This document shows positions 1 to 64,000 of a stretch of DNA of 64,000 nt, one piece after another; positions within the stretch are counted from its first letter, which is position 1; each line of letters begins with the position of its first letter. The stretch spans positions 124,001 to 188,000 of IMG/VR virus record IMGVR_UViG_3300027899_000001. One strand, given 5' to 3'. A model generated the notes under the pieces. The model made no database searches, was not told where the DNA came from, and saw nothing but the letters and a program-made list of their open reading frames with translations. The position numbers were made by a program, and so were the translations under genes.

Positions 1-539
1 CAAAAAAGAATATTATTATCAACTAATTCTCTAAGATTTTCATATCCTAAACATCTTACTTTTTTTGTAAACATTTCATCTTCTGTAAAATAATGTAAGC
101 CTTCTGCTGTCGTAATAATAAGCATATTATTTTTACTTTTAGGATCTACATCATATCTTAATACAGATGCTGAAGTAAAATTACTTAAATGATCTTGGTT
201 AGCTGTTAATAACACTCTATTATTTGAACGATATTTAACTTGTACTGTAGCGGGTTTTCCGTCTATTCCTATACCTTTTCCATCTACTCCAGTATCATCA
301 CTTGTAATGGGAATATATTTTCCTATAGCTATGCGATTATCTGCAGGAGATAATTTAATTAATGCTTCTACAAATAATTCAAATCCATCTCCTTTATATT
401 TTTCAGGCTCATATCTATTAGGAAATAATAATGATTGTTGTTCAAGACGAGTACAAAAAGTTGAAAGCTTTTTTACATTTACTAGTAATCCATTTATATC
501 ATGTGAATTAAATAAAAAAGGATGAATTAAGGTTTCCAT
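1..539 (-). CDS. Mrr-like PD-(D/E)XK endonuclease domain protein (runs off the left edge; absent from the ORF track)
   Basis: Translated by hand from the ATG at 539: METLIHPFLF...KGDGFELFVE...DDTGVDG...TVQVKYRS. This has the E...D...QxK pattern of the Mrr family and is open to the window edge. Confidence 0.65.
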   Translation of the reverse strand, partial: METLIHPFLFNSHDINGLLVNVKKLSTFCTRLEQQSLLFPNRYEPEKYKGDGFELFVEALIKLSPADNRIAIGKYIPITSDDTGVDGKGIGIDGKPATVQVKYRSNNRVLLTANQDHLSNFTSASVLRYDVDPKSKNNMLIITTAEGLHYFTEDEMFTKKVRCLGYENLRELVDNNILF

Positions 540-564
540 TGTTTATGTTTTTAACTTATTCTGT

Positions 565-635
565 AATGTAAATATAAACAAAATATCCGAAACAAAAAAA
601 TTATTTCGGATATATTTTAACAATTTCTTAATTTT
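565..635 (-). promoter_or_regulatory. Promoter/operator block, copy 1: TATATTTACA, a 10-bp inverted repeat and a TTAAC repeat
   Basis: ATATCCGAAA (583-592) and TTTCGGATAT (604-613) form a perfect inverted repeat; a closely similar block lies at 956-1025. Confidence 0.6.
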
Positions 636-640
636 TTTCT

Positions 641-937
641 TTATTTAAGTCTCAATGACATCTTTGCAGCTGCCAAATACGTGTTTGTTACGAATTTCTG
701 CATCATATTAAGATTGTAAATTCTTGCCATATCATCCTTATATCTATTTGCTGCCATAGGACTTACATGAGTAGCAGGGTCATCAAGAATTCGAGTCACT
801 TCAGCTTTTAACTGAATAAGATTATACTTAGTAATGTTTTTAATAAGTGTTTCAAGCTGAGCTCCTACACTTTTCGATGCCGTTACTGTTCTAGTAAGGT
901 CCGGCATGTTTCGATTTAATTTTTTATCTTTATACAT
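641..937 (-). CDS. Hypothetical protein (likely start MYKDKK at 937)
   Basis: Track ORF 641..973; the extra 5' part overlaps the duplicated promoter block. Confidence 0.7.
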   Translation of the reverse strand: MYKDKKLNRNMPDLTRTVTASKSVGAQLETLIKNITKYNLIQLKAEVTRILDDPATHVSPMAANRYKDDMARIYNLNMMQKFVTNTYLAAAKMSLRLK

Positions 938-955
938 AATCTTATTTTTAATTAC

Positions 956-1025
956 AATGTAAATATAAAACAAAAATCCGACAAATAAAAATATTTATCG
1001 GATTATTTTAACAATTTCTTAATTT
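956..1025 (-). promoter_or_regulatory. Promoter/operator block, copy 2
   Basis: AATCCGA (975-981) pairs with TCGGATT (998-1004); flanks match 565-635. Confidence 0.6.
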
Positions 1026-1517
1026 TTATTCTATAATATACATTTTTACAGAATCTCCAAAGAAATCTGAATGTTCTTTCACGTAATCAAGTATTCTTAA
1101 AAATTTACTTTTATTATTAGGTTTATATGAATCCTCTAATTCAAACTCATATTTTTCTCTACATTTTTTCAACATTTTTACACTTATCCACCATAACTCT
1201 TCTGGATTTTTAGAATTATTTATTATTAAATACTTTGCTTTACTTTGTTCTAAAGAATCGTTTTTATTATTATCTATTACAGTATATGTACTTCCATATT
1301 TTACATCTACAGGAAGTATTAATTTGCCTAAAAACGGTGTTAATTCATCAAATATAAAATAATAATCTATTTTATCATTCATATCTTCTTGCAAAGTTGC
1401 TTCTTCGCTATGAACTATATAACCTCTTTTTCTTAAAAGTTCAATAGCTCTTTTAGCAACTAATGGCTGATTATAAATTCCAAGCTGTTGATCTGCAGTG
1501 CTTCCGTATGTTGACAT
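1026..1517 (-). CDS. Putative PD-(D/E)XK-fold nuclease
   Basis: D..DKIDYY...VDVK pattern. Confidence 0.45.
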   Translation of the reverse strand: MSTYGSTADQQLGIYNQPLVAKRAIELLRKRGYIVHSEEATLQEDMNDKIDYYFIFDELTPFLGKLILPVDVKYGSTYTVIDNNKNDSLEQSKAKYLIINNSKNPEELWWISVKMLKKCREKYEFELEDSYKPNNKSKFLRILDYVKEHSDFFGDSVKMYIIE

Positions 1518-1524
1518 TTTATGT

Positions 1525-1746
1525 TTATTTGTGAGTACTAAATAATTCTTTTAACATTTCCATAGCGCAATTGTTACAAAATAATACCTTTGTCTTTCCT
1601 CTTATTTCGTCCCATGTAAGATTTTCCTTTACAATCACTCTACACTTATGACATAAGATAGCACCACGCCCACCATTGAATTTAATGATAGGCTTTAACT
1701 TTTTCTTAGTTACAGGATCGTATCTTAATTTGGATAACATAAACAT
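1525..1746 (-). CDS. Small Zn-binding hypothetical protein
   Basis: CHKC and CNNC pairs. Confidence 0.6.
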   Translation of the reverse strand: MFMLSKLRYDPVTKKKLKPIIKFNGGRGAILCHKCRVIVKENLTWDEIRGKTKVLFCNNCAMEMLKELFSTHK

Positions 1747-1764
1747 CTAATCTTTATATTATAT

Positions 1765-2304
1765 TTATACGCATAAGTTTTTTCGTTTTATAATTAAATC
1801 TGAAAGTTCTTTTTCAAAATTTGTATTTACTTCTCTTGCCATTGGCAAAACATATTTCTCTGTTTGTTCAAGATACTCTAATATTTTACCAGCAGTATGT
1901 GTATCTAAATGTAAATCAGTAAGGTTACTTATTCTATCTGCACACTTAAGAATTTTTGCATTCTTTGAACCTTTTTCTAACAATCTTTGAAGATATTCTT
2001 CTTTTGTTTCATCTTTAGTTTTTGTAACTTCTAAAACTAAAGTTGCCACTTTATCACCATCACCATCTATGAAACGAATTTCATTAATATTATTATCATT
2101 ATAATCTTCTACAAGATCATGTAATACAGATGCTTTAAGAAGAACTGAGTCATTAAAATATTTATAATCCAATAAAATTCCAAGTGTGGCAAATTGATGT
2201 CTAAATTGATTTCCACCAACTTTACGACTTACACCTATTAATGCCATTGCTTTCATTATATAAGGAGCAAGGACTAAATTTTGTAATGCAAGTAAATTAT
2301 CCAT
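1765..2304 (-). CDS. HD-domain (p)ppGpp hydrolase-like protein (SpoT/Mesh1-type small alarmone hydrolase)
   Basis: H...LHDLVED...LEVTK...KCADRISNL signature. Confidence 0.8.
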   Translation of the reverse strand: MDNLLALQNLVLAPYIMKAMALIGVSRKVGGNQFRHQFATLGILLDYKYFNDSVLLKASVLHDLVEDYNDNNINEIRFIDGDGDKVATLVLEVTKTKDETKEEYLQRLLEKGSKNAKILKCADRISNLTDLHLDTHTAGKILEYLEQTEKYVLPMAREVNTNFEKELSDLIIKRKNLCV

Positions 2305-2325
2305 TTTTTAATATTTAGTATAAGA

Positions 2326-2333
2326 CAAATATA
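2326..2333 (-). promoter_or_regulatory. Bacteroidota-type -7 promoter element TATATTTG
   Basis: Matches TAnnTTTG just upstream of the HD gene; the same element occurs at 4043-4050 (-) and 20835-20842 (+). Confidence 0.55.
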
Positions 2334-2346
2334 ACAACTATTTAAC

Positions 2347-2430
2347 GAATATATAATAAAAGATGGTTAGCTTGCTGAAACAAGCAATGGAAAGGTAAAT
2401 AACCACTGTCCCATCTTTAAATATTTATTC
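2347..2430 (+). ncRNA. Candidate structured 5' leader (three-way junction), copy 1
   Basis: AAAGATGG-TTA-GCTTG(CTGAAA)CAAGC-AA-TGG(12 nt)CCA-CTGTC-CCATCTTT; covaries with 54482-54573. Confidence 0.55.
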
Positions 2431-2454
2431 AATTAAAATAAAAGGTAAAAAATC

Positions 2455-3255
2455 ATGAAAGAATTTAAAAAAACAGAAGATGGGTTTTTCATATGTGAAG
2501 AATGCGAAAAAATATGCGCTGGAAAAATTGGTTTATCTATGCATATAAATAAATATCACAAGTTACAAAATTATTATGATAAATGGCTAAAAGAAGAAAA
2601 TGAAAGTGTTTGTAAAATCTGTGGTGATAAAACTGAATTTATAGGATTATCAAGAGATAATGGATATAAAACTTATTGTTGTAAAGAGTGTGTAGATAAA
2701 GGTAGATATATACAAACGTGTTTAGGAAATGAAAAATTATATGGAGTAAAAAATCCTTATCAGCGTAAAGATATAAAACAAAAAATAAAACAAACTATCA
2801 AAGAACGTTATGGTGATGAAAATTATCGTAATTATAACAAAATAAAAGAAACATGGTTAAAAAAATATGGCGTAGAACATAATATGTATAATAAAGAAAT
2901 TTATGAAAAACAACAGCAAGCGGGGTTTAATGCTAAAACATATAAGTATAACAATATTTTTTATAGAGGCACTTACGAATTTGATTTTTTAGAAAATTTT
3001 TCGTCATTATTTCCAGATATCATAAATTCTATATCAATTAAATATAATTTTGAAGAAAAAGAACATTATTATTTCCCAGACTTCTTTATTCCATCTTTAA
3101 ATCTTATTATTGAAATAAAATCATCATATTTTTATAATAAATTTAAAGATAAATGTAACGTAAAGAAAGCAGCTGCTATTTCCAACGGCTTTAACTATAT
3201 TATGATTATAGATAAAGATTATTCAGAAATAAATTTATTTTTAAAATCTTCGTAA
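2455..3255 (+). CDS. Free-standing homing-endonuclease-like protein (Zn finger, KYGV repeats, C-terminal PD-(D/E)XK)
   Basis: CEEC..H...H; YFPDFFIPSLNLIIEIKS; paralogs at 54597 and 56992. Confidence 0.75.
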   Translation: MKEFKKTEDGFFICEECEKICAGKIGLSMHINKYHKLQNYYDKWLKEENESVCKICGDKTEFIGLSRDNGYKTYCCKECVDKGRYIQTCLGNEKLYGVKNPYQRKDIKQKIKQTIKERYGDENYRNYNKIKETWLKKYGVEHNMYNKEIYEKQQQAGFNAKTYKYNNIFYRGTYEFDFLENFSSLFPDIINSISIKYNFEEKEHYYFPDFFIPSLNLIIEIKSSYFYNKFKDKCNVKKAAAISNGFNYIMIIDKDYSEINLFLKSS

Positions 3256-4022
3256 GTGATAATATCAATATTTTTCTTTTTTGCATTTTTCATTTTACTA
3301 CTTGTTGATGAAAGAGAATCAGTTATAAGATAATTGCAGTTTTTATCTGTTAGTGATACTTCTATAACATTTGAAAATTGTAAAATAAATTCTTCTTTTG
3401 TTTTTGAAATTGGCGAAGGACTTCCTGTCATACAAACTTTTATCGTTCCATTAGGATCATCACCATCTTTTGGTTTATCGATGATAACACCCAATGCTTC
3501 GAGTTCACTTACTGCTTTCTTTATATAGGATACCTTAGACGGTTCTTGAAGCATAGAAACAAGTGCTCTCTCCATACTTGTATAATCTGGAACTAAACCA
3601 CAATATTCTCTTGCAACTTGTTCAGAAAGTTTTCTTCCAACACCATCATATCCCATCATAAGTATTACCTGAGCATATGTAAGAGATTTTATATTTTCAA
3701 ATGCTTCAACAAAAATTTCAAAAGAACGAGAATTATCTTTAATTCCATATTTTTCCATTGAAAATGAACACCTAGTTCTTATTAACTGTAACATATTACG
3801 AACTAATTCATACATGTTATTGAAATCTTCTGCAAAAGGTTCTATAGTTTTTCCACCTATATTTTTAAGATCAAGCATATTAACTGCAGCTCCAAGTTTA
3901 CGAGCTATTACTCCTCCACAATCGGGATTATTACACATTAAATGAATATCATCAAAAGTAAGAGGCTCTCCACATGCAGGACAATATATTGGCATGTATT
4001 TTTGTAATTCTTTATTTATCAT
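3219..4022 (-). CDS. ligA: NAD-dependent DNA ligase, C-terminal part (Zn finger, HhH, BRCT)
   Basis: CPACG..CNNPDC, IGGKT/GVGRK HhH motifs, VCMTGS...SSKMKNA BRCT. Confidence 0.85.
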   Translation of the reverse strand: MINKELQKYMPIYCPACGEPLTFDDIHLMCNNPDCGGVIARKLGAAVNMLDLKNIGGKTIEPFAEDFNNMYELVRNMLQLIRTRCSFSMEKYGIKDNSRSFEIFVEAFENIKSLTYAQVILMMGYDGVGRKLSEQVAREYCGLVPDYTSMERALVSMLQEPSKVSYIKKAVSELEALGVIIDKPKDGDDPNGTIKVCMTGSPSPISKTKEEFILQFSNVIEVSLTDKNCNYLITDSLSSTSSKMKNAKKKNIDIITYEDFKNKFISE

Positions 4023-4089
4023 AATTATTTATTTTTTATATACAAATATAATCATTTTTTATGAAATAGAAAAATATTTAATAGATTAT

Positions 4090-5064
4090 TTACAATATAG
4101 TAAGATTTTTGTTTGAATCAAAAATCCAAAAATTAAAATTGAACCCTTTGTCTAAACATATTTTGCGTTTTACTAAAATTATTTCATTTTTTTTCTTAAA
4201 TGTCCACCAAGATTTAACTTCTATTATTAAATTTTTAGATTTAATAAAAATATCTGGATAATAACTGTGTATTTTATTGTCATGTTCATATTCTATTTTT
4301 CCAAGATGAGTAAATATTTGATGTTTGCCAACTATTATATCATCTTCATTGTATTTTAATAGTAATAAATCTATCGCCCAATCTTCATATCCTTGAATAG
4401 ATACTTGTTTAGAAGAAAAATTATATATTTTATTATTAAATCCTTGTACATACTCTGGAGATTTAGTATGATGATCGTATCCACATTTCTCAATACTATT
4501 TATTTTAATTTTATCTCTTATTTCTTTAATCCATAAATTACTATTTACATCATATCTTTCTTTACATGTTTTTTTTCCTTTTTCCCAATTAGAAAAATAT
4601 TCATCACCATATAATTTTAATTTTGTTTGTTTTGTTTTTTCCTTTATTTGTTTATTTTGAAAAGTGTATTCTGTTCCATATTTTTCTAAACATGTTTGTT
4701 TTGCTTTTTCATTATTATTATATTTTTCATTACCATATTTAAATAATTTAGTAATTTTTGCCTTTTCTATTCTTTTAGCATAATTAGCGTCAAAAATTTT
4801 GCATTTATTAGAACAATATATTCTATATTCTCTATAACTGTTAAATTCTACTAAATGCCCGCAATATTTACATTTAGGTATATCTTTAATATTATTAATA
4901 AGATGATAAAGTCTCTGTACTATTTTTATTTTATAATTATCAATTATTTGATCATCTAAAAATTTAGTATTAGATAAAAGATAAAGATATTCCTTTTTAT
5001 ATTTTTTACAAATTAATTTACTGGGTTTTCCGTAATCGTAAATTTTTTTAAGTTCTTCAAACAT
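4090..5064 (-). CDS. Homing-endonuclease-like protein between the two ligase halves
   Basis: CKYC/YCSNKC, KYG repeats, YYPDIFIKSKNLIIEVKS; GAATATATAAA promoter at 5073-5083. Confidence 0.75.
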   Translation of the reverse strand: MFEELKKIYDYGKPSKLICKKYKKEYLYLLSNTKFLDDQIIDNYKIKIVQRLYHLINNIKDIPKCKYCGHLVEFNSYREYRIYCSNKCKIFDANYAKRIEKAKITKLFKYGNEKYNNNEKAKQTCLEKYGTEYTFQNKQIKEKTKQTKLKLYGDEYFSNWEKGKKTCKERYDVNSNLWIKEIRDKIKINSIEKCGYDHHTKSPEYVQGFNNKIYNFSSKQVSIQGYEDWAIDLLLLKYNEDDIIVGKHQIFTHLGKIEYEHDNKIHSYYPDIFIKSKNLIIEVKSWWTFKKKNEIILVKRKICLDKGFNFNFWIFDSNKNLTIL

Positions 5065-5110
5065 GTTTTTATTTTATATATTCAAAGAAATTTTATAACT
5101 AATGTCCAAA

Positions 5111-6262
5111 CTATTCAGGCGAAAAAATAACTTCTTGAATAGCGGGTATGATATCACCTCGTTTACATAAACTAACTATAGTTCCGGGTTGTATATGATT
5201 TTTGATAATATATCCTGCATTATAGCCCGATGCTCTTTTAACAGTTGTACCGGCTAACTGAACAGGTTTTACTAAAACAACTGGACATAATTCTCCGGTT
5301 TTACCTAAATTCCATTCAATACCTATTACAGTTGTAACAGCTTCTTCTGGCACGAACTTTATCGCAACTGCCCAATTCGGGTCATGTTCATTTTCTCCAA
5401 GAAGTTCTCTATATGCATAATCAAATGAAAATACAACTCCGTCAAGACCTAAATCAAATTGTTCACGAAGTCTTTCATTATTTTTCATTACAGTAATATA
5501 GAGTTGTTCTCTTGGAGGTATTATAGCAGAATATGAAGTTGAAAATATAGGATATTCTTTTACAAGTTTTGTAAAATGTGTTATATCTTCATGATATCCA
5601 TCAATTAAAAAATGAAGAGGAACAAGAGTTATTTCGCTTACCTTTTGAACATCAAAATCATCTTTTCCTATAACTCCTGCAACATAATTACGAGCATTTG
5701 CGAAATCTGCAGCATATTTTTCATTAAAAATCTTTTTACTTATTACTGCCTCACATCTAATTTCTGTAAGAGGTGTAGTGTTGTATTCTGAAAGTTCTTC
5801 ATCATAAAAAAGTTCTGGAAGATATTTCCTAAATCTATCAGTAACATCTTTTCCTGTTTTTCCATCTCCACGAGTAAGAACTGCTTCAAGTTTTGGACCA
5901 CGATATATTATATTAATCGCGCTGCCATCAAATTTAGGAGAATAATGAATGTAAGCACTTTCTCCACCTGCAGCTTTAACTCTGGATTCTCTTTTATTAA
6001 ACCAATCAAAGAATTCCTTTTCCATATAATTGGTTACGCCATCTTTGCTTTCAGTTTGAATTTTTGAAAGAGAACGCATGGGATGTGGATGCGGAAAATC
6101 AAAGTCTTTACGTTTTGATCCTACCTGTTCAATGACTTTAGATCCAGCTTCTTTAAGTTCTTTTTCAAGGACATCAAATGCCGAGTCTGTCATTATTGGA
6201 GTTCCTTCGTAATATGCTATTTTAGCTTTAAGATACTGAGTTTCAAGATTTTGAATATTCAT
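5111..6262 (-). CDS. ligA: NAD-dependent DNA ligase, N-terminal part (adenylation and OB domains)
   Basis: YYEG..D..FD, KFDG, TRGDG..G.DVT, RNY.AG, DGVV, WAVAIKF, RGDIIP. Confidence 0.9.
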   Translation of the reverse strand: MNIQNLETQYLKAKIAYYEGTPIMTDSAFDVLEKELKEAGSKVIEQVGSKRKDFDFPHPHPMRSLSKIQTESKDGVTNYMEKEFFDWFNKRESRVKAAGGESAYIHYSPKFDGSAINIIYRGPKLEAVLTRGDGKTGKDVTDRFRKYLPELFYDEELSEYNTTPLTEIRCEAVISKKIFNEKYAADFANARNYVAGVIGKDDFDVQKVSEITLVPLHFLIDGYHEDITHFTKLVKEYPIFSTSYSAIIPPREQLYITVMKNNERLREQFDLGLDGVVFSFDYAYRELLGENEHDPNWAVAIKFVPEEAVTTVIGIEWNLGKTGELCPVVLVKPVQLAGTTVKRASGYNAGYIIKNHIQPGTIVSLCKRGDIIPAIQEVIFSPE

Positions 6263-6344
6263 ATAAATTTATTTGTTGTAAATATAATACAAATTCTTGA
6301 TATAAAAAAATATTTGGTGACTTATTTAACAAAACATTAACAAT

Positions 6345-6842
6345 TTATTCAGGGAATACGATTTCAATTTTATGTTCTTTAGACATATGACACATACTAC
6401 TTTGAAGAATTTCAAATTGAATAGTAGGGTTTCCGTAATCTGTATCTGTATAAATTTCTATATCTATTGAACCTATAATTACATCATTTATATAATAGAT
6501 ATGTTCTTTTGCATTATCTTCAAATTCTACTATTCTATCATAAATAATTTCAACTTCATCATCTCCTGATACAGTATATGTTATTTTAATTTTGGTTCTA
6601 AATTTGTGATCTGAATAAAATTTAAATCCTAATGGAAAATCACGAAAATATCTATCTTTGTTTTTTGTTAATACACTATATTTAGCAATTTTTACAGTAT
6701 CATGTATATTAAATTTTGGATCAGTTATTGAAAATTTACACTCAGGAATAACCTGTTTTTCAATATTATTATGTTTTAAATATTGAAAAAGTATAATAAT
6801 TGCAATAATTACCAGTGACAATAAAATAAGATTTAATAACAT
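6345..6842 (-). CDS. Hypothetical membrane-anchored protein
   Basis: N-terminal hydrophobic helix. Confidence 0.6.
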   Translation of the reverse strand: MLLNLILLSLVIIAIIILFQYLKHNNIEKQVIPECKFSITDPKFNIHDTVKIAKYSVLTKNKDRYFRDFPLGFKFYSDHKFRTKIKITYTVSGDDEVEIIYDRIVEFEDNAKEHIYYINDVIIGSIDIEIYTDTDYGNPTIQFEILQSSMCHMSKEHKIEIVFPE

Positions 6843-6871
6843 TATGTTTTTGTAATTTTTTTATTTTCATG

Positions 6872-7546
6872 TTATTTTAGTTTTAATTCGTTAATCTGTT
6901 TTTGTAAATCTCTTATAATTTCTAAAAGAGATAAGTTATTAATCATTATATCTGTTGCTGATATATTACCTTTTACGTTTAAATTGTGTGAAGTATCAAC
7001 TACTACAGAGTATTCATTATAATTTGCAGAAGTTATTCCAAGTATTGGACGATTAGTTAACTTATCATTATAAGTATTTCTACCATCTAAAACAATAAGA
7101 GGAATGTTGGATGACTTATCATTACCAGCTATACCTACAAAATATAACCCTGTATCATTTTCATCACTTCCGATTCCTATTATCTCTGGAATAAATCCTT
7201 GAGATGTGCCATTTCCAAATGAAAATCCAAAAGAACCATCGCCTATATGAAGAGCCGTTATAATCGTATCTTTCGGAATAGCCACATCAATCTTATAATT
7301 GAATAATGGATAACGATTTATGCCAATTCTACCATCTGCATAATATATATCTGTATCCTTAAATTTATTATTGACTATAATATTAAGGCTTAAATCTAAT
7401 TCTGACCAAAAAATATTATTCTTTTTATCTTGTGTAAGATATTGATATGTATCAGTATATGAATATTCTGGAACAATTTCTTTCAATGAAAACAAAGAAT
7501 TGTCAAATATTATTTGATTTAAAATTATGTTTCCTTTATTTATCAT
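6872..7546 (-). CDS. Putative virion/tail-associated protein with C-terminal coiled coil
   Basis: GRIGIN motif, Gly-rich beta segments, LLEIIRDLQKQINELK end. Confidence 0.4.
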   Translation of the reverse strand: MINKGNIILNQIIFDNSLFSLKEIVPEYSYTDTYQYLTQDKKNNIFWSELDLSLNIIVNNKFKDTDIYYADGRIGINRYPLFNYKIDVAIPKDTIITALHIGDGSFGFSFGNGTSQGFIPEIIGIGSDENDTGLYFVGIAGNDKSSNIPLIVLDGRNTYNDKLTNRPILGITSANYNEYSVVVDTSHNLNVKGNISATDIMINNLSLLEIIRDLQKQINELKLK

Positions 7547-8310
7547 GAGTTATTTTCTGCAGAAGATTTTTTTCTGATTTTTTTAGGTTTAGGGGGCCAT
7601 TGTTTTATCATTTTTAAAATATTTGGGCACATCTCGTATTCTTCTCTACTTATAAATTTATTAAGTATAGAATGTAAAAGAGTTTTTACGTGTTTATCCT
7701 CAACGATAATTATAGCATTTTTATCTGCATATATAGTAAATGGAGATTTTTCTTGTTTATTATGTAATAAATACTCATATACTTTTTGAGAAAATTTATA
7801 AAATTCATCATTTTCATAAAATTCTTTAGTCTGTTCTTCAGGATTAAATCCAAATAAAACTCTTTTATCATCAGTTGATCCTATTGATATTAATTGAGGC
7901 ATAAACATCGCCTTTTTTTCATAACTTTCTGATGATTGAAATTCAGAAACGATATTTGATGCAGCTTCTTCTATAAGAGTTTTTATTTCATATATGAATT
8001 CTGTATAATTCTTATACAATATTGTATCTGTTGTATTCCAATCTGGATTTAATTCAGAATCATGAAGAAATAATATATGAGAATATATTCCGTTTCTTAA
8101 AATATCTGAAGCAATTCTATTAAAATCTGATGCATCTGTTAATTTAGAAGCATAACCGTATACACACCATGCATTTAATATTTTAAGTAAACGAACTGTT
8201 TTAATTTCTGGAAATTCAGCGAATATATCTATTATTTCCTTTTCAGTAAACACTAAATTTTTTGGTTTAAACTCTTCAATAATTCCGTTTGCGTATAATA
8301 TAAGTGCCAT
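7543..8310 (-). CDS. Hypothetical protein
   Basis: 255-aa ORF coupled by an ATGA overlap; weak UVR-like C-terminus. Confidence 0.6.
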   Translation of the reverse strand: MALILYANGIIEEFKPKNLVFTEKEIIDIFAEFPEIKTVRLLKILNAWCVYGYASKLTDASDFNRIASDILRNGIYSHILFLHDSELNPDWNTTDTILYKNYTEFIYEIKTLIEEAASNIVSEFQSSESYEKKAMFMPQLISIGSTDDKRVLFGFNPEEQTKEFYENDEFYKFSQKVYEYLLHNKQEKSPFTIYADKNAIIIVEDKHVKTLLHSILNKFISREEYEMCPNILKMIKQWPPKPKKIRKKSSAENNS

Positions 8311-8319
8311 ATAATATCA

Positions 8320-8979
8320 TTATTTTTCAAACCTTTGTCGGGCTGCATCTGTTATGTGTATATAATGTGCTTTTCCTATAAATTCGTCTAATGTTTTTGC
8401 ATTACAATAACTCATTGCTGACTTAAAATAATCTGTAAAATCTTCTGTCCATTGTTGTAATGTGTATTCAACTTTTTGATATTTTGTTATTCCTTCAGCA
8501 GTAACTAACTTTGTTTTTCCCCAACTTCTTTGTACTGCTTTGGTACTCATTCCTCTATATTTCTTTTTAACAGGAAATCCGTATCTCCAAAGTGTTTCTG
8601 CTATTTTATTATTTATTCGTATTCCCCACAGATAATTAAACCCTGCGGATTCGATTGATTTATTAAAGATTGAACCTATCATTACGTAGTCTGCGCCGAG
8701 CGCGAGCGATTTAATTATATCTGAATAATTCCTCATTCCGCCGTCTGCAACGATTTTAGTTGTAAGTCCATATTGTTTTCTCAATTCATAACATTCAGAT
8801 ATAAGAGATCCTAAAGGATAGTTAATAGCTACGTTTGCAGCAGTTGTACATCCACTATTATGTACAATTACTCCATTTATATTATATGAGTGATTATCTT
8901 CTACTTCTAAATCATATATTTTTCCTTCATATAATGATTTTTTAATAGCGTTAATTTTTACTAATTTAAATGTGTTCAT
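8320..8979 (-). CDS. IMPDH/GMP reductase C-terminal half, preceded by the C-part of a split intein
   Basis: 41-aa IntC ending VHN, then SGCTT, ADGG, ALGADYVMIG, YRGMS, AEG. Confidence 0.9.
   Translation of the reverse strand: MNTFKLVKINAIKKSLYEGKIYDLEVEDNHSYNINGVIVHNSGCTTAANVAINYPLGSLISECYELRKQYGLTTKIVADGGMRNYSDIIKSLALGADYVMIGSIFNKSIESAGFNYLWGIRINNKIAETLWRYGFPVKKKYRGMSTKAVQRSWGKTKLVTAEGITKYQKVEYTLQQWTEDFTDYFKSAMSYCNAKTLDEFIGKAHYIHITDAARQRFEK
8857..8979 (-). mobile_element. Split intein C-part (IMPDH-1-like)
   Basis: YDLEVEDNHSYNINGVIVHN|S, i.e. blocks F and G. Confidence 0.9.
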
Positions 8980-8982
8980 TAT

Positions 8983-10014
8983 TTATTGATTTATAAAATT
9001 TATACAATCTAATATTATAGTTTCTTTATTTTTTAAATATTCAGATTCCCATATTATTTTTATATCATATCCATTTTTTCGAGCTTTATCTAATTTAATT
9101 TTTTCATTTTCCCATATTTCGCTTGCATGTAATTTTAAAAATGATAAAGGTATATCATGTGCTTTATATAATTCGGGATTTGCATGAAATTTATCACCAT
9201 TAAATTCTATAATTTTTTTATTATCTTTTACTACAAAATCAAAATTTTTATTAGTTCCACATGCAAATTCGTGATTTAATTCTCCAAAATATATACTTTC
9301 ATATTTATCACATATCTGTTCATAAATTTTCCAAAATATCTGTTGCGATATTTTAGACCAATTTTGTTTATTAATTTTATTAAATTTATGCCAAAATGAT
9401 GTATCAGATAACGTTTGTTTGTATTCTTTATATTTTTTATCTGCTTTTTCTTTTCCTAATTTTTCTATCCATACATCATAAACTGATTTTCCATACATAG
9501 GGTTATTACTTCCGCTTAATGATTGTGATACTTTTTCTCTTTTTAATTCTTTTCTTTTATCTGCTTCTTCTTTTCCATATTTTTTAACCCAAATATCATA
9601 TACAGTTTTTGCATACATTGGATTTTTTTCACCAATATATTTTCCTTTATTTTTTCCTAATAGACTATTATGTAACTTGATACGAGTTTCGGGTTTAACA
9701 ATTTTTCCAGTTTGGGAATCACTTTGTTTTTTTCGGGTTTCATTAGATACAATTTTATGATACATAGGGTTTTTTTCGCCTAATCTACGACAATGTCTAC
9801 AATAGAATTTTTTATTTATATTGGGCAAATTTTGTAAAATAATTTTTTTCCCGCACTCATCACATATAACTATAAATTGGTTGTTAAAAAAATCTTTTCT
9901 TGGTATTTCAACACCATTTTCAGATATTAAAATGTGTTTATTTTTATTTATAATTTTATAAATTATAAATTTTTCATTCTTATAAATTATAGTAGGTATA
10001 ATTTTTTGTTCCAT
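8983..10014 (-). CDS. Vsr-like (EDxHD-type) homing endonuclease with NUMOD3-like repeats
   Basis: Three NPMY repeats; IIEFNGDKFH...GYDIKIIWE. Confidence 0.8.
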   Translation of the reverse strand: MEQKIIPTIIYKNEKFIIYKIINKNKHILISENGVEIPRKDFFNNQFIVICDECGKKIILQNLPNINKKFYCRHCRRLGEKNPMYHKIVSNETRKKQSDSQTGKIVKPETRIKLHNSLLGKNKGKYIGEKNPMYAKTVYDIWVKKYGKEEADKRKELKREKVSQSLSGSNNPMYGKSVYDVWIEKLGKEKADKKYKEYKQTLSDTSFWHKFNKINKQNWSKISQQIFWKIYEQICDKYESIYFGELNHEFACGTNKNFDFVVKDNKKIIEFNGDKFHANPELYKAHDIPLSFLKLHASEIWENEKIKLDKARKNGYDIKIIWESEYLKNKETIILDCINFINQ

Positions 10015-10064
10015 AGTTTTTAATTTATATATTCATACAAATTATGTATGTATGTATATTGATA

Positions 10065-10898
10065 CTAATACTGAATAAGTAAATGTTTATTTATGTCTAA
10101 ATCTTTCGCAGATATCCATTTAGCATATTCTAATAAATTTTCATCATTAACAATATTTTCATATTCCTTTTCTATTATAAAAAATTCGTGATTTTTTGTG
10201 CATTTTATATCATTAATTTCATAAATTTCTTCATTAGTTTCATATTCAAATTTATTAATTACTTTTTTATATTCATTTGAGTGTGTTAATACTTCATCAC
10301 CAATATCAATATTTTCAATATTTTTTTCTTCTTTTTTTAATTTAATATTTTGTCCAGGAATAAAACAGCCGGTGCCTATTGAAATTCTCACATAATCAGC
10401 TCCAGCATTTCCAAGATTAACAAAGGTTTCTGGATTTGCCACATTACCAACCATTAAAATAAGGTGAGGCCAGTTTTTCTTTATTTTTCCAACTAAAGGA
10501 ATTAACTTACTCATATGGCCATTAGCAATATCTATAAGAACATTAGGATAATTATAAAATGCATCATTATTTAAAGGAACCCAAATATCTGGTCTATTAC
10601 ATTCTTTTTCATAATGTTTTAGTTGTGTTTCTATTTCACATAATCCAAATGATTGAAAATAAGAAGATGTAGCTATAAGATGTTTATCAGAATTTCCACG
10701 AGGAATACATGGAATAATGCCTTGTTCAATATATTTGCCATAATTTTCTTCAGATACAACAGTATCCATAGGACTTGCCATTAAAGGTAGTTTATTATTT
10801 TCAGTATATTTTATTTCGCATTCACTTCTACTTGATATTTCGCTTTCTTCAGCAGGATACAAGACGATATCATTTAAATCGAATTTTAATTCTCTCAT
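10065..10898 (-). CDS. IMPDH/GMP reductase N-terminal half plus split intein N-part
   Basis: ASPMDTV, IDIANGH, GNVA, GADYVRISIGTG|CFIPG; no CBS domains. Confidence 0.9.
   Translation of the reverse strand: MRELKFDLNDIVLYPAEESEISSRSECEIKYTENNKLPLMASPMDTVVSEENYGKYIEQGIIPCIPRGNSDKHLIATSSYFQSFGLCEIETQLKHYEKECNRPDIWVPLNNDAFYNYPNVLIDIANGHMSKLIPLVGKIKKNWPHLILMVGNVANPETFVNLGNAGADYVRISIGTGCFIPGQNIKLKKEEKNIENIDIGDEVLTHSNEYKKVINKFEYETNEEIYEINDIKCTKNHEFFIIEKEYENIVNDENLLEYAKWISAKDLDINKHLLIQY
10068..10367 (-). mobile_element. Split intein N-part (100 aa)
   Basis: CFIPG block A and CTKNHEF block B; ends at a TAG stop. Confidence 0.9.
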
Positions 10899-10913
10899 AT
10901 TTTTACATATTAA

Positions 10914-10936
10914 AAGTCCTTAGAAATTAAGGACTT
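10914..10936 (-). terminator. Intergenic hairpin, possible terminator
   Basis: AAGTCCTTA-GAAAT-TAAGGACTT. Confidence 0.5.
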
Positions 10937-10940
10937 ATGA

Positions 10941-11810
10941 TTATTGAATATCTTCAGCTTCCACATTTTCTAAATCTTTACCGGGTTTATTTATTATATT
11001 TCGCAAGATCGGTTTAGTTTCTTTTTCCGGTGTTTTTGGTTTAGATAATATTTCTGGTTCTTCTTCTGATTTTTGTTCTATTTCTTCTTCGCGATCTTCA
11101 TATTCTTCCTGAGTGGTTAATTCCCAATCTTTTCCTAATTTTTTAAGTTCTTTTATAGTATCTTTTGCTGTTATATCCATTATTTTTGACGCACCCGTTA
11201 CAGGATTTATAAAATAGAATTTTTTAGTAATATCTGTTTTATCTACAGGCTTAACTTTTGATATTTCTGGTTCTTTTTCTTCTGGTTCTTCAAATGGTTC
11301 TTCTATAGGTTTTCCATCTACAGTTACTTCTGGTTCTTCTATAGGTTCTTCTATTGGTTCTTCTGGCTTAACTGCAACATCTCCGCCATCAGGCTTATCT
11401 TTAACCATAATAACAGGTTTTCCAGTATCTTCATCCTTTTGAAGAACTATTTCTTTGCTTCTTTGAGATACACTTCTCCAATCTCTTTTTTCAAGATCAT
11501 AAAACGTAGCAACTTTAGGAGATGATGGACGAATTCCTTTAGGATGTTGTTCTCCTGGTATATATTTCATCATCGTAGTCCCCTTTGCAGGACGAACTTC
11601 ACCATCAAGTTTTATGAATTCAAAGTTAACGATTTTATTATGAAGTAACTTACGTAGCTCGGGAACTGTGATTGGTTCTCCGTAAAGTAAGCGATCTAAT
11701 AATAATTCTTCATAAAGATAATTTACAATGACTCTATCCTCAAAAGATTCACATACTCGATTTCCAAAGAGTATCTCGGTCATTATATTTTTTATCAATA
11801 ATTCTGTCAT
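10941..11810 (-). CDS. WYL_2/DUF2693-like SH3-fold protein with acidic Pro/Glu tail
   Basis: VNFEFIKLDGEVRPAKGT...FYDLEKRDWRS; EEPIEEP repeats. Confidence 0.6.
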   Translation of the reverse strand: MTELLIKNIMTEILFGNRVCESFEDRVIVNYLYEELLLDRLLYGEPITVPELRKLLHNKIVNFEFIKLDGEVRPAKGTTMMKYIPGEQHPKGIRPSSPKVATFYDLEKRDWRSVSQRSKEIVLQKDEDTGKPVIMVKDKPDGGDVAVKPEEPIEEPIEEPEVTVDGKPIEEPFEEPEEKEPEISKVKPVDKTDITKKFYFINPVTGASKIMDITAKDTIKELKKLGKDWELTTQEEYEDREEEIEQKSEEEPEILSKPKTPEKETKPILRNIINKPGKDLENVEAEDIQ

Positions 11811-11834
11811 TATAATTATCTTTATTTATATATC

Positions 11835-12338
11835 TTAAAACTCAGTATCACTAAAATATTTTACGTATTCAGATTTTATAACAAAACTTACACCAAAAAA
11901 ATCATATTCATCTTCAAATGGTTCAGAAGGATGTGTAGTTATTTCTTCAGTCATACAATCTAAAATATTTGCTTTTTTTAATAAGTATTTTGATAATTCT
12001 ATTTTATTTACTGGATTTTTATCTTTGTTAAAATACCTATCTGAATAATACTGAAAATGAAATATATGCTTTCCTAAATCTTCATATACTCTCATATACT
12101 GTAAACAATTACTTGGAGATATTGGTCTAACTCCTTTATCAGGACGATTTGAATCTGTGTATATATAAATCCGTGTGTTACTTATTAAATCATATATTAT
12201 CTTTCTAGACTTTTTAATTATATTAGAAATTCCTATTCCTAAATCATGAACAGGATCTGATTCTTCAGTAAATTTCTCATTTACTGATTCTAATAATTTA
12301 TCTACAATTATATTTACAAATTTCAAAATATTTTTCAT
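11835..12338 (-). CDS. DPxxDLGIG-tag family, 1 module (probably the frameshifted 4th module of the upstream gene)
   Basis: Internal-type tag ESVNEKFTEESDPVHDLGIG; payload resembles module 3 of 12298..13560. Confidence 0.65.
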   Translation of the reverse strand: MKNILKFVNIIVDKLLESVNEKFTEESDPVHDLGIGISNIIKKSRKIIYDLISNTRIYIYTDSNRPDKGVRPISPSNCLQYMRVYEDLGKHIFHFQYYSDRYFNKDKNPVNKIELSKYLLKKANILDCMTEEITTHPSEPFEDEYDFFGVSFVIKSEYVKYFSDTEF

Positions 12339-13560
12339 ATTCAGGTTTTATTGTAAATTCAAAATCCCATACAGAAAACTCAGAATTTTTATTTGTGTAC
12401 TTATTAACTTCTGGCGCCATTTGAAAATTTGGTTCTAAAAAGGCGTCCAAATTTGATTCCTTTAATAAATCTTTTATATATTTTATTTTGTTTATTTCAA
12501 TGCCATTAACATCTCTATAGATATTACTAAATAAGCCTATATCTAAAATTAACTTTTCTTCGTTAGATGTATTTAATCTATTAAATATACGTAAATGTCT
12601 TAGACTTGATGGCCCTGATATTAATCTAAGATTTTCTTTACGAATGTCAGAATCGTATACATAAATCTTTTTATTAGTACAATCATCTAAGCATCTTTTA
12701 ATTAATTTTTTAATAGAATTTTTAATAGATACTGGCAGTCCAATTCCTAAATCATGAATTGGATCACCTTCTTCTGTAAATTTTTCATTTACATTTTTAA
12801 TACTTTTAAATAAATCTTGATATTCTGGTTTAATATCATATTCTATGGTCTTATTATCATATCCATAATCTCTTTCTTTTCCAGGAAATATTAAATAAGA
12901 ACTTAATCCTACATTTTTTAATGCTCCATTCATACGTGCTTTTAAATGCCATTTATAATATGATTCTATTATAGCTATAATAAATTTATTGTTTGATATA
13001 TAAAGCGATTTAACAAAAAATTGATTATGTCTATACGCTCTGAATTTTTTTAATTTATCTTTAATCTCTTGAGTATATCCTATACCCATATCAGCAATAG
13101 GATCGCTGTCTTCTGTAAAAGCTTCATTTATACGTACATAGTGTTCTTTTTTAGAGGTATCTATTACGCCTGGATCAGATACCCACCTTGAATCTCCATG
13201 TATTCCTGCCGTTTCATAATCTGGAAATTCTCCTCTACGAATATAGAGATCAGTGCCGTTTCTTCTTGATATACGTGGACCATACATAATTCCAGTTCCT
13301 GAACCTTTTATATAAAGACCTACTTTTTCCATTAATCTTCTTCCTCTTTTTACCTCTGCTTCAGTAAGAAACTGCTTATAATATTTCTGCAGCCACTTAA
13401 GTAAGTCAACATGATCAGGATTAGAAAAATCTATTAAACGATTTATAACTGGTTGGCTTACATAAAAATAATAATAAACACGTTTTGCTCCTATATTCAA
13501 ATCATGAACAGGATCTGATTCTTCTTTAAATTTTTCGTTTATATGTTCTCTTACTATCAT
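12298..13560 (-). CDS. DPxxDLGIG-tag family polyprotein, 3 modules (start MIVREHINE at 13560)
   Basis: Three tag copies; ATGA overlap with the upstream gene. Confidence 0.8.
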   Translation of the reverse strand: MIVREHINEKFKEESDPVHDLNIGAKRVYYYFYVSQPVINRLIDFSNPDHVDLLKWLQKYYKQFLTEAEVKRGRRLMEKVGLYIKGSGTGIMYGPRISRRNGTDLYIRRGEFPDYETAGIHGDSRWVSDPGVIDTSKKEHYVRINEAFTEDSDPIADMGIGYTQEIKDKLKKFRAYRHNQFFVKSLYISNNKFIIAIIESYYKWHLKARMNGALKNVGLSSYLIFPGKERDYGYDNKTIEYDIKPEYQDLFKSIKNVNEKFTEEGDPIHDLGIGLPVSIKNSIKKLIKRCLDDCTNKKIYVYDSDIRKENLRLISGPSSLRHLRIFNRLNTSNEEKLILDIGLFSNIYRDVNGIEINKIKYIKDLLKESNLDAFLEPNFQMAPEVNKYTNKNSEFSVWDFEFTIKPEYEKYFEICKYNCR

Positions 13561-14033
13561 ATCGTTATTCCATGTATTGGTGTTTTGCAAACTGCTAAAA
13601 CATCTTCTGTTGTAAATTTTCCAGGATTACCAGAACATATAAAATGATGTTGAACTTCTAGCGGCGCGTATTTTAAAGAACGTAATCTATTGTTTGCGCA
13701 AGAAAAAGTTCCCCAATAATCATTCGATTCTAATACATATTTTGGACATCCTCTTAATGTTGTTAATTTATTTGATTGAATATTAAATGCTCCTATAACT
13801 GTTCCAAATTGAATGTATGGAGGTAATTCTGAATAAGGCCCAAGTTTTCCTTGTGATAAAAAAACATGGCATTCTTCAACATCTATAGTCAAATCATTAT
13901 TTATTGTGTATTTATTTGAAGGTATTCCCATTTTATCTAACCACTCAATTATCATTTTTTTAGAGCCAATGCCCATATCATGAACAGGATCAGATTCTTC
14001 TGCAAATTTTTCATTTATATATAGTGCTCTCAT
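13557..14033 (-). CDS. Tag family, LRR-like payload
   Basis: INEKFAEESDPVHDMGIG; NKLTTLRGCP..V, NRLRSLKYAP. Confidence 0.8.
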   Translation of the reverse strand: MRALYINEKFAEESDPVHDMGIGSKKMIIEWLDKMGIPSNKYTINNDLTIDVEECHVFLSQGKLGPYSELPPYIQFGTVIGAFNIQSNKLTTLRGCPKYVLESNDYWGTFSCANNRLRSLKYAPLEVQHHFICSGNPGKFTTEDVLAVCKTPIHGITI

Positions 14034-14470
14034 ACGACCTCAAAATGTTTATTCCAAATTAAAATATTGGCCTTTTTAGCCCACCATGTCCAGTGTTTTT
14101 TCCAAAAATTGTAATCATAAGAACGAGAAGCAGAGGTATCCCAAGCATTTTTACAATCATCTGGGTCTCCAAATGGAACTGCTTCAATATAGATATTGCC
14201 ATTTTTATATTTTTTAACAGTCATAACTATATAATAAAAATCATTAGCTGTAAGAGTATATCTAACATCACGTTGAGTTTTTTCAAATTCTAACCTATAT
14301 TTATCGCCCTCATCTGCTTTAACATGTGTATATATCATGTATACATCAGTTTTATTATGTATAATATCACTCGGTTTGATATAAGCCCATTTTAATCCTA
14401 TTCCTAAATCATGAATAGGATCACTTTCTTCAGTAAATTTCTCGTTTATGTATTCTTTTACTATTTTCAT
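14030..14470 (-). CDS. Tag family, 1 module
   Basis: MKIVKEYINEKFTEESDPIHDLGIG. Confidence 0.8.
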   Translation of the reverse strand: MKIVKEYINEKFTEESDPIHDLGIGLKWAYIKPSDIIHNKTDVYMIYTHVKADEGDKYRLEFEKTQRDVRYTLTANDFYYIVMTVKKYKNGNIYIEAVPFGDPDDCKNAWDTSASRSYDYNFWKKHWTWWAKKANILIWNKHFEVV

Positions 14471-14493
14471 ATATTCTATTTATCTAAAAAACA

Positions 14494-14517
14494 AAAGCTC
14501 CAATTTCTTGGAGCTTT
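14494..14517 (-). terminator. Rho-independent terminator after nrdJ
   Basis: AAAGCTCCAA-TTTC-TTGGAGCTTT followed by a T tract on the minus strand. Confidence 0.75.
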
Positions 14518-14521
14518 AATT

Positions 14522-17500
14522 TTAGCACTTGGAATATTCGCAGGAATCGCAATGCACACATCCTTCTTCTCGAACTAAATTGCCACCACATTCTGGACAT
14601 TTTTCTTCAAGTTTTTCAATTATATATTTTGAAAGTATTCTTGTTGTAGCAGAACTAAAGGATGTTATATTATCATCAATTTTTCGAATAACTTTTATAA
14701 CATATTGTATTGGTGCTCTTTGTCTTAATAACATTGATGCTGTTAAAGTTAAAGTTCTTTGTTGTACTCGTTCTTCTGCTAATTGAAGATTATCTATTTC
14801 AAACTCACCGTTAATAAATTTGTAATGGCCCTTTTTAACTTTAACAGTTCTTCCGTGTGTATTTTTATCCATTGGTGGATTTTCAAATGCAAATATCTCA
14901 TAAGGCTTTCCTTTATATAAACCTACAATTACAGCAAACTTAATTCCACTTGCAGTTACAACATAATAATCTGCTTTTAATTCTTTAGGACGTTTTGGTG
15001 CATGAACTTCTGAAAAATCGTTTTCTTCTTTTTTGGTTATCAATACTCCTTGTCTTGAACCCTCTCTATAAATCGTACACCCTTTACATCCTGATTTCCA
15101 TGCGTGAAAATAAATTTTATTTACTTCTTCCAAAGATATATTTTCTGGAAGATTATGTGTTACTGAAATACTATGGTCAATCCATTTCTGAATTACTCCT
15201 TGCATTGTAACTTTTTCAATATAATCTATTGTATGAGATTCTGAACCATACCAAGGTGAATCTTTAACAAAACTTTCTACTTCTGCATCAGTTAAACTTT
15301 GTAAAAATTTAAGAGCTCCGTCTTGAGTAAATGTATTATCTGTAGCAGTTGTATACCACTTAATAAATTCAGGATGAAATACATTGTATTCTTGCCATGA
15401 ATCTCCGTTTTCATCTTTATAATCTACTTTGACTCCTGATTCGTTAGGATTTATTTTTCTTCTTCTCTTGTAATAAATCTTAAAAACAGGTTCAATGCCA
15501 GAGGTTGTTCTTGCAAGTATAGCAAGGGAGCCTGTGGGTGCAATAGACAGTGTCGCTATATTTCTTCGACCGTATTTCATATAATCTTTATACTCTGCAT
15601 TATCAAAGTGATTACTGATTACACGAATAATGAAAGGGTTTTGAGCTTCTTTATCTGCATTCCATATTGGAAAACAACCTCTTTCTTTGGCAAGTTGAAC
15701 CGATTCTTTATATGAGTTTACTGCAATAGTTTCAAATACTTTATCAATAAGTGTTGTAGCTTCTTTAGTTCCATATTTAATTCCAAGTTTAGCGAGCATA
15801 TCACCAAGGCCAAGAACTCCAATGCCTGTTCTTCTTCCTTTTCTTAAAACTTCAAGAACTGTTGTCCATACTCTTAATTCTGTTTGTTTTAAATAGAGTT
15901 CTTCTGGGTCACTATTTATTTTGGATATAATAGCCAATATCTTCTCTTCTTCCAATGACACGAGATCATCCATGAGTCTCTGTGAGACTCGAGCCGCTTT
16001 TGCTAATACATTAAAATCAACTTTTGCATTTGATTTATAAGGATTGGATACTACATTATTAAGATTTATAGATAATAACCTGCATGAATCAAATGGTGAC
16101 AGAGGTACTTCTCCGCAATTTTTTACACATATACCCGATGATGTTACAAATAAAGAATCTTCATAATTAGTTATAACGTGATAATTATGATTATCATCAA
16201 CTGTTATATTATAAACATCTTCATATCCATAAAATTCAATCGATTCAACTTTATGATTATTAGCAACTTGATTTCTAAAATTATCAAATGTAGTAAATCT
16301 AAATTCGTTTTCAATTTTTTGAGGATAGCCATTTTCTTTAGCATATTTTCTCCATCCATTTCTAGTAAGCTTTCCTTCTTTTTTAAATAATGTTTTTCCT
16401 GCTGCAATTAAATCGTCATTTGTATACGGGATATATCTTCCATTTTTTTCACCGGGATGAGAAGCAAATGATTGTTTGAATTCATCTGACATTTTATGAT
16501 AAGGATTTTTATCTCCTCTCATTCTTGCTGCATGAAATTCTATATGTTCATCACGTAACATTTTTACTAAATTTTCTGGACGATCATTTTTATTATTAAA
16601 ATCATAATGATGTATAGAATAAAGTTTATGATCAGTTTGTTCATCTTGATTAAAAAATTCATAAATTAGATGATATTGTCTTCTATTTCTAAAATTTCCT
16701 CCTGACATTTTGACTCCAGTTCTTGATACTTGTCTATAACCATTAGCGTCAAATGAATAGAAAGGTATTAAAGATTCTCCTAAAGATAAATCTTTTAATT
16801 GTTTATAATCTAATTTTGATGTTAAAATTTTATGATCGGGTGTTGCAATAAGTTCTGAACCATCATCCAATTTTAATTTCCATACTTCTGCTTTTTTCTT
16901 TGTTAAACGAGGATTTCTTGCCCATTTAATTTCAGTTTTTCCAGTTATTGGATTTGTAGAATATACTGGCACATCTAGTCTTTCATCAGTTAATTGTTTT
17001 ATTGATACCGCGTTTCTTCCATCAGCAGTTGCAATTAAAGTATTTCCTACAATACAAGGATTCGTTCCTTTAGTTGTAAAGCCTTCATCAGCATAACAAT
17101 CTGCTGGAGATTCTTTAATAATGTTATCCCAAAAGAGAATACCCGGCTCGGCATTTTTATGAGCTTGTTTAATTATTAAATCCCACAGTTCCTTTGCCTT
17201 AACTTTCATTATATAAGAACCGTCATCTCTTTTATATAATTTATTGTAAACCATTTGTTCTAAGAATACTGGTTGGTCATCAGTTATAGGCCATCTTAAA
17301 ATATAATCTGCATCTGCTTCAACTGCATGCATAAATTCATCAGTTATTTTCACAGACACATTTGCTCCTGTTACTTTTGTAAGATCATCCTTTTTTGTAA
17401 TAAATTTAGGACTATCTGGATGAGCGATATGCATAGAAATCATAAGTGCTCCACGTCTTCCATCTTGTGCAACTTCACGAGTAGAATGAGAATATCTATC

Positions 17501-17986
17501 CATAAATGATATTGAACCTGTCGATGTTTGAGCAGCGTTATTAACTTTAGCTTGTGAAGGTCTTAAGCCTTCAAGTGTTATTCCAACTCCTCCTCTACGT
17601 TTCATTAACTGAACCATAGATTCGTCTATATTAAAAATTCCTCCATAAGAATCTGCTCCATTATCTATAAAAAAGCAATTTCCTAAAGATGAAATCTGGT
17701 GTTTATTTCCTAATCCAAAAAGTATTGAACCTCCAGGAATGCAATACTTAAAGTGTTCTAAATGTTCTTTTATTGTTTCTCTTGTTAGAGCGTTAGGATA
17801 GTTCATTTCCATTCTATGAAATTCGTCTATCATTCTTGTTATTGTTTCTGTTGGGTGGCCTTCTTCCCATTTGCCATTGTTTTTAAGGGCGTACTTCTTT
17901 GCCCACACGTCGGAGGCGAGAGAGTCATTTTCAAAATAAGACATTCCCGCCTCTACTAACTGTTTTTCAGTATATTCAGTACTCAT
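14522..17986 (-). CDS. nrdJ: Class II (B12-dependent) ribonucleotide reductase with intein and C-terminal Zn ribbon
   Basis: SLGNCF, RRGALM, TNP|C..N|CGE, SIAPTG, SGIEP, IDHSIS.T.N, KGCTIYR; CPEC..CDSC. Confidence 0.92.
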   Translation of the reverse strand: MSTEYTEKQLVEAGMSYFENDSLASDVWAKKYALKNNGKWEEGHPTETITRMIDEFHRMEMNYPNALTRETIKEHLEHFKYCIPGGSILFGLGNKHQISSLGNCFFIDNGADSYGGIFNIDESMVQLMKRRGGVGITLEGLRPSQAKVNNAAQTSTGSISFMDRYSHSTREVAQDGRRGALMISMHIAHPDSPKFITKKDDLTKVTGANVSVKITDEFMHAVEADADYILRWPITDDQPVFLEQMVYNKLYKRDDGSYIMKVKAKELWDLIIKQAHKNAEPGILFWDNIIKESPADCYADEGFTTKGTNPCIVGNTLIATADGRNAVSIKQLTDERLDVPVYSTNPITGKTEIKWARNPRLTKKKAEVWKLKLDDGSELIATPDHKILTSKLDYKQLKDLSLGESLIPFYSFDANGYRQVSRTGVKMSGGNFRNRRQYHLIYEFFNQDEQTDHKLYSIHHYDFNNKNDRPENLVKMLRDEHIEFHAARMRGDKNPYHKMSDEFKQSFASHPGEKNGRYIPYTNDDLIAAGKTLFKKEGKLTRNGWRKYAKENGYPQKIENEFRFTTFDNFRNQVANNHKVESIEFYGYEDVYNITVDDNHNYHVITNYEDSLFVTSSGICVKNCGEVPLSPFDSCRLLSINLNNVVSNPYKSNAKVDFNVLAKAARVSQRLMDDLVSLEEEKILAIISKINSDPEELYLKQTELRVWTTVLEVLRKGRRTGIGVLGLGDMLAKLGIKYGTKEATTLIDKVFETIAVNSYKESVQLAKERGCFPIWNADKEAQNPFIIRVISNHFDNAEYKDYMKYGRRNIATLSIAPTGSLAILARTTSGIEPVFKIYYKRRRKINPNESGVKVDYKDENGDSWQEYNVFHPEFIKWYTTATDNTFTQDGALKFLQSLTDAEVESFVKDSPWYGSESHTIDYIEKVTMQGVIQKWIDHSISVTHNLPENISLEEVNKIYFHAWKSGCKGCTIYREGSRQGVLITKKEENDFSEVHAPKRPKELKADYYVVTASGIKFAVIVGLYKGKPYEIFAFENPPMDKNTHGRTVKVKKGHYKFINGEFEIDNLQLAEERVQQRTLTLTASMLLRQRAPIQYVIKVIRKIDDNITSFSSATTRILSKYIIEKLEEKCPECGGNLVREEGCVHCDSCEYSKC
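16118..17056 (-). mobile_element. Intein (313 aa) with HNH endonuclease, in the RNR active-site loop
   Basis: CIVGNT, ATPDHK, IHHYDFNNKND..NL, VYNITVDDNHNY...VKN|C. Confidence 0.9.
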
Positions 17987-18055
17987 TTTATATTAGAAAG
18001 TTTATTTTAGTTTGGTATAGAATATATATAAGTCATTAACATTCCTTAACAGACA

Positions 18056-19531
18056 TTATGCAATAAAAGTGCTAGCAGTTGACTTCCTTTTATTTAGAAT
18101 TTCTTTCAATGCTTCTGCTTCTTTTTCTGCTATAAATGATAGTTTTTTAGACTGTCTTCTTTGAGTATAATATTCAGTTAAAATTTCTGGAAGTAAAGGT
18201 TCATAAGATGCATCAAAGACTGCGCCGCTTGATGTTTTGATTTCTGTGTTCTTTGGAATATATGATTTATCTTTCTTTATGAAATTTTCAATGGATAACT
18301 TAAACTGTCTCATTATTGAGGGATAAAGAGACGCAAAGTCAAAAGATGCAACCCAAGGATAAAGATTAGGAATTGGTTGAAAAACAAAAGCTCCTTCATA
18401 AGATTCTCTATCTTTTTTATCTTCTCTTTTTGGAAAAATTTGGCCTCTTTTATATGCATATCTTACTAAAGTTGCTTCTAAAGTAAAGATAGGTGAAAAT
18501 GCATCCATTGCCTCAACTCTTGTGATATTTGCTAATCCTAAGAATGTTCCCATAGTTTTTAACTTTGTATCTAAAAGTTCTACAAGAACACTGTCTATGG
18601 CATTATAAAATACGTATTGAGGAAAATCTTTTTGATATTGTTCTTGAAGTGTGCCAGGATATTTTACTTTTCTAACTTCTAATGCTTCTTCTGATACAAA
18701 ATCTAATGTATCATTTTCTTTTACTTCAATAGTTCTATCCCATTTTTGATATATTGACATATAATCAACAATAAGTTTATGTTGAGGCAACATTATAACC
18801 ACATCAGCATTTTTATCTTTAATTTTATGTTCATACCATTGTCCTGTTGGAGATAACCAAGATACATCTAAATTAAGTTTTTTGCATCTATTCATTAAAT
18901 ATCTCCAATCATATCCCCAAAAGTTCCAGCCTGTTATAAGTGGAGAAACTCTAACATAATTATAAAGAAAATCATAAAGCATATCTGCTTCATTTGCATG
19001 GTATTTATAAATAAAGCGATATTTTTTTCCAAATTTCTTAACATGATCATTTATATTTTTTTCAATTGTTTTACAATCTTCTCCACTTAATATCTTACTT
19101 CCGAAGACTGTTATATCAGGATATTGAGAAAAAGCTACTGTAGTTACTTTATTTTGTGCAGTTTCAGGATCTGCAAATCCTTCATCTGTTACCTCTACTT
19201 CAATATCTGCTACTGAAAGCTTAGGCATATTAGGTTCAAATAAATGTGATGTAAGTTCTTCACCAGCATCTATAAAGAATTCTTGAGTTCTATATCTATT
19301 AAGAAATTGTGTCGGAACTTTTCTTACTGGCTTAAAATCCCAAGATTGCAATCCTTGAACTGCTCCGCCTCTTTGAGCATACATATACATATACTGTTGA
19401 TTAGCCGGAATGTTTAATTGTGTAAACCCAATCATTCCATCTTTTTTTACATATGATATGATAAATTTTTGAGGTCTCTGTTCTATATTTATAATCATTT
19501 CTTTTGTATTTTGTATTATATGTATTGACAT
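18056..19531 (-). CDS. Family B DNA polymerase, N-terminal subunit (exonuclease plus motif A; gp43A-like)
   Basis: DIE, TGWN..YD, YNAIDS, SFDFASLYPSIM; stops before motifs B and C. Confidence 0.85.
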   Translation of the reverse strand: MSIHIIQNTKEMIINIEQRPQKFIISYVKKDGMIGFTQLNIPANQQYMYMYAQRGGAVQGLQSWDFKPVRKVPTQFLNRYRTQEFFIDAGEELTSHLFEPNMPKLSVADIEVEVTDEGFADPETAQNKVTTVAFSQYPDITVFGSKILSGEDCKTIEKNINDHVKKFGKKYRFIYKYHANEADMLYDFLYNYVRVSPLITGWNFWGYDWRYLMNRCKKLNLDVSWLSPTGQWYEHKIKDKNADVVIMLPQHKLIVDYMSIYQKWDRTIEVKENDTLDFVSEEALEVRKVKYPGTLQEQYQKDFPQYVFYNAIDSVLVELLDTKLKTMGTFLGLANITRVEAMDAFSPIFTLEATLVRYAYKRGQIFPKREDKKDRESYEGAFVFQPIPNLYPWVASFDFASLYPSIMRQFKLSIENFIKKDKSYIPKNTEIKTSSGAVFDASYEPLLPEILTEYYTQRRQSKKLSFIAEKEAEALKEILNKRKSTASTFIA

Positions 19532-19534
19532 AAA

Positions 19535-19563
19535 AAAAGTTTAATCGACTTGATTAAACTTTT
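19535..19563 (-). terminator. Intergenic hairpin/terminator
   Basis: AAAAGTTTAATC-GACTT-GATTAAACTTTT. Confidence 0.5.
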
Positions 19564-19573
19564 GTTAATTGAT

Positions 19574-19939
19574 TTAATTTTCAAAAGGATGTGTTTCTAA
19601 ATATTGAATCATTTCTTCTATTGTATGAAATGTAAATACAGGAATTTTTAGATTTTTTGCGTGAATTTCTTCTTTATCAGCACCCATACTCGTTATTTCT
19701 TTTTCATTTTTAATTGGTTTAATTCTGATCATAACATCACAACAAGACAGAAATTCAAAATCAAGTGTTAACCAATCCTTTTCAGGACGGGGATGTCTCA
19801 TATGTTGAAAATGAGTAAGTAATGGAGTATATGGAGCATATCCTCGAGTTATAAGTTCTTCTGCTATGTCCATCTGTAAATTTACATTTTCATCTTTGTC
19901 TCCATTTGTATATGGAGAAGCTATGTATACTTTTACCAT
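19574..19939 (-). CDS. Nucleoside deoxyribosyltransferase-like (DUF1937/DUF4406-type) protein
   Basis: VYIASPYT...D..FLSCCD...SMGADKE. Confidence 0.7.
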   Translation of the reverse strand: MVKVYIASPYTNGDKDENVNLQMDIAEELITRGYAPYTPLLTHFQHMRHPRPEKDWLTLDFEFLSCCDVMIRIKPIKNEKEITSMGADKEEIHAKNLKIPVFTFHTIEEMIQYLETHPFEN

Positions 19940-19943
19940 GTAA

Positions 19944-20171
19944 TTATGAATTTAATTGTTGAGGTTTTTCTTTTACTTTTTCATCAACTAATACGCCAAG
20001 ACCGGTAAGAGTTTCATACGCTATTATATAATTGAGGGGTAAACTTTCTGGTTTATTGCCCGTGTTAGCTAAAATTATATCTAACATTGATTGAAGTGAA
20101 TTCTGACATACTGGATTATCATAACGATATTCCTTTTCTACTTTTGCTAATTTTTTTAAATCTATTCTCAT
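19944..20171 (-). CDS. Hypothetical protein
   Basis: 75-aa ORF within the operon. Confidence 0.6.
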   Translation of the reverse strand: MRIDLKKLAKVEKEYRYDNPVCQNSLQSMLDIILANTGNKPESLPLNYIIAYETLTGLGVLVDEKVKEKPQQLNS

Positions 20172-20183
20172 ATTTTTTAATTT

Positions 20184-20699
20184 TTAATTTTTATCTGTTG
20201 AACCAAATCCATCTGCTCCACGAGTTGTTTCCATTTCATAAAATTCTTTTGGAGTTTTATTTTCATCAATATGTATAGTTGATGTATAAATAGGTAATTC
20301 TAAGAATTGTAATATTTTTTGTCCTGGAAGTATTTCACAAGATCCATGTCCAGTGTATATAAGACTTAAATGAATTTCTCCTTGATATTCATAGTCTACG
20401 ACTTGAGCCCCAAATATTAATCCTAGTTTTGTTGCAACTCCTGATTTATTTGCAGCAACAAGTGCTCTATCAGGAGAAGCTAATTGGCAATGAATACCCG
20501 ACGGTATTAATACTCTTTGTCCAGGTTCAAGAATTATACTAAATTTACTAATATTTACATCGGAATTTTTTTCTTTAAGAACATTGACAAATTCTGGCGT
20601 AAATTCTGGAACATAAAAATCTATTCCTGCATCATATTTATTTGCTCTACTTGGAGATTTAACTTCTCTAGTCTTTAAAAATTTAATTCTTTCTATCAT
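20184..20699 (-). CDS. dut: Trimeric dUTPase
   Basis: AGIDF, KSG, VDYEYQGEI, RGADGFGST. Confidence 0.93.
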   Translation of the reverse strand: MIERIKFLKTREVKSPSRANKYDAGIDFYVPEFTPEFVNVLKEKNSDVNISKFSIILEPGQRVLIPSGIHCQLASPDRALVAANKSGVATKLGLIFGAQVVDYEYQGEIHLSLIYTGHGSCEILPGQKILQFLELPIYTSTIHIDENKTPKEFYEMETTRGADGFGSTDKN

Positions 20700-20882
20700 A
20701 TATTATCTTTTAAATATTATATTATAAGTCTTTAAAAAGTTTTTAATATTCGATAAGTATTTTCAAAATTATACTATTTGTATATTCAGCTATGTCATGT
20801 GTTAAATAGGTAATCCAGATTCACAAAAAATGATTATATTTGTTATAAATATTATAAATACTAACTAAAATTATTAAAAATT

Positions 20883-21344
20883 ATGAAAAAATTTATCTTT
20901 ATGGCATTACTTTTAGTAGCTATTAGTATTGCATCTTTTGCAAAGGACAAAGAATTTATTGCTGAAGGTAAAACATATTCAGCAGTTGGAGACTATAAGA
21001 TTGAAATGGCTGATGCACCTGCCATTGTTAATGGAGAAGAACTTAAAGCATATGTTATAAGTTATCAAAATTCTCCTTTAGAAATCACTGTTGCTATTAA
21101 ACAAGAAAAAAAATGTAAAAACTTTATTGTTCTTTCACAAAAATTATGTGTTAAATACGTTTGTAATAAAAAGTATTTTGGAGTAGAAAAACTTAATATG
21201 AAAGATGATGGATATGAAACTTCTGATAATTCTTTAAATAAAGAAGAATATTATCATCAAAGAATTATAACTTCTGGTGGAAACTCAGAATTAGACAATA
21301 CAAGATTAATAGCAGCATATTTTCATGCTCTTATTAAAACTTAA
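20883..21344 (+). CDS. Secreted protein, host-like
   Basis: Signal peptide MKKFIFMALLLVAISIASFA; own TATATTTG element; opposite strand to neighbours. Confidence 0.7.
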   Translation: MKKFIFMALLLVAISIASFAKDKEFIAEGKTYSAVGDYKIEMADAPAIVNGEELKAYVISYQNSPLEITVAIKQEKKCKNFIVLSQKLCVKYVCNKKYFGVEKLNMKDDGYETSDNSLNKEEYYHQRIITSGGNSELDNTRLIAAYFHALIKT

Positions 21345-21364
21345 AACTTAAATAAAGAATTTAG

Positions 21365-21390
21365 AGGGTGTATTAAATATGCACCCTTTT
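21365..21390. terminator. Bidirectional terminator
   Basis: AGGGTGTAT...ATGCACCCT between convergent genes. Confidence 0.7.
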
Positions 21391-21610
21391 ATTTGTTTTC
21401 TGTTTTTTCTTTTTCACTAAATGCTATTGCGAGAGCTTGTTTCTGGCCAGCCTTTGTTCTTGGAACTTTTTTCTTTGATTTACCTATATGTTGTTCACCT
21501 TCTTTCCAGTGATGCATTACTTTTTCAAATTTTTTGTCACCTTTAGTTTTCTTTTCTTTTTTAGCTTCATTAAGAAACTCGTCTAAATTTTGATTAACTA
21601 AATTTTTCAT
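21389..21610 (-). CDS. Small basic DUF6496-like protein with LDEFLNE leader
   Basis: EKVMHHWKEG..H.GKSKKKV...KQALAIAFSE. Confidence 0.6.
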   Translation of the reverse strand: MKNLVNQNLDEFLNEAKKEKKTKGDKKFEKVMHHWKEGEQHIGKSKKKVPRTKAGQKQALAIAFSEKEKTENK

Positions 21611-21621
21611 AGTGTTTTAAT

Positions 21622-22773
21622 TTATTTATTTTCATTCATTTGTTGTGAAAACTCATCAAATGTAATAATTTCATGTTCAAACTTTTTTGTAGTTATAGCG
21701 TTTTGATTTCCCTTTTCTTTTTTCGTTTTAAACGGAGATGTTTTTCCACCTTTTAACATTTTACCTATTGTAGTATTATCATTGTGTGGATTAGTGTTCT
21801 CTTCTTCTATCTTTTTAGGACGTTTTTTAGCAACAGTTTTCCTTTTTTTCTTAGGATTTGGTGATTGTGTATATGGTTTCTTATTTATAGAATTACCCCA
21901 ATTATCTCCAGAGCCTGTTGATGATGTACCTGTCATTTGAGCTCCAGTTGTAGCTGCCATAGAAGCTGGTGCTCCTGTACCCATTCCTGGTGTAGCTCCG
22001 GCTCCCATCATTTCACTTACTGTTCGTGCTTTCATATTTGAATTTTTATTTTCATTTTTTTGAACTATTACATTTCTTAAAAATCTTGATTGAAAAAGTT
22101 CATCTTTATCTCCTTTTCTAATCGTAATATATCTTCTATAATATCTATTTAATATTTGCCAATATTCTTCCTTTAAAATAGAACTCTTATCTTCCTTATC
22201 TGCTATAATTTCATTTAAATCATCTACTTTCAATATATGAGGAGCAACTTCATAAAGCCATTCAGCAAAATCCTCCCAAGTATCAAAAGTTCTTTTAGCA
22301 TATACGCCTATTCCTAAATCTTTAATAGGATCTGAATGTTCTGTAAATTTTTCATTTACACTTGAGTTTTGTTTTTTCTTTAAGATTTTTAAAAATTCTT
22401 TAAAACTATTATAAGTATTAGGAGCTAATAGTTTTTCAGATATTATTTGTTTGCTAATTTGTTTTAAATCTAAGTCAATTCTATCTAATAAAAAGAATGC
22501 CTGATCAAAATATTTTTTCCAAATTAAATTTATAAAAAGATGTCTTCCTTGTTCTTCTTTATCAAATTGATTAGTAGACATAAAGTAATCTGCAAAATCA
22601 TATCTATTATGAACTAAAAGATATCGTAATGTATAGTATCCTCCTGCATTTTCATCATTTTTTAACCCATGATATCCTCTATATTTGTCTAAAGCCCGTT
22701 TCATTCCAATACCCATATCATGAACAGGATCAGTATCTTCAACAAACTTTTCATTTATTTTAAGCTTTTGCAT
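21622..22773 (-). CDS. Tag family polyprotein, 2 modules plus a Gly/Lys-rich tail
   Basis: INEKFVEDTDPVHDMGIG and VNEKFTEHSDPIKDLGIG; ATG at 22773. Confidence 0.8.
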   Translation of the reverse strand: MQKLKINEKFVEDTDPVHDMGIGMKRALDKYRGYHGLKNDENAGGYYTLRYLLVHNRYDFADYFMSTNQFDKEEQGRHLFINLIWKKYFDQAFFLLDRIDLDLKQISKQIISEKLLAPNTYNSFKEFLKILKKKQNSSVNEKFTEHSDPIKDLGIGVYAKRTFDTWEDFAEWLYEVAPHILKVDDLNEIIADKEDKSSILKEEYWQILNRYYRRYITIRKGDKDELFQSRFLRNVIVQKNENKNSNMKARTVSEMMGAGATPGMGTGAPASMAATTGAQMTGTSSTGSGDNWGNSINKKPYTQSPNPKKKRKTVAKKRPKKIEEENTNPHNDNTTIGKMLKGGKTSPFKTKKEKGNQNAITTKKFEHEIITFDEFSQQMNENK

Positions 22774-23308
22774 TTTCAATCAATCTTGTTTTTATGCCTC
22801 TTATAGATTGCGCTAGTCTAATATTAGCAGGATCATCATCAAAGAAAGTAATTTCATCGTATTTAGTCATAAGTTTACGAAGAATTTTACGCTTTTCTTC
22901 TGCAATGTTTATATCTCCTTTATCATCACCTATTGTAATAATATGTTCCAATTCAATCTCAATTCCGTGTTTCTTTAGAAATTCATAGATATAAGATTTA
23001 ACTGCTTTACTTCTTGCTGTAAGTATGTAAATATCTGATGTGGTTCTATCTTCTCTAATTGCATTACTTATATTTCTTAATATAGGCCATGCATTATGTT
23101 TCTTAGCATTAAGTATTAAATCACCATTCACGAAATCAGAAAAATCTAATTTATCACCGGGTTTCTTAATATAAAAATTATATTCTTTAGGTGTTATAGA
23201 AGTGACAAATGCTCCCCTATTGTAAATATGAATTTTTGCATCTGTTTTGACAAGAGTCTCATCAAAATCAAAAATGTACGCTTTCTTATATATTGTCTGT
23301 GCTCTCAT
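22760..23308 (-). CDS. HAD-superfamily phosphatase
   Basis: FDFDETL, ILTAR, K, FFDDD. Confidence 0.8.
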   Translation of the reverse strand: MRAQTIYKKAYIFDFDETLVKTDAKIHIYNRGAFVTSITPKEYNFYIKKPGDKLDFSDFVNGDLILNAKKHNAWPILRNISNAIREDRTTSDIYILTARSKAVKSYIYEFLKKHGIEIELEHIITIGDDKGDINIAEEKRKILRKLMTKYDEITFFDDDPANIRLAQSIRGIKTRLIENAKA

Positions 23309-23310
23309 AA

Positions 23311-23784
23311 TTAATAACGTAATAAAAATTGTTTTGTGTTAAATTGAATGACAGCTTCTATCGTTCCTATAAATTGTTTCATATTATCTTCAGATTTATA
23401 TTCATCTTCATTATATTCATATTGAAATGTTCCTATTTTTCCAGCACTTGTATTATATAATTTAAATATACATATTTCTTCATGTGCTCCCGATGTTCTA
23501 AATTTGCTATTATGTATTAATCTTCCTTTTCTTATAACATTTCTAATTTCACTTATATTAGCAACTCTATTATTTTGTGTATCAGCAAGAAAATATACAT
23601 GACCTAAAGGCAAGTTAAACGCTTTTAATACTCTTTGCACCCAATCATTATCCATGCCGCCCATTTTACCATTAAATAATTCTGCACTTTTTACCTGTTC
23701 TCTTAGTTTTTTTAATCCTATACCCATATCATGAACTGGATCTGATTCTTCTCTAAACTTTTCGTATATATATTGAGCTTTCAT
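23311..23784 (-). CDS. Tag family, 1 module
   Basis: IYEKFREESDPVHDMGIG; payload resembles that of 46207. Confidence 0.8.
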   Translation of the reverse strand: MKAQYIYEKFREESDPVHDMGIGLKKLREQVKSAELFNGKMGGMDNDWVQRVLKAFNLPLGHVYFLADTQNNRVANISEIRNVIRKGRLIHNSKFRTSGAHEEICIFKLYNTSAGKIGTFQYEYNEDEYKSEDNMKQFIGTIEAVIQFNTKQFLLRY

Positions 23785-24137
23785 TCTTCTATAAAAATTT
23801 TTTCATCTCCTGTAGAAAAATATTCATTATCTTCTTCACTAATAAACGCAAAATTTGAAGAGGTTTCAATAGATTTATTTGTAGTATCATCTGTAAAATG
23901 AAATCTAACAGATTTTACAGGAAATGTATAATTTTTTTCTGGACTATTCCATCCACCTTTATGAAATTTTCCTGATACTTTTTTTCCTTTGAATTGTGAT
24001 ATCCAATCTCTCCATTCTACATAAGCAACTCCTAAAATATCATGGTGTACTTTTCTAGGACTTACTCCCCCAATTCCCATGTCATGAACAGGATCTGATT
24101 CTTCGTCAAATTTCTCAAATATACCATGTGCTCTCAT
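23781..24137 (-). CDS. Tag family, 1 module
   Basis: IFEKFDEESDPVHDMGIG; payload resembles module 2 of 45560. Confidence 0.8.
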   Translation of the reverse strand: MRAHGIFEKFDEESDPVHDMGIGGVSPRKVHHDILGVAYVEWRDWISQFKGKKVSGKFHKGGWNSPEKNYTFPVKSVRFHFTDDTTNKSIETSSNFAFISEEDNEYFSTGDEKIFIEE

Positions 24138-24151
24138 TACATGTATTTTAT

Positions 24152-24189
24152 TTTATATATTCAAAACAAAGGGAGCACTAAGGCTCCCT
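24152..24189 (-). promoter_or_regulatory. Terminator fused to putative late promoter GAATATATAAA
   Basis: GGGAGC-6-GCTCCC, then TTTGTTTT, then GAATATATAAA. Confidence 0.65.
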
Positions 24190-24213
24190 CGCTATCGTAA
24201 TTAAGTTTGAAAA

Positions 24214-26199
24214 TTATTCTTTTTCTTTCTTTTCGTCGTCTTCGTCTTCATCTTCTTCGTCATCTTCATCTTCAACTTTAGTATCATCATCTTCACCTAT
24301 ACCTGAAAAATCAATTTCACTATCATCTACTTCTATTGGAGCTGCTGATGTTGTTTCTTCTGGTCCTGCTTCACCTTCTTCTGGAACTTCTTCCATTTCA
24401 ATTTCTCCACCAAACATTTCAGCTACATCTACGCCCTTTTCTTCTAACCAAGTTTTAAGAGTAGGCCATGATTCTGCAGAAACTTTTATCTTATTTTCTT
24501 CAAATTCAGTTGTTGCTTCTACGGGTTCTTCTCCTTCTGCAGGAACCTCTTCTGTAGGTTGATCTGTTAATTCTGGAGCTTCTTCTCCTTGATCACCTAA
24601 ACTAAGATCATCACTTGCTCCTAAATCTTCTTCTGGTTGTTCATCATCTGCCTCATTCATCGATTCTTTAACATTTCCTTCTGGAGCGGCAGGAACTTCT
24701 GCACCTTCTACAGGTTCTTCTGCTGGAACTTCTTCTGGAGTTTCTTCTGGCATTTCCGGTTCTTCAACTTCTGCAGGAACTTCAGTTTCTGGAGCTTCTA
24801 CTGGAACTCTTTCTGCTTGAACACCAAGTTCTGAAAGTTCATCAATTGCTGAATCAACATCGTCTACTGTAATAATAAATTCAGTTATTTCAACTTTTTC
24901 AACATTATCTTCTTCAGGATTTTCTTCTGGTACTTCACCTTCTGGTGTTTCTTCTTCACCTTCAACATTTTCAAGATCTTCATCTTTTAATTCATCTTCT
25001 TCATCAGCTTCTTTTTCAGCTTCAAATAAATCATATGAAGCAGTATTTTTAGCTTTAAGATTTTCAATTAATTTTTTCATTTTATCTTTAATAGCTAAAG
25101 ATTCATTTGATTCATCATTAAGACCCGGGCGTCCTTTATCTTTAAAATCATATTTACGAGGATCTTCTTCTGGACGATTAGCATCATTATCTAAATCATC
25201 TTCATCTTCACTATATTCATTAAGTTCTTCTTCATCTTCATCGTCCATGTCTTCATCGTCCATGTCTTCATCGTCCATGTCTTCATCATCAAGATCTTCG
25301 TCATCAAGATCTTCATCATCTTCTGGATAATCTTCATCTTCTGGAAGATCTTCTCCTATATCTTCAATATCTTCATCATCTTCAAGTTCTTCATCTTCGA
25401 ATTCTTCGTCTTCAAGTTCTTCATCTTCTCCTTGCGGAGTTTTCCAATATGTTAAAACGATTTTTTCGTCATCTTCTTCATATTCAAATTGATCTGTTTC
25501 AGCATGATCTCCTGCTTCTTCAGCACCATTGAATCGATTTTCATCAAATTCTACTTCATCTGCAGGACCTTCATCATCCATATCTTCATCATCAAGATCT
25601 TCATTTCCTTCATAATCGCTAGCTTCCATATCTTCATCTTCTACTTCGTCTAGATCATCATTATCTTTATCATCATCGTCCATAGATTCTTTAACAAATC
25701 TTCCTCTTAAACTTTCATTCTTCATTTTATTAGGAATATCTGCATATTCATCTTCTGAATATTCTTCTTCTACTTCTTCAGATTCAACATTAGCAGCTTT
25801 TCCTCTTTCTGCTTTGAATCTATTATCTTTTTTAGCTTCATTAACAACAGTATCATTTACAGATACAAATTTATTAACTAATCTTTGTCCGATATTAGAT
25901 AGCTTAAAATACGTAACGCCATTTCTACTTTCAGTAACAAAGTATTTGGCGTTTCTTTTAATAAACATATTTGCAGCAGCTGGAGTTGAACCGCCTTCTT
26001 TAAGACCTACGATAAATCTTTTAAGATCTATTTTACTTACTGATGCGTTTTCAGCTACAAATGATAATACCTGATTACGTAAAGGAGCATTTGTGCCTGC
26101 TGTTATTGTAGGTCTCATGCCATATTTACGTTTCAACGTTATAGAATTTGATTCGCCTAAATACTCACTAAGTGTTTTGGGAACATACATTTTTTTCAT
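24214..26199 (-). CDS. Extremely acidic protein, putative prohead core/scaffold or internal head protein
   Basis: D/E-rich 661 aa with many [ILVM]xE sites; GAATATATAAA upstream (26228-26238). Confidence 0.5.
   Translation of the reverse strand: MKKMYVPKTLSEYLGESNSITLKRKYGMRPTITAGTNAPLRNQVLSFVAENASVSKIDLKRFIVGLKEGGSTPAAANMFIKRNAKYFVTESRNGVTYFKLSNIGQRLVNKFVSVNDTVVNEAKKDNRFKAERGKAANVESEEVEEEYSEDEYADIPNKMKNESLRGRFVKESMDDDDKDNDDLDEVEDEDMEASDYEGNEDLDDEDMDDEGPADEVEFDENRFNGAEEAGDHAETDQFEYEEDDEKIVLTYWKTPQGEDEELEDEEFEDEELEDDEDIEDIGEDLPEDEDYPEDDEDLDDEDLDDEDMDDEDMDDEDMDDEDEEELNEYSEDEDDLDNDANRPEEDPRKYDFKDKGRPGLNDESNESLAIKDKMKKLIENLKAKNTASYDLFEAEKEADEEDELKDEDLENVEGEEETPEGEVPEENPEEDNVEKVEITEFIITVDDVDSAIDELSELGVQAERVPVEAPETEVPAEVEEPEMPEETPEEVPAEEPVEGAEVPAAPEGNVKESMNEADDEQPEEDLGASDDLSLGDQGEEAPELTDQPTEEVPAEGEEPVEATTEFEENKIKVSAESWPTLKTWLEEKGVDVAEMFGGEIEMEEVPEEGEAGPEETTSAAPIEVDDSEIDFSGIGEDDDTKVEDEDDEEDEDEDDEKKEKE
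25235..25320. repeat. 15-bp coding tandem repeat (D[ML]DDE, about 5 units)
   Basis: Three exact TCTTCATCGTCCATG units plus variants. Confidence 0.85.
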
Positions 26200-26275
26200 A
26201 TTATTAACATTAATTTTATTTTTATAGTTTATATATTCATATACAAAATAACACTTTGAACATTTTTTGTAACAT

Positions 26276-27370
26276 CTATTTTAAATTAAAATATTTAAAA
26301 TATTCATCTTTAATCTTCCAATAATATATAATATTATCTATTGTGTTTTTATACCCATACACCTTTTTAGTTAAACCCGGTTGAAAAATAAGATACTCTA
26401 ATAATCCCATTTCTTTTAATATATCAGTTATATGTTGCAAAGCATCTTTATGCGGCATTTCTTTTCCAAACAAAATAAGATGTCGTTGTATATCAAACGC
26501 ATATTGATATGATCCAAAATGATTTTTATTTACCTGCCATAATTTTCCTAATTTATTTTGTATAACATGTTCAATACCAATTCCCAAATCAGTAATTGGA
26601 TCCGATTCTTCAGAAAATTTCTCTTGTAAATATGGCTTTTTGGGCTTAAATGGTTTTACTTCTATATAAAAAAATTTCTTTAGCGCATAAATAACTTTAT
26701 CAAGTTCTATCTTATCGCCCCTTCTAATGATTAAATCATTTATTGTATCTTCAAATATTTTTTGTATATCTTCTTGATTATCAATATCTTTATTTACAAT
26801 ATGTTTTAAAACTTTAAAAACGGCAAATGCTTCATTTGTAAATTTTTCATTTCCATAATAATGTATAGCAGACTCAATTGAATTTATTCCACCTTCTCTT
26901 TTAAGTTCCTTTTCCCAGAATTTTTTTATGCCTATTCCTAAATCAGCGATTGGATCTGATTCTTCTTCGAATTTTTCGTATACTTTTCGTCTTTTTGGCT
27001 TAACAGGATTTATAATTATATGAAAATATTTATCTAAACACTCAGCTATTTTTTTAAGATCTATATATTCATCACTACTATATCTATAATATCTGTTTAT
27101 AGCTTTTTCATATTGATATTGAAGATCTTTTGATTCAATAGAACCTTGTTGTATAACACCTTCTAATACTAAATATACTACATAAATTTCTTCGCCGTAT
27201 TTATCTGTTCCATAATACTCTTTTGATAATGTTCCGACACCCTTTCTGCCCATATCATAATAGGCAGTTCTCCATGATTTTAATAGATATTCTTTTCCAA
27301 TACCTAAATCATGGACAGGATCTGTCTCCTCAGAAAATTTTTCGTTTATATGTTCTTTAATTATCTTCAT
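26276..27370 (-). CDS. Tag family polyprotein, 3 modules (start MKIIKEHINE at 27370)
   Basis: Three tag copies; modules 1 and 2 resemble each other. Confidence 0.8.
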   Translation of the reverse strand: MKIIKEHINEKFSEETDPVHDLGIGKEYLLKSWRTAYYDMGRKGVGTLSKEYYGTDKYGEEIYVVYLVLEGVIQQGSIESKDLQYQYEKAINRYYRYSSDEYIDLKKIAECLDKYFHIIINPVKPKRRKVYEKFEEESDPIADLGIGIKKFWEKELKREGGINSIESAIHYYGNEKFTNEAFAVFKVLKHIVNKDIDNQEDIQKIFEDTINDLIIRRGDKIELDKVIYALKKFFYIEVKPFKPKKPYLQEKFSEESDPITDLGIGIEHVIQNKLGKLWQVNKNHFGSYQYAFDIQRHLILFGKEMPHKDALQHITDILKEMGLLEYLIFQPGLTKKVYGYKNTIDNIIYYWKIKDEYFKYFNLK

Positions 27371-27626
27371 GAGTTTTTGCATAACGATCATGGCCAGCTT
27401 TCCATGCTTTATGCAATGGTGTTCCCACATTTATACTATGTGAAATCGTTTTTCCTGCTAATCCAGATAAAAACATTTTATTTATAGTTTTACTTTTATC
27501 CAATTTTTCTGGATCTACTTTAGCATAATAATTATATACTTTAGTTAACTGTGCCTCATTTTCATTAAGAAATTCATCAAGAGATTCTGCTATGAAATTT
27601 TCTTTTTTATTAACATTTTTTTCCAT
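27357..27626 (-). CDS. Small hypothetical protein with ESLDEFLNE leader
   Basis: Leader shared with 21389..21610. Confidence 0.6.
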   Translation of the reverse strand: MEKNVNKKENFIAESLDEFLNENEAQLTKVYNYYAKVDPEKLDKSKTINKMFLSGLAGKTISHSINVGTPLHKAWKAGHDRYAKTHEDN

Positions 27627-27646
27627 TTTCTTATATATTATTTTTA

Positions 27647-28615
27647 TTACAATATTTCATTATTATTAATATAATCTTCAAACGTTGGTATTTTGTGTAA
27701 AGATTCTTTTACTTCTTCTTCAGGTTCTTCAACATGATCATTAAATTCTTCTTTATTTATTAATTCTGCTTCGTCATAATTTTCTCTTAAGAAAGCAACA
27801 ATATCAAATTCATCCCAATCAGGATCGTAATTAAGCTTCTCAAATGTTCCTGATTCACCATCAGTTACTTTTGCTCTCCAATCTCCTTTATCAAATAGTT
27901 TGTATATTTTTCCTGTAAAATCTCCATCTGCATCTTTTATTTCAACATAAAATACTTTATCTTCTTTTATATCATCATGAACATCTGTAACATCTTCATC
28001 ATTTTCATCCTCAATTTCTTCGTGTTCTTCTTCGTCTTCATCTTCTTCATCTGTGTAATCAAGAATATCATCAGTTTCAATATTTTTATCTGATGGTTCT
28101 AATCCCATATCTTCTAATCTATCTGCCCATTCAGGATCTAATTCATTTTTATTAATACCTAATGTATCTCCATCTTCATCTTCAACATAAGATAAATTCT
28201 CTGAGTCCATATAATTTTTAAGTTCTTGAACTTCTTCAGGATCTGCATTTTCAGTATTAAATGTTTCTTCGTTTATATTTTTAATTCTTAATATATCAGA
28301 ATATGATTCGACTGTTGGTGGATTGCCTTGAGCATTTACAGGACGACCAGTTGTATCAACAGCTCCAGTATTTGCTGCAATTGTGTTGGGCTGTGGTTTA
28401 GCGCCAGTAGTCTGAGCCTGTGCTTTCTGCGTTTGTTGTTGTATCTTAGCACGTTGTTGATATTTAACAAGAGCATCATTTCTTTTTTTAGCTAATAGAT
28501 TTTTTAGTTTCAAATCTTCTTGATTATACCATGTTTGTATACCTAAAAGTTCTTTTGCTAAAACATCATCACCTGTAGTAATTTCGTCTTCGTTAAGATG
28601 ATATAAATTTTTCAT
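27647..28615 (-). CDS. Acidic hypothetical protein, putative head-associated
   Basis: LNE/INE sites; IPTFEDYIN at the C-terminus. Confidence 0.55.
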   Translation of the reverse strand: MKNLYHLNEDEITTGDDVLAKELLGIQTWYNQEDLKLKNLLAKKRNDALVKYQQRAKIQQQTQKAQAQTTGAKPQPNTIAANTGAVDTTGRPVNAQGNPPTVESYSDILRIKNINEETFNTENADPEEVQELKNYMDSENLSYVEDEDGDTLGINKNELDPEWADRLEDMGLEPSDKNIETDDILDYTDEEDEDEEEHEEIEDENDEDVTDVHDDIKEDKVFYVEIKDADGDFTGKIYKLFDKGDWRAKVTDGESGTFEKLNYDPDWDEFDIVAFLRENYDEAELINKEEFNDHVEEPEEEVKESLHKIPTFEDYINNNEIL

Positions 28616-28629
28616 TTTATATAATTTAT

Positions 28630-29091
28630 TTAAGTTGTTACTTTTCCGCCTACGTTACATTTTTCACGCACCGTTTCTTCTGTAAATATTGTTTTATTAT
28701 CTTGACATAAAAAATCTCCTGATACTTCTTTTGGACAATAATCTAAAGATTTTAATCTATTTCCGCTACAATCAAAATATCCTTTAACGATCTCAGGACA
28801 TCCTCGTAATGTTGTCATTTTTGTTTCAGAACAATCAAATGATTTACTTTCTTTAAAATTAATATAATCTGGAAAGTTTCCATTCATTTTTACTCTTCCA
28901 AATTTTACATCGTCGTTTAATATTAATGTGTAATCTGAATTAATTTTAATATGTTTATTAAATGTAATTTCATCTACTTTAAATTTTGCAAACCACTTTT
29001 TAATTAATGTTGGTAATCCCACATTTAAATCCCATATAGGATCGCTTTCTTCTATAAATTTTTCATTAATATATTCTCTAACAATATTCAT
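28630..29091 (-). CDS. Tag family, LRR-like payload
   Basis: INEKFIEESDPIWDLNVG; FDCSGNRLKSLDYCPKEVSGDFLC. Confidence 0.8.
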   Translation of the reverse strand: MNIVREYINEKFIEESDPIWDLNVGLPTLIKKWFAKFKVDEITFNKHIKINSDYTLILNDDVKFGRVKMNGNFPDYINFKESKSFDCSETKMTTLRGCPEIVKGYFDCSGNRLKSLDYCPKEVSGDFLCQDNKTIFTEETVREKCNVGGKVTT

Positions 29092-29114
29092 TAAAGACTT
29101 TATTTTATATATTT

Positions 29115-29468
29115 CTATTTTTTCCTCATATGTTTTTTTACATAGTCAAATGAGTGTTGATGTCCACCTGTTATTAGATATAAAATTATATCGTTATCTT
29201 TTTTACCATCAATCGCCATTTTTAACACGCCCTCTTCTATTTTAGCTTTTTTATCATCTATTAAATATTTAACAAGTTTAAAATTATTGGCAGAAACTGC
29301 CATCCATAAAAAAGTTTCGTCTGTAAGTGCACTTATTGCTTTATCTGATAAGTGAAATCGTTCTTTAGCTAATTTTATAAGTTGGTTTTTCATTCCTATA
29401 TTCATATCTTCAATAGGATCTGATTCTTCTTTAAACTTTTCATTTATATGTTCCCTGACTAATTTCAT
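29115..29468 (-). CDS. Tag family, ankyrin-like payload
   Basis: INEKFKEESDPIEDMNIG; LWMAVSANNFKLVKYLID. Confidence 0.75.
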   Translation of the reverse strand: MKLVREHINEKFKEESDPIEDMNIGMKNQLIKLAKERFHLSDKAISALTDETFLWMAVSANNFKLVKYLIDDKKAKIEEGVLKMAIDGKKDNDIILYLITGGHQHSFDYVKKHMRKK

Positions 29469-30225
29469 ATTCTCACTTTATATTTTACAAATAAATCGTA
29501 ATATTGTTCAGGTATACTATAGTAACGATCTTCATCCATCATATCTTTAGGAATTGTCATCATATAAACTCCGGCTTCTGTAACTCCCCCATATTGCGCA
29601 TTACATCTATGTTTCATCATAGTAATGCTTCCTAATTGTCCAACATCATATTTATCAAATTTTACAAGAGTTTCTGTATTGAATCCATCTTTATAGTATT
29701 TTTTACCACCAACTGTAACAGGAATTTTATCCATAAATCCTATAAAAACATAAATATTATTTTCACTTTCTTCTTTTATTTGTTTTCTTGTTCTTCCTAA
29801 TTTTTTAATGTATATTTGTGCAGTAGATAAATCATGAGATCCTGTTTGATGGCAAGGATTATTCCAATTAATATCATCTAATCCATTTTAATAATTTCCA
29901 ATATTTCATCTTTATCTACATTGTTAGCAACAGCTTCATCTATAATATCTTTTATATCTTTTTTTGTATAATGCACATCTTTTAAAACTTGTGCCTTTTC
30001 TTTAGGAAAATGTTTTATTTGAACATCAATAAAGTCTTCTTTAGATTTACTTTTCCATCCTTTTTTGAAGAATGTATAATCATCACGGAAATCAACATCT
30101 TCTTCAGTTAATCCTATTTTCTTAAGATCAGCAAGAATTTGATTCTTTTTTCCTATATTTAAATCTTGAATCGGATCCGATTCTTCTTTAAATTTTTCGT
30201 TTATATGTTCTCTTACTTTTTTCAT
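29465..30225 (-). pseudogene. Tag family gene interrupted by a 1-nt frameshift near 29885 (track ORFs 29878..30225 and 29465..29734)
   Basis: The frame of the 29734 ORF stays open upstream to ATT AAA A|AT GGA; one extra A gives ...EIIKNGLDDINW...GFMDK. Confidence 0.65.
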
Positions 30226-31040
30226 TAATATGCGCTAAATCTTAATTTTCCTTTTATTTGACAATATTTTCTAACTGACGTACGAAAAGTGGGTTTACCG
30301 TGTGCTGCGTTATAAAAAATTACATAATCACCATCCACTATTTTTGGTCCATTTATTTTAATAGTTCTTAAATTATCAAAACAACAAGCAAATCTTCCAC
30401 GTATATAATTAAATTTTATATAACTGGGAAGCCTACTTAAATCTTCATAAGATATATCTATATCGTCCTTTGAATCTAACGTTAAATCATTATTTATTAT
30501 AAAATCTCCGCCTTCAACTACTTTTCGTTTTGTAAATTCTTTTATCCAATCATTAATTTGTCTTGGCAATCCTATACCCAAATCATAAATAGGATCTGAT
30601 TCCTCAACAAATTTTTCAGCTAATATATTTTTTTCTTTTAATTTTCGTATACCCATCAAAAGATCATTACACGTTTCATCTAATCCTCTTTTTCTAAGTT
30701 CTTTAAGCGTCTGTTTAACATCAGCGCCATTGTCTATTAAAAATTTGCATCCTTTCCAATTATGATCGTATGCACAATTACCTAAAAAATATCCATAAGA
30801 TTTAGAATGTGATGCGTTTATATCTACTAATTTAGAATCTAATAAAAATTTTGCAAAAATATATTCATTATTACTTAAGCATATTTCAAACATAGAATCG
30901 TAATGTTTACCATTTACTAACTCACGTCTGCCTTTTTTTATTATATAGTCTTCAATTTTAGCTAACATTCCTATACCAAGATCACGAATGGGATCTGATT
31001 CTTCAGCAAATTTTTCGTTTATATGTTCTTTTACAATCAT
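30225..31040 (-). CDS. Tag family polyprotein, 2 modules (ankyrin-like, LRR-like)
   Basis: Two tags; CKFLIDNGADV; LPSYIKFNYIRGRF. Confidence 0.8.
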   Translation of the reverse strand: MIVKEHINEKFAEESDPIRDLGIGMLAKIEDYIIKKGRRELVNGKHYDSMFEICLSNNEYIFAKFLLDSKLVDINASHSKSYGYFLGNCAYDHNWKGCKFLIDNGADVKQTLKELRKRGLDETCNDLLMGIRKLKEKNILAEKFVEESDPIYDLGIGLPRQINDWIKEFTKRKVVEGGDFIINNDLTLDSKDDIDISYEDLSRLPSYIKFNYIRGRFACCFDNLRTIKINGPKIVDGDYVIFYNAAHGKPTFRTSVRKYCQIKGKLRFSAY

Positions 31041-32827
31041 TAGTCGTTAATTGCTTTTAATAATTGACCGCTCCAATATCTATACTCTGAAAAAATAGTA
31101 TCATATAAATTATGAATAGAGCTGGGTGTAAGTTCCAAAAATAATGATGGATTATTATCTTCAATTGAGCGAAAAGCTGGAAGTCTATCTTCATTTTCAA
31201 GTTCACCAACATTGAATTTATCTTCAACATTTAATCTTCCACCCATGATTTCTTCTTCAAAGAACAGTTGAATAGTTATTTCAGATTTCTTACCTGCATC
31301 TGTAATAATCACAATGGGTTCAAAATCTGGACGACAATATTGAAATACTTCTGTTATATTCCAAGAATCAAGTAATCCAAATCCTGGAATAAGAGCATTA
31401 TTATCATTCATTAGAGCTTGCATTTGCGCTTTTACAGTTTCATCTGAAGCATGAAAATCTTTTCCTTCTATTCTAAATTTATTACTTATACAAAATAAAA
31501 TAACAGGAGCTTTCCACATTTGATTTATTCTGATAACATTTGTCATCTGAGCAACTGTAAAAGGCTCAAATGTTGTAATATAAACTGCACATGGTTTTTG
31601 ACCTTTTGCAACATCTCGTATTTTAGGTTCAAATGCTTTCTGAATTGATGCTATAACTCTCATGTTATCTACATCAGTAGGGTTTCTTTTCTTAAATGCA
31701 TCAACTACTATATTTTCTGAACGAGCTTCATTCAACATATAATAGCCTTCGCCTTCTTGAAATTTATTAGTGTAATTATTTATTAATGTAACATATGAAT
31801 TGAATTTTTCAACAATCATTTCTGTTAATAATCCATAAGACTTTTTATACTTTCTAAATGAAGATAATATAACTTTAAATAGTGCTTCATATATTGGAGC
31901 TTTTTCAATCCATTTTAATGTTTCTTCATTAGTAATAAATTTTTTATTTAATTTTCCATTATGTCCAAACTGAGGAGGCATTAAATATTTTGAATCTATT
32001 GTTTCGTTTACAGTTTTAATATCACAATACTTATTAAATATATCACAAACAATATTTATATACCTTTCATCTTTAGAATCTGCTTCTAATATTGGAAAAT
32101 TATATCCACTCATAAATGTATTTAAGTCTGTAATTATTATATCATATACATCTCGTGATTCATTTTCTTTTTCATATGCTTCATTAAGAAGTTCAAATTC
32201 ATATGATATAATTTGAGCTAATTTATCTTTAGATTTAATGACGATTCCTTCTATGATATCTTCTCTTGAATATACATTATGAAGAGTTTTTTCAATCATT
32301 TTTGCAAATGTCATGGTTTCTCCTTCATATTGTTTTGTATCATATGCAATAAGAAGTTTCTTTTGTTCTTCATTCAATTTTCCTTCAAATAATACAGGAG
32401 GTCTTCCCATACACAATACAGAAGCCCATTCTTTAACTGTATTATAATCAAAAGATTCTGATACTTTATCACCATTTCTACGAGTTACATCTGTAAGAAT
32501 ATACTTTGGAAGTTTTGAATATGGAATTCTTAAAGGTCTTTCAACTGGAGTATAATATAAACCAAAGAATAATCCTTCAGGAATTTGTGCATCTTTAGTT
32601 ATGATAGGAATTTCAAGCATAGCGCTCTCATAAATATCGGTGAGAGTTCTATCTATTAAAGTAATTGGACTATTATCTTTTTTATAAAAGAGAATTTCAT
32701 CTCCCTTTTTTTCAAAGATTAAACGATAAGTGTCAATTTTTTCGGTAATAACGACATCTTCATTTAATAAAGAATCTACGTATTTTTGTCCTTTTCGTTC
32801 TAAGACTTTTGATAACGTGTTTAACAT
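31040..32827 (-). CDS. RNA-ligase-like nucleotidyltransferase domain fused to a degenerate cytidylyltransferase-like domain
   Basis: ITEKID and EGIVIK motifs; C-domain YITTFEPFT; likely start MLNTL at 32827. Confidence 0.5.
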   Translation of the reverse strand: MLNTLSKVLERKGQKYVDSLLNEDVVITEKIDTYRLIFEKKGDEILFYKKDNSPITLIDRTLTDIYESAMLEIPIITKDAQIPEGLFFGLYYTPVERPLRIPYSKLPKYILTDVTRRNGDKVSESFDYNTVKEWASVLCMGRPPVLFEGKLNEEQKKLLIAYDTKQYEGETMTFAKMIEKTLHNVYSREDIIEGIVIKSKDKLAQIISYEFELLNEAYEKENESRDVYDIIITDLNTFMSGYNFPILEADSKDERYINIVCDIFNKYCDIKTVNETIDSKYLMPPQFGHNGKLNKKFITNEETLKWIEKAPIYEALFKVILSSFRKYKKSYGLLTEMIVEKFNSYVTLINNYTNKFQEGEGYYMLNEARSENIVVDAFKKRNPTDVDNMRVIASIQKAFEPKIRDVAKGQKPCAVYITTFEPFTVAQMTNVIRINQMWKAPVILFCISNKFRIEGKDFHASDETVKAQMQALMNDNNALIPGFGLLDSWNITEVFQYCRPDFEPIVIITDAGKKSEITIQLFFEEEIMGGRLNVEDKFNVGELENEDRLPAFRSIEDNNPSLFLELTPSSIHNLYDTIFSEYRYWSGQLLKAIND

Positions 32828-32843
32828 AATTTTAGATTTTAAT

Positions 32844-33194
32844 TTATATTTTTTTAGTAATTGGGTGTTCTTTTTTTCTTTGGTGATCAATAATATATTG
32901 TCGTAAAGAATGGTACTGAGGAGAAGCTTTTTCTCTATTAATAGTTATATATTGTTCACAATATTCTTGTAACATTTTTGCATAATCAGTAGTAATAAAA
33001 TGAGTAGAATCAGTAGATATTAATAACATTCTATTATCAACTTTACATACTATTGGAATAATATCATATAGCCATTTAACAAGATCCTCGATAGATTTAA
33101 AATCACGCACGTGAAAAACACCAATACCCATTGTTTGTATAGGATCGGGATCTTCTAAAAATTTCTCCCCTAAATATTCCCTAACTTTTTTCAC
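32844..33194 (-). CDS. Tag family (degenerate tag), 1 module
   Basis: LGEKFLEDPDPIQTMGIG; RDF...WLY payload class. Confidence 0.7.
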   Translation of the reverse strand: MKKVREYLGEKFLEDPDPIQTMGIGVFHVRDFKSIEDLVKWLYDIIPIVCKVDNRMLLISTDSTHFITTDYAKMLQEYCEQYITINREKASPQYHSLRQYIIDHQRKKEHPITKKI

Positions 33195-33211
33195 GTATTA
33201 TTACAATTTAT

Positions 33212-33249
33212 TTTATATATTCAAAACAAAAGGAGCCGTTGAGCTCCTT
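33212..33249 (-). promoter_or_regulatory. Terminator fused to putative late promoter
   Basis: AAGGAGC-6-GCTCCTT, T tract, GAATATATAAA. Confidence 0.65.
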
Positions 33250-33271
33250 GTTAGAATTTTAGAATTTAATA

Positions 33272-33433
33272 TTATTTTTTAGTTTGTTTAGGTGGTTTAG
33301 TATCACGTTTAAATCCTAAAGCAAGTGCTATAAGTTTTATTGCTTCCCATCCAATAAGTCCTAACATAAAGAAAACAAATAGATATACGGGAATAAGCCC
33401 AGGTTTTTGAAAAATTTGTAGAAGTTGATCCAT
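33272..33433 (-). CDS. 53-aa membrane protein (absent from the ORF track)
   Basis: MDQLLQIFQKPGLIPVYLFVFFMLGLIGWEAIKLIALALGFKRDTKPPKQTKK fills the gap between a gene and a terminator. Confidence 0.65.
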   Translation of the reverse strand: MDQLLQIFQKPGLIPVYLFVFFMLGLIGWEAIKLIALALGFKRDTKPPKQTKK

Positions 33434-33438
33434 TTTAT

Positions 33439-33984
33439 TTACTTTTTAACTTTAATAATATATTTCTTTTTAGGTTCAATACTTTCTCTTAGTTCTTTAT
33501 TAATAGTTTCATTAAATTCATTAAGAGATTTTACAAAAGCTTCACTAATTATAGATGTGATCATATCAGGTGTTAAGATATCTCGTAAACTTGATGCATT
33601 AAGTTGTTTATACATTTCGTCTATAACATCATACAATTTATATTTAAGGTCTGATTGTCTTATAGTTTCGTTAATAACTGCATAAGATTTTTCTTTTAAG
33701 AAATTTTTCTTTTGAACTGCAGTAGAATTCTCATTTAAAGTCATTGAACGCTTAGTAAGGAATTTTTCTCCTTTTTCACTAATACCTTCTTCGTCATTCC
33801 AATAATAGTTGAGCTCTGTTAAGAAAGACATCTGAGACTCTTCATTAAGTTCGTGAACAGAATTAAGACCATAGTGCTCAAGCATTGCGCTATAAACTTT
33901 CTTAAAACCGTCTAATACCTTGTTTTCCTGAAGTATTTCAGCTTCATTAACTTTCTCTTTATATTTTTCAGAAAATTTCTTCAT
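33439..33984 (-). CDS. Hypothetical helical protein, putative head-associated
   Basis: MKKFSE..VNE leader, several [LI]NE sites, GAATATATAAA at 34000-34010. Confidence 0.55.
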   Translation of the reverse strand: MKKFSEKYKEKVNEAEILQENKVLDGFKKVYSAMLEHYGLNSVHELNEESQMSFLTELNYYWNDEEGISEKGEKFLTKRSMTLNENSTAVQKKNFLKEKSYAVINETIRQSDLKYKLYDVIDEMYKQLNASSLRDILTPDMITSIISEAFVKSLNEFNETINKELRESIEPKKKYIIKVKK

Positions 33985-34198
33985 ATGTCAATAATTTATT
34001 TTATATATTCATCTCTTTTTGTGCCATTGTGCAAAAATAAATGATAAGATATATTTTATTTATATATCTATATAACTTAAAAGTCTATTTAATTTAAAAC
34101 ATTAACAATAATTTAATTCTTGAGTGATAGTTTGGCATACTTTTAGATAGTAGACAGTATATAGAGTCTTTTATAAACTTAAATAAATATAATAAAAA

Positions 34199-35284
34199 AT
34201 GAAAAAATTATTTATTGTTTTCGTAATGTTCTTTTTCTCAATTATTCTAATAGGACAAGATATGTCTGATTATGAAAGATATGTAATAGAAAAAGAAAAA
34301 GCAGAAATACGTGCAATGAAAGATACTGTAAGACCAGTAGAATCGGTACAGATTGTGCATGATACTGTATATGTAAAATCAGAAGAACAACCCATTGTTG
34401 TTAATTACTATGATGATGACCCCTTTTATTATAGTCATAATATAGGAATGTTTTATCATGGTGGATTTAATTATTATATGTATGCAGATCCTTATTATTG
34501 GTATATGAGTCCTTATGTAGGATTTGGGTGGGGATATGATAATTTCTATTTCGGTTTTGGATGGGGGTATCCTTATTATGGTTATGGCTATCCCTATTAT
34601 GGTTATGGATATCCTTATTATCCATATTATGGCTATCCTTATTATGGCTATGATTATGGACATTATGGACATGCTAATCATGGTTCAGGTATGTTAGGAT
34701 ATCATAGTTATGGTAGTTATCCTGGACACTCTAGTAGTGGATCTACAAACTATAAAAATTATAGTAGTGGAAAAGTTTATTCGTCTGGAATGTCTAATAA
34801 CACATTTTCAAGTAAATCTAGCACAAGAACTACACAGCAATCTACACAACAATCTACTAGAAGAGCTTCTAATTTTGCATTCAGTAAAAATAGTTACGCT
34901 AATAGATCAAGAACTGCTACACAGCCTGAAAATAAACCAGTGTATAATAAATCTAATAGATCATATACACCGAGTTACACACAACCTAGCACTCGTACAC
35001 GTCCGCAATATAATAATAGTAGAGCAACTACTCAACAAAGAACTATGAAGAATTCTTATCCTACACAATCATCAAGATCATATTCAACGCCTAAAAGTTC
35101 ATCGAGTTCTGGATCAAGAAATTTTTCAAATAGTAGAAGTTCAAATTATTCTGCACCGTCAAGAAGTTCATCACCTTCTTATTCAGCACCAAGAAGTTAC
35201 AGTAGTGGATCGTCTTTTAGTGGAGGAGGAAGTTCATCATCAAGATCTTCAGGATCAAGTGGTGGAAGTCATGGAAAAAGATAA
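34199..35284 (+). CDS. Secreted low-complexity Tyr/Gly- and Ser/Arg-rich protein, host-like
   Basis: Signal peptide; YPYYGYG repeats; SSG-rich tail. Confidence 0.7.
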   Translation: MKKLFIVFVMFFFSIILIGQDMSDYERYVIEKEKAEIRAMKDTVRPVESVQIVHDTVYVKSEEQPIVVNYYDDDPFYYSHNIGMFYHGGFNYYMYADPYYWYMSPYVGFGWGYDNFYFGFGWGYPYYGYGYPYYGYGYPYYPYYGYPYYGYDYGHYGHANHGSGMLGYHSYGSYPGHSSSGSTNYKNYSSGKVYSSGMSNNTFSSKSSTRTTQQSTQQSTRRASNFAFSKNSYANRSRTATQPENKPVYNKSNRSYTPSYTQPSTRTRPQYNNSRATTQQRTMKNSYPTQSSRSYSTPKSSSSSGSRNFSNSRSSNYSAPSRSSSPSYSAPRSYSSGSSFSGGGSSSSRSSGSSGGSHGKR

Positions 35285-35287
35285 ATT

Positions 35288-35315
35288 AAAAGGGGGTTAA
35301 ATACTCCCTTTTTTA
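35288..35315. terminator. Bidirectional terminator
   Basis: AAAAGGGGGT...ACTCCCTTTT between convergent genes. Confidence 0.7.
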
Positions 35316-36251
35316 TGTTTTAGAGGCTCCAGGCCTTGGTCTTGAACTTGGTCTAATTGTTGGTTTTCGAACTGGGGTCGGGCGGCGCGTTAGTGTAAAC
35401 TTTTTTTTTCCGCCACAGTTACAGCCTTCATTTAATAAAGGTTTTATTAAATACTCTTCATTTAATGCATCTTCAATATGATATGCTAAAAATGTATTTT
35501 CTTTAATATAAGGCTGTATCTTTTTAAGTGTTTCAAAATCTCCTGCTTCTATAGCTTTATCAACTTCATCTCTAAGTTGATTTTTACCCATTTCTGCATA
35601 ATTTTTTGGTTTAGGAACTTTTTGTAATTCTCTACTTTGTCTCATTGCTGCTGCAAGTTTAGGATCTTCTTCCATTTCTTGTTCTCCACCCAGTTTTTGA
35701 TCACTTACAGCATTTCTATCTTCTACTTCAGGAATAGTTAATTCTATAATTGCATAAATTATATTATCTCTATTTTCTTCTAAGTATTCTTTTTCAATAC
35801 CATGATATTTTCTTAATGCAGTGAAAAATTTATCTATATTCGCATCAAAGAAATCATGTAAAATATCAGCTTGTTCTTCAAAATCTAATCCTTCTTCTGA
35901 ATCACCTTTAAGTTTTAATTCATTAACCACCTGTGAAAATTCACGTGTATTAATCCATACTTCTAAATTATTAAATGCAGCTTTAGCAATATCTTTTATT
36001 TCATATTTGCTATAACTTTCAAAAATTGAATTCATTTCATATAATTCGTCTTTCATATCAATATTTATATTTTGATTTTCACTAACACGATGAAATATTT
36101 CACGCATTACTTTATCTTTATTTTTTATAAAATACTCATATTCTTCACCAGATACTCTTTTTTCAAGAATTTCAGGCACATGTCTTAATCTTATACCCTG
36201 TTTTAACATATGTATAATTATGTGTATCAAATGAGTATAATGATCTTTCAT
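35313..36251 (-). CDS. Hypothetical protein with basic GCNCGG C-terminal peptide
   Basis: 312 aa; LLNE|GCNCGGKKK; putative late promoter at 36269-36279. Confidence 0.6.
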   Translation of the reverse strand: MKDHYTHLIHIIIHMLKQGIRLRHVPEILEKRVSGEEYEYFIKNKDKVMREIFHRVSENQNINIDMKDELYEMNSIFESYSKYEIKDIAKAAFNNLEVWINTREFSQVVNELKLKGDSEEGLDFEEQADILHDFFDANIDKFFTALRKYHGIEKEYLEENRDNIIYAIIELTIPEVEDRNAVSDQKLGGEQEMEEDPKLAAAMRQSRELQKVPKPKNYAEMGKNQLRDEVDKAIEAGDFETLKKIQPYIKENTFLAYHIEDALNEEYLIKPLLNEGCNCGGKKKFTLTRRPTPVRKPTIRPSSRPRPGASKT

Positions 36252-36268
36252 ATAAAAATATAATTTAT

Positions 36269-36309
36269 TTTATATATTCTAAAACAAAAAGGAGAAGTTA
36301 TCTTCTCCT
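36269..36309 (-). promoter_or_regulatory. Terminator fused to putative late promoter
   Basis: AGGAGAAG-4-CTTCTCCT, T tract, GAATATATAAA. Confidence 0.65.
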
Positions 36310-37843
36310 AAAATGTTACTTTAAATCTTTTATATGGAAATCCTTTATCTTTATATATACGTTCACGCTCACGAGCGTGACGCATCAAGTAGTTTACTTT
36401 TTGAAATTTATGAGTTCCATATTCAAAATTGTCACAAAAATCTATGACAGTAATAATTTCTTTTCCTTCTAGTAATCGCATTCCTCGTCCAAGAATTTGT
36501 CTTACAATATATTCTGATTTATTTGATTCTACAATAAAAATATTATGAACATTATGTATAGATATTCCTTCTGAAAAAACTCCGATACTTGCAACTATTA
36601 TAATATTTTCAGTTTCTTCCATTTGTTTTTTGAAATATTCTCTATTTTCTGCTTTGGTTCCACCGTCAATATAATAAACAATTTTATCTGTATTTTCCTT
36701 TAACCAATTAAATATATTTCTTCCGTATTCATTTTTAATATCGGAGAACAATACTAATGAATTTTTTGTTGTTTTAGAAATCGTATCACAAATGTATCTT
36801 AATCTTTTATGATTAGATCGTATTATATCCTTTTCAAGATTAAGAAGTTTTACTCCATCCTTTTCATCTGCAGCTACATTACGAAGATTATATAATTTCT
36901 TTTTCATTTCTTCTTCAAGGTAATCCATTTCAATACCTACTACTTTTACCGGTGTGGCAAAATTTGCAGCTATAAGGTCTGCTGATTTAACAAGATAAAC
37001 ACACGGTCCTAAATATGATTGAACTGTAAATGAATCAAGAGATCCTTCTTGAGGAAGTGTTCCTGTCATACCCACACAATATTTAGCATTAAATGATTTG
37101 ACAAGAATTTCTTTAATTGAAGATGCACGTGCATGATGAGTTTCATCTATAAATACCACATCAAATTTAGAAAAGTATTCTAAGTCCTTCTTAGACAAAG
37201 ATTGAAAAGTACCAAATACTATATTAGCATCGTCTTTGCTATCTTTCTTAGCTCCTCCAAATACACTCTGTGACTTCCAGATTGGCTTCTTACCACAATC
37301 TTCTTCGTATTCATAAAACTCTTCTTCTGTTTGAGTTACAAGACTTATATTAGGCACGACATATAACATTCGCTTAGCATAACCTTTATCAAATAGATAA
37401 CGAAAGAGTAAAAATGCCATAAGAGTTTTGCCGCCTGATGTGGATATTTCTTCAGTACAGAATTTATATTTCAATACACGAGATACACCTTCAATTTGAT
37501 AATCACGAGGTTGTTTTTCAGATTCTTCAAAATACGTATTAACCCATTCTACAAATAAAGATTCATCATAATCTTTATCATAAAGATGTTCTATGCCCTC
37601 TATTTCAAGATTAAAATAATACTGTTTAGCAAGTTTTTGAACTTCATTCCATAAACCAATAGGAATTCTTCCATATCTATCAACAAATTTTGTTTCAAAA
37701 CTTTTAGGTTGATTAGATTTTGAACGTATCGCGCCCCAATTCATAACACGTTTTGTAAAGCTTGACTCAATTTGCTCATACTCTAATTGTGTACTATCAA
37801 CTACTACTAAAAATTTATGTGAATCATCAACTTTAAGTCTCAT
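36308..37843 (-). CDS. uvsW: UvsW-like SF2 DNA helicase
   Basis: PRDYQ, TSGGKT, DETH, GMTGT, SEGISI, QILGRGMR. Confidence 0.9.
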   Translation of the reverse strand: MRLKVDDSHKFLVVVDSTQLEYEQIESSFTKRVMNWGAIRSKSNQPKSFETKFVDRYGRIPIGLWNEVQKLAKQYYFNLEIEGIEHLYDKDYDESLFVEWVNTYFEESEKQPRDYQIEGVSRVLKYKFCTEEISTSGGKTLMAFLLFRYLFDKGYAKRMLYVVPNISLVTQTEEEFYEYEEDCGKKPIWKSQSVFGGAKKDSKDDANIVFGTFQSLSKKDLEYFSKFDVVFIDETHHARASSIKEILVKSFNAKYCVGMTGTLPQEGSLDSFTVQSYLGPCVYLVKSADLIAANFATPVKVVGIEMDYLEEEMKKKLYNLRNVAADEKDGVKLLNLEKDIIRSNHKRLRYICDTISKTTKNSLVLFSDIKNEYGRNIFNWLKENTDKIVYYIDGGTKAENREYFKKQMEETENIIIVASIGVFSEGISIHNVHNIFIVESNKSEYIVRQILGRGMRLLEGKEIITVIDFCDNFEYGTHKFQKVNYLMRHARERERIYKDKGFPYKRFKVTF

Positions 37844-38408
37844 GATTATGTTTTATTTTCTTTTTTCCAAAATTAGGATTATTTTTTCCCAATTTTGATA
37901 ATCTTATATTTTCTTTATGTTGTTCAGAAAATTTCATTCCCTTACGTCCTTCTGATATATGTTGTTTATGTAATTCGCTTTTTTCTTTTCCTAACATAAT
38001 ATCACTTACATTTTTCTTTTGTTCAATTGTATGATTTTTATCTTTCCAATAATGTGAATGATTGTCTTTAATTTTCTTTTTTGTTTCTTCTGATTTAGGA
38101 GTAATGGACATTAGTTCTTTAGCAAATTTATAATCCCTTGAAGAAACAACATAACCATTTACTTTACTAAATGTCATTCTAAAAAATGCTTCAACTATTT
38201 TATCATTTTTAGGATAAATAAATGTTAATAATTTATGACATAAATAGTGTTCTTTAGCTGTCAACAATACTTTATTCATATCATTATCTGGCCCTCCTAA
38301 ACATTTAGGCTTTATATGATGTGATTCATAATAAATTCCATTATGCTTAATTCTATTTTCGGATTTAGCCGTTTTAATTATATTATCGTATATTTTTTTA
38401 TGATTCAA
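37833..38408 (-). CDS. HNH homing endonuclease with NUMOD3 repeats
   Basis: ESHHIKPKCLGG.D...N.V.LTAKEH..CH. Confidence 0.85.
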   Translation of the reverse strand: MNHKKIYDNIIKTAKSENRIKHNGIYYESHHIKPKCLGGPDNDMNKVLLTAKEHYLCHKLLTFIYPKNDKIVEAFFRMTFSKVNGYVVSSRDYKFAKELMSITPKSEETKKKIKDNHSHYWKDKNHTIEQKKNVSDIMLGKEKSELHKQHISEGRKGMKFSEQHKENIRLSKLGKNNPNFGKKKIKHNHET

Positions 38409-38806
38409 TTTATTATTATGACTGGTTTATTTAATTTTTTAGCTTTACCTATAGTATCATTAGTTCCATTTGAGATATGTCCTGCTGGAATGAATGCTAA
38501 TAATAAATTACATTCTTCAGCAATAAAACTATTACGTTGAAAAAATTGACTGACATGATAAGGTTGTCCATAAAACTCTTTAGGTTTTCCTGAGTATATA
38601 TTCCACTCTGTATGAGCTGGATTATATTCTACATATTTCAATCCTTTTTCTAAAGCAACTATCTTTCCTAAGTAATCTGCACCCTTAGCACCACCACTTA
38701 TGATACATATATCATTTCCATATTTTTCTATACATTTGTCAACAGCAGTTTCAACAGATAATTTATCTGTATATAATCTTGAACCAACTATTCCTATTGT
38801 TATCAT
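38405..38806 (-). CDS. SLOG-family (DUF2493/YspA-like) protein
   Basis: IVGSR, ISGGAKGAD, RN, S.GT. Confidence 0.8.
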   Translation of the reverse strand: MITIGIVGSRLYTDKLSVETAVDKCIEKYGNDICIISGGAKGADYLGKIVALEKGLKYVEYNPAHTEWNIYSGKPKEFYGQPYHVSQFFQRNSFIAEECNLLLAFIPAGHISNGTNDTIGKAKKLNKPVIIIN

Positions 38807-39267
38807 TTACCACGAGCTATATTTTCAATTTCAACGCGTTTCGGGATGGCAAATATTATGTTATCTAACGTTGCAATAGTACGATCTATAAATTTTGAAT
38901 GATTATCTAGCATTGCTCTTTTTTCTACTAAATCTGCTAAATCTACTTGTATTCTATTATGCTTTGTAGATTCTGTAGGATATCTTACTTGTGATTTATT
39001 TGTATAATAATCATGTTTTTCTGCATATGATTTATTATATGTTTTATTTATCCCTATCATTAAAGATACAAGATAATGATAATATTCAACTGCTCTTTGA
39101 CGTTCTGTATAGAGTGTAGTCATAAGTTCAGGAATTTCAAAGATTTTTTTCATTTGTGCAGACATAGTTGCAATCTTCTCAGACCATTCTAAGCGTTCAC
39201 TAGCAAATCTATCTTCTAAAGATTCTTCTGGCTTTATATTGGGGTTTATATTAAAAAAATCAGACAT
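38803..39267 (-). CDS. UvsY-like recombination mediator
   Basis: Helical 154-aa protein upstream of uvsW; size and synteny as in T4-like phages. Confidence 0.55.
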   Translation of the reverse strand: MSDFFNINPNIKPEESLEDRFASERLEWSEKIATMSAQMKKIFEIPELMTTLYTERQRAVEYYHYLVSLMIGINKTYNKSYAEKHDYYTNKSQVRYPTESTKHNRIQVDLADLVEKRAMLDNHSKFIDRTIATLDNIIFAIPKRVEIENIARGK

Positions 39268-39432
39268 TTAAAATAATTTAGTTGATACGTCAGTAATTTT
39301 CTTTTTATGTTCTATTATCTTTATACTCTTAGGCTTCTTATTTGTTTTCAATTTCATATCAACATTGAATATAGGAATATCTTCCTGATCATCAAAAGTA
39401 AATGAAAGTTTTGTGGTTAATTTAGGTTTCAT
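39268..39432 (-). CDS. 54-aa hypothetical protein (absent from the ORF track)
   Basis: MKPKLTTKLSFTFDDQE...STKLF; ATGA overlap upstream, and its stop abuts the next ATG. Confidence 0.6.
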   Translation of the reverse strand: MKPKLTTKLSFTFDDQEDIPIFNVDMKLKTNKKPKSIKIIEHKKKITDVSTKLF

Positions 39433-39830
39433 TTTTTTATATTGTAGGCGTTTAATGCGTCTTTGTAATAACTGTTTATAGATTTTAGAATATATCTAAA
39501 CGTTTTGCTTGAAAAATGATATTTATATTTTTTTGCTACTTTTAATCCTTCTACCCACGCTTGATATTCAATAAGCATTTGATCATGATTTACCATTATT
39601 TCAAATGCATCAGAAATTAAAGTATGCCCAATTTCATGAAAAAATGCTGCTGTCTTTAATTCTTTATCTTCATATAATCCTAAAATAACATCTTCATCTC
39701 CAATAACATACGCATTATTCACTAAATCAGTTTTATTTATATCATATTTCTTAGAATATCTTATTATGTTATGCTCAGTTATATTTATCAAATTAAGATT
39801 ATAGTCATTGGCTATTTGTTTTATCTTCAT
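39429..39830 (-). CDS. HExxH metallopeptidase-like protein
   Basis: FFHEIGH...EYQAW. Confidence 0.6.
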   Translation of the reverse strand: MKIKQIANDYNLNLINITEHNIIRYSKKYDINKTDLVNNAYVIGDEDVILGLYEDKELKTAAFFHEIGHTLISDAFEIMVNHDQMLIEYQAWVEGLKVAKKYKYHFSSKTFRYILKSINSYYKDALNAYNIKK

Positions 39831-39846
39831 TGATAGATCGTTTTAT

Positions 39847-40533
39847 TTATATATCGATCTTTTTTAATTTACATTTTTCTCCGTGCCATTTTTTATAATT
39901 ACCCGGGTCAAATTCTTTTTTACAATATTCACATATTTTTTTCATATTTCGTATGGGTGCCCACCCATCTTTTTTATACATTCCATTTTTATTTCCGCTA
40001 ATAGATTTTCCAATTTGTTTTTTTGTTTTTTCTGTATGAAATAATCCAATGTGCGAAAATTTCATCATATGAATAGTTTCATTAGTATAAACATTACATT
40101 TTCCTTTATTCCATGGAGAGTTTCCTTTCATATGTTCTTTCCATTCTTTAGAAAATTTTTTTCCTTTATTAATATTCTTATATTTTTTTCTTGTTTCTTC
40201 AGATATTGGCGTATTTTTTCGTAAATATACTGCATATTCATAATCTTTTGAAGAAACAAATTTTCCATCTTTTTTACTACATGCCATATAATGAAATGCA
40301 CAAGCAATATTTCTATTTCCTTTATAAATATATGTTAATAATTTATGACACACAAAATGTTCTCTTGCTGTTAATAGAACAAGATTATCTTGTTCGTTTG
40401 ATCCGCCTAAACACTTTGGAAGTATATGATGATTTTCATAATATACATAATTAGCATTATCTTTTTTTAATTTTTCTCTGTTTTCTGATTTTGCTTTTTG
40501 AATTATACTATTGTATGCTCTTTGATAATTCAT
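39847..40533 (-). CDS. HNH homing endonuclease with NUMOD3
   Basis: ENHHILPKCLGGSN...NLVLLTAREH; PWNKG. Confidence 0.85.
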   Translation of the reverse strand: MNYQRAYNSIIQKAKSENREKLKKDNANYVYYENHHILPKCLGGSNEQDNLVLLTAREHFVCHKLLTYIYKGNRNIACAFHYMACSKKDGKFVSSKDYEYAVYLRKNTPISEETRKKYKNINKGKKFSKEWKEHMKGNSPWNKGKCNVYTNETIHMMKFSHIGLFHTEKTKKQIGKSISGNKNGMYKKDGWAPIRNMKKICEYCKKEFDPGNYKKWHGEKCKLKKIDI

Positions 40534-40552
40534 ATCATTAATATTAATTTTA

Positions 40553-41659
40553 TTAAATATCTAACATATCTAATGGATCATTTGAAAAATAATTTTCAAA
40601 ATTAGGAAGTTTAATATTATTTTGTTTTGACCATATTAATATATCATTAATATCCCATTTTTTTCTATAAGGGGCATTTATATCTCTAAGAAATTTTTCC
40701 CATAAAAATACTTCATCGCCATCATTAATATGTTCTATTGATCTATTAATACCTGTATCATCTTTATCATATAAATATTTTAATTGTATGTCTAACGGAA
40801 ATGTTTTATTAGCACCAGTATTTGCTATTGAATTTGGAATTAAAAATGAGTCAAATGGTCCTTCTAAAAGTATTATCGATTTAGAATAATCTAATAAACA
40901 TATATTAAATATAGAAGAAATCGTATCAATTTCTTCGGGTATCAAAGAAGAATTCATATTAAGCATTTCATATATTTTACTTAATTTATATGTTAAATAT
41001 TTTGTGTTTCCATAAAATAATCTTTTTTGCATACCAAGTATTTTTCCAGATTGGGTCAAATTTAATATAAATAAATTGTTTTCTTGCATATTATATAAAA
41101 ATTTTTCTTTATTAAATTGTAATCTATTGTTTAACCATCTTTGTATATTTGTGTTATCTATATTACTTAAATTTAATTGTTTACATAAATAATTTTTATC
41201 TATGGCGTATTTGTCTATTGCATCCATATCTAAAAAAAGTGACATGTCATACTTTATATTAGAATGGGAAGAAAAATCTTCAATACCTTTTGCTATATAG
41301 TTTATAACACTTAAATCTAAATTAATTTTATAATCAGTAAAAAACTGATCAATTCTTTTTGCTTCTCCACAATTGTGGCATTTAAAAAAATGAGCATATT
41401 TGCCCCTTAAGATAAAGTTGCCTCTTTTCTTATAATTACTTTTCATACTATCACCGCAAATTGGACACGCAAACGAAATACGATCAACATAAGGACGTAT
41501 TTGTTGCTTACCAAAATTTCCCGGAAATCTTTGTTCTAAAATAGGTTTTAATAATGATATAAGATGCTGTCTATATTCTGATTCAGATACGACATCATCA
41601 ATATTAGAAAGGGAAGAGTCGAAACTAATCCCTTTCGTTATATCAATGTTTGTTTGCAT
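40553..41659 (-). CDS. DNA primase (T4 gp61-like)
   Basis: CPICGDS..KRG..CHNC, EGPFDS, D.D, KWDIND. Confidence 0.85.
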   Translation of the reverse strand: MQTNIDITKGISFDSSLSNIDDVVSESEYRQHLISLLKPILEQRFPGNFGKQQIRPYVDRISFACPICGDSMKSNYKKRGNFILRGKYAHFFKCHNCGEAKRIDQFFTDYKINLDLSVINYIAKGIEDFSSHSNIKYDMSLFLDMDAIDKYAIDKNYLCKQLNLSNIDNTNIQRWLNNRLQFNKEKFLYNMQENNLFILNLTQSGKILGMQKRLFYGNTKYLTYKLSKIYEMLNMNSSLIPEEIDTISSIFNICLLDYSKSIILLEGPFDSFLIPNSIANTGANKTFPLDIQLKYLYDKDDTGINRSIEHINDGDEVFLWEKFLRDINAPYRKKWDINDILIWSKQNNIKLPNFENYFSNDPLDMLDI

Positions 41660-41660
41660 G

Positions 41661-42659
41661 TTAGATGCTGTTAAGTGCGTCGCTTAAATCTCCAAATCCC
41701 CCATCATCATTATTATTTAAATTTGGAAGATCGAGATTAGGAAGAGAATTAAGTCCACTTCCAAGGTTTAAATCATCAAGATTCAAATCTGATGCAGTTA
41801 TTCCTGTTCCTGTTGGTGGAGTTTGTTTTCCAGGAGTACCTGCTGGTGCAGATTGTGAAGGATTATTTCTTATATCTGCATAAGCTGCTGATGGAATTTG
41901 TCCAGTTACTGCAAGAATAACTTGATTAACATAATCATGCATTTCTTGATCCCACTCTTTAAATGCATATTTTGTAAGATCTGGACTTTGTTCCTTTAAG
42001 AAATTGAATACAACCTCTCTTGAAGTTTTATCATTAATTGGAAGTAATTTTCCAGTTTTCTCATCAGGAAGTAAAAGAGGAATTTTCTTATCAAGAAATC
42101 TTGATTGATCATAGTTATTAAATCCTGCAGCTTTTGTTATAACGAGTGCAAAAGCTTTTCCATCTAAAAGATCAAATGGTTCATGTGGTTCACCTATTAC
42201 AGGTTTCTTTTCAGCTTCAATTTTTTCAAAAATTTTCTTTCCAAATTTCCAAATCATAAGTTTTCCTTCAGCTTCTTTATTTTGATCGTCTTTAACGATC
42301 TGTACAACTGCTGTGTATAAATGCTTACGACTAAAAATTTCAGATTTCTTTTGTTCCTGAATTGATTCAGATTTACGAAGCTTGAAAAACATATCCTGAA
42401 GAACAGAAGGTTTTCCAACTGAAGATGGACAATCTACAAGTCTTCCTCTATTAGTTACTGGGTCTACCAACCAGCATACCCATTTGTCACTAATTGAGTG
42501 TTGTGGATCTTGCCACCATGTTACGAAACGAATAATTGATTTATAAATACCATTTTGGCCTTTTGCGGCATCGGGCTGATATTCGCCTGTGTTTTTTAGG
42601 TCTTTGCCCATCTCTACATTCGGATGAAAGAGAGAATTTAAGTCATACTTGTTTTCCAT
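41661..42659 (-). CDS. Single-stranded DNA-binding protein (T4 gp32-like)
   Basis: IRF, KFGKKIFEKI, PFDLLDG.AF, NYDQSRF, acidic tail. Confidence 0.88.
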   Translation of the reverse strand: MENKYDLNSLFHPNVEMGKDLKNTGEYQPDAAKGQNGIYKSIIRFVTWWQDPQHSISDKWVCWLVDPVTNRGRLVDCPSSVGKPSVLQDMFFKLRKSESIQEQKKSEIFSRKHLYTAVVQIVKDDQNKEAEGKLMIWKFGKKIFEKIEAEKKPVIGEPHEPFDLLDGKAFALVITKAAGFNNYDQSRFLDKKIPLLLPDEKTGKLLPINDKTSREVVFNFLKEQSPDLTKYAFKEWDQEMHDYVNQVILAVTGQIPSAAYADIRNNPSQSAPAGTPGKQTPPTGTGITASDLNLDDLNLGSGLNSLPNLDLPNLNNNDDGGFGDLSDALNSI

Positions 42660-42822
42660 AGTTTTTAAGAATTTTAGTTAATTAGTAATTTTAGTAATGA
42701 GAATTTAAAGCGCTTTAGTACTCTTACTTGTATTATATATTAATGAAAATATATTAAGTTTTATTAGTTAATGTTAATAAATTGTTAATTTTTTGATGAT
42801 ACGGAGTATAATCGAGAGGATT

Positions 42823-43662
42823 TTATAGTTGTGCGATAATGCGTAACGCGTAATCCTTTTCTGAACCTTTTGGTGTATCTACTTCTCCTGATTTTACAGA
42901 CACCATAGATCTAAATACACCCTTAACTCTATTAAGAGAACGAGGATTTTGAAGGTTATTTTTAATATCAGAAACAAGAGATTCAAAGGATTTATTAAAA
43001 TAATAATCACTTAAAAGAGATTCTACTATACTCCATTTAGTTGTCTTCCAAATATCTACACTATCTAATGTCTTAAAATCTGGTGTTAAATCTACTCTAC
43101 GAAGAGTTAACGCTGAGGAACTTAGATTAAATTCATATTCTTGATTCTTCGCAGGTTTAGGGAGATTTGGAAATTTATTCAAAACTCTTGGATTTTCTAA
43201 TACTACAGTTTTTATTAAACCTAACATAAGTCCTTGTTTAATTGCCGGGAGATTTAAAAATTCTAATTTAAAATTAGTTTCATCTGAAGATAAAGAGATT
43301 ATATTATCAATCTGAACAAATCCGTTTCCATTTTCTATAGGATATAATATCGTAATAATTTCTCCAGAACTTAAGAATTTTTTTCCATTATATTTAACAC
43401 TCTTAAAAGGAACTATTAAATCATCAGGAAGAGATGATACAAATTCTCCAAAATCTTTTTTAACTCTAATCTTATCGTTAGATTTTAATTCAACTATTAA
43501 ATCTATATCTCCAAAATCAGTTTTATTGGAAGTGTTATATGACCCAGATATCACTGAAGTTTTATAATTTCTATATTCAGATAACACATTATCTTGATAA
43601 TGTTGAATTGTAGATTCTACATCTTCTCTTGAAATTCTATTTCCGCCGGCGCTCCCGCTCAT
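42823..43662 (-). CDS. Pol-beta-superfamily nucleotidyltransferase
   Basis: SGS...FGDIDL...VQID. Confidence 0.7.
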   Translation of the reverse strand: MSGSAGGNRISREDVESTIQHYQDNVLSEYRNYKTSVISGSYNTSNKTDFGDIDLIVELKSNDKIRVKKDFGEFVSSLPDDLIVPFKSVKYNGKKFLSSGEIITILYPIENGNGFVQIDNIISLSSDETNFKLEFLNLPAIKQGLMLGLIKTVVLENPRVLNKFPNLPKPAKNQEYEFNLSSSALTLRRVDLTPDFKTLDSVDIWKTTKWSIVESLLSDYYFNKSFESLVSDIKNNLQNPRSLNRVKGVFRSMVSVKSGEVDTPKGSEKDYALRIIAQL

Positions 43663-45563
43663 TTTCTGAATTTATATAAGTTTGAATCTTCTGGTAAAAA
43701 TTTACCTTGTAATCCTAATCTATCTTGATTTTTAATCCAATACTCCTGTAACATAGTTGGAATATCTGTTCTTGTCGAATCTAATATCTTTAAGTAAATA
43801 TCGTAAATCTTATATAACTCAGATTGCGAAAGGTTTTTAACAAGAAACTCTCGAAGTTTATAAAAGTTATTAAGTGTTTCTCGAGTTAAAGTATCTCTAA
43901 AATTATATAACTTATTTAATAATTCTATTACTTCAGTAGGATTAGTCGCATCATATTCTGTAGTTTCTGAATTATATACTCCAGAACCATGACGGAAAGT
44001 TCTTTTCTTATTTGCGAATAGCGCTACTATTAACTGAGTTCTATGTAATCCTTTCACATTACCCTCATAAGATTCTGAGTGATAACTAAAAGTTAACCAA
44101 TCCATGTTTCCAATATTCACATCTATCTGAACATCTTTACCAACTTTCTGTCCTTGTTCATTATATTGTGGAAAACAACAGAATATAGTTCCAGCGCCAG
44201 AGTTCTTAGGATCAGCGAGTAACCCTTTAGCGATTAGTTTATCTACAATTATTTTCACCATTGAACCTAACTTAAGTTGTTTTTCAGACGCTGAGCGAGC
44301 GCGTTTCTTCTTAAGTTCGTATACTTCTGTGAATTCTTCAGGACTTATTCCCCAATCATCTAATTTAACTTCGTTATTCTCAAATATAGTATCTTCACTA
44401 AGCGCTAAATCTATATCTCCTGAAATATCTTTCTTTCCCGCAGATCCGAGTAATTTAAATTCGAAATCAACGTTTGGAAAAATAAAATTAAGTTTCTTTG
44501 TGAATCTATCCATAGTTGGTGGAATATCTTCTCGTTTAATAGGTCCTGTACCATCAAAAATATTACCCCCTTCAAATAATCGAGGAGTAAAAGATTCTTT
44601 AATATTTTGTGTATTTTCTTTAATTGCGCGAGAAATTTTATTATATACGCATTTTTCATTTTCACAATAATACGCCCAATAACTACTATCTTCACGAATT
44701 TCATATTTAAATCTTCTAAATGATGAATCATCATATTCTCCTACTATATTTTCTATGTTATATTTTACTCCCTTTACTTTATAATAAGCGCTCTTTTTAT
44801 GTATAGAAAATTCTTCCTTTTTTGGAATATAAATTTTACCTCCAAATTTTTGTTTAAGTTTATATAGAGCTGCGTGTAGAGGATTTCCTATACCTAAATC
44901 ATGAATAGGATCTGATTCTTGTGTAAATTTCTCGTTTACTGATTCTGTAATAACGTTTTTAGTCATATCCCAAATAGTTTCTACTATCGATTCTCTTATT
45001 CCGGGATAATTGGTTTTAAAGTTTCCATAATCATCGTTTAAAATATCTTGACGTAATATAGTTCCAGATATTATTTCTCCTTCATTTTCATCTGTACGAC
45101 CTTCATATCTAATTGGAGATATATCTATCGGAAGTTCTATAACTTTAACATCTGGGTGTTTTAGATGATAATATTTTCCGGTTTCAAGATGATCTTTAAC
45201 GAATTTAGTAACTCTGCCATAATCAGTATCTTTTTCTGAACCACCCATCGCATAAACTCCCGGTTGCGCTGCTTCTATAAACTTATACGCTGCCAACACA
45301 GGAACTTTAACTTCTTCTACACTAACATTATGTAAATCTTCTAAAAGTAATAAAGCGATCTGTACAGCCTCTACTGGAGTTATTCCATTACGAACGCCTG
45401 AACCTATAAAAATTCTAACTTCTTTAACTTTCGGATTTTCTACATAGCGCCTAATCATATTTACATGACCTATGTGCATAGGTTTAAAACTTCCAGGTAA
45501 TAACACGGTTATTCCTTCGTTTATATTTTCGTTTAACCAACTTATATATGATGAAAATTTCAT
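43659..45563 (-). CDS. Three-part protein: HxGH cytidylyltransferase-like, tagged module, pol-beta nucleotidyltransferase
   Basis: PGSFKPMHIGH; ESVNEKFTQESDPIHDLGIG; LGSAGKKDISGDIDL...VQID. Confidence 0.75.
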   Translation of the reverse strand: MKFSSYISWLNENINEGITVLLPGSFKPMHIGHVNMIRRYVENPKVKEVRIFIGSGVRNGITPVEAVQIALLLLEDLHNVSVEEVKVPVLAAYKFIEAAQPGVYAMGGSEKDTDYGRVTKFVKDHLETGKYYHLKHPDVKVIELPIDISPIRYEGRTDENEGEIISGTILRQDILNDDYGNFKTNYPGIRESIVETIWDMTKNVITESVNEKFTQESDPIHDLGIGNPLHAALYKLKQKFGGKIYIPKKEEFSIHKKSAYYKVKGVKYNIENIVGEYDDSSFRRFKYEIREDSSYWAYYCENEKCVYNKISRAIKENTQNIKESFTPRLFEGGNIFDGTGPIKREDIPPTMDRFTKKLNFIFPNVDFEFKLLGSAGKKDISGDIDLALSEDTIFENNEVKLDDWGISPEEFTEVYELKKKRARSASEKQLKLGSMVKIIVDKLIAKGLLADPKNSGAGTIFCCFPQYNEQGQKVGKDVQIDVNIGNMDWLTFSYHSESYEGNVKGLHRTQLIVALFANKKRTFRHGSGVYNSETTEYDATNPTEVIELLNKLYNFRDTLTRETLNNFYKLREFLVKNLSQSELYKIYDIYLKILDSTRTDIPTMLQEYWIKNQDRLGLQGKFLPEDSNLYKFRK

Positions 45564-46207
45564 TTAGTTATATAATATTTTTCGTATTTTTTTATAGTAT
45601 GTTTAATTCCAATAGTATCTATCAAGATTACTTCTGTTCCCATTCCGTAACTAGCTGAATCTGCTATTTTAAATGTTAGAGATTTTTTACTTCCTTCAAA
45701 AACTCCAGTTATTGTTTTTCCCGGCAAACCTTTTATAAAATATAACCACTCTTCATAACCATCATCTGCATTTATAATACTTCTAATAGTGTTTTCAGAA
45801 AGTTCATAAAAATTTACAACATCTACTCCTATTCCCATACTACTAACAGGATCAAATTCTTCTTCAAATTTTTCGTTAACTTTTTTATATAATTTATCTT
45901 TAACAAGTTGTTTAAATTCATCAACCCATAATGTATCAACTCGCATACCTCGTATTGTTACATATTTGCGTATAAATGCCATTATTTGCACATAATAATC
46001 ATGATTTATAACACATTCACCCGGATCTTTTAAAATATCTTCTATTTTTTCAAGATGTAATAATATTGCCGCATTTTTATATAACCATTTATGAAGATCT
46101 AGATAATTATTAAAATCTCTTTTCATATATAATCCTATGCCCATATCTCTTATAGGATCAGAATCTTCTACAAATTTCTCGTTAATATGTTCTCTAACTA
46201 CTTTCAT
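45560..46207 (-). CDS. Tag family polyprotein, 2 modules
   Basis: INEKFVEDSDPIRDMGIG; VNEKFEEEFDPVSSMGIG. Confidence 0.8.
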   Translation of the reverse strand: MKVVREHINEKFVEDSDPIRDMGIGLYMKRDFNNYLDLHKWLYKNAAILLHLEKIEDILKDPGECVINHDYYVQIMAFIRKYVTIRGMRVDTLWVDEFKQLVKDKLYKKVNEKFEEEFDPVSSMGIGVDVVNFYELSENTIRSIINADDGYEEWLYFIKGLPGKTITGVFEGSKKSLTFKIADSASYGMGTEVILIDTIGIKHTIKKYEKYYITK

Positions 46208-46644
46208 TAAAATTTTCTCTCATGTAATTTTGTATGATACGCCATTTGAATATCACCTAAATAATAAATATAATCACTGCGTGACGCTTCTGTTAGTGTA
46301 GCAATTTTTCCAAATTCTGTAATAAATCCTTTAAATAATTCTTTTTTATTATTATATAATTTTCTTATTTTTAATTGTTTTTTATTATTTACAGTAAATT
46401 GTTTTATTTCTTCTTTCATAAATCCTTCAAATTCACCTTCATCACCTATATAATACACATCTGATAAAGGAAGTTCAAAAAAATTATGTATTAATTTCTT
46501 TTCATGTGGACTTAAAACTAATGATCTGTTAACACCATGTTTTTCAATTTTTGGTGCGATACTGTATATTCCTATACCCATATCATGGATAGGATCAGAT
46601 TCTTCTTTAAATACTTCGTTAATATATTCTCTTACTAATTTCAT
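46207..46644 (-). CDS. Tag family, 1 module
   Basis: INEVFKEESDPIHDMGIG. Confidence 0.8.
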   Translation of the reverse strand: MKLVREYINEVFKEESDPIHDMGIGIYSIAPKIEKHGVNRSLVLSPHEKKLIHNFFELPLSDVYYIGDEGEFEGFMKEEIKQFTVNNKKQLKIRKLYNNKKELFKGFITEFGKIATLTEASRSDYIYYLGDIQMAYHTKLHERKF

Positions 46645-47474
46645 TTTTGTAGTGGAGCATTTAATTTCATTGATGTAATTACATCGCCTTTTACTTCACA
46701 ACGGCTTCTAATCTCTTCTTCTGTAAATTCTACATCGTTACCAACTATTACATAATTTCCACCAATATATTTTGGCATTCCTTCTAAAGATTTCAAACGA
46801 CATGTATAAACTGCAAAATTTCCACCAACGTGTCTAGGAAAACCTTTTAATGTTGTTATTTCTCCTAAAATTATTACGAATCCTAATTTTGTTTTATTAA
46901 ATTGAATATAATCTGGAAAATCTTGAAAATTTTTGCCTATAGTATAAATTTCATCATAAAGGTCAATAGTTCCGTCTTGTCTTATTTTATATCTTTTTAT
47001 CTCATGTTCTTTTAACCATTTCTTAATTTTAGGAATTACACCAATACCTAAGTCTTGTACAGGATCAGAATCTTCTATAAATTTTTCATTTACAGATTCT
47101 TTTAATTTGTCTATTTCTTCTGGTTTAGGAATCTCAAAATGTTCTAAAAACTTTTTTCCTGATAATGTTAAATATTCATCTCCGACAAACACAAAATCTG
47201 GGAACCTGAACCATTTTGGAAATTTCTCATATGTAACTAAATTTAATTTAATTTTTCCTTTAGGTGTAAAATTTATTTCTTTAATTACACAATAAGAATC
47301 AGGAGTAATATGAAAATTAGAAACAGGATATTGAGGAACTCTAGGTTTTATACTTTTTTTACATCTAATAATATCACCGCGCTTTAGTTTATGAAATATA
47401 CCAATTCCTAAATCATAAATAGGATCGCTATCTTCAACAAATACTTCATTAATATATTCTCGTACTATATTCAT
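46641..47474 (-). CDS. Tag family polyprotein, 2 modules (second LRR-like)
   Basis: Two tags; ITTLKGFP..V.G, LKSLEGMP. Confidence 0.8.
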   Translation of the reverse strand: MNIVREYINEVFVEDSDPIYDLGIGIFHKLKRGDIIRCKKSIKPRVPQYPVSNFHITPDSYCVIKEINFTPKGKIKLNLVTYEKFPKWFRFPDFVFVGDEYLTLSGKKFLEHFEIPKPEEIDKLKESVNEKFIEDSDPVQDLGIGVIPKIKKWLKEHEIKRYKIRQDGTIDLYDEIYTIGKNFQDFPDYIQFNKTKLGFVIILGEITTLKGFPRHVGGNFAVYTCRLKSLEGMPKYIGGNYVIVGNDVEFTEEEIRSRCEVKGDVITSMKLNAPLQK

Positions 47475-47947
47475 GTAGTTCTTATCTTATCTTTTGCTAT
47501 TTTACAATATTTCTGTACGTATTCTCTTGTAAATCTTTTTTTATTACCACCACACATAAATTTTTTGCCAATAATTTCTGGACAATATTCTAATGAAGTT
47601 AATTTATTAAATCTGCAATCAAAATCGCCAGTTACTATTTTAGGACATCCCCTAAGAGTTGTCATATTACAATTACATATTATAAATTCTCCATCTATTT
47701 TATTAAAATTTATATACTCTGGAAAATTTCCGCAATTATCTGGAAGCGCAGTAAATCCTTGGCAATCTATAGTGCCATCGTTATTTATAGTGTAATTTCT
47801 AATTCCATCACACTGATTATTATTAGATATTCTATTTATCATTCCTATCCATTTTTCAATTTTGTGTATTATTCCTATACCCATATCTTGTATAGGATCT
47901 GATTCTTCTGAAAATTTTTCGTTGATATGTTCTCGGACTATGTTCAA
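47471..47947 (-). CDS. Tag family, LRR-like payload
   Basis: INEKFSEESDPIQDMGIG; MTTLRGCPKIVTGDFDC. Confidence 0.8.
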   Translation of the reverse strand: MNIVREHINEKFSEESDPIQDMGIGIIHKIEKWIGMINRISNNNQCDGIRNYTINNDGTIDCQGFTALPDNCGNFPEYINFNKIDGEFIICNCNMTTLRGCPKIVTGDFDCRFNKLTSLEYCPEIIGKKFMCGGNKKRFTREYVQKYCKIAKDKIRTT

Positions 47948-47957
47948 AGCGATTTTA

Positions 47958-48002
47958 TTTTATATATTTAAGAAAAAAGGAGATAATTTATTTTATCTCC
48001 TT
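47958..48002 (-). promoter_or_regulatory. Terminator fused to a late-promoter variant
   Basis: AAGGAGATAA/TTATCTCCTT hairpin, T tract, AAATATATAAA. Confidence 0.6.
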
Positions 48003-48011
48003 GTGTTATTA

Positions 48012-49214
48012 TTATATAATTTGAATTTCTGGAAACATTACTATAATCTTTCCTTTATATCCATCGTTTCTTAATGATTCTATAATATAATCTTTAAAAT
48101 TATGAGCCAATATCAAAATATAATCAGGAAATTTTGTTTTAAGAATATCTCTGCTAAAAACTTCTATTCCTGTTCCAGGCACGAATTTTCCTTGTTTTTC
48201 AAGAGTATCATCTATAATAAAATCAATTGTATTATAATCTAATTTACAGGTATTTAAAAATACACAGCCTTTAATTGCAGCACCAAATCCTGCAATTTTA
48301 ACGTTTTGTTCTTTTAATCCTTCAAAGAATGATCTAAAATATTCTATTTTTAAATCAATGCTCATGCCCCAATTGATACAATATTCTTTATCTATAAACT
48401 TTTCAAGATTTAAAAATGATTCGATTGTATTATCAACAAGATCTTTATTTTTTGAAATTATTAATCTTAATGTTCCTGTATGTATATCATGATAAGAAAC
48501 ATTTATAACATAAAGGCCTTCTTGTTCAACTAATTTTTTTACTGCAGTTAAACAATAATAATATACATGCTCATGATATGCTTGATCATAGAAATTGTTA
48601 ATAAAAGTAGACATAAGATAAGGAAATTCTAAGCACCATATTCCTTCTTCATCTAAATTATTATAAATTCCTTTTACAAAAGATCTTAAAGGGGGAGTAT
48701 GCTGAAATACATTTGTAGAAGTTATTAACTTTGCAGTTTTTGGCAAAATTGTAGCTTCATTAAAATATTTGTTGATATATGTTATATTATTTTTTTGATT
48801 TATATCTACAAAACTTTTACTGCATTCTACATTAACATATTCTAAATCGGAATATTTTTTTCTAAATTGCAAAAGTAAACTACCATCATTACCTCCTATA
48901 TCTGCTATTAACGATCCTCTTACAAGATTAACATAATCTGTAACAAAATCTGCCATTTTACTACAGTGTTCAAGATATGGTTTACTTATACTTGAGTGAT
49001 ATAGATAATTAAGATATATGTCATCAGAATTTACAGTTTCAGTAAGAGATACTAGTTTACTATCAGGAAAAAATTGAAGAACCATAGGATACTTTTTAAT
49101 CTTTAATGATTCTTCGCGAGTTGAACTTAAATTTCCTTCAATGGGAATCATTCCCAAATCAAGAAACGCAAATTTATCGGCACTACTAGTTATAGGACAT
49201 ACTTCTATTTTCAT
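48012..49214 (-). CDS. NDP-sugar C-methyltransferase-like SAM-dependent methyltransferase
   Basis: DIGGNDG.LL, NVFQH, EFPY, YHEHVYY, HTGTLR, FGAAIKG, KQGKFVPG, LAHNF. Confidence 0.85.
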   Translation of the reverse strand: MKIEVCPITSSADKFAFLDLGMIPIEGNLSSTREESLKIKKYPMVLQFFPDSKLVSLTETVNSDDIYLNYLYHSSISKPYLEHCSKMADFVTDYVNLVRGSLIADIGGNDGSLLLQFRKKYSDLEYVNVECSKSFVDINQKNNITYINKYFNEATILPKTAKLITSTNVFQHTPPLRSFVKGIYNNLDEEGIWCLEFPYLMSTFINNFYDQAYHEHVYYYCLTAVKKLVEQEGLYVINVSYHDIHTGTLRLIISKNKDLVDNTIESFLNLEKFIDKEYCINWGMSIDLKIEYFRSFFEGLKEQNVKIAGFGAAIKGCVFLNTCKLDYNTIDFIIDDTLEKQGKFVPGTGIEVFSRDILKTKFPDYILILAHNFKDYIIESLRNDGYKGKIIVMFPEIQII

Positions 49215-49239
49215 AATTAATGTATTTAAATATTCTATG

Positions 49240-49887
49240 TTAAATTTTTGATAAAGTTTTTAACATATCTATTAATTCTGGTTGTGAGTGACAATCTGTC
49301 TTAGCGTTTGGGGGTCTATATGATACATGTGTCCATACTCCAGGTTCTCCTTTTAATGCTCTTGGAGATACATCCCACATATCTTCATTATATGTTAATG
49401 GAATATTATATATCATGTGCCAATACAATATTAATTCTCCCGCTGTTTGAATTTGAGCATTTGTATATTTTTCATAATATTTATATCCTCTAAATCCATC
49501 AGGATAATATTGTGTAGTAACATATACTTCATTTCCATAAAAAGTTTTAAACTTTCCATTATTTCCAGGTGTAAGCCAACCCCAATTATCAATTTCTATT
49601 CCTATTGAATGCCTATCTAAATTATGATTTCCTGCTGCTAAATGATATGCCCAATATTTAGATGAAAAAAGTTGCCAAGGAACTCCAGCTCTATCTATAA
49701 TAATTGCAGTTGCAACTCGATCTTTCATTCCTTCCCACGTTGAAATATCTCCGTTAACGCCATCTCCAGAAACTGTATGATGTAATACAATTTGCTTTTT
49801 TTCAAAAGTTTCTTGAAAATAATGGCTTTCATCGAATTGTACAGTTTCTATTTTTCCAAGGTCAATTGGTTTTAAATTATTCCACAT
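49240..49887 (-). CDS. N-acetylmuramoyl-L-alanine amidase (endolysin candidate)
   Basis: IVLHHT, WAYH, SIGIEI, THVS..K.DC. Confidence 0.85.
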   Translation of the reverse strand: MWNNLKPIDLGKIETVQFDESHYFQETFEKKQIVLHHTVSGDGVNGDISTWEGMKDRVATAIIIDRAGVPWQLFSSKYWAYHLAAGNHNLDRHSIGIEIDNWGWLTPGNNGKFKTFYGNEVYVTTQYYPDGFRGYKYYEKYTNAQIQTAGELILYWHMIYNIPLTYNEDMWDVSPRALKGEPGVWTHVSYRPPNAKTDCHSQPELIDMLKTLSKI

Positions 49888-49901
49888 TTTAATAAATTAT
49901 T

Positions 49902-50552
49902 TTATGATTTATATGCAACTTTAAGCGCTTTATACTTTAATTTTTGTTCTTCTTTAATTTTATATCTTTGCATTCCTATTTTAGTGCCTTCTTTTATTCT
50001 TTCTATTTGTTCTAGTGTGCGTTTTTTACCTCTGTGTGAATCGTTTAATTTTTTTTGATGTTCTTCACTTCGTTTTCTTCCTTTCATGTATTCACTATGT
50101 TTTTTATTTTGTTCTTCTGAATGAATTTTTCCTTTATGGGATTTTCTATTTTTTTCAACTGTTTCTAAAGAATGTTTTCTACCTAAATTAATTATACTTA
50201 TTTTTTTTCTTGTTTCTTCTGACACTGGAATTAATGATTTTAATTCTCTAGCATATGCATAATCTTTTGATGATATATTATGTTTTCCAGATTTATCCCA
50301 AGTCATTCTACAAAATGCATTTGCTATTTTTCTATTTCTTTTATAAATATATGTTAACAATTTATGACATAGATAATGTTCTCTAGCAGTTAATAAAACT
50401 AAATTTTCTTCGTCATTACTTCCACCTAAACATTTAGGTAATATATGATGTTTTTCGTAATAAACATAATTTGCATTATCTTTTTTTAATTTAATTCTAT
50501 TTTCAGATTTTGTTTTCTGAATTATAGAATCATAAACTTTTTGATGATTCAT
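49902..50552 (-). CDS. HNH homing endonuclease with NUMOD3 repeats
   Basis: EKHHILPKCLGGSND; SEETRKKIS, GRKHS. Confidence 0.85.
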   Translation of the reverse strand: MNHQKVYDSIIQKTKSENRIKLKKDNANYVYYEKHHILPKCLGGSNDEENLVLLTAREHYLCHKLLTYIYKRNRKIANAFCRMTWDKSGKHNISSKDYAYARELKSLIPVSEETRKKISIINLGRKHSLETVEKNRKSHKGKIHSEEQNKKHSEYMKGRKRSEEHQKKLNDSHRGKKRTLEQIERIKEGTKIGMQRYKIKEEQKLKYKALKVAYKS

Positions 50553-50554
50553 TT

Positions 50555-50881
50555 TTATTTATTATATAATATTTTAAGAGCCTTGTTAAATCTAGATGTA
50601 AACTCAAATCCTTCATCGCCTCTTACAATAAATCCCAATTTTAAATAAAGAGCTATCATAGTAGCAGAAGTTTCTTTAACTTCATCTATACAGTCTTTTA
50701 TTTCTATATCACTTAATATAGGAGTTCCTCCTGTATCTATCTTTTTATTTATTCTTCCTTTAATACTGATATATAACAATTCTCTTGTCATTAACGGCAG
50801 AGTTAAATAAGTATCAAAATCCCCATTTTTAATTCTTTGTCCAATTTTATTTAAGAACACATCATTATTTACATTTTTCAT
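50555..50881 (-). CDS. Hypothetical protein
   Basis: 108-aa ORF. Confidence 0.6.
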   Translation of the reverse strand: MKNVNNDVFLNKIGQRIKNGDFDTYLTLPLMTRELLYISIKGRINKKIDTGGTPILSDIEIKDCIDEVKETSATMIALYLKLGFIVRGDEGFEFTSRFNKALKILYNK

Positions 50882-50973
50882 AAGTTTATTTTTATTGTAT
50901 TTATTTATATTTTGTATATATTATGACCGAATTAAATAATTTAACAATACATTAACAGAGATAAATAGAATAT

Positions 50974-52164
50974 ATGAAAATAGTACGAGAACATATAAAT
51001 GAAAAATTTTCTGAAGAATCTGATCCTGTACATGATTTAGGCATAGGCATAATACATGCTATTGAAAAATTCTGTGATAAACACAGAAAAGTGATAATGC
51101 CTACTTATGAGTGTGATGAAAAAGATATTATGCTATTAATATGTGTTGATAGAAAAAAGCATGATTATGTAGAAGATTTATTAAAATTAGGAGCTAATGT
51201 ACATACAAGCGCTGGAATACATCTGGGTAATGAAGATCTACCTGTTAGATACGCAATATGGAACAATGATTATGAAATGACAGAATTATTATTAAAATAT
51301 GGAGCATCTATAGAAAACGCATTTGATGAGGATGTTCTTGAACTTATAGAAACTGGAGATTATATGGGTGGAAAAAAAAGTAAAGAATTAATAGACTTAG
51401 TAAAACAACATTTAGAAAAACCAGTAAATGAAAAATTTTCTGAAGAATCAGATCCTATATATGATTTAGGAATAGGAATAATTACAAAACTTAGAAAATT
51501 TTTAAAAGATCATCACTGCGATAATTTTGATTTACGTTATAAACCTGATCAAGATAAAGCTCTTTCTTTATGTGTTAAAACCAATACTCCAGATTTTATA
51601 CAGTATTTAGTATCATTGGGAGCAGACCCTAATTTTAGTCCTGAAGATAAAGATTTTGGGTTATATTTAATGAATGCTGCATACGTAGAAGATTGGGAAG
51701 TTTGTAAAGCTTTAGTTAATAGCGGAGCAGATTTAGATAAAACTATAACATGTTCGATAGATAGACAGACTCCGATAACTTTAAAAAATCTTGAAAGATT
51801 TAAAGAAATGATAGAAAATCCTATAAATGAAAAATTTTCAGAAAAATCAGATCCTATTAAAGATATGGGTATAGGTTTATATACAATAAGAAATTTTGAA
51901 AATTTAAATGAAATAGCAGAATTTATCATATCTATAATGCCATATATTTTAAAAACACATAAAATTCCTGAAGATATTATACATTCTGAGGCTTTTATAC
52001 TAAAACAAAAATATATTAAACCTCTTGATAATTATATTTATAAATATATTAGATTAAATAATGAAGAAATAACATCAGCAATAGATTATAAATTATTTGA
52101 AAATATGTTAAGTATTTTAGCAAAAAGAGGCTTTAAATATCCTAAAACTAAATTCATACATTAA
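50974..52164 (+). CDS. Tag family polyprotein, 3 modules (ankyrin, ankyrin, RxF-class), inverted orientation
   Basis: Three tags; LLKLGANV, LLKYGA, LVSLGADPN. Confidence 0.82.
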   Translation: MKIVREHINEKFSEESDPVHDLGIGIIHAIEKFCDKHRKVIMPTYECDEKDIMLLICVDRKKHDYVEDLLKLGANVHTSAGIHLGNEDLPVRYAIWNNDYEMTELLLKYGASIENAFDEDVLELIETGDYMGGKKSKELIDLVKQHLEKPVNEKFSEESDPIYDLGIGIITKLRKFLKDHHCDNFDLRYKPDQDKALSLCVKTNTPDFIQYLVSLGADPNFSPEDKDFGLYLMNAAYVEDWEVCKALVNSGADLDKTITCSIDRQTPITLKNLERFKEMIENPINEKFSEKSDPIKDMGIGLYTIRNFENLNEIAEFIISIMPYILKTHKIPEDIIHSEAFILKQKYIKPLDNYIYKYIRLNNEEITSAIDYKLFENMLSILAKRGFKYPKTKFIH

Positions 52165-52246
52165 CAAAAAATTAACAAAATTAACAAAACCCTAACGCTG
52201 ACATCCATATAACTGAAGACTAAAGCCCTCTAGGAATGCAGATACT

Positions 52247-52888
52247 CTAGACTAAACACTGAATTTCCTCTTTTTTCAATATAGTTTGTATTACCCAATA
52301 CGCATCTACAAGATCATCTACATGTTCTATCCAATTCCTTCCTCCTTTTTTCATGAAAATTTCTCGTTTTTCAAACAATTTTAAACGAAACTTACAATGA
52401 GGTGGTCCTGAACGAATAAATTCGTCGATCATCTCAGATTTTCCCATTCCTTTTTTTGCACAACCAGCTATACTTTTAATTGTAATAGGAGAATAAGTAT
52501 ACATATGATCTAATGAAACATATTGGGAAAGTTCATTCATCAATATATATTTGTAACCACCTAATTGTATTCCAGAATCTCCTCCCGATCCATAAGATAA
52601 CCCTTCAAATGCGAGATAGGTATCTCCATTAAAGTAACACTTAAGTGATTCAGTGATAAGATTTGAAAGGTATCTTGCGTTTTCTACTTCCCAACGCATT
52701 TTGGAAGTTAATCCTAATTCATGTTCTTTATTATCTATACGATCAATTATAGTTATACCAGATTCTCTAAAAGTTTTAATAGATTTGTCAGAAATTGAAT
52801 ATGGCCAACTCATAAAAGAATATTTGCCATTTGAAAAGATGCATGCCGCTGGTTTATTTATTGAAAAATCGAATCCAATTATATTCAT
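52247..52888 (-). CDS. RuvC-like Holliday junction resolvase
   Basis: IIGFDFS, FEG, SP.TIK, DDLVDAYW. Confidence 0.75.
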   Translation of the reverse strand: MNIIGFDFSINKPAACIFSNGKYSFMSWPYSISDKSIKTFRESGITIIDRIDNKEHELGLTSKMRWEVENARYLSNLITESLKCYFNGDTYLAFEGLSYGSGGDSGIQLGGYKYILMNELSQYVSLDHMYTYSPITIKSIAGCAKKGMGKSEMIDEFIRSGPPHCKFRLKLFEKREIFMKKGGRNWIEHVDDLVDAYWVIQTILKKEEIQCLV

Positions 52889-53667
52889 TTATCTTTAAGT
52901 GTTAATGCGTGAAAATCATGATAGTCAGGATAATGATAAGTAAGTATGTTAACTAATCTTACTGCACATTTTTTACGTATATCTTCAAATGTAAAATCAG
53001 GAATAATATCAGTATAAATAGTTAAAGTTCCTCCTACATAATCAGGCAAATATTTTAATTGGTTTTTAGTTTTAAATACACAAGAAAATTGTCCTGTTAT
53101 TTTTCCAAATTTAATATAAGACGGCAAGTTAGTATTTTCTAAAGAAGAAAAATTTACATATTCTGCATTTATCTTTAAATCTTTACTTATATTTTCGCCT
53201 TTAATAAAACCACGTTTTCTTAATTCTGTTACAAAGGAATCAATTTTTTGCCTAATGCCTATACCCATATCATGAATAGGATCAGAATCTTCTGTAAAGG
53301 CTTCATTTAATGGATCTACATTGATATAAAAATGTTCTTTAAGAACTTCTGCAACTATTTTTCTAGCTTTTAACATATCTTTTTTTGTGTCATTTATATG
53401 AGAAAATGCTCGGCATGAATTATTGAAAGCAATTTGAACTGGTATATTTCTAATAGCATCTGAAATAGTAAATGACGCTATAGCAGCATATTTATGTTTA
53501 TAATAAAAAGAATATTTAGAAAAAAATTTTTCTACAAACTCTTCGGGATTTTTATTTATTTTTTCATTTTCAATTTTCCAAAAATTTATTAAACCTATTC
53601 CCAAATCTTTTATTGGATCGCTTTCTTCTGTGAAAATTTCGTTTATATGTTCTCTAACTAATCTCAT
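52885..53667 (-). CDS. Tag family polyprotein, 2 modules
   Basis: INEIFTEESDPIKDLGIG; LNEAFTEDSDPIHDMGIG. Confidence 0.8.
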   Translation of the reverse strand: MRLVREHINEIFTEESDPIKDLGIGLINFWKIENEKINKNPEEFVEKFFSKYSFYYKHKYAAIASFTISDAIRNIPVQIAFNNSCRAFSHINDTKKDMLKARKIVAEVLKEHFYINVDPLNEAFTEDSDPIHDMGIGIRQKIDSFVTELRKRGFIKGENISKDLKINAEYVNFSSLENTNLPSYIKFGKITGQFSCVFKTKNQLKYLPDYVGGTLTIYTDIIPDFTFEDIRKKCAVRLVNILTYHYPDYHDFHALTLKDK

Positions 53668-54440
53668 GCGTATTTTCCCATATCATTTGCTAACATATCA
53701 ACTAAATCACTTACGTATCTTGGGCTTTTATTATACTCATTTTTATATTTTCTTCTAAGATAATTTTTAATATCATCGTCGTATATCATACTTTCTGCTG
53801 AATCATGAATATAAGAATATGCATCATCATCGTCATCAATACTATGTTTTATATCAATGACAGCGCCCTTTATCATTTTTTCATATTCTCGTTTGGTCAT
53901 TATCTTTTCTTTTTCTCGATAGCCTCTTTGTCTTTGTTTAGGAATTATCTTTCCATTTTGTTCTAACCAATCTGAAGCAACTAATTTCTTTTTTCCAGAT
54001 TTATCAATAACTGTTACAAGATCGTATTTATAACTATGGTCTTCTACCTTAATTATATGGTAATGATTATCTTTTGTTTCCACATTCATTCCTTTTCGGA
54101 ACTTACTTACTTCATTAGCTTCGTTTAAAGATTCTTTAAGAGCTCCTTTATCTTGAAATATTTTTTCTAATGCAAGATAATGAACAGATCCTTTAGGAAC
54201 ATATCCTTCATAACCAAAATCATCAGTTAAATCATTATTTTTACAATGAGCAAACCAAAATTCATCTTGACTTTTTATACATCCCCTTCCTGCATCAGGA
54301 ATCCATACTACATTCTTTTTTATAGGATGTTTTTCTCCAAATTGTTCAAGTGCTTTTATTTTATCACGAAGATCAAACCAATAAGTTACACTTCGATAAT
54401 CTTTTGCTTTTAATTTTTCGTTAAGTAATTTTGCTCTCAT
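53664..54440 (-). CDS. Hypothetical protein with MRAKLLNE leader and internal ESLNE
   Basis: Leader resembles those of the tag family but lacks the DPxxD tag. Confidence 0.6.
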   Translation of the reverse strand: MRAKLLNEKLKAKDYRSVTYWFDLRDKIKALEQFGEKHPIKKNVVWIPDAGRGCIKSQDEFWFAHCKNNDLTDDFGYEGYVPKGSVHYLALEKIFQDKGALKESLNEANEVSKFRKGMNVETKDNHYHIIKVEDHSYKYDLVTVIDKSGKKKLVASDWLEQNGKIIPKQRQRGYREKEKIMTKREYEKMIKGAVIDIKHSIDDDDDAYSYIHDSAESMIYDDDIKNYLRRKYKNEYNKSPRYVSDLVDMLANDMGKYA

Positions 54441-54481
54441 TAAAAATAATAATTTATTTTATATATTTAATAAAAAATATA

Positions 54482-54573
54482 GATATATAAAATATAGTAG
54501 TTAGATTAATGTTTCAGCATTAATCAACATTCGGATAGAATAAAATGCTGTCCTACTATAATCTATATATTTT
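54482..54573 (+). ncRNA. Candidate structured 5' leader (three-way junction), copy 2
   Basis: TATAGTAG-TTA-GATTAATG(TTTCAG)CATTAATC-AA-CATT(12 nt)AATG-CTGTC-CTACTATA. Confidence 0.55.
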
Positions 54574-54596
54574 AATTAAAATAAAGGATAGAAATA

Positions 54597-55538
54597 ATGA
54601 AAGAATTTAGAAAAACAAAAGATGACCTTTTTATATGTGAAGAATGTGAACGAACATTTGCATCTTATCAAGGTTTACGAAATCATATTAGGCATTCACA
54701 TAAACTAATATCTCAAAAAATATATTATGATATTTACAGAAAAGAAGAGAACGAAGATAAATGTAAAATTTGTAATAATGATGCGCCTTTTATATCATTA
54801 TTTTATGGATACAAACCTGGGTGTTGTAAAAAACATATAAATTTATATTCCTATAAAAAGAAATCTCAAAAAATGAAAATTAAATATGGAATAGAAAATC
54901 AATTTCAAAGAGCTGATATAAAAGAAAAAATGAAAATAACAAATATTAAAAAATTAAATGTAGAATATCCTTCACAATCAAAAGAAGTAGTATTAAAAAT
55001 CAAAAAAACAAAGAAAGAAAAATATAATGATGAAAATTATAATAATACTGAAAAACGAAATAAAACTACACAAAATAAGTATGGATATAGTACTGTATTA
55101 AAAGACAAACAAAAAATGAAAATTTCTATACTTAATAAATATAATGTAGAAAATGTTATGCAATGTCCTGAAATTTATAAAAAACAACAAATGTCTGGCT
55201 TTTTATCTAATAATTATAGAAATACTGATATTTATTATAGAGGGTCATATGAATTAGATTTCTTAGAAACATTTTATGATAAATATCCTGATATTATTAA
55301 TGGGCCTGTAATTAAATATAAATTTAAAGGAAAAAATAGAATATACTTTCCAGATTTTTACATACCTTCTTTAAATCTTATAATTGAGATAAAAAGTTTG
55401 TATTATTATAATAAATATAAAGATAAGTGTTACGTAAAAGAACGCGCAGTAATTAATAACGGTTATAGCTATAGTTTAATTTTAAATAAAAATTATAAAA
55501 ATTTTAACGAGCGAGAGCATAGCCCATTGCAGCAGTAA
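54597..55538 (+). CDS. Homing-endonuclease-like protein (Zn finger plus PD-(D/E)XK)
   Basis: Paralog of 2455..3255; YFPDFYIPSLNLIIEIKS. Confidence 0.75.
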   Translation: MKEFRKTKDDLFICEECERTFASYQGLRNHIRHSHKLISQKIYYDIYRKEENEDKCKICNNDAPFISLFYGYKPGCCKKHINLYSYKKKSQKMKIKYGIENQFQRADIKEKMKITNIKKLNVEYPSQSKEVVLKIKKTKKEKYNDENYNNTEKRNKTTQNKYGYSTVLKDKQKMKISILNKYNVENVMQCPEIYKKQQMSGFLSNNYRNTDIYYRGSYELDFLETFYDKYPDIINGPVIKYKFKGKNRIYFPDFYIPSLNLIIEIKSLYYYNKYKDKCYVKERAVINNGYSYSLILNKNYKNFNEREHSPLQQ

Positions 55539-55830
55539 CAAGACGACTTGTCATTAATTTTCCTAATACTCCTGTTTCTTCTATTCCAAGAACTTTACAA
55601 ATAGCTTTTCCAATTGCTGGACCAGCAAGAGCGCCAACACCGGCTCCTAATAAACCTGTGAAAATTCCTTCGTCTATTTCTTCGCCCTTTTCAAGTTTAT
55701 CTACAATAAGATTATAAGTTCTTTCAGCTTCTTGAATTTGAGTAGCAGTTAATCCTTTAATATCTTCAGATTCAAATATCTTTGAAGTTGTTGAATATTT
55801 TAAATCGTTATATGTCGGAAATTTTTCCAT
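55504..55830 (-). CDS. Small protein with glycine-zipper hydrophobic C-terminal half
   Basis: EIDE|GIFTGLLGAGVGALAGPAIG; putative late promoter at 55846-55856. Confidence 0.65.
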   Translation of the reverse strand: MEKFPTYNDLKYSTTSKIFESEDIKGLTATQIQEAERTYNLIVDKLEKGEEIDEGIFTGLLGAGVGALAGPAIGKAICKVLGIEETGVLGKLMTSRLVTAAMGYALAR

Positions 55831-56357
55831 GATAATATATTTTTATTTATATATTCTTTATTTAGCGTCCATATAATTGTTTTTTTAATGCTATTTGTTT
55901 TTTTTAATTCTTTTTGTAATTGTTTTATTTTATCTGATAAATATCTTTCACTTCCATAACGTATTATGTCTAATTCTCTAATTATTGGTTTTAAATTATT
56001 TGGAAGAGAATAAAGTGGACCCGCAGTATCATCAGCCTGAGATATTACAAACCAACCTATTTCTGGTTTTAAATTAGTTAATGAATGTTCTGCTATTATG
56101 TCTTCTGCTGCTTCAACAGATTCTGCGAAATAAATATCTATGTCTTCAAAATCAGAATCCCAACAAGTTATATAGTAAATATCATTAGAATCTCCTGATG
56201 TCATAGATATTTTATCATAATCAAATTCTGTATCATATCTTTTATCAATTATATGTATAAATTGTTCTATAATTTCTTCGGGTTTAATACCAATGCCCAT
56301 ATCTTTGATAGGATCTGATTCTTCTTTAAATTTTTCAGTTATATATTGTGCTTTCAT
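55800..56357 (-). CDS. Tag family, 1 module
   Basis: ITEKFKEESDPIKDMGIG. Confidence 0.8.
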   Translation of the reverse strand: MKAQYITEKFKEESDPIKDMGIGIKPEEIIEQFIHIIDKRYDTEFDYDKISMTSGDSNDIYYITCWDSDFEDIDIYFAESVEAAEDIIAEHSLTNLKPEIGWFVISQADDTAGPLYSLPNNLKPIIRELDIIRYGSERYLSDKIKQLQKELKKTNSIKKTIIWTLNKEYINKNILSWKNFRHITI

Positions 56358-56941
56358 AGATCATTACTTGATATTCCTGCGGTACTCATCGAATTATCTA
56401 ATCTTCGACTTATTTTATATCTATTGTATGTTAGATTTAATGTAAATGTATTAAAATCGGCAGCATTCGTTGCATAGCTTATATTAAATTGAGATAACGC
56501 GTTAGGAACTATTTTTTGAAATTCAAATGCAAGTAATTCAAATCCATGATGATCGAGAAAACTAATATACATTGATGGCCAGAAAGGATTTGTTTCATAA
56601 TATTGTTGAAAATATTCTATTTGTTCAAATAACATCCAATATGTAATAAATCCTTCAGTTAATTTAAAAGTTACTGTAATATTTTTATCAAGTATAGGTT
56701 CAAGTTCTTTTCCTCCACGATATTTAATTTGAAACATTGTTTGTGGTTGTATAGCTCCACCTAAAATAACTTCAGGAAATGTAACAGCTTGAACAGATGC
56801 ATTAAAAAAATCTTCAAGAGATTGATATTGTAATTTTAATCGTTTAACAACAGGAGTCCATCTTTCTCTTATTTCTGGATAAAAGAAATCTTTAGGAAAC
56901 CATATACTAAATTGATTTAGCTTACTATTAAGTATTGACAT
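56354..56941 (-). CDS. Putative tail tube/tail-completion-fold protein
   Basis: VQAVTFP, ITVTFKLTE, FTLNLTY beta pattern like T4 gp3/gp19. Confidence 0.45.
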   Translation of the reverse strand: MSILNSKLNQFSIWFPKDFFYPEIRERWTPVVKRLKLQYQSLEDFFNASVQAVTFPEVILGGAIQPQTMFQIKYRGGKELEPILDKNITVTFKLTEGFITYWMLFEQIEYFQQYYETNPFWPSMYISFLDHHGFELLAFEFQKIVPNALSQFNISYATNAADFNTFTLNLTYNRYKISRRLDNSMSTAGISSNDL

Positions 56942-56991
56942 TTTAAAACTTTTTTAATATATATCTATATAATACTATAATCTATATATTT

Positions 56992-58137
56992 ATGAAGAAT
57001 CCGATTAAAAATCAAAACAACGAATTTATATGTGAAGAATGTAATAAAACATATATCAAATTAGATGGATTATCCAAACATATTGGTGTTATTCATCAAA
57101 ATAAAAAAGAATATTACGACAAATATCTAAAAGAAGAAAATGAAGATATTTGTCCCATATGTGGAAATAAAAATCCATATTTAAATAGATGGGACAGAGG
57201 ATATAAGAAAACCTGTTCAATAAAATGTGCTAATATATTAAGACATCAATTACAAGCAAACACACTATTAAAAAAATTTGGTGTAGAAAATGTTATGCAA
57301 ATAAAAGAAGTTAGAGAAAAATATGAAAATACATGTTTTGAAAAATATGGTGTTAAAAATGCTATAGAAAATAAAGATGTTAGAGAAAAATCAAAACAAA
57401 CTTGTTTAAAACATTTTGGAGTTGAAAATCCATTGCAATCATTAGAAATACAGACACGAGGAAGAAAAACAATGAAAGAAAAATATGGAGCCGAATATAC
57501 TTGGCAATCTGAATCCCTTATGAATAAAGTTAAAGAAATAAATATAAAAAAATATGGGGTTGAGTGCCCTTCTCAAAACGAAAAAATAAAAGAAAAAATT
57601 AAAAAAACAACAAAGGAAACCACAGGATATGAATATAATTTTCAAAATAAAGAATTAATGATAAATTCTATGTTAAATAAATATGGTGTTGAAAATATAT
57701 CTCAATTAGAAGAAACACAAAATAAAATAATAAAAACAAATCTAGAAAAATATGGAGTTACTCACCATTTTCAAAACAAAGAGATTTTTTTAAATGCTCA
57801 GAAAAAAGCATTTAAAGTGTTTCAATTTAAAAATACAAATATTTGGTATCAAGGTTCTTATGAATTAGATTTTATTAATAAATATTATGATAAATTTCCA
57901 GATATACAAAGAGGCCCATCAATTCCATATAAATTAAATAATAAAAATAGAATATATCATGCTGATTTTTTTATTCCATCATTAAATTTAGTTATCGAAT
58001 GTAAAAGTAGTTATTATTATAAAAGATTTAAAAAACAAGATATTGCAAAGAAAAAAGCCACTATTTCTAATGGCTTCAAATATATTATGATAACTAATAA
58101 AAAATATAATAAATTCATTAAATTATATTGCGCTTAA
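56992..58137 (+). CDS. Homing-endonuclease-like protein (Zn finger, many KYGVEN repeats, PD-(D/E)XK)
   Basis: Paralog of 2455 and 54597; YHADFFIPSLNLVIECKS. Confidence 0.75.
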   Translation: MKNPIKNQNNEFICEECNKTYIKLDGLSKHIGVIHQNKKEYYDKYLKEENEDICPICGNKNPYLNRWDRGYKKTCSIKCANILRHQLQANTLLKKFGVENVMQIKEVREKYENTCFEKYGVKNAIENKDVREKSKQTCLKHFGVENPLQSLEIQTRGRKTMKEKYGAEYTWQSESLMNKVKEINIKKYGVECPSQNEKIKEKIKKTTKETTGYEYNFQNKELMINSMLNKYGVENISQLEETQNKIIKTNLEKYGVTHHFQNKEIFLNAQKKAFKVFQFKNTNIWYQGSYELDFINKYYDKFPDIQRGPSIPYKLNNKNRIYHADFFIPSLNLVIECKSSYYYKRFKKQDIAKKKATISNGFKYIMITNKKYNKFIKLYCA

Positions 58138-58147
58138 TATATTCATG

Positions 58148-58618
58148 TTACATTTCTTTATTTATTTTATACAATTCTCTTCCGTGAGCTTTAAGTTTCT
58201 TTGCCAATTGTCTACTTGTAAACTCTTCAGCGCCATTATCTTTTAATAATTTAATCATATCTTCATCTTCATTACTTTTTGCAGTGTTTAGGATGCCATA
58301 GTGTATAGAAAGATGTAAATTTGCTCCTTTTTCTATTAGCCATTTTGCTAATTCTAAATTTTTATTAAGAACTACCCACTCTATAACTGATCCTCTATAC
58401 GCATTTATATCTGCGCCGTTTTCAATTAAATATTTTACATAATCTTCTTTATTTTGTTTAGCACAGTATAATAAACAAGTATCAATATCAACATAATCTG
58501 ATTTTGTAAGTTTTTTTACAAATTCTTTTATTTTATGCATCATTCCAATATCCATGTCTTTTATTGGATCCGATTCTTCTTTAAACTTTTCGTTTATATA
58601 TTCTCTAACTAATTTCAT
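58148..58618 (-). CDS. Tag family, ankyrin payload
   Basis: INEKFKEESDPIKDMDIG; VKYLIENGADIN, WLIEKGAN. Confidence 0.82.
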   Translation of the reverse strand: MKLVREYINEKFKEESDPIKDMDIGMMHKIKEFVKKLTKSDYVDIDTCLLYCAKQNKEDYVKYLIENGADINAYRGSVIEWVVLNKNLELAKWLIEKGANLHLSIHYGILNTAKSNEDEDMIKLLKDNGAEEFTSRQLAKKLKAHGRELYKINKEM

Positions 58619-60393
58619 TTGGTTTTTAATGCTGCATTTTCGCTTGTTAGCTGTGTAACTGTAGCTTCTAATTCAGCTATTTTAGTTTGTAAATCTGTAA
58701 CTGTATATAGACTATTATAATTTGCTATTATTTGATCTTGATTAGAGATATCATAATAAACTCCTTCATAAAATGTGTATGAAGTTCCATTAGGATTTTT
58801 AATTATAATAGAATACTTGTTATTCGTTTGTTGTTTCAATTTAAATAATTCATCTTCAGTTAATTTAAATTCAATTTCTCCTATTGTTGTATTCATATTT
58901 GAAGAATATGTTGGAGGTCTTTCAAGTTTACTTCCATCGTCAAATTTAAATAATAATGCATAGTTATACGCACCAGATAAATCAACATTTATTTTGTTAT
59001 TATTTGAGTCAAGTTTTTCAAATTTAAATTTATAATCTGAATCATATGATTTTAAGAATAATGGTCCTGTTCCTGCAGGAAATACTTCATTGAAAGCATT
59101 TAGTAATACTGTTGTAGTATCATAAAATACTTTAACATATTTAGTTTTTTCAAGGCCCGATCCCATATTTATATTCGGTTTTTCTGCTTCTATTCTATTA
59201 AATATTTTATAGGGTATTAAATTATCTACATTTAATCTAGTAAATCTTAATCCATATTTTTTAGGATTTGGCGAAGAAAATGATGCTTTTCTAATAATTT
59301 GAGTTCCATCCATTCTATTTGTTAATCTACATGTATATTGAATTGTATAAGATGCATCAATATCAGCATTTCTAAGAATAGGACGAAAATAATTTGCAAT
59401 TGAAAAATCTGCATCTTGAGTAAAAGAATATTTTTGTGTTAATAATGATGTTCCTCCAGCGCCTGCTAATTGTTCATATACAGAAATTTCATGAATAATT
59501 ATCCATTTACTTGTTCCCATTCCATATATGTCTACAAATGAATTATAATTATCATTTGGATTATTTGAAGTGTATAATTTTATTCTTCCACTTTCAATAT
59601 CACCCATATAATTTCCTATTATTAAATTATTCCATGTAGCATAATACTCTATATAATCTCCAGCAGTTGATTCAGCAATAAAACAATTAAAATTATCTGC
59701 AACACTTGATACTGGAAGTTGAACATTTATTATTTCATCTACAGTAAATTGATTACTAACGATATCAAATATTGTACTATATGTAGCATATACATCACTT
59801 AAAGATGTAATTTGAAGTGCTTGTCCTAAATCTGTAGCTACATCTCCGCCTAATGCTTGAACGCAAGGAACTTTAAATTCTATATATTTATCATAAAATC
59901 TGTTTCCGAGGAACAATGTATTAGTTGCAAATTTTATAACATTAGTTCCAAATGTTTGCGATTGTTTTGCATATGTAAAGTTTGCTAAATCAACTAAAGC
60001 ACCAGCTGTATCAAGTGCTCTCAATTGAAGAAGAAATCCACCTATATCATCAAAATTATATCCCGATACAATATGAATTTTAACAGTATCATAAGTATAT
60101 GTTGTAGTAGTTGTAGGAGTAACAGAAGTAAAATAAGGAGGATATGTAGTTAAATACACAGAAGCATCAAAAAACCAAGTAGTTCGCTGAGAATTAGTAG
60201 GTACTGAATTTAAGGGTAAAATATTATTTGTTCCACCTAAAGCAGCATCTCCTTCATAAAAATATTTAGTTCCAAGTGTTGTTACAACAACACTGGCCGA
60301 TGTTAATGATGTTTCAACAGCATCTTTATTGAATTCGTATTCAAGAAGAAGAAAATCATTTAATTGGATATATTTACTTATATTTGATGCCAT
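58615..60393 (-). CDS. Putative virion structural protein
   Basis: Beta-rich T/N/Y composition, C-terminal coiled coil, structural gene neighbourhood. Confidence 0.55.
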   Translation of the reverse strand: MASNISKYIQLNDFLLLEYEFNKDAVETSLTSASVVVTTLGTKYFYEGDAALGGTNNILPLNSVPTNSQRTTWFFDASVYLTTYPPYFTSVTPTTTTTYTYDTVKIHIVSGYNFDDIGGFLLQLRALDTAGALVDLANFTYAKQSQTFGTNVIKFATNTLFLGNRFYDKYIEFKVPCVQALGGDVATDLGQALQITSLSDVYATYSTIFDIVSNQFTVDEIINVQLPVSSVADNFNCFIAESTAGDYIEYYATWNNLIIGNYMGDIESGRIKLYTSNNPNDNYNSFVDIYGMGTSKWIIIHEISVYEQLAGAGGTSLLTQKYSFTQDADFSIANYFRPILRNADIDASYTIQYTCRLTNRMDGTQIIRKASFSSPNPKKYGLRFTRLNVDNLIPYKIFNRIEAEKPNINMGSGLEKTKYVKVFYDTTTVLLNAFNEVFPAGTGPLFLKSYDSDYKFKFEKLDSNNNKINVDLSGAYNYALLFKFDDGSKLERPPTYSSNMNTTIGEIEFKLTEDELFKLKQQTNNKYSIIIKNPNGTSYTFYEGVYYDISNQDQIIANYNSLYTVTDLQTKIAELEATVTQLTSENAALKTK

Positions 60394-60414
60394 TTTATAT
60401 TTTTATTTTATTTA

Positions 60415-61245
60415 TTACCAACTATATATGCTATATTGAAAACTAGGTCCTACAACCCAGCCAAATTTGCCACTTGTTATATCCCAGCCACTTGTTGTTC
60501 CAACTCCTATACTCCATCCATTAAACCAATGTTTCTTTTTAGTAAGTGTTTTTACCCAAGGATTAGAATTAGGGTCTATTAATACACCTTCCATTTGTTT
60601 TACACTAAATCCTGGATAATTACTTTGTATAAACACTCTTAACATTTTATCTTCAACTTTTTGTCCCCAAGTCAAATCTATTTGAGTTAATCTTTTTGTT
60701 AATTCTGTATCTATATGAGCTAATTCAAGAGTATCTTTTCTTAGTACACCTATGTAAGTTTTTCCTTCAAATATATCATAATTTGTTGAATCATATTTAT
60801 ATGTTAAAGACCAAGGAGCAACATAAGTGTTTTCATCAATTTTTAGTAGTTTTGCAATTTGTTTATCTTTTTCTACAAGATGTTTTCTTAAAGTTGCAGA
60901 ATCTTGTTGTAATAGAACTATTGAATGATTAAGAGAAAGAATTCTTCCATCTTGTTCTTGAATTTTATCCCACAGTTTTCTATTAAGAGTTTTAAGTTCT
61001 TTTTCAGTTGCAATATACCCTGCAATTGAAACAATTATTTCGCCGTTTCTTTTTCTTTCAGTTTTCAGAGAATCTGTCATTGCGTGCATGTTTTGATCTG
61101 TTTTGCTAATATCTTGCTTAAGATTCATAATTCGATTACACGTAATTGCACCAAATATTATCAATAAAATTATAACTGAAATAGCGAAGAACGGACTATT
61201 TAAGAATTTCCAAATTTTTGTTAATGTTTCTTTAAAGGTTGCCAT
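60415..61245 (-). CDS. Membrane-anchored coiled-coil protein, spanin-like candidate
   Basis: N-terminal TM helix, coiled coil, Gly/aromatic beta C-terminus ending in W. Confidence 0.45.
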   Translation of the reverse strand: MATFKETLTKIWKFLNSPFFAISVIILLIIFGAITCNRIMNLKQDISKTDQNMHAMTDSLKTERKRNGEIIVSIAGYIATEKELKTLNRKLWDKIQEQDGRILSLNHSIVLLQQDSATLRKHLVEKDKQIAKLLKIDENTYVAPWSLTYKYDSTNYDIFEGKTYIGVLRKDTLELAHIDTELTKRLTQIDLTWGQKVEDKMLRVFIQSNYPGFSVKQMEGVLIDPNSNPWVKTLTKKKHWFNGWSIGVGTTSGWDITSGKFGWVVGPSFQYSIYSW

Positions 61246-61259
61246 ATTTTTATTATTTA

Positions 61260-63089
61260 TTAAGCTGTATATAAATTAACGAATCCTAAAAATGATCCTC
61301 CTGCAGTAACAGTAAATGAACTAGAATATACATCGTTACCAGAACCTGCTACACCACTCCATGATTGATTACGAGGTCTTAATATTTGTGTTGAATTTGC
61401 TGGATCTATATAAACACTCATTGTATCTGGATACCCTTGATTATTTCCTAAATTAAATCTATATGTTCCTGGCACTGCTGGAACTGTAGTAAATATATAT
61501 GTTCCATTTTGAAGAGGCGTTATAGACATAGCCGTACTATATGTAATCCACGTAATACCGCTTAATTGTTCTACAGTAACTCTTCCTTTATATCCATTGT
61601 AAGGTCCTGGTGTATCTGCCCAATATGCAGTTAATTCAATATTTCCAGTTGAAGGAGCAGTTCCGGGTTGTGAAACCCAGAACCCACGTGCTGTTCCTAT
61701 AGTAGGAGTAAATCTAATTAAAATATCTCTATCAGATGTTCCACTATATGCACTAACTAAAATAGATACATCATGTGGAGCTGACCAATCAGATCTTAAA
61801 CGAGCAGGTTGCGGGTTAGCTGGTGACCAAGTAAGCCAGCTAGTTCCATGACCATAATCAATTTTTGAAACACTATATGAATAATTAGATGATACTTCAA
61901 CATTAAATCCCCATGCAGAAGATGGGCAACGTACTGTAAACCATGAAGGATTTATCTCTCCGCTAACATCAATCATAAATGTTGATATTACAGCATCAGT
62001 AAGTGCTATTCTTTTTGATTGTCTTTGCCACCCTCTTTCATATACGTCAAGATACGCATGATAAAGTTTATCTGTATCTAATCCTGTTATCAATACAGAC
62101 CCACTTGATTCAATTTCTCTAAAAACTAAAGAAGATGGATTTTGTTGAATATCAAAAGCAAAAGATTTATTACTTATTGATGCATCTACATGAATATTTA
62201 AATCTGCTTTTATTACACCAGGATCATATCCATCTATTAATCTAGTTAAATCCCAATATATTGATACTTCAGCAGTTCCATTATTTGCATAATATAAGTA
62301 TGAAGAAGTGTCTGTACTACTATATCCATCATCATAAGTAAAAACTGGATCAACTAAATGATTCATTTTCATTTCATAATTAGTTAATACAGTACCTTCT
62401 AATGTATTAGCATTAAAGAGATTATTTACATCTTTTGTAACTCTTAATGAACTAACATCAAATGTTATATTAACATTTCGTGTTAACCCATTTATATCAG
62501 CATTTCCTATTCTAAAAATATTATCATTAATATCTCTTACTATTGCGATAGCTCTTATATCATCACCATCTGCTGAAGAAAATAAACTAAATGCATTATA
62601 TTGAAAATTTTGATCTATATTTGTAAATTCTATTCTTGTAAAATATTTAGGAATAATTCCATATATTTCAGATGGATAATTAGCATACGGTTGAGCTACA
62701 GTAGTCATTACATTATCTATAATATATCTAGGATTTGTATTGCTATATCTAGAAGCACCATTAATTGCAGTTTCTCCACTATCAGTGAAATATCCTGATA
62801 TGTTTATAGACATAGTAGTTTCAACATACGTGTCTCCAATTATTTCATAAATTCTTCCTTCTGAAGATATAAAAAGATCCCCATCTTGATATGTTCTTCC
62901 GTTTGGTAAAGGCACATCAGCACCAGACCATATCATATAATTGCCTAATATTTTTCCTTCAATGACAGTTCTACTAGTATCTGGATCAATATCTGAAAAA
63001 TACATAGATAATCCTGTACTACCTGCAGATCCATCTGCTCCTTGTGTTCCGTATCCTGGTAATCCAGGTGCATAATTAAATTTTGCCAT
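61260..63089 (-). CDS. Putative virion/tail protein with BACON-like domain
   Basis: Short GxY repeat at the N-terminus; VSSN..Y.VS...SWLTWSP...VSILVSAY...DR. Confidence 0.5.
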   Translation of the reverse strand: MAKFNYAPGLPGYGTQGADGSAGSTGLSMYFSDIDPDTSRTVIEGKILGNYMIWSGADVPLPNGRTYQDGDLFISSEGRIYEIIGDTYVETTMSINISGYFTDSGETAINGASRYSNTNPRYIIDNVMTTVAQPYANYPSEIYGIIPKYFTRIEFTNIDQNFQYNAFSLFSSADGDDIRAIAIVRDINDNIFRIGNADINGLTRNVNITFDVSSLRVTKDVNNLFNANTLEGTVLTNYEMKMNHLVDPVFTYDDGYSSTDTSSYLYYANNGTAEVSIYWDLTRLIDGYDPGVIKADLNIHVDASISNKSFAFDIQQNPSSLVFREIESSGSVLITGLDTDKLYHAYLDVYERGWQRQSKRIALTDAVISTFMIDVSGEINPSWFTVRCPSSAWGFNVEVSSNYSYSVSKIDYGHGTSWLTWSPANPQPARLRSDWSAPHDVSILVSAYSGTSDRDILIRFTPTIGTARGFWVSQPGTAPSTGNIELTAYWADTPGPYNGYKGRVTVEQLSGITWITYSTAMSITPLQNGTYIFTTVPAVPGTYRFNLGNNQGYPDTMSVYIDPANSTQILRPRNQSWSGVAGSGNDVYSSSFTVTAGGSFLGFVNLYTA

Positions 63090-63109
63090 GTTGGTTTATT
63101 TTATATATT

Positions 63110-64000
63110 TTATTTTTCAAAGAGTGTAAACTTAACATAATAAGAATAATTTAAATTCTTAGGAATTGTTATCAAATATTTCCAATCTTTATTTTCAAAA
63201 GATAATTTAGTTGTATAATTTATTTTTATATTTTCTGAAAATTGAGTATCATATGTATAATATAATAATGAAGTAGCATAACTTTTTGTATAAAGATTTA
63301 ATTTAATTTTACTAATGCTTATGTTATAATATGAAATGATAGTGTCATTAATATAAGAATTTATAATTGCGTCTGTTGCTGCTAATCCTGCCCAGTTATT
63401 TAAAAATAGTTTGTTATCTTTAAATAAATTAGATATAATTTTAGTTAAATTATAACTTAAAATATAATTATTAGTATCAGTTATAACTGAAGCTACTGTT
63501 ACATCAAAGGAATCTAAAACTAAATAATCTGGAAGTTTTATTAATTTTGATCCAAAAAATGATGGTAATTCTAAAGATGATTCATAACCATTAATTAATG
63601 TAGATTCTTGTAATGTATAATAATTTGCATCCCAAAGAGCATTAAATACATTAAATTCTTCTTTATAATCAATAGCATTGGCAGCGCTAACATCTGTTTC
63701 AGAAACTCTAGTAGTAACTTTATTGTACCATAATTGATCAATATTTTTATATGAACGTAAATTTGTATTACTTAATGTAAAATCAAGATTCAATATATCC
63801 ATTAAATCTTTGTCTTCGTTAGATTTAAAATCTAATATAGAATCAAATTTAGGTGTATACCAGCCATTATATGTTGTTAAATTATTAAATTGTCGCGGAG
63901 TATTTAATGCAAAATAAAATGGACACGTTTTAAATGTAAGATTATCATATATTACATTTTCTCTAATAATATACGCCATAATGTAATCATTTTCATTATT
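63110..64000 (-). CDS. C-terminal part of a large putative structural protein (probably starts beyond the window)
   Basis: Frame is open from 63979 to the window edge (AAT AAT GAA AAT GAT TAC ATT ATG). Confidence 0.55.
   Translation of the reverse strand, partial: NNENDYIMAYIIRENVIYDNLTFKTCPFYFALNTPRQFNNLTTYNGWYTPKFDSILDFKSNEDKDLMDILNLDFTLSNTNLRSYKNIDQLWYNKVTTRVSETDVSAANAIDYKEEFNVFNALWDANYYTLQESTLINGYESSLELPSFFGSKLIKLPDYLVLDSFDVTVASVITDTNNYILSYNLTKIISNLFKDNKLFLNNWAGLAATDAIINSYINDTIISYYNISISKIKLNLYTKSYATSLLYYTYDTQFSENIKINYTTKLSFENKDWKYLITIPKNLNYSYYVKFTLFEK

Follow-up and report, generated by a model that had tools for sequence, protein, structure and literature searches.

A covarying three-stem element precedes homing-endonuclease genes of huge freshwater phages and carries a loop copy of the bases before the start codon

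This study investigated a small three-stem structure lying between a promoter-like box and the start codon of selfish nuclease genes in a group of huge freshwater phages. The structure is strongly covarying, and in all 26 copies analyzed, one of its loops repeats the few bases located just before the start codon of the nuclease. These findings tentatively point to a previously undescribed brake on these genes, possibly mediated by an antisense RNA. The analyzed window was a 64,000-nt stretch comprising positions 124001-188000 of the virus record IMGVR_UViG_3300027899_000001. This record is 405,016 bp long, has direct terminal repeats and a G+C content of 28.8%, and is rated complete. Its only distant DNA relatives among deposited phages are huge uncultured phages, and the only public run listed as holding it is a freshwater DNA metagenome, with no RNA run listed.

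We first examined the two copies in the window (Table 1). The initial annotation had described a covarying three-way junction upstream of two related endonuclease genes, and this observation was confirmed; sequence and coordinates were as described, and both copies fold as drawn. Both regions fold better than dinucleotide shuffles on either strand, with z-scores from -2.7 to -4.5. However, three details required correction. The junctions, described as invariant (TTA, AA, CTGTC), are nearly but not strictly so, because J1 is TTA, TAA, or TGA, J2 is AA or AG, and J3 is CTGTC, GTGTC, or ATGTC. The loop lengths, described as fixed at 6 and 12 nt, vary from 3 to 9 nt in P2 and from about 6 to 14 nt in P3. 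Finally, the element is not tied to one nuclease family.

Table 1. Features of the two copies of the element in the window, with the supporting observations
Copy	Feature	Position	Strand	Observations
1	Phage promoter-like box GAATATATAA in front of the structure	2347-2356	+	55 exact copies in the genome, nearly all 5-30 nt upstream of an ATG; PWM score 13.3 bits against a true-site median of 16.4
1	Three-way junction: P1 2359-2366/2411-2418; J1 TTA 2367-2369; P2 2370-2374/2381-2385, loop of 6 nt; J2 AA 2386-2387; P3 2388-2390/2403-2405, 12-nt loop at 2391-2402; J3 CTGTC 2406-2410	2359-2418	.	62.6 bits, E 3e-15
1	P3-loop copy of the pre-ATG motif AAAGGTAAA	2391-2399	+	9-nt identity with 2441-2449; reverse complement of the loop predicted to pair with the translation-start region at -8.5 kcal/mol
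1	Inverted promoter-like box (reads GAATAAATAT on the minus strand), pointing into the structure	2421-2430	-	GAATAAATA(T) variant itself enriched 7-11 fold upstream of genes in this genome; promoter function inferred
1	Conserved TTAAAATAA leader motif	2433-2441	+	Present 11-13 nt before the ATG in six of the seven genome copies and in most others (variants CTAAAATAA, TAAAAATAA)
1	Pre-ATG copy of the loop motif (AAAGGTAAA), the proposed pairing target	2441-2449	+	GG-containing site, atypical for this phage
1	Homing-endonuclease gene (C2H2 zinc finger plus DUF7487, PD-(D/E)xK-like)	2455-3255	+	PF24308, E 1.3e-21; PHROG endonuclease and homing-endonuclease families
2	Promoter-like box AGATATATAA	54481-54490	+	15.9 bits
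2	Three-way junction: P1 54493-54500/54553-54560; J1 54501-54503; P2 54504-54511/54518-54525; J2 54526-54527; P3 54528-54531/54544-54547; J3 54548-54552	54493-54560	.	70.8 bits, E 1e-17
2	P3-loop copy of the pre-ATG motif GGATAGAA	54533-54540	+	Antisense loop against the start region, predicted -11.1 kcal/mol
2	Inverted promoter-like box (reads AAATATATAG on the minus strand)	54563-54572	-	7.8 bits, above the 99th percentile of random windows; function inferred
2	Conserved TTAAAATAA leader motif	54576-54584	+	
2	Pre-ATG copy of the loop motif (GGATAGAA), the proposed pairing target	54586-54593	+	
2	Homing-endonuclease gene (C2H2 zinc finger plus DUF7487)	54597-55538	+	PF24308, E 6.5e-24; weak C2H2 matches below the curated cut-off

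To investigate how widely the element occurs, we scanned the whole genome for the structure, which immediately revealed further copies outside the window, and then built a covariance model from 22 copies. The model identified seven copies in the genome, all on the plus strand (E 1e-17 to 1e-6), and about 30 further copies in loci retrieved by pattern scans of IMG/VR and of metagenome contigs. Together with a descriptor-based search, these scans yielded at least about 40 distinct copies on about 30 metagenomic phage contigs; the family is certainly larger than sampled, because the metagenome scan and one viral scan covered only part of their matches. The metagenome pattern scan returned mostly chance matches and added only three new copies. 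A BLAST search against cultured phages revealed no homolog. Several copies come from closely related phages, so the number of copies overstates the number of independent events, and parallel changes were therefore counted by lineage.

The covariation was assessed on a 30-sequence model alignment. The results revealed that 92.3% of cells are paired, compared with 64.8% in shuffles, and that 18 of 20 pairs show changes on both sides, with 156 cells carrying double changes against 46 expected. The covariation score was 0.659 against 0.178, a value reached by 0 of 500 shuffles, and it collapsed when the 3' partners were slid by 1 to 3 columns. Chance is therefore excluded. P1 is selected for pairing over 7-8 bp and no further, and the junction bases are nearly invariant (G/U[U,A,G]A, A[A,G], and [C,G,A]UGUC/C), whereas the P2 loop and the 3' part of the P3 loop drift freely. 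No curated Rfam family, including HEARO/omega-RNA, riboswitch three-way junctions, and tracrRNA, matched at gathering thresholds over the 64-kb window, and the best hits at permissive thresholds scored 12-20 bits against family thresholds of 35-77 bits. ARAGORN identified no tRNA or tmRNA gene in the window, and a tRNA-like reading was rejected. Literature searches found no description of this element. These findings indicate a real, undescribed family.

We then examined the sequence context. The box in front of the element is the general promoter motif of this phage, about TGAATATATAAAATAAA, as identified by motif enrichment only. The exact form GAATATATAA is enriched 18.6-fold in the 60 nt upstream of ORFs, and the ATG usually lies 5-19 nt after the box. 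Ordinary genes thus have very short, A-rich leaders; only 10.5% of the 449 ORFs have a GG at -18 to -4, and 4.7% have a Shine-Dalgarno core, which is less than in random sequence. Ordinary terminators are GC-rich hairpins with U runs placed just before the next box.

Every copy of the element precedes a homing-endonuclease-type gene. Pfam and PHROG searches assigned these genes to three unrelated families, namely C2H2 zinc finger plus DUF7487 (PD-(D/E)xK-like), HNH plus NUMOD3, and GIY-YIG (SegE-like) plus NUMOD3; a few copies, left out of this assignment, precede ORFs with other N-termini. Identical leaders precede different families in one phage, in which the copy labeled L011 precedes a GIY-YIG gene and the copy labeled L044 precedes an HNH gene. 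The genome of the window has about 30 such nuclease genes, 7 of them with the element, and the others sit directly behind a box with no leader structure.

The most informative feature, which the initial annotation missed, is that the P3 loop contains the same sequence, in the same sense, as the 6-11 nt that end 3-5 nt before the ATG. All 26 copies analyzed showed a same-sense identity of 5-11 nt between the P3 loop and the 18 nt before the ATG, with a mean of 7.7 nt for cognate pairs and 4.9 nt for non-cognate pairs. The motif differs between lineages and changes in parallel at both places in at least 10 independent lineages, for example AAAGGTAAA/AAAGGTGAA, GGATAGA/GGGTAGA/GGATAAG, AGAGGGA/AGAGAGA, GATTTGGA/AGTTTGGA, AAGGACGT/AAGGACT, AAGGTTAA/AAGGTTTAA, and ACGGTTA/ACTGTTA; the motifs AGAGTTAA and ATCGGT were also found. 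The pre-ATG site is G-rich in a genome whose leaders avoid G. All 7 element-bearing nuclease genes have a GG there, compared with 3 of 23 other nuclease genes in the same genome (p = 6e-5). The site therefore appears to be a dedicated operator that comes and goes with the junction rather than an ordinary ribosome-binding site.

To explain why two same-sense copies remain identical, we searched for a common complementary partner. No general complement of the motif was found on the plus strand of the cassette, whether in the leader, the P2 loop, or P1; the invariant J3 CUGUCC pairs only with GGAUAG-type motifs and cannot explain the covariation. The partner cannot lie in the ORF or the upstream flank, because these are exchanged between copies. 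By contrast, the minus-strand version of the junction automatically displays the exact complement of the operator in its P3' loop. The predicted duplexes between this antisense loop and the start region, covering positions -13 to -4, averaged -10.6 kcal/mol for cognate pairs, -5.1 for non-cognate pairs, and -4.8 +/- 2.3 for shuffled loops.

Several further features hint that the minus strand matters. Isolated non-Watson-Crick pairs in the stems are A·C on the plus strand, which is G·U on the minus strand, in 8 cases against 0. On the model alignment, the count was 13 against 5 overall and 7 against 0 outside the uncertain apical end of P2 (p about 0.016), although this asymmetry rests on few events, several of them at helix ends. 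Where loop and operator differ by a substitution (copies c6 and L034, only two events), the loop has A and the operator has G, and a minus-strand U could still pair with that G. The minus-strand minimum-energy fold reproduces one uniform architecture in most copies (P1, GAC, P3' extended by G·U and A-U, P2' directly abutting, UWA), whereas the plus strand often prefers alternative pairings. Total fold energies did not clearly favor the minus strand, which was more stable in 15 of 26 copies (p = 0.18).

An inverted promoter-like box lies 0-4 nt beyond P1 on the downstream side, at the same spacing as the upstream box. It is exactly GAATATATAA in several copies and a near match in most. With the TATATAA-anchored matrix, 17 of 26 inverted boxes scored above the 99th percentile of random windows, and the remainder are of the GAATAAATAT type, which is itself a box variant found before genes 7-11 times more often than expected. 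The inverted box is clearly weaker than the upstream one; with a broader EM-derived matrix, too diffuse to be a sharp test, only 6 of 31 exceeded the random 99th percentile, compared with 24 of 31 upstream boxes. We also considered whether the flanking boxes extend P1 into a long palindrome or P0 helix, but pairing beyond position 8 was at the level expected from base composition, so this was rejected and the downstream box is a motif in its own right.

The orientation of the cassettes is also biased. Of 30 cassettes with known flanks, 25 lie antisense to both neighbors (6 of 7 in this genome and 19 of 23 on other contigs), and within the genome, nuclease genes without the element show this arrangement in only 5 of 21 cases (p = 0.007). 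The 3' ends overlap the convergent right-hand gene. Minus-strand transcription across the cassette is therefore expected even without a dedicated promoter.

On the basis of these findings, we tentatively propose that the element is the core of a portable expression-control cassette carried by free-standing homing-endonuclease genes in a clade of huge, AT-rich freshwater phages. The cassette comprises the phage promoter box, a 55-68 nt three-way junction, the inverted promoter-like box, TTAAAATAA, the short G-rich site, and the ATG. In this view, the plus box makes the nuclease mRNA with the junction as its 5' leader, and the minus strand of the junction is made as a small RNA of about 70-90 nt, which would either start at the inverted box or arise from read-through of the surrounding minus-strand genes. 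This RNA would fold as P1-GAC-P3'-P2'-UWA-P1', end in a U-rich tail, and present the complement of the G-rich site in its P3' loop. The loop would pair with the nuclease mRNA 4-13 nt upstream of the AUG and could also kiss the identical loop in the mRNA leader, thereby limiting translation or stability of the mRNA. The analysis itself establishes the structure, its covariation, its exclusive link to these genes, the loop/site covariation, and the atypical nature of the site, whereas transcription of the minus strand, the pairing, and a repressive outcome are inferred from sequence alone. Moreover, the stems are almost entirely Watson-Crick, so the plus-strand leader folds as well, and if the mRNA leader and the small RNA overlap fully, an extra target at the start codon is not strictly needed.

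The interpretation in the initial annotation was partly supported. It proposed an undescribed element linked to mobile nuclease genes, lacking a hammerhead core and more complex than the T4-type hairpins, and these points held. However, it offered a cis-regulatory RNA, a ribozyme, a nuclease-associated RNA, and a structured DNA end without discriminating between them, and it missed the loop/site duplication, the atypical nature of the G-rich site, the inverted box, the sharing of one leader by three nuclease families, and the antisense placement. These features point to a sense/antisense RNA mechanism acting at least partly through the opposite strand, rather than to a purely cis-acting leader, a ribozyme, or a family-specific nuclease partner.

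Homing endonucleases are the main selfish genes of large phages, and how they are kept harmless to their carrier is known in detail only for T4 relatives, in which simple hairpins do the job. In the T4 family (I-TevI, I-TevII, I-TevIII, segB, Aeh1 mobE), homing-endonuclease genes with their own promoter are translationally restrained by an RNA structure just upstream (PMC2988022). The present element differs from these hairpins in that the pre-ATG site is not sequestered but duplicated in a loop of a covarying junction with conserved junction bases; the site lies 20-30 nt 3' of P1 and is unpaired in copy 1 and only weakly paired in copy 2 in the minimum-energy folds. In addition, the T4-type hairpins have a promoter placed inside the hairpin, so that late transcripts lack its 5' half, whereas here the plus-strand box lies upstream of the whole structure and no good plus-sense box lies between the structure and the ATG, with a mean of 5.2 bits and 1 of 31 above the random 99th percentile.

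The proposed logic resembles that of IS10 RNA-OUT/RNA-IN and other cis-encoded antisense controls of mobile-element genes, as well as that of type I toxin-antitoxin pairs such as hok/sok, and of P1 c4/ant, and would extend the theme of tight translational control of phage homing endonucleases. In IS10, a transposase-type gene is restrained by a small structured RNA whose exposed loop is complementary to the translation-start region, and the promoters face each other so that the 5' regions overlap. In the present case, a structured element was found whose loop, read on the antisense strand, is complementary to the start region and covaries with it, but the putative regulator would be a three-way junction instead of a single hairpin, the target lies outside the overlap as a second, separately maintained copy of the loop sequence, and the cargo is a homing endonuclease from any of three families. 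An antisense RNA connected to a free-standing homing-endonuclease gene, CfrI, has been reported in cyanophage S-PM2 (Millard et al. 2010, as summarized in PMC12197685). CfrI is encoded between psbA and the endonuclease gene, has no described three-way junction or loop/start-site duplication, and is not a family shared among nuclease types.

The results point to a different, modular solution shared by three nuclease families across many uncultured huge phages. Its covariation signature, a loop equal to the start-site operator, is unusual for any bacterial or phage riboregulator and provides a built-in, testable specificity code. If the antisense reading holds, this would be the first dedicated small-RNA family controlling homing-endonuclease genes and a natural set of orthogonal loop/operator pairs. 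The analysis also defines the general promoter motif of this phage group and shows that its genes are essentially free of Shine-Dalgarno sequences.

The strongest alternative, although doubtful, is a purely cis-acting plus-strand leader, which is the default expectation for a 5' UTR structure. In this reading, the junction presents a mimic of its own translation-start site, and a factor that binds the real site is captured or shared; such a factor could be a dimeric RNA-binding repressor bridging two identical sites, as CsrA does with GGA motifs, or the 30S subunit, with the mimic as a decoy or standby site. The conserved J3 CUGUCC might also act as a local anti-site pairing alternately with the loop or the start site. 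The element lies directly behind a strong promoter box in all copies and is certainly in the mRNA if that box fires; many loops contain GGA or GGAU with a second copy at the start site, and GGAUAG-type loops pair with J3 CUGUCC in the plus-strand minimum-energy folds. Nevertheless, a protein or ribosome of fixed specificity, or the invariant J3, cannot explain why loop and site covary outside GGA, as in GATTTGGA/AGTTTGGA and AAGGACGT/AAGGACT, or why some copies have no GGA at all (AAAGGTAAA, AGAGTTAA, ACTGTTA, ATCGGT) and some motifs no GG. The avoidance of Shine-Dalgarno-like sequences argues against a ribosome decoy, and no plus-strand G·U pairs were found among the isolated stem mismatches or outside the apical end of P2.

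A more far-reaching reading, unlikely but not excluded, is that the junction is a new class of programmable RNA module traveling with homing-endonuclease genes of three unrelated folds, its 12-nt loop written to match a dedicated operator at the gene's own start codon. The sense leader and the antisense small RNA would then form a two-site switch (loop-loop and loop-operator) setting when, or in which co-infecting genome, the nuclease is made; in the most exotic version, the RNA would itself be catalytic or work with the nuclease.

It is also unlikely that the element is a transcriptional insulator, namely a branched, bidirectional terminator flanked by two outward- or inward-facing promoters that stops read-through between the antisense-inserted gene and its neighbors, or a structured DNA element, with the loop/site identity being secondary. 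P1 is A-rich on one side and U-rich on the other in both orientations, the minus-strand P1 is followed by UUUUAUUAU-type tracts, the nearly constant antisense placement with 3' overlap fits this reading, and the almost purely Watson-Crick stems are as expected if both strands or the DNA matter. However, the structure is branched and AT-rich, unlike the simple GC-rich terminators of this phage; a consensus terminator scan found none at 1500-4200, and in one copy (c5), a canonical terminator follows the element anyway. A terminator or DNA cruciform needs neither invariant junction bases nor a loop matched to the start site, and a DNA-level role predicts no A·C versus G·T asymmetry.

A new self-cleaving ribozyme, or a guide-like RNA working with the encoded nucleases through the 12-nt loop, is very unlikely, though not excluded by computation: although about 11 nearly invariant junction nucleotides (G/UWA, AA, NUGUC/C) around three variable stems resemble small ribozymes in general and the association with nuclease genes is exclusive, no ribozyme family matched even at E up to 10, the junction strands of 3, 2, and 5 nt (UWA, AA, NUGUC) do not fit the hammerhead core (CUGANGA, GAA, and UH), one loop is programmed by the leader of the downstream gene, the sharing of one leader by three unrelated nuclease folds makes a specific protein partner unlikely, and HNH, GIY-YIG, and PD-(D/E)xK homing enzymes are protein-guided.

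Other readings were rejected. A leader peptide starting at the J3 NUG or at the AUG in P3 was not supported, because frames and lengths are not conserved, and translational bypass of the T4 gene 60 type was excluded by the absence of an upstream ORF. A comparison with empty sites to define the cassette ends yielded none, because the neighboring genes have no relatives in the related 316-kb phage, and a ligase query identified only the genome of the window. A target-site duplication or MITE insertion between the two repeats was incompatible with P1 spanning the first repeat.

On the minus strand of the window, an NAD-dependent DNA ligase appears to be split into two ORFs, with a DUF7487 homing-endonuclease gene sitting between the N-terminal and C-terminal parts on the same strand. 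This nuclease gene lies directly behind a promoter box and is not preceded by the three-way junction. In the genome as a whole, about 30 homing-endonuclease-type genes (DUF7487 with zinc finger, HNH, and GIY-YIG) were identified within 405 kb, which is an unusually heavy load of selfish nuclease genes.

Two further nuclease genes were preceded by sequences that resemble incomplete forms of the element. Upstream of one DUF7487 nuclease gene in the window, the 3' half of P1 (ACTATA) and the ATCTATATATTT flank of the copy-2 type were present, whereas the junction core, the TTAAAATAA motif, and the G-rich operator were missing; this region looks like a decayed copy of the element. Outside the window, a GIY-YIG gene was preceded by a box plus AAAGTAG-TAA-GTTTT, which corresponds to P1a, J1, and the start of P2 of the element fused straight onto the ATG, and this arrangement looks like another truncated derivative. 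At two loci of the same 316-kb phage record (L011 and L044), identical box, junction, and leader sequences up to the ATG were joined to a GIY-YIG gene in one place and to an HNH gene in the other. This finding indicates that the leader and the nuclease ORF are exchanged as separate modules.

We also considered an alternative pairing on the plus strand, on which the P3 loops of the GGAUAG type are complementary to the invariant J3 plus the first P1 base (CUGUCC). The minimum-energy fold often preferred this predicted pairing to P3, and the pairing could represent a tertiary contact or an alternative state, or it could be incidental.

Analysis of the whole genome revealed one dominant promoter-like motif, TGAATATATAAAATAAA, which lies 5-19 nt before most starts and is often preceded directly by a GC-rich hairpin with a U run. 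The genes are almost free of Shine-Dalgarno sequences. These findings suggest a host with SD-independent initiation, such as Bacteroidota, although this assignment is our own inference from sequence features alone. In addition, a multi-copy protein family was observed in the window and at a further locus (L001), the members of which start with a conserved N-terminal motif of the form ...(N/H)EKF(S/T)E(E/D)SDP(I/V).D(M/L)GIG, sometimes repeated within one protein.

Coordinates of the additional features in the window, elsewhere in the genome, and at other loci
Feature	Sequence	Position	Strand
Apparently split NAD-dependent DNA ligase, whole region	window	3219-6262	-
Ligase, N-terminal part	window	5111-6262	-
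Ligase, C-terminal part	window	3219-4022	-
DUF7487 homing-endonuclease gene between the ligase parts	window	4090-5064	-
Putative decayed copy of the element	window	56940-56991	
DUF7487 nuclease gene downstream of the putative decayed copy	window	56992-58137	
GIY-YIG gene (g356) with putative truncated derivative of the element	genome, outside the window	339943	
Multi-copy protein family member	window	50974-52164	+
Multi-copy protein family member	window	52885-53667	-
Multi-copy protein family member	window	55800-56357	-
Multi-copy protein family member	L001	2276-2674	
Identical box, junction, and leader, joined to a GIY-YIG gene	L011 (316-kb phage record)	1763-1827	
Identical box, junction, and leader, joined to an HNH gene	L044 (same 316-kb phage record)	2613-2677	
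P3 loop and J3 with predicted alternative pairing (and equivalents in other copies)	window	54533-54552	+

What the first reader, a model, noticed from the sequence alone, without database searches (positions are those of the whole stretch)
3219..6262. NAD-dependent DNA ligase split in two by an endonuclease gene, with no intein or visible intron
Seen: the adenylation+OB half ends ...RGDIIPAIQEVIFSPE*, and the Zn-finger/HhH/BRCT half restarts after a 324-aa endonuclease. Neither end has intein blocks, the spacers are only 46 and 67 nt, and the C-half has its own TATATTTG element (4043-4050). Established: Aeromonas phage Aeh1 nrdA is split by mobE and works as a non-covalent composite. Inference: a naturally two-subunit LigA.
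Basis: partly seen in the sequence, partly recalled or inferred. Interest (0 to 1): 0.65.

Follow-up and report, generated by a model that had tools for sequence, protein, structure and literature searches.

The report
Phage DNA ligase split by endonuclease
A 405-kb freshwater phage carries its only DNA ligase as two separate genes with a selfish endonuclease gene between them; this looks like a working two-subunit enzyme, but the same split is already known, and structurally solved, in T5-like phages.

Summary
On the minus strand lie an N-half (5111-6262: domain Ia, adenylation, OB), a 324-aa endonuclease gene (4090-5064, Pfam DUF7487) and a C-half (3219-4022: Zn finger, HhH, BRCT). The spacers are 46 and 67 nt. 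I found no intein block and no Rfam intron.

Relatives from metagenomes settle what it is. Among the 120 best relatives, 81 alleles are uninterrupted (612-654 aa) and 31 stop 4-14 residues after the GDIIP motif. The gap holds a DUF7487 gene, an unrelated GIY-YIG gene, or nothing. Both halves stay open with dN/dS of 0.1-0.4, as in intact genes. Both halves sit behind the same recurrent promoter-like motif. The two-subunit reading is therefore well supported, though untested at the bench.

It is not new in kind. Phage T5 has ligA and ligB split at the same OB/Zn-finger boundary, and PDB 9HU3/9I5I hold a two-chain T5-like ligase. Salmonella phage SP3 even has a GIY-YIG gene between the two.

What is new is detail. 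This is an independent, highly polymorphic split in a jumbo-phage clade (at least 17 state changes on the tree). It also has a ligase-linked DUF7487 endonuclease lineage with a PD-(D/E)xK fold.

The parts
6279..6315 (-). Bipartite promoter-like motif in front of the ligase N-half (AAATATTTTTTTATATCA-N8-TTATATTTA)
   Evidence: The same motif class stands upstream of about 20 genes of the 405-kb genome. TTATATTT[AG] is found in 24 of 418 upstream regions against 5.4 expected, and the bipartite regex in 13 against 1.5 expected.
5111..6262 (-). Ligase N-half (383 aa): domain Ia, adenylation domain with KFDG, and OB fold ending just after motif VI (KRGDIIP); stop TAG at 5111-5113
   Evidence: One search aligns residues 20-381 with E. 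coli LigA 2OWO residues 26-393 (8.7e-28). One search aligns it end to end with T5 LigA, and both stop at the same aligned position.
5053..5089 (-). Hairpin whose 3' arm is the endonuclease start codon plus 9 nt; the loop and 5' arm carry the GAATATATAAAATAAAA motif (5067-5083)
   Evidence: a 12-bp stem, not more stable than shuffles (z 0.46). The stem is kept in L038, L039 and L040, with a C-G to G-C change on both sides in L040. ATATAAA is found in 122 of 418 upstream regions against 29 expected.
4090..5064 (-). Free-standing endonuclease gene (324 aa): Cys4 zinc ribbon, helical KYG repeats and a C-terminal PD-(D/E)xK nuclease domain (Pfam DUF7487)
   Evidence: DUF7487, 6.7e-37. (phrog_3339 'homing endonuclease', 3.1e-11). 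(invariant E227, D271, K284; near-invariant E282); model pLDDT 90, residues 207-321 match TnsA 1t0f at Z 8.8, rmsd 2.8 over 107 residues. Orthologues lie in the same ligase gap in L038 and L039.
4043..4079 (-).
   Evidence: It belongs to the same motif class as the one before the N-half. Homologous copies stand in spacer 2 of L019, L026, L035 and L038 and in the endonuclease-free spacer of L030.
3219..4022 (-). Ligase C-half (267 aa): Zn finger (C14, C17, C30, C35), HhH region and BRCT
   Evidence: phrog_3869 positions 387-654 of 656, and phrog_3498, a 256-position family of stand-alone C-halves. T. filiformis LigA residues 401-655, and 9hu3_B 'DNA ligase subunit B'.
2455..3255 (+). Second DUF7487 endonuclease gene (266 aa), convergent with the ligase C-half and overlapping its 3' end by 37 nt
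   Evidence: (DUF7487, 1.3e-21). (28% identity to the endonuclease in the gap).

Best explanation
The phage's only DNA ligase gene was cut at the linker between the OB fold and the Zn finger by a mobile cassette. The cassette carries a free-standing homing-endonuclease gene with its own promoter-like motif and a start-codon hairpin, followed by a promoter and start codon for the downstream part.

Shown here:
- The break adds a stop, a start and about 4 residues, and removes nothing.
- No intein or intron is present.
- Intact alleles, split alleles with either of two unrelated endonuclease families, and split alleles with an empty gap all coexist in the clade.
- Both halves evolve like the intact genes.

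Inferred:
- The N-half (Ia-NTase-OB) and the C-half (Zn-HhH-BRCT) are made separately from the same promoter class.
- They assemble without a covalent bond, probably around nicked DNA, into an active NAD+-dependent ligase, as in the T5-type LigA/LigB enzyme.
- The DUF7487 protein is a PD-(D/E)xK homing endonuclease tied to the ligase locus. It is translated mainly from transcripts that start inside the hairpin.
- The cassette spreads between co-infecting phages by recombination, which turns intact ligase genes into split ones.
For: Anatomy.

The junction maps to a linker. Intact L020 reads GDIIPEIQSVTIESEVTFELPTICSHC. The window reads GDIIPAIQEVIFSPE* then MINKELQKYMPIYCPAC.

Relatives:
- L020-L025 hold uninterrupted genes of 617-642 aa.
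- Among the 120 best relatives, 81 are intact and 31 end 4-14 residues after GDIIP.
- The split/intact label needs 22 changes on the tree, at least 17 on well-supported branches.

Gap contents:
- DUF7487: window, L038, L039.
- GIY-YIG: L019, L026, L031, L033, L035.
- Nothing: L030 and the P0005 contig.

Selection: dN/dS is 0.12-0.38 for both halves in split-split pairs and 0.13-0.44 in intact-intact pairs, with dS saturated.

Recombination at the junction: L035 groups with L036 in the N-half tree (support 100), while L036 groups with L026 in the C-half tree (support 98).

Expression signals: both halves share one bipartite motif class and the endonuclease has another.

No other ligase: the adenylation domain occurs once in the genome, and no ATP-ligase domain is present.

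Precedent:
- T5 ligA/ligB are split at the same aligned position.
- More than 500 T5-like records are annotated as subunits A and B.
- A GIY-YIG ORF lies between them in phage SP3.
- PDB 9HU3/9I5I hold a two-chain T5-like ligase.

Complex prediction: ipSAE 0.51 against a best control of 0.00, rated weak support. The runs agree in at least 94% of contacts and the partner's pLDDT is at least 79.

Endonuclease fold.
Against: There are no RNA or protein data. The only run that holds the sequence is a DNA metagenome.

The complex score is in the weak band. At 0.60 or under sat only 5 of the 78 solved complexes and all 4 mismatches that passed, and the score may reflect memory of single-chain LigA structures.

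dS is above 1 in nearly all pairs, so the dN/dS values are rough.

The whole clade, split or not, lacks the motif IV lysine: S, A or T in 115 of 119 alleles. From memory, that lysine is essential in E. coli LigA, so the chemistry of this clade's ligase may differ.

The host ligase could cover for a dead phage gene.

Endonuclease activity and target are not known. In L040 an orthologue sits beside an intact ligase that has the usual KAGDIIPE motif. That motif is therefore not obviously the target.
Confidence: 0.8

Rival explanations
1. The ligase is a dead gene in two pieces. The endonuclease insertion inactivated it and the phage relies on the host's LigA.
For: There are no direct activity data. 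The whole clade lacks the motif IV lysine. The C-half is so diverged that Pfam sees only a weak BRCT.
Against: Both ORFs are complete. KFDG, motifs III, IIIa, V and VI and all four Zn-finger cysteines are present. dN/dS for both halves matches that of intact alleles. A six-member clade consists only of split alleles. Split alleles that lost the endonuclease keep both ORFs and the C-half promoter motif. The C-half has its own promoter-like motif and start codon, and these are conserved across relatives. The T5-type two-chain enzyme exists as a solved structure.
Confidence: 0.1
2. The halves are rejoined after transcription or translation, by a group I intron that carries the endonuclease ORF, or by a split intein or other trans-splicing.
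For: Endonuclease genes in phages often sit in introns or inteins. In this same window an IMPDH gene is healed by a split intein. [quoted passage not shown]
Against: No Rfam family hits at E<=5 in the window region, or at E<=1 in four related loci. Only 113 nt of the gap are non-coding. Endonuclease-free gaps are 97-166 nt. No intein or Hint family hits either half. Compared with intact alleles the halves carry only about 4 extra residues, which leaves no room for the roughly 100 + 35 residues of a split intein. The N-half ends in a conserved stop and the C-half begins with a conserved MI(N/D)KELQKYMP head.
Confidence: 0.03
3. The two halves have become functionally separate. The N-half works alone or with another DNA-binding partner such as a clamp, and the C-half is an independent DNA-binding or BRCT scaffold protein.
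For: N- and C-half trees are discordant, so the halves can be exchanged independently. The complex prediction gave only weak support.
Against: The halves stay adjacent, on the same strand and behind the same promoter class in every split allele fetched. Both are kept at similar dN/dS. From established knowledge of LigA domain deletions (recalled, not tested here), Ia-NTase-OB fragments self-adenylate but need Zn-HhH for nick binding and sealing.
Confidence: 0.07

Closest known systems
Two-gene NAD+-dependent DNA ligase of phage T5 and other Demerecviridae (ligA/ligB; PDB 9HU3 and 9I5I hold a two-chain T5-like enzyme)
   Same: The break is at the same aligned position, after OB motif VI and before the Zn finger (T5 ...RAGGVIPCIVERVYD* / MKIEIPTQCPSCG). 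The second gene has its own promoters. Some members carry an endonuclease gene in the gap, e.g. GIY-YIG in Salmonella phage SP3.
   Different: The N-half is only 26% identical. In the window's clade most alleles are intact, so the split arose separately there. Here the gap holds a DUF7487 PD-(D/E)xK gene. The state is polymorphic, whereas it is near-universal in the T5-like records listed.
   Same: A free-standing endonuclease gene lies between two halves of an essential DNA-metabolism gene, on the same strand and without an intein or intron. A hairpin and a late-promoter-like element stand at the endonuclease start (for the paper; here).
   Different: The host gene and the endonuclease family differ (HNH in Aeh1, Vsr-like in the SbcD case). 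Here the gap is occupied in different relatives by two unrelated endonuclease families, or by none.
Fractured genes with split inteins (Dassa et al. 2009), including IMPDH-1 and one DNA ligase locus
   Same: The gene order is the same: half, endonuclease, half. The habitat is similar (freshwater metagenome). The same window holds such an IMPDH locus at 8320-10898.
   Different: The ligase halves carry no intein parts, so no protein splicing can rejoin them.
PD-(D/E)xK homing endonucleases (I-Ssp6803I; I-Bth0305I / Vsr-like family) and the TnsA nuclease domain
   Same: The C-terminal domain of the DUF7487 protein has the restriction-endonuclease-like fold: TnsA Z 8.8, Vsr Z 6.8, I-Bth0305I Z 6.2, I-Ssp6803I Z 4.9. 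E...D...ExK residues are conserved.
   Different: There is no significant sequence match to those families; the TnsA-like Pfam hit is below its cut-off. The N-terminal parts differ (Cys4 ribbon plus KYG helical repeats). The gene is free-standing rather than encoded in an intron.

Membership tests
NAD+-dependent DNA ligase (LigA) | Adenylation (NTase) domain with the KxDG lysine and motifs III, IIIa and V | tested here: met
   Pfam DNA_ligase_aden 4.9e-25. KFDG, EIRCE, FANARN and AIKF align with M. tuberculosis LigA. KxDG is present in 120 of 120 relatives.
NAD+-dependent DNA ligase (LigA) | Motif IV lysine (DGVVxK) | tested here: not met
   The window has DGVVFS where M. tuberculosis has DGVVVK. 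The position is S, A or T in 115 of 119 alleles of the clade, intact ones included. This is a clade trait and is not linked to the split.
NAD+-dependent DNA ligase (LigA) | OB fold with motif VI, then a Cys4 Zn finger, HhH and BRCT | tested here: met
   DNA_ligase_OB 6.3e-19. C14, C17, C30 and C35 are read. The C-half aligns with T. filiformis LigA residues 401-655 and with phrog_3869 positions 387-654 of 656. BRCT is weak (E 0.0022, below the cut-off).
NAD+-dependent DNA ligase (LigA) | All domains on one polypeptide | tested here: not met
   There are two ORFs, 1,088 nt apart.
Two-subunit LigA of the T5 type | Break between the OB fold and the Zn finger, with each part having its own start and stop | tested here: met
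Two-subunit LigA of the T5 type | Common descent with T5 ligA/ligB | tested here: not met
   Identity is 26%. The window's clade is mostly intact alleles, with T5 as a very long outgroup branch. The split here is therefore an independent origin.
Two-subunit LigA of the T5 type | The two chains form one enzyme | tested here: inconclusive
   ipSAE 0.51 against a best control of 0.00, rated weak support. At least 94% of contacts are shared between runs and the partner's pLDDT is at least 79.
Gene fractured by a free-standing homing endonuclease (Aeh1 nrdA-mobE type) | Endonuclease ORF between the halves, with uninterrupted alleles in relatives | tested here: met
Gene fractured by a free-standing homing endonuclease (Aeh1 nrdA-mobE type) | The endonuclease cuts endonuclease-free alleles and is copied into them | not testable with these tools
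   The evidence is indirect only: at least 17 state changes on the tree, discordant half trees, and junction-proximal residues that travel with the split.
Intein or split intein | Hint/intein splicing blocks at the break | tested here: not met
   No intein or Hint family hits either half at E<=0.01. Only about 4 residues are extra compared with intact alleles. Positive control: the IMPDH pieces next door give Hint_2 and Intein_splicing hits.
Group I or II intron with an endonuclease ORF | Ribozyme core around the ORF | tested here: not met
   Rfam found nothing at E<=5 or at E<=1 in four related loci. The spacers are 46 and 67 nt.
DUF7487 (Pfam PF24308) / PD-(D/E)xK nucleases | Profile match over the curated cut-off, nuclease fold, and conserved acidic and lysine residues | tested here: met
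   128 bits against a cut-off of 27. TnsA Z 8.8. E227, D271 and K284 are invariant in 41 sequences. Nuclease activity itself was not tested.

The most novel reading that the evidence does not exclude
The OB/Zn-finger linker of phage LigA may be a shared landing site for which at least two unrelated endonuclease families compete: GIY-YIG and a ligase-linked DUF7487 PD-(D/E)xK lineage. On this reading the whole split module moves between phages as one unit. The module comprises the N-half tail with altered motif VI, the endonuclease, the C-half promoter and the new C-half head. It has turned intact ligase genes into two-subunit genes many times (at least 17 state changes among 112 alleles). T5-type ligA/ligB with an empty gap would then be the end state after the endonuclease is lost.
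Probability: 0.5. Interest if true: 0.5.

Novelty: new member of a known kind. Interest (0 to 1): 0.4.

Why it matters
The locus shows that splitting LigA between the OB fold and the Zn finger is tolerated repeatedly in nature, not only in T5-like phages. That marks a natural split point for engineering two-part ligases.

The clade offers a large natural series for studying homing-endonuclease gain, replacement and loss at one site. It contains intact alleles, alleles split by either of two endonuclease families, and split alleles with an empty gap.

It also gives a concrete biological role and a testable substrate (ligase alleles) to a Pfam family of unknown function, DUF7487.

None of this overturns current understanding.

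Tried and rejected
- **TAnnTTTG as a general promoter element.** It is not enriched upstream of genes (24 of 418 against 25.2 expected). Only the longer TTATATTT[AG] bipartite motif is enriched.
- **Sigma-70 and terminator scans.** These were uninformative: 30 promoter-like sites against 31.7 in shuffles, and 0 terminators.
- **Hairpin stability.** The hairpin at the endonuclease start is not more stable than shuffles (z 0.46). I kept it only because it covers the AUG and is conserved in 4 orthologous loci, with one change on both sides. Four loci are too few for statistics.
- **Close relatives of the endonuclease in viral contigs.** The search found only the same phage. The word search found the orthologues instead.
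- **Foldseek against the PDB for the endonuclease model.** There was no match at E<=0.001. The wide structural search gave the nuclease fold.
- **Literature.** I found no paper on 9HU3/9I5I or on biochemistry of a two-subunit LigA in the held library.
- **RNA evidence.** No RNA run holds the locus. The DNA contigs laid only confirm the assembly and may come from the source sample.
- **Complex prediction.** It gave weak support only and is not used as proof.
- **Motif VI as the endonuclease target.** I considered this because Ala is replaced by Arg or Ser in split alleles. I did not adopt it, because L040 carries an orthologous endonuclease next to an intact ligase with the usual motif.
- **Steps not taken.** I did not build or search a joined N+C protein; the halves were handled separately by reference throughout. 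I did not use the large profile search.
Full report
**1. The observation**

The window is bases 124,001-188,000 of a 405,016-bp virus record with direct terminal repeats. G+C is about 29%. The only public run that holds the stretch is a freshwater metagenome.

Three ORFs lie in a row on the minus strand:
- 5111-6262, 383 aa
- 4090-5064, 324 aa
- 3219-4022, 267 aa

Pfam calls the first one NAD-ligase adenylation plus OB domains. It calls the second DUF7487, with weak TnsA-like nuclease hits. In the third it finds only a weak BRCT. PHROGs places the third ORF on positions 387-654 of a 656-position NAD-ligase profile. It also places it on a 256-position family made of stand-alone C-halves.

The spacers are 46 and 67 nt, and TATATTTG lies at 4050->4043 on the minus strand.

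The arrangement is identical in a second IMG/VR record (L018). It is also identical in an 18.6-kb Logan contig with no differences, but that run may be the source sample.

**2. No intein, no intron**

- No intein or Hint family hits either half.
- The same library does find such domains in the IMPDH pieces 2-5 kb upstream, so the method works in this genome.
- Rfam finds nothing at E<=5 in 2000-7500, and nothing at E<=1 in four related loci.
- Set beside uninterrupted relatives, the break falls in the linker between OB motif VI and the first Zn-finger cysteine. Intact L020 reads GDIIPEIQSVTIESEVTFELPTICSHC. The window reads GDIIPAIQEVIFSPE* then MINKELQKYMPIYCPAC. That is about 4 residues more and none fewer, which leaves no room for split-intein parts.

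**3. What relatives show**

A scan of viral contigs gave six loci with uninterrupted genes of 617-642 aa, at 51-58% identity. It also gave two closer loci (62-65%) that are split at the same place, but by a 222-223-aa GIY-YIG gene.

The word search gave 120 relatives at 53-66% identity. Of these, 81 are 612-654 aa long and 31 end 4-14 residues after GDIIP. On a tree of the N-half region, the split/intact label needs 22 changes, at least 17 of them on well-supported branches. Several sister pairs differ in state.

I fetched further split loci and looked in the gap:

| Gap content | Loci |
|---|---|
| DUF7487 orthologue | window, L038, L039 |
| GIY-YIG gene | L019, L026, L031, L033, L035 |
| Nothing (166 nt and 97 nt) | L030, the P0005 contig |

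Spacer sequences are homologous across these classes:
- GAATATATAAA(A/T)TAAA stands before either kind of endonuclease.
- AAAAATGATTATATTT stands before the C-half.
- The empty L030 spacer keeps the first ~30 nt of the window's spacer 1.

The tail ...(I/V)I(F/Y)SPE* and the head MI(N/D)KELQKYMP are shared by alleles with different gap contents. The simplest reading is one old split whose gap has since seen endonuclease replacement and loss. Separate splits with other tails and heads also exist (L031: ...RVII* / MKNIEIMGG...; L033: ...NFIT* / MSNEELKYLPETC).

**4. Are the halves still in use?**

- Both ORFs are complete. Motifs I (KFDG), III, IIIa, V and VI and all four cysteines are present.
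- By Nei-Gojobori estimates, split-split pairs give dN/dS of 0.13-0.34 for the N-half and 0.12-0.38 for the C-half. Intact-intact pairs give 0.13-0.44. dS is saturated, so these figures are rough.
- One six-member clade consists only of split alleles.
- The genome has one LigA adenylation domain and no ATP-dependent ligase domain.
- The complex prediction for the two halves scored 0.51 against 0.00 for the best of three controls, rated weak support. The runs agree in at least 94% of contacts and the partner's pLDDT is at least 79. In the tool's calibration, only 5 of 78 solved complexes and all 4 passing mismatches sat at 0.60 or under. Memory of single-chain LigA structures could also explain the score.

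One caution applies. The whole clade, intact alleles included, has S, A or T where other LigAs have the motif IV lysine. This is unrelated to the split, but it means the enzyme's chemistry is not textbook.

**5. Expression signals**

I crudely called 418 ORFs in the genome and looked at their upstream regions. Two motif classes recur.

- Class 1 is GAATATATAAAATAAA, 7-30 nt before the ATG. ATATAAA occurs in 122 upstream regions against 29 expected, and TATAAAAT in 61 against 8.8. It precedes the endonuclease.
- Class 2 is the bipartite AAATATTTTTTTATATCA-N8-10-TTATATTT(A/G)C. TTATATTT[AG] occurs in 24 upstream regions against 5.4 expected, and the bipartite regex in 13 against 1.5. It precedes both the N-half (6315->6279) and the C-half (4079->4043).

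TAnnTTTG by itself is not enriched (24 against 25.2).

The endonuclease start codon and the next 9 nt can pair with the 12 nt just upstream of the class 1 motif (5089->5053). The stem is kept in L038, L039 and L040, with a C-G to G-C change on both sides in L040. The GIY-YIG genes have analogous stems over or next to their AUG. This matches the hairpin plus late-promoter design that Dassa et al. describe for gene-fracturing endonucleases (PMC2677866). With four loci it is an observation, not a statistical result.

**6. The endonuclease**

- PHROGs labels its family 'homing endonuclease'.
- The genome holds 12 further stretches with similarity to it, at only 26-33% identity.
- Outside the genome there is a tight group of 11 proteins at 53-78% identity, followed by a drop to 42% or less.
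- Those I could place lie in the ligase gap (L038, L039). In L040 the orthologue lies immediately upstream of an intact 636-aa ligase. This lineage is therefore tied to the ligase locus.
- An AlphaFold model built from 41 sequences has pLDDT 90. Residues 207-324 match PD-(D/E)xK nucleases: TnsA Z 8.8 (rmsd 2.8, 107 residues), Vsr Z 6.8, I-Bth0305I Z 6.2.
- E227, D271 and K284 are invariant.

**7. Signs of movement by recombination**

N-half and C-half trees disagree. L035 pairs with L036 in the N-half tree (support 100), while L036 pairs with L026 in the C-half tree (support 98). L035 and L036 are 87% identical in the N-half but 60% in the C-half.

The residue before GD in motif VI is Ala in 75 of 85 intact alleles, but in only 6 of 31 split ones, which mostly have Arg or Ser. 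In 17 independent split/intact contrasts, the change goes the same way in about 14 and the other way in 0 (median sign-test p 1.2e-4). One search gives the DNA view.

Either the last ~15 codons of the N-half travel with the cassette, or they are reshaped in split alleles. I do not take the motif as the cleavage site, because L040 has an orthologous endonuclease beside an intact ligase with the usual motif.

**8. What is known**

- Phage T5 has ligA (323 aa...RAGGVIPCIVERVYD*) and ligB (259 aa, MKIEIPTQCPSCG...). They are 202 nt apart with two annotated promoters between them. A paper names them subunits A and B (PMC3632103).
- T5 LigA aligns end to end with the window's N-half, and both stop at the same aligned position.
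- 616 phage records match the T5 ligA-ligB region. The T5-like ones among the rows listed are annotated with two ligase genes.
- Salmonella phage SP3 has a GIY-YIG ORF between the two genes. Vibrio phage Skimmer has three small ORFs there.
- PDB 9HU3 and 9I5I hold a 339-aa 'DNA ligase (NAD(+))' chain and a 248-aa 'DNA ligase subunit B' chain. These are close relatives of T5 LigA (8e-104) and LigB (3.8e-80).
- Dassa et al. 2009 describe endonuclease-fractured genes with split inteins, including IMPDH and one DNA ligase. They also describe an intein-less SbcD-like case, and they cite the Aeh1 and phage 25 precedents.

**9. Verdict**

It is a new member of a known kind. The split is independent of the T5 one: identity is 26% and most of the window's clade is intact. 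It sits in a jumbo freshwater phage and is occupied here by a DUF7487 PD-(D/E)xK endonuclease.

The parts worth following up are the polymorphism, the turnover of two endonuclease families at one site, and the ligase-linked DUF7487 lineage.

I did not build or search a joined N+C sequence; the halves were always handled separately by reference.

Noticed in passing
window 8320-10898 (-): An IMPDH/GMP-reductase-like gene is fractured with a split intein. 10065-10898 holds IMPDH profile positions up to 178 plus the Hint/intein N-part. 8983-10014 is a NUMOD3 endonuclease ORF. 8320-8979 holds the intein C-part (...VIVHN|S) plus IMPDH profile positions 178-339. Relatives have uninterrupted IMPDH of 348-362 aa. 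This is the IMPDH arrangement of Dassa et al. 2009.
   Followed up: partly
window 14522-17986 (-): The ribonucleotide reductase large subunit (1154 aa) carries a contiguous intein at about residues 321-603 (Intein_splicing 3.4e-13).
   Followed up: no
window 18056-19531 (-) and G000:C1:93069-93995 (-), outside the window: The family B DNA polymerase appears to be in two distant genes. The 491-aa ORF in the window covers the exonuclease domain and DNA_pol_B profile positions 16-154. Positions 152-413 lie in a 393-aa frame about 49 kb away.
   Followed up: partly
whole genome; in the window e.g. 5067-5083, 4043-4079, 6279-6315: Two recurrent upstream motif classes exist. GAATATATAAAATAAA lies close to many start codons. 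The bipartite AAATATTTTTTTATATCA-N8-10-TTATATTT(A/G)C stands before about 20 genes. They probably mark two promoter or timing classes.
   Followed up: partly
window 54597-55538 (+), 56992-58137 (+), 2455-3255 (+); genome-wide: The genome holds about 13 DUF7487 endonuclease genes. Twelve stretches show only 26-33% identity to the one in the ligase gap. Several lie on the strand opposite to their neighbours. What they sit next to was not examined.
   Followed up: no
L040 2501-5430: An orthologue of the gap endonuclease (61% identity) sits immediately upstream of an uninterrupted 636-aa ligase. The class 2 promoter motif lies between them. The same endonuclease lineage therefore occupies two different positions at the ligase locus.
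   Followed up: partly
ligase N-half, window about 5430-5450 (motif IV) and 5140-5165 (motif VI): The motif IV lysine is replaced clade-wide by S, A or T (115 of 119 alleles). The motif VI residue before GD is Ala in intact alleles and Arg or Ser in most split alleles, across independent contrasts.
   Followed up: partly
window 50974-52164 (+) and 58148-58618 (-): Two ankyrin-repeat proteins are encoded in a phage genome.
   Followed up: no

Follow-up and report, generated by a model that had tools for sequence, protein, structure and literature searches.

A repeated 25-residue peptide in a T4-related megaphage, a likely capsid-cargo tag

Tagged ORFs in the window

The window analysed is a stretch of 64,000 nucleotides, bases 124,001–188,000 of a 405-kb contig of an uncultivated phage. 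A peptide of 25 residues occurs 33 times in 22 of its ORFs. The copies comprise a leader or linker ending in [ILV]-N-E, followed by KFxEESDPIxD[LM]GIG, and each stands in front of a protein module. A profile HMM built from the motif finds exactly 33 copies (E from 2e-7 to 2e-18), while the next best hit in the six-frame translation has E = 0.28. A regular expression of the motif matches 33 times in the window and 0 times in 200 base shuffles and 200 codon shuffles. The original prediction, which had counted 33 copies in these 22 ORFs, is therefore confirmed exactly as an observation, including the copy number in each ORF.

Thirty copies lie on the minus strand and three on the plus strand, the latter in the ORF at 50974–52164. 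Three copies are degenerate: 12733–12792 has EGDP, 33111–33185 has DPDP..TMGIG, and 45824–45886 has EFDP..SMGIG. The Ser codons are TCA (14), TCT (6), AGC (4), TCG (3), and AGT (1), and the pairwise identity of the tag DNA is 0.82 at codon positions 1 and 2 but 0.59 at position 3. Conservation is therefore at the protein level, as had been proposed. N-terminal copies follow a leader of 10 residues (MK[LI]V[RK]E[HY]INE) or 8 residues (M[KR]A..[IF].E), whereas internal copies keep only [ILV]-K-E-x-[ILV]-N-E. The modules in the window are 102–176 aa long, except for two of 241 and 422 aa, a small correction to the 90–170 aa originally given.

The first tagged ORFs, all on the minus strand, form a contiguous run. 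The ORF at 11835–12338 (167 aa) carries one tag of the internal type (LLESVNE|KF; 12222–12290) and overlaps the end of the preceding tag ORF by 41 nt. The latter, 12298–13560, has three modules, with tags at 13480–13554 (N-terminal), 13069–13137, and 12733–12792. The open reading frame extends to 13590, but the likely true start is the leader Met at 13560. Next in coordinate order are 13557–14033 (158 aa), with the 8-residue leader MRALYINE and an LRR-like module, and 14030–14470 (146 aa), with the 10-residue leader MKIVKEYINE.

The ORF at 21622–22779 (minus strand, 385 aa) has two tags (22696–22767 and 22294–22368), and its second module is 241 aa long with a low-complexity basic tail. The ORFs at 23311–23784 (157 aa) and 23781–24137 (118 aa), both on the minus strand, have the leaders MKAQYIYE and MRAHGIFE, respectively, and the second is preceded by a terminator hairpin and the exact motif AATATATAAAATAAA at 24147–24161. 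The minus-strand ORF at 26276–27370 has three modules (tags at 27290–27361, 26921–26995, and 26567–26641), and its likely start is again the leader Met, at 27370, rather than the upstream start of the reading frame at 27430.

Five further ORFs, also on the minus strand, lie between 28630 and 33194. The ORF at 28630–29091 (153 aa) has an LRR-like module and the exact upstream motif at 29099–29113. The ORF at 29115–29468 (117 aa) has an ankyrin-like module, and that at 29878–30225 is 115 aa long. The ORF at 30225–31040 (271 aa) has two modules, ankyrin-like and then LRR-like, with tags at 30960–31034 and 30561–30632. The ORF at 32844–33194 (116 aa) has a degenerate tag (LGE|KFLEDPDPIQTMGIG) and the exact upstream motif at 33207–33221.

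The minus-strand ORF at 43659–45563 (634 aa) begins with MKFSSYISWLNENINE, followed by a HIGH-motif nucleotidyltransferase-like domain, an internal tag (44880–44948), and a 422-aa module. It is adjoined on the minus strand by 45560–46207 (215 aa; tags at 46121–46198 and, degenerate, 45824–45886), 46207–46644 (145 aa), 46641–47474 (277 aa; tags at 47388–47465 and 47028–47102, the second module LRR-like), and 47471–47947 (158 aa, LRR-like module), which has the exact upstream motif at 47954–47968.

The only plus-strand tag ORF, 50974–52164 (396 aa), has three modules, two ankyrin-like and one small alpha/beta, with tags at 50983–51057, 51418–51489, and 51814–51885. The remaining three are on the minus strand: 52885–53667 (260 aa; tags at 53584–53658 and 53245–53316, the second module LRR-like), 55800–56357 (185 aa, leader MKAQYITE), and 58148–58618 (156 aa, ankyrin-family module).

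The upstream motif is shared with the portal gene, but it also precedes uvsX and homing-endonuclease genes, and thus it does not prove late expression.

Modules and portability of the tag

The tag stands in front of unrelated predicted folds. The modules fall into at least 20 unrelated clusters and at least three different folds, and the same module family occurs alone, first, or later in an ORF. In the AlphaFold model of the protein at 47471–47947, tag residues 1–22 have pLDDT of about 50 and the domain is above 93; in that of the third module of 50974–52164, the tag is below 50 and the domain about 90. The tag is therefore predicted to be a disordered extension on two unrelated, confident folds. 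The module bodies are basic, with a median pI of 8.75 compared to 6.16 for other ORFs. The modules that could be named are ankyrin and LRR-like binding domains, and no recognisable effector enzymes were found among the modules. An injected anti-defence or host-takeover arsenal, as originally proposed, remains an inference.

The shuffling of modules between ORFs, together with the overlap of adjacent tag genes by ATGA, which makes fusions and fissions easy, may suggest that the tag is simply the best conserved stretch of one huge paralogous family, or a junction that promotes cassette shuffling, with no biochemical role of its own. This is very unlikely, because the modules are unrelated in cluster and fold, synonymous sites vary freely, so that the DNA identity (mean 74%, maximum 91% over 54 nt) is too low for a recombination joint, and near-invariant residues over 337 copies need selection on the peptide.

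Distribution of the tag

The tag occurs about 84 times in the 75% of the genome that was read, and in 1,647 metagenomic protein clusters. It is absent from Pfam, PHROGs, and GenBank phages, with no tblastn matches to the tagged proteins in 50,697 phage records. It is found only in phage sequence and is absent from cellular genomes, the occurrences among 185,579 species genomes being limited to 2 tiny MAG contigs. The statement that no described family carries this tag holds for every library and paper collection searched.

Tagged genes lie next to the portal gene in this genome, and next to the protease-scaffold gene (see below) in three phages with two tag variants (loci L184, in this genome, L117, and L197). 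However, tagged genes are scattered through replication and nucleotide-metabolism regions as well as structural ones, and are so frequent that their lying next to head genes could be chance. Moreover, most relatives with 64–81% identical capsid proteins have no tag within 10 kb of the protease, so the tagged genes there are lineage-specific insertions rather than an ancestral head module.

Head genes and the inferred protease motif

The phage is T4-like in its head and other genes: portal (PF07230, phrog_213), gp4, gp13, terminase, sheath, tube, the gp55 late sigma factor, gp32, and UvsX. By capsid protein its closest GenBank relatives are the Lak megaphages (48%). The genome encodes, at L184:7573–9918, a T4 gp21-type prohead protease domain (Peptidase_S77, PF03420), which scores 57 bits against a cut-off of 27 bits and is 28% identical to T4 gp21 (BLASTP, E = 1e-10). 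The GELDHP and SSRAAG motifs, containing the His and Ser, align with GELNHP and SSRGLG of T4. The domain is fused to a coiled-coil scaffold and is followed by a Gp23-type capsid protein.

The specificity of this protease may be estimated independently of the tag. The capsid protein reads ...HFHALNE|AAMGG where T4 gp23 has its LTE|A cut (...GSFLTE|AEIGG), and this inferred maturation site is invariant, apart from one LTE, in 17 relatives. The protease-scaffold has 10 [ILV]NE motifs, an approximately 8-fold enrichment over the 1.26 ± 1.1 found in shuffles (0 of 5000 reach 10), and relatives have 6–13. The motif thus inferred, [ILV]-N-E, is that of P3–P1 of the tag. It was put at 96–98% of 337 tags in front of KF overall, but by position P3 is I/L/V in 95–97%, P2 is N in 66–71%, and P1 is E in 97–98%. 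In contrast, [ILV]NE is depleted inside module bodies (0.84 against 1.54 per 1000 aa, P = 1e-4). The inferred sites in the capsid protein and the scaffold, however, do not have KF at P1'–P2'.

The leader also resembles the T4 capsid targeting sequence. Of 203 N-terminal leaders, 134 (66%) are exactly 10 residues long, position 4 is V/I in 69%, and position 7 is H/Y/F in 73%. MKLVREHINE matches the IPII/IPIII leader MKTYQEFIAE at M1, K2, E6, I8, and E10, with a hydrophobic residue at 4 and H/Y/F at 7. In T4, residues 4 and 7 set targeting and residues 8 and 10 set processing (PMC9026906).

In relatives, a variant tag (SGLSxIGIG[SK]) keeps only the leader, [ILV]NE, and a hydrophobic-G-I-G end, while the 13 residues following [ILV]NE are replaced. 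This points to the GIG end, rather than KFxEESDP, as the conserved working part.

Alternative readings of the tag

The tag may instead be a cytoplasmic docking peptide, by which many binding modules attach to one common phage or host hub protein in the infected cell, with nothing packaged and the [ILV]NE merely part of a helix. Such a reading is in keeping with the predicted disorder and portability of the tag, the protein-binding folds without enzymes, the scattering of the genes among replication genes, and the 15 residues after the putative cut, which are more conserved than a cut site needs. It is considered unlikely, because it does not explain the agreement of P3–P1 with the scaffold and capsid-protein motif, the depletion of this motif inside modules, the likeness of the leaders to the T4 sequence in length and key positions, or the persistence of the leader and [ILV]NE in the variant tag.

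Docking to the shell without cleavage is considered less likely still. In this view the D[LM]GIG end would act like an encapsulin targeting peptide and bind the inner face of the HK97-fold capsid protein, while the leader would have another role and the proteins, including the multi-module ones, would stay uncut. Encapsulin targeting peptides are NTGGDLGIRK (native) and DGSLGIGSLKG (consensus), whose L-G-I core sits in a hydrophobic pocket of the shell and is followed by a basic residue (PMC7925596). Correspondingly, [LM]-G-I-G is present in more than 90% of tags, and in the window tag D[LM]GIG is followed by hydrophobic and basic residues. A resemblance of 4–5 residues is weak, however, and the evidence for [ILV]NE as a protease site stands independently. 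Both peptides are short and flexible (the tag by prediction), with a hydrophobic-Gly-hydrophobic core, and those of encapsulins load unrelated cargo into an HK97-fold shell. The encapsulin peptides are C-terminal, uncleaved, and belong to cellular nanocompartments encoded in one operon with the shell gene; the tags are N-terminal or internal, and the shell here is a Gp23-type phage capsid protein.

Lastly, the tag might mark the modules for timed degradation by a host or phage protease other than the prohead protease, for example through the new N-terminus exposed after a cut. It is a predicted disordered N-terminal peptide, and the genome also holds a DUF2201/AAA_5 pair of unknown role. No evidence points to such a protease, however, and the match to the head protease motif and to the T4 leader would be left unexplained. 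This reading is very unlikely.

Comparison with known systems

The closest counterparts are the T4 capsid targeting sequence and the proteins IPI, IPII, and IPIII, as well as Alt, gp67, and gp68. There, as inferred here, a propeptide of about 10 residues, ending in [LI]xE and cut by gp21, is carried by otherwise unrelated small basic proteins, and the cargo sets are diverse and fast-evolving; the phage belongs to the same broad lineage with the same protease family. T4, however, has no counterpart of the 15 nearly invariant residues that follow the putative cut here, and carries a handful of such proteins rather than about 100 modules per genome. The unit also occurs internally, up to 10 times per ORF, which implies cargo polyproteins. 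The ankyrin, LRR-like, and other modules have no similarity to the T4 internal proteins, and no Pfam or PHROG family annotated as an internal protein matches the tagged proteins.

Giant phages (phiKZ, 201phi2-1, SPN3US) package dozens of head proteins, including a 21-member paralog family (PMC10052503), which are processed after Glu at a short motif by a protease related to T4 gp21, and their propeptides hold several redundant sites. Those propeptides are long (about 100 residues or more) and not a fixed tag, the cited review describes cleavage after Glu with few other determinants rather than [ILV]NE, no multi-module polyproteins are described for them, and there is no sequence similarity. 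Here the motif pattern is present and enriched in the scaffold, although as sequence alone and without homology to those proteins. One ORF with several independently folding products separated by a repeated putative protease site also recalls the viral polyproteins cut by a virus-encoded protease, a strategy known mainly from RNA viruses and retroviruses. Cargo polyproteins of phages are not known to have been described, as far as a small literature search could show.

A model for the tag

The original interpretation, in which the leader targets the capsid, cleavage after xNE frees modules with a common N-terminus, and the remaining tag serves docking or ejection, is partly supported. The analysis establishes the tag, its portability and its predicted disorder, the protease gene, and the agreement between P3–P1 of the tag and the motif inferred for the protease. 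Incorporation into the prohead and presence in virions, cleavage, docking, ejection into the host, and any role there, including one against host defences, are inferred from sequence alone.

With these reservations, the explanation held somewhat more likely than not is that the 25-residue unit is a composite capsid-cargo signal of a T4-related megaphage, although about 100 different cargo modules per genome would exceed anything documented. In this view, its first part, the 10- or 8-residue leader at N-termini or [ILV]KEx[ILV]NE internally, is the counterpart of the T4 capsid targeting sequence, and would carry the polypeptide into the assembling prohead. The [ILV]-N-E at its end would be the cut site of the phage's own gp21-type prohead protease. 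Cutting after the Glu would remove the leader and, in ORFs with 2–10 modules, would separate the modules, so that these ORFs act as cargo polyproteins. Each freed module would be a mostly basic domain of about 100–170 aa, often ankyrin or LRR-like, keeping the acidic KFxEESDPIxD[LM]GIG at its new N-terminus. Because the variant tag in relatives conserves only the hydrophobic-G-I-G end of this stretch, this end is proposed to dock the cargo to the scaffold or to the inner face of the capsid shell.

Occurrence and conservation of the tag

The occurrence of the peptide tag in the window was examined with a profile built from the motif, which finds 33 copies (E from 2e-7 to 2e-18) in the same 22 ORFs and with the same copy numbers as had been listed in the original prediction, whereas the next best hit in the six-frame translation has E = 0.28. 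A regular expression of the motif matches 33 times in the window and never in 200 base shuffles or 200 codon shuffles. The original observation is therefore real.

The Ser codons of the tag are TCA, TCT, AGC, TCG and AGT, and third codon positions are 59% identical between copies, against 82% for positions 1+2. The conservation is therefore in the peptide, as had been predicted, and the idea that the tag is conserved as DNA is rejected on this codon variation. N-terminal copies follow a 10-residue leader (MK[LI]V[RK]E[HY]INE) or an 8-residue leader (M[KR]A..[IF].E), while internal copies keep [ILV]-K-E-x-[ILV]-N-E. The modules that follow, predicted to be of 90-170 aa, are 102-176 aa in the window, with two longer ones of 241 and 422 aa. 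The tag of ORF 11835-12338 is of the internal type, and this ORF overlaps the end of the three-module ORF 12298-13560 by 41 nt in another frame. Its module is homologous to the third module of that ORF, which could reflect a fission by frameshift or a programmed shift.

The genome

The contig, IMGVR_UViG_3300027899_000001, is 405,016 bp long with about 27% G+C, and the window covers its bases 124,001-188,000. Near-identical assemblies exist at JGI and ENA. The window holds a ribonucleotide reductase large subunit with an intein (14522-17986), the exonuclease/N-half of a T4-type DNA polymerase (18056-19531), dUTPase, gp32, a helicase, NAD-dependent DNA ligase and many homing-endonuclease-like genes. 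It also holds an IMPDH in two pieces flanking a NUMOD3 homing-endonuclease gene (8320-8979, 8983-10014 and 10065-10898), with a weak intein-splicing hit on one piece. Elsewhere on the contig are T4-type portal, gp4, gp13, large terminase, sheath and tube genes, the gp55 late sigma factor, UvsX, and the C-half of the polymerase, which lies about 48 kb away from the N-half (L036:10472-11641; L numbers denote the loci that were retrieved for analysis). The capsid protein is 48% identical to that of the Lak megaphages of Prevotella, the closest GenBank records.

A phage protein with PKD domains and a T9SS CHU_C sorting domain hints at a host in Bacteroidota. There are also giant ORFs of 5,523, 5,002 and 1,751 aa and a collagen-like fibre with an S74 chaperone domain (these and the foregoing protein are at L060:13852-16389, L096:1-9973, L100:1-8583 and L051:2-9947). 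A 185-aa protein of the 2',5' RNA ligase family, with a faint Acb1 hit, lies between baseplate genes (L101:12943-13500) and is a candidate cyclic-nucleotide phosphodiesterase (anti-CBASS). Many copies of DUF7487 proteins with zinc-finger and TnsA-like endonuclease hints occur on either strand (window 2455-3255, 4090-5064, 54597-55538 and 56992-58137, and also L102), and these are probably a mobile endonuclease family. Two extremely acidic proteins of 661 and 322 aa, with long D/E runs (24214-26199 and 27647-28615), sit between tag-gene clusters, the first of them in the only stretch with raised G+C (0.35). They have no Pfam family, and could be DNA mimics or scaffold-like proteins.

Distribution of the tag

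In the roughly 75% of the contig that was read (leaving out 1-17, 105-116, 193-210, 257-295 and 397-405 kb), there are about 84 distinct tags, which occur in replication, baseplate, neck, portal and capsid regions. Over all retrieved loci there are 337 tags in 224 distinct ORFs, with up to 8 per ORF. A profile search of 1.84 billion representative proteins gives 1,647 hits at E of 1e-3 or better, with up to 10 tags in one 1,203-aa protein, and the JGI metagenomes hold at least 600 pattern matches. In contrast, Pfam and PHROGs have no family for the tag, and megablast and tblastn searches of tag proteins against 50,697 GenBank phage records, the Lak phages included, found nothing, a 34-aa consensus query giving only chance hits (E of 3 or more). 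Among 185,579 species genomes, the tag occurs only on two tiny MAG contigs. A literature search for the motif letters found nothing relevant.

Nature of the tag and of the modules

The tag is a portable linear peptide and not part of a fold. The 33 modules of the window fall into 20 BLAST clusters, and the same family (LRR-like, ankyrin-like, or a small alpha/beta domain) occurs alone, first or later in an ORF. Of 66 tagged ORFs from many contigs, 18 have ankyrin repeats and hardly any other Pfam family matches (11 families in all, 7 of them ankyrin). AlphaFold models of two unrelated modules are confident for the domain (pLDDT 90-99) and unconfident for tag residues 1-22 (pLDDT 40-51). A Foldseek search of the LRR-like module against the PDB gave no significant match, the best E being 0.5, although all the weak hits were LRR proteins. 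Homologues of the LRR-like module exist with degenerate tags or none. The module bodies are basic, with a median pI of 8.75 and 65% above 8, against 6.16 and 33% for other ORFs of the window, while the tag itself is acidic.

Head genes and the inferred specificity of the prohead protease

The head genes of this genome were located at L184 (contig 294.8-316.6 kb), the capsid protein being found through a relative picked up in the metagenome scan. A 781-aa protein there (L184:7573-9918) has an N-terminal domain, residues 1-170, that is Peptidase_S77, the T4 gp21 family, with a score of 57 bits and the His and Ser motifs aligned. The rest of the protein is a coiled-coil scaffold, and a Gp23-type capsid protein (L184:10001-11773) follows.

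Three independent read-outs give the likely specificity of this protease. First, the capsid protein reads HFHALNE/AAMGG (the slash here and below marks the cut, whether known or putative) where T4 gp23 reads GSFLTE/AEIGG, its known maturation site, and this site is conserved in 17 relatives. Second, the protease-scaffold has 10 [ILV]NE motifs, against 1.26 +/- 1.1 in composition-matched shuffles (0 of 5000), and relatives have 6-13, as expected if the scaffold is chopped up as in T4. Third, the module bodies are depleted of the motif (0.84 against 1.54 per 1000 aa, P = 1e-4). [ILV]-N-E is precisely what precedes KF in the tags, where P3 is I/L/V in 95-97%, P2 is N in 66-71% and P1 is E in 97-98%. 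This coincidence between the P3-P1 of the tag, the scaffold enrichment, the capsid-protein site and the depletion in modules is not accounted for if the tag is a cytoplasmic docking motif, which appears unlikely, nor if it is a family relic or recombination joint, or a turnover signal, both of which appear very unlikely.

The leader

The T4 record gives MKTYQEFIAE/A for IPII and IPIII, and published mutagenesis places targeting at residues 4 and 7 and processing at residues 8 and 10 (PMC9026906). The leader of the present tags has the same length in 66% of N-terminal copies, and the commonest form, MKLVREHINE/K, shares M1, K2, E6, I8 and E10, with a hydrophobic residue at position 4 and H/Y/F at position 7. 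A few proteins carry the leader alone. One is a 118-aa acidic protein just after the tail tube gene (L078:11782-12138; MKYVKEYLNE/EW). Another is the 634-aa protein of the window (43659-45563), whose N-terminus is MKFSSYISWLNENINE. The untagged N-terminal 212 aa of the latter look like a HIGH-motif nucleotidyltransferase (PPAT/NMNAT fold; PDB 3nd5 at E = 0.008), which, together with a NAPRTase at L028:6925-8142, hints at phage NAD salvage.

Upstream motifs

The T4 late promoter TATAAATA is not enriched in the window (36 matches against 28 expected). An early/late split of promoters was looked for. The exact 15-mer AATATATAAAATAAA lies 3-12 nt before start codons, often after a terminator hairpin, at window positions 5068-5082, 24147-24161, 29099-29113, 33207-33221, 33995-34009, 36264-36278, 47954-47968, 54453-54467 and 63095-63109, all on the - strand. 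It heads most tag-gene clusters, and it precedes the portal gene and other structural genes, including a baseplate-cluster gene, as well as a collagen-like gene after the capsid gene and the leader-only gene L078:11782-12138. It may be the gp55-type late promoter of this phage (core TATAAA(A)TA) or a general initiation region. Because it also precedes homing-endonuclease genes and (with 1 mismatch) uvsX, it should not be taken as proof of late expression. A different motif, paired TGTTAA(T)G...TGTTAA boxes, precedes replication and nucleotide-metabolism genes in the intergenic regions upstream of 17986 (RNR), 6262 (ligase), 50881, 52888, 973 and 1517, and is a candidate early or middle promoter or regulator site.

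A variant tag in relatives

Phages with 64-84% identical capsid proteins mostly lack the canonical tag near their protease genes. The absence of a canonical tag near the protease in 35 such relatives, one of which has a variant tag there, weakens the synteny argument that tags lie between the portal or phosphoesterase and the protease. Some of these phages carry genes that begin MKIVKEYLNE/IKQNSTTSGLSSIGIGS or MRAKLVNE/IKKEINKSGLSAIGVGS. In the relative's locus L197, three such genes (5970-7364, - strand) abut the protease-scaffold gene (L197:7581-9929). This second tag variant, which is carried by five IMG/VR contigs, has IKQN...SGLSxIGIG in place of KFxEESDPIxDMGIG. A word-index search with a variant-tag protein found only itself.

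Both leader types, the [ILV]NE, the spacing and the hydrophobic-G-I/V-G end are shared with the window tag, while the acidic KFxEESDP part is not. Therefore, it appears that the leader and the GIG end are the working parts. The GIG end resembles encapsulin targeting peptides (native NTGGDLGIRK, consensus DGSLGIGSLKG), whose L-G-I core binds the inner face of an HK97-fold shell (PMC7925596), although this is a resemblance in sequence only. Docking to the shell without any cleavage is a further possibility, but an unlikely one.

Interpretation

The best explanation, which is held to be only somewhat more likely than not, is that the unit is a capsid-cargo signal. In this view, the leader would take the polypeptide into the prohead, the prohead protease would cut after [ILV]NE and thereby separate multi-module ORFs into single modules, and the remaining tag, probably through its GIG end, would dock the cargo. 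Because T4-type prohead proteases act inside the prohead, cleavage would imply packaging. The peptide, its portability, the protease gene and the agreement of the tag with the inferred protease motif are results of the sequence analysis, whereas packaging, cleavage and docking are inferred from them without virion or expression data. The interpretation in the original prediction, of capsid-packaged, protease-released effectors injected into the host, is thus supported only in part, since ejection and an anti-defence role are guesses, and the recognisable modules are binding domains, not enzymes. It also weighs against the capsid-cargo reading that the tagged genes are everywhere in the genome, that their adjacency to head genes may be due to chance or insertion hot-spots, and that the 15 post-cut residues have no T4 counterpart. 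About 100 cargo species would be unprecedented, although SPN3US packs 55 head proteins including 21 paralogues (PMC10052503).

A bolder reading is unlikely but is not excluded by the evidence. In this reading, a clade of Lak-related megaphages loads its capsid through a two-part address label, of which the first part is a T4-type leader cut by the prohead protease at [ILV]NE, and the second is a hydrophobic-G-I-G peptide that docks on the inner face of the HK97-fold capsid shell in the way encapsulin targeting peptides do, with cargo made as polyproteins of up to ten modules and cut apart inside the head. That would be the first cargo-loading peptide shared in principle between phage capsids and encapsulins, and the first phage cargo polyprotein.

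A capsid targeting sequence on diverse internal proteins is already known from T4. The composite 25-residue tag, its internal repetition, which implies cargo polyproteins, its scale, and its restriction to a clade of uncultivated Lak-related megaphages are not described in any of the libraries and papers searched.

If the tag does what the sequence logic says, it would mark, by sequence alone, the packaged proteome of a group of uncultivated megaphages, with about 100 modules per genome and 1,647 protein clusters in public metagenomes. It would show that the T4 trick of a removable capsid address has been scaled up into a modular polyprotein system, and would supply a compact, defined peptide for loading foreign proteins into large capsids. 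It would also make directly testable the question of what huge phages carry into the cell besides DNA. The resemblance of the conserved GIG end to encapsulin targeting peptides, if real, would bear on how encapsulins and phage capsids are related.
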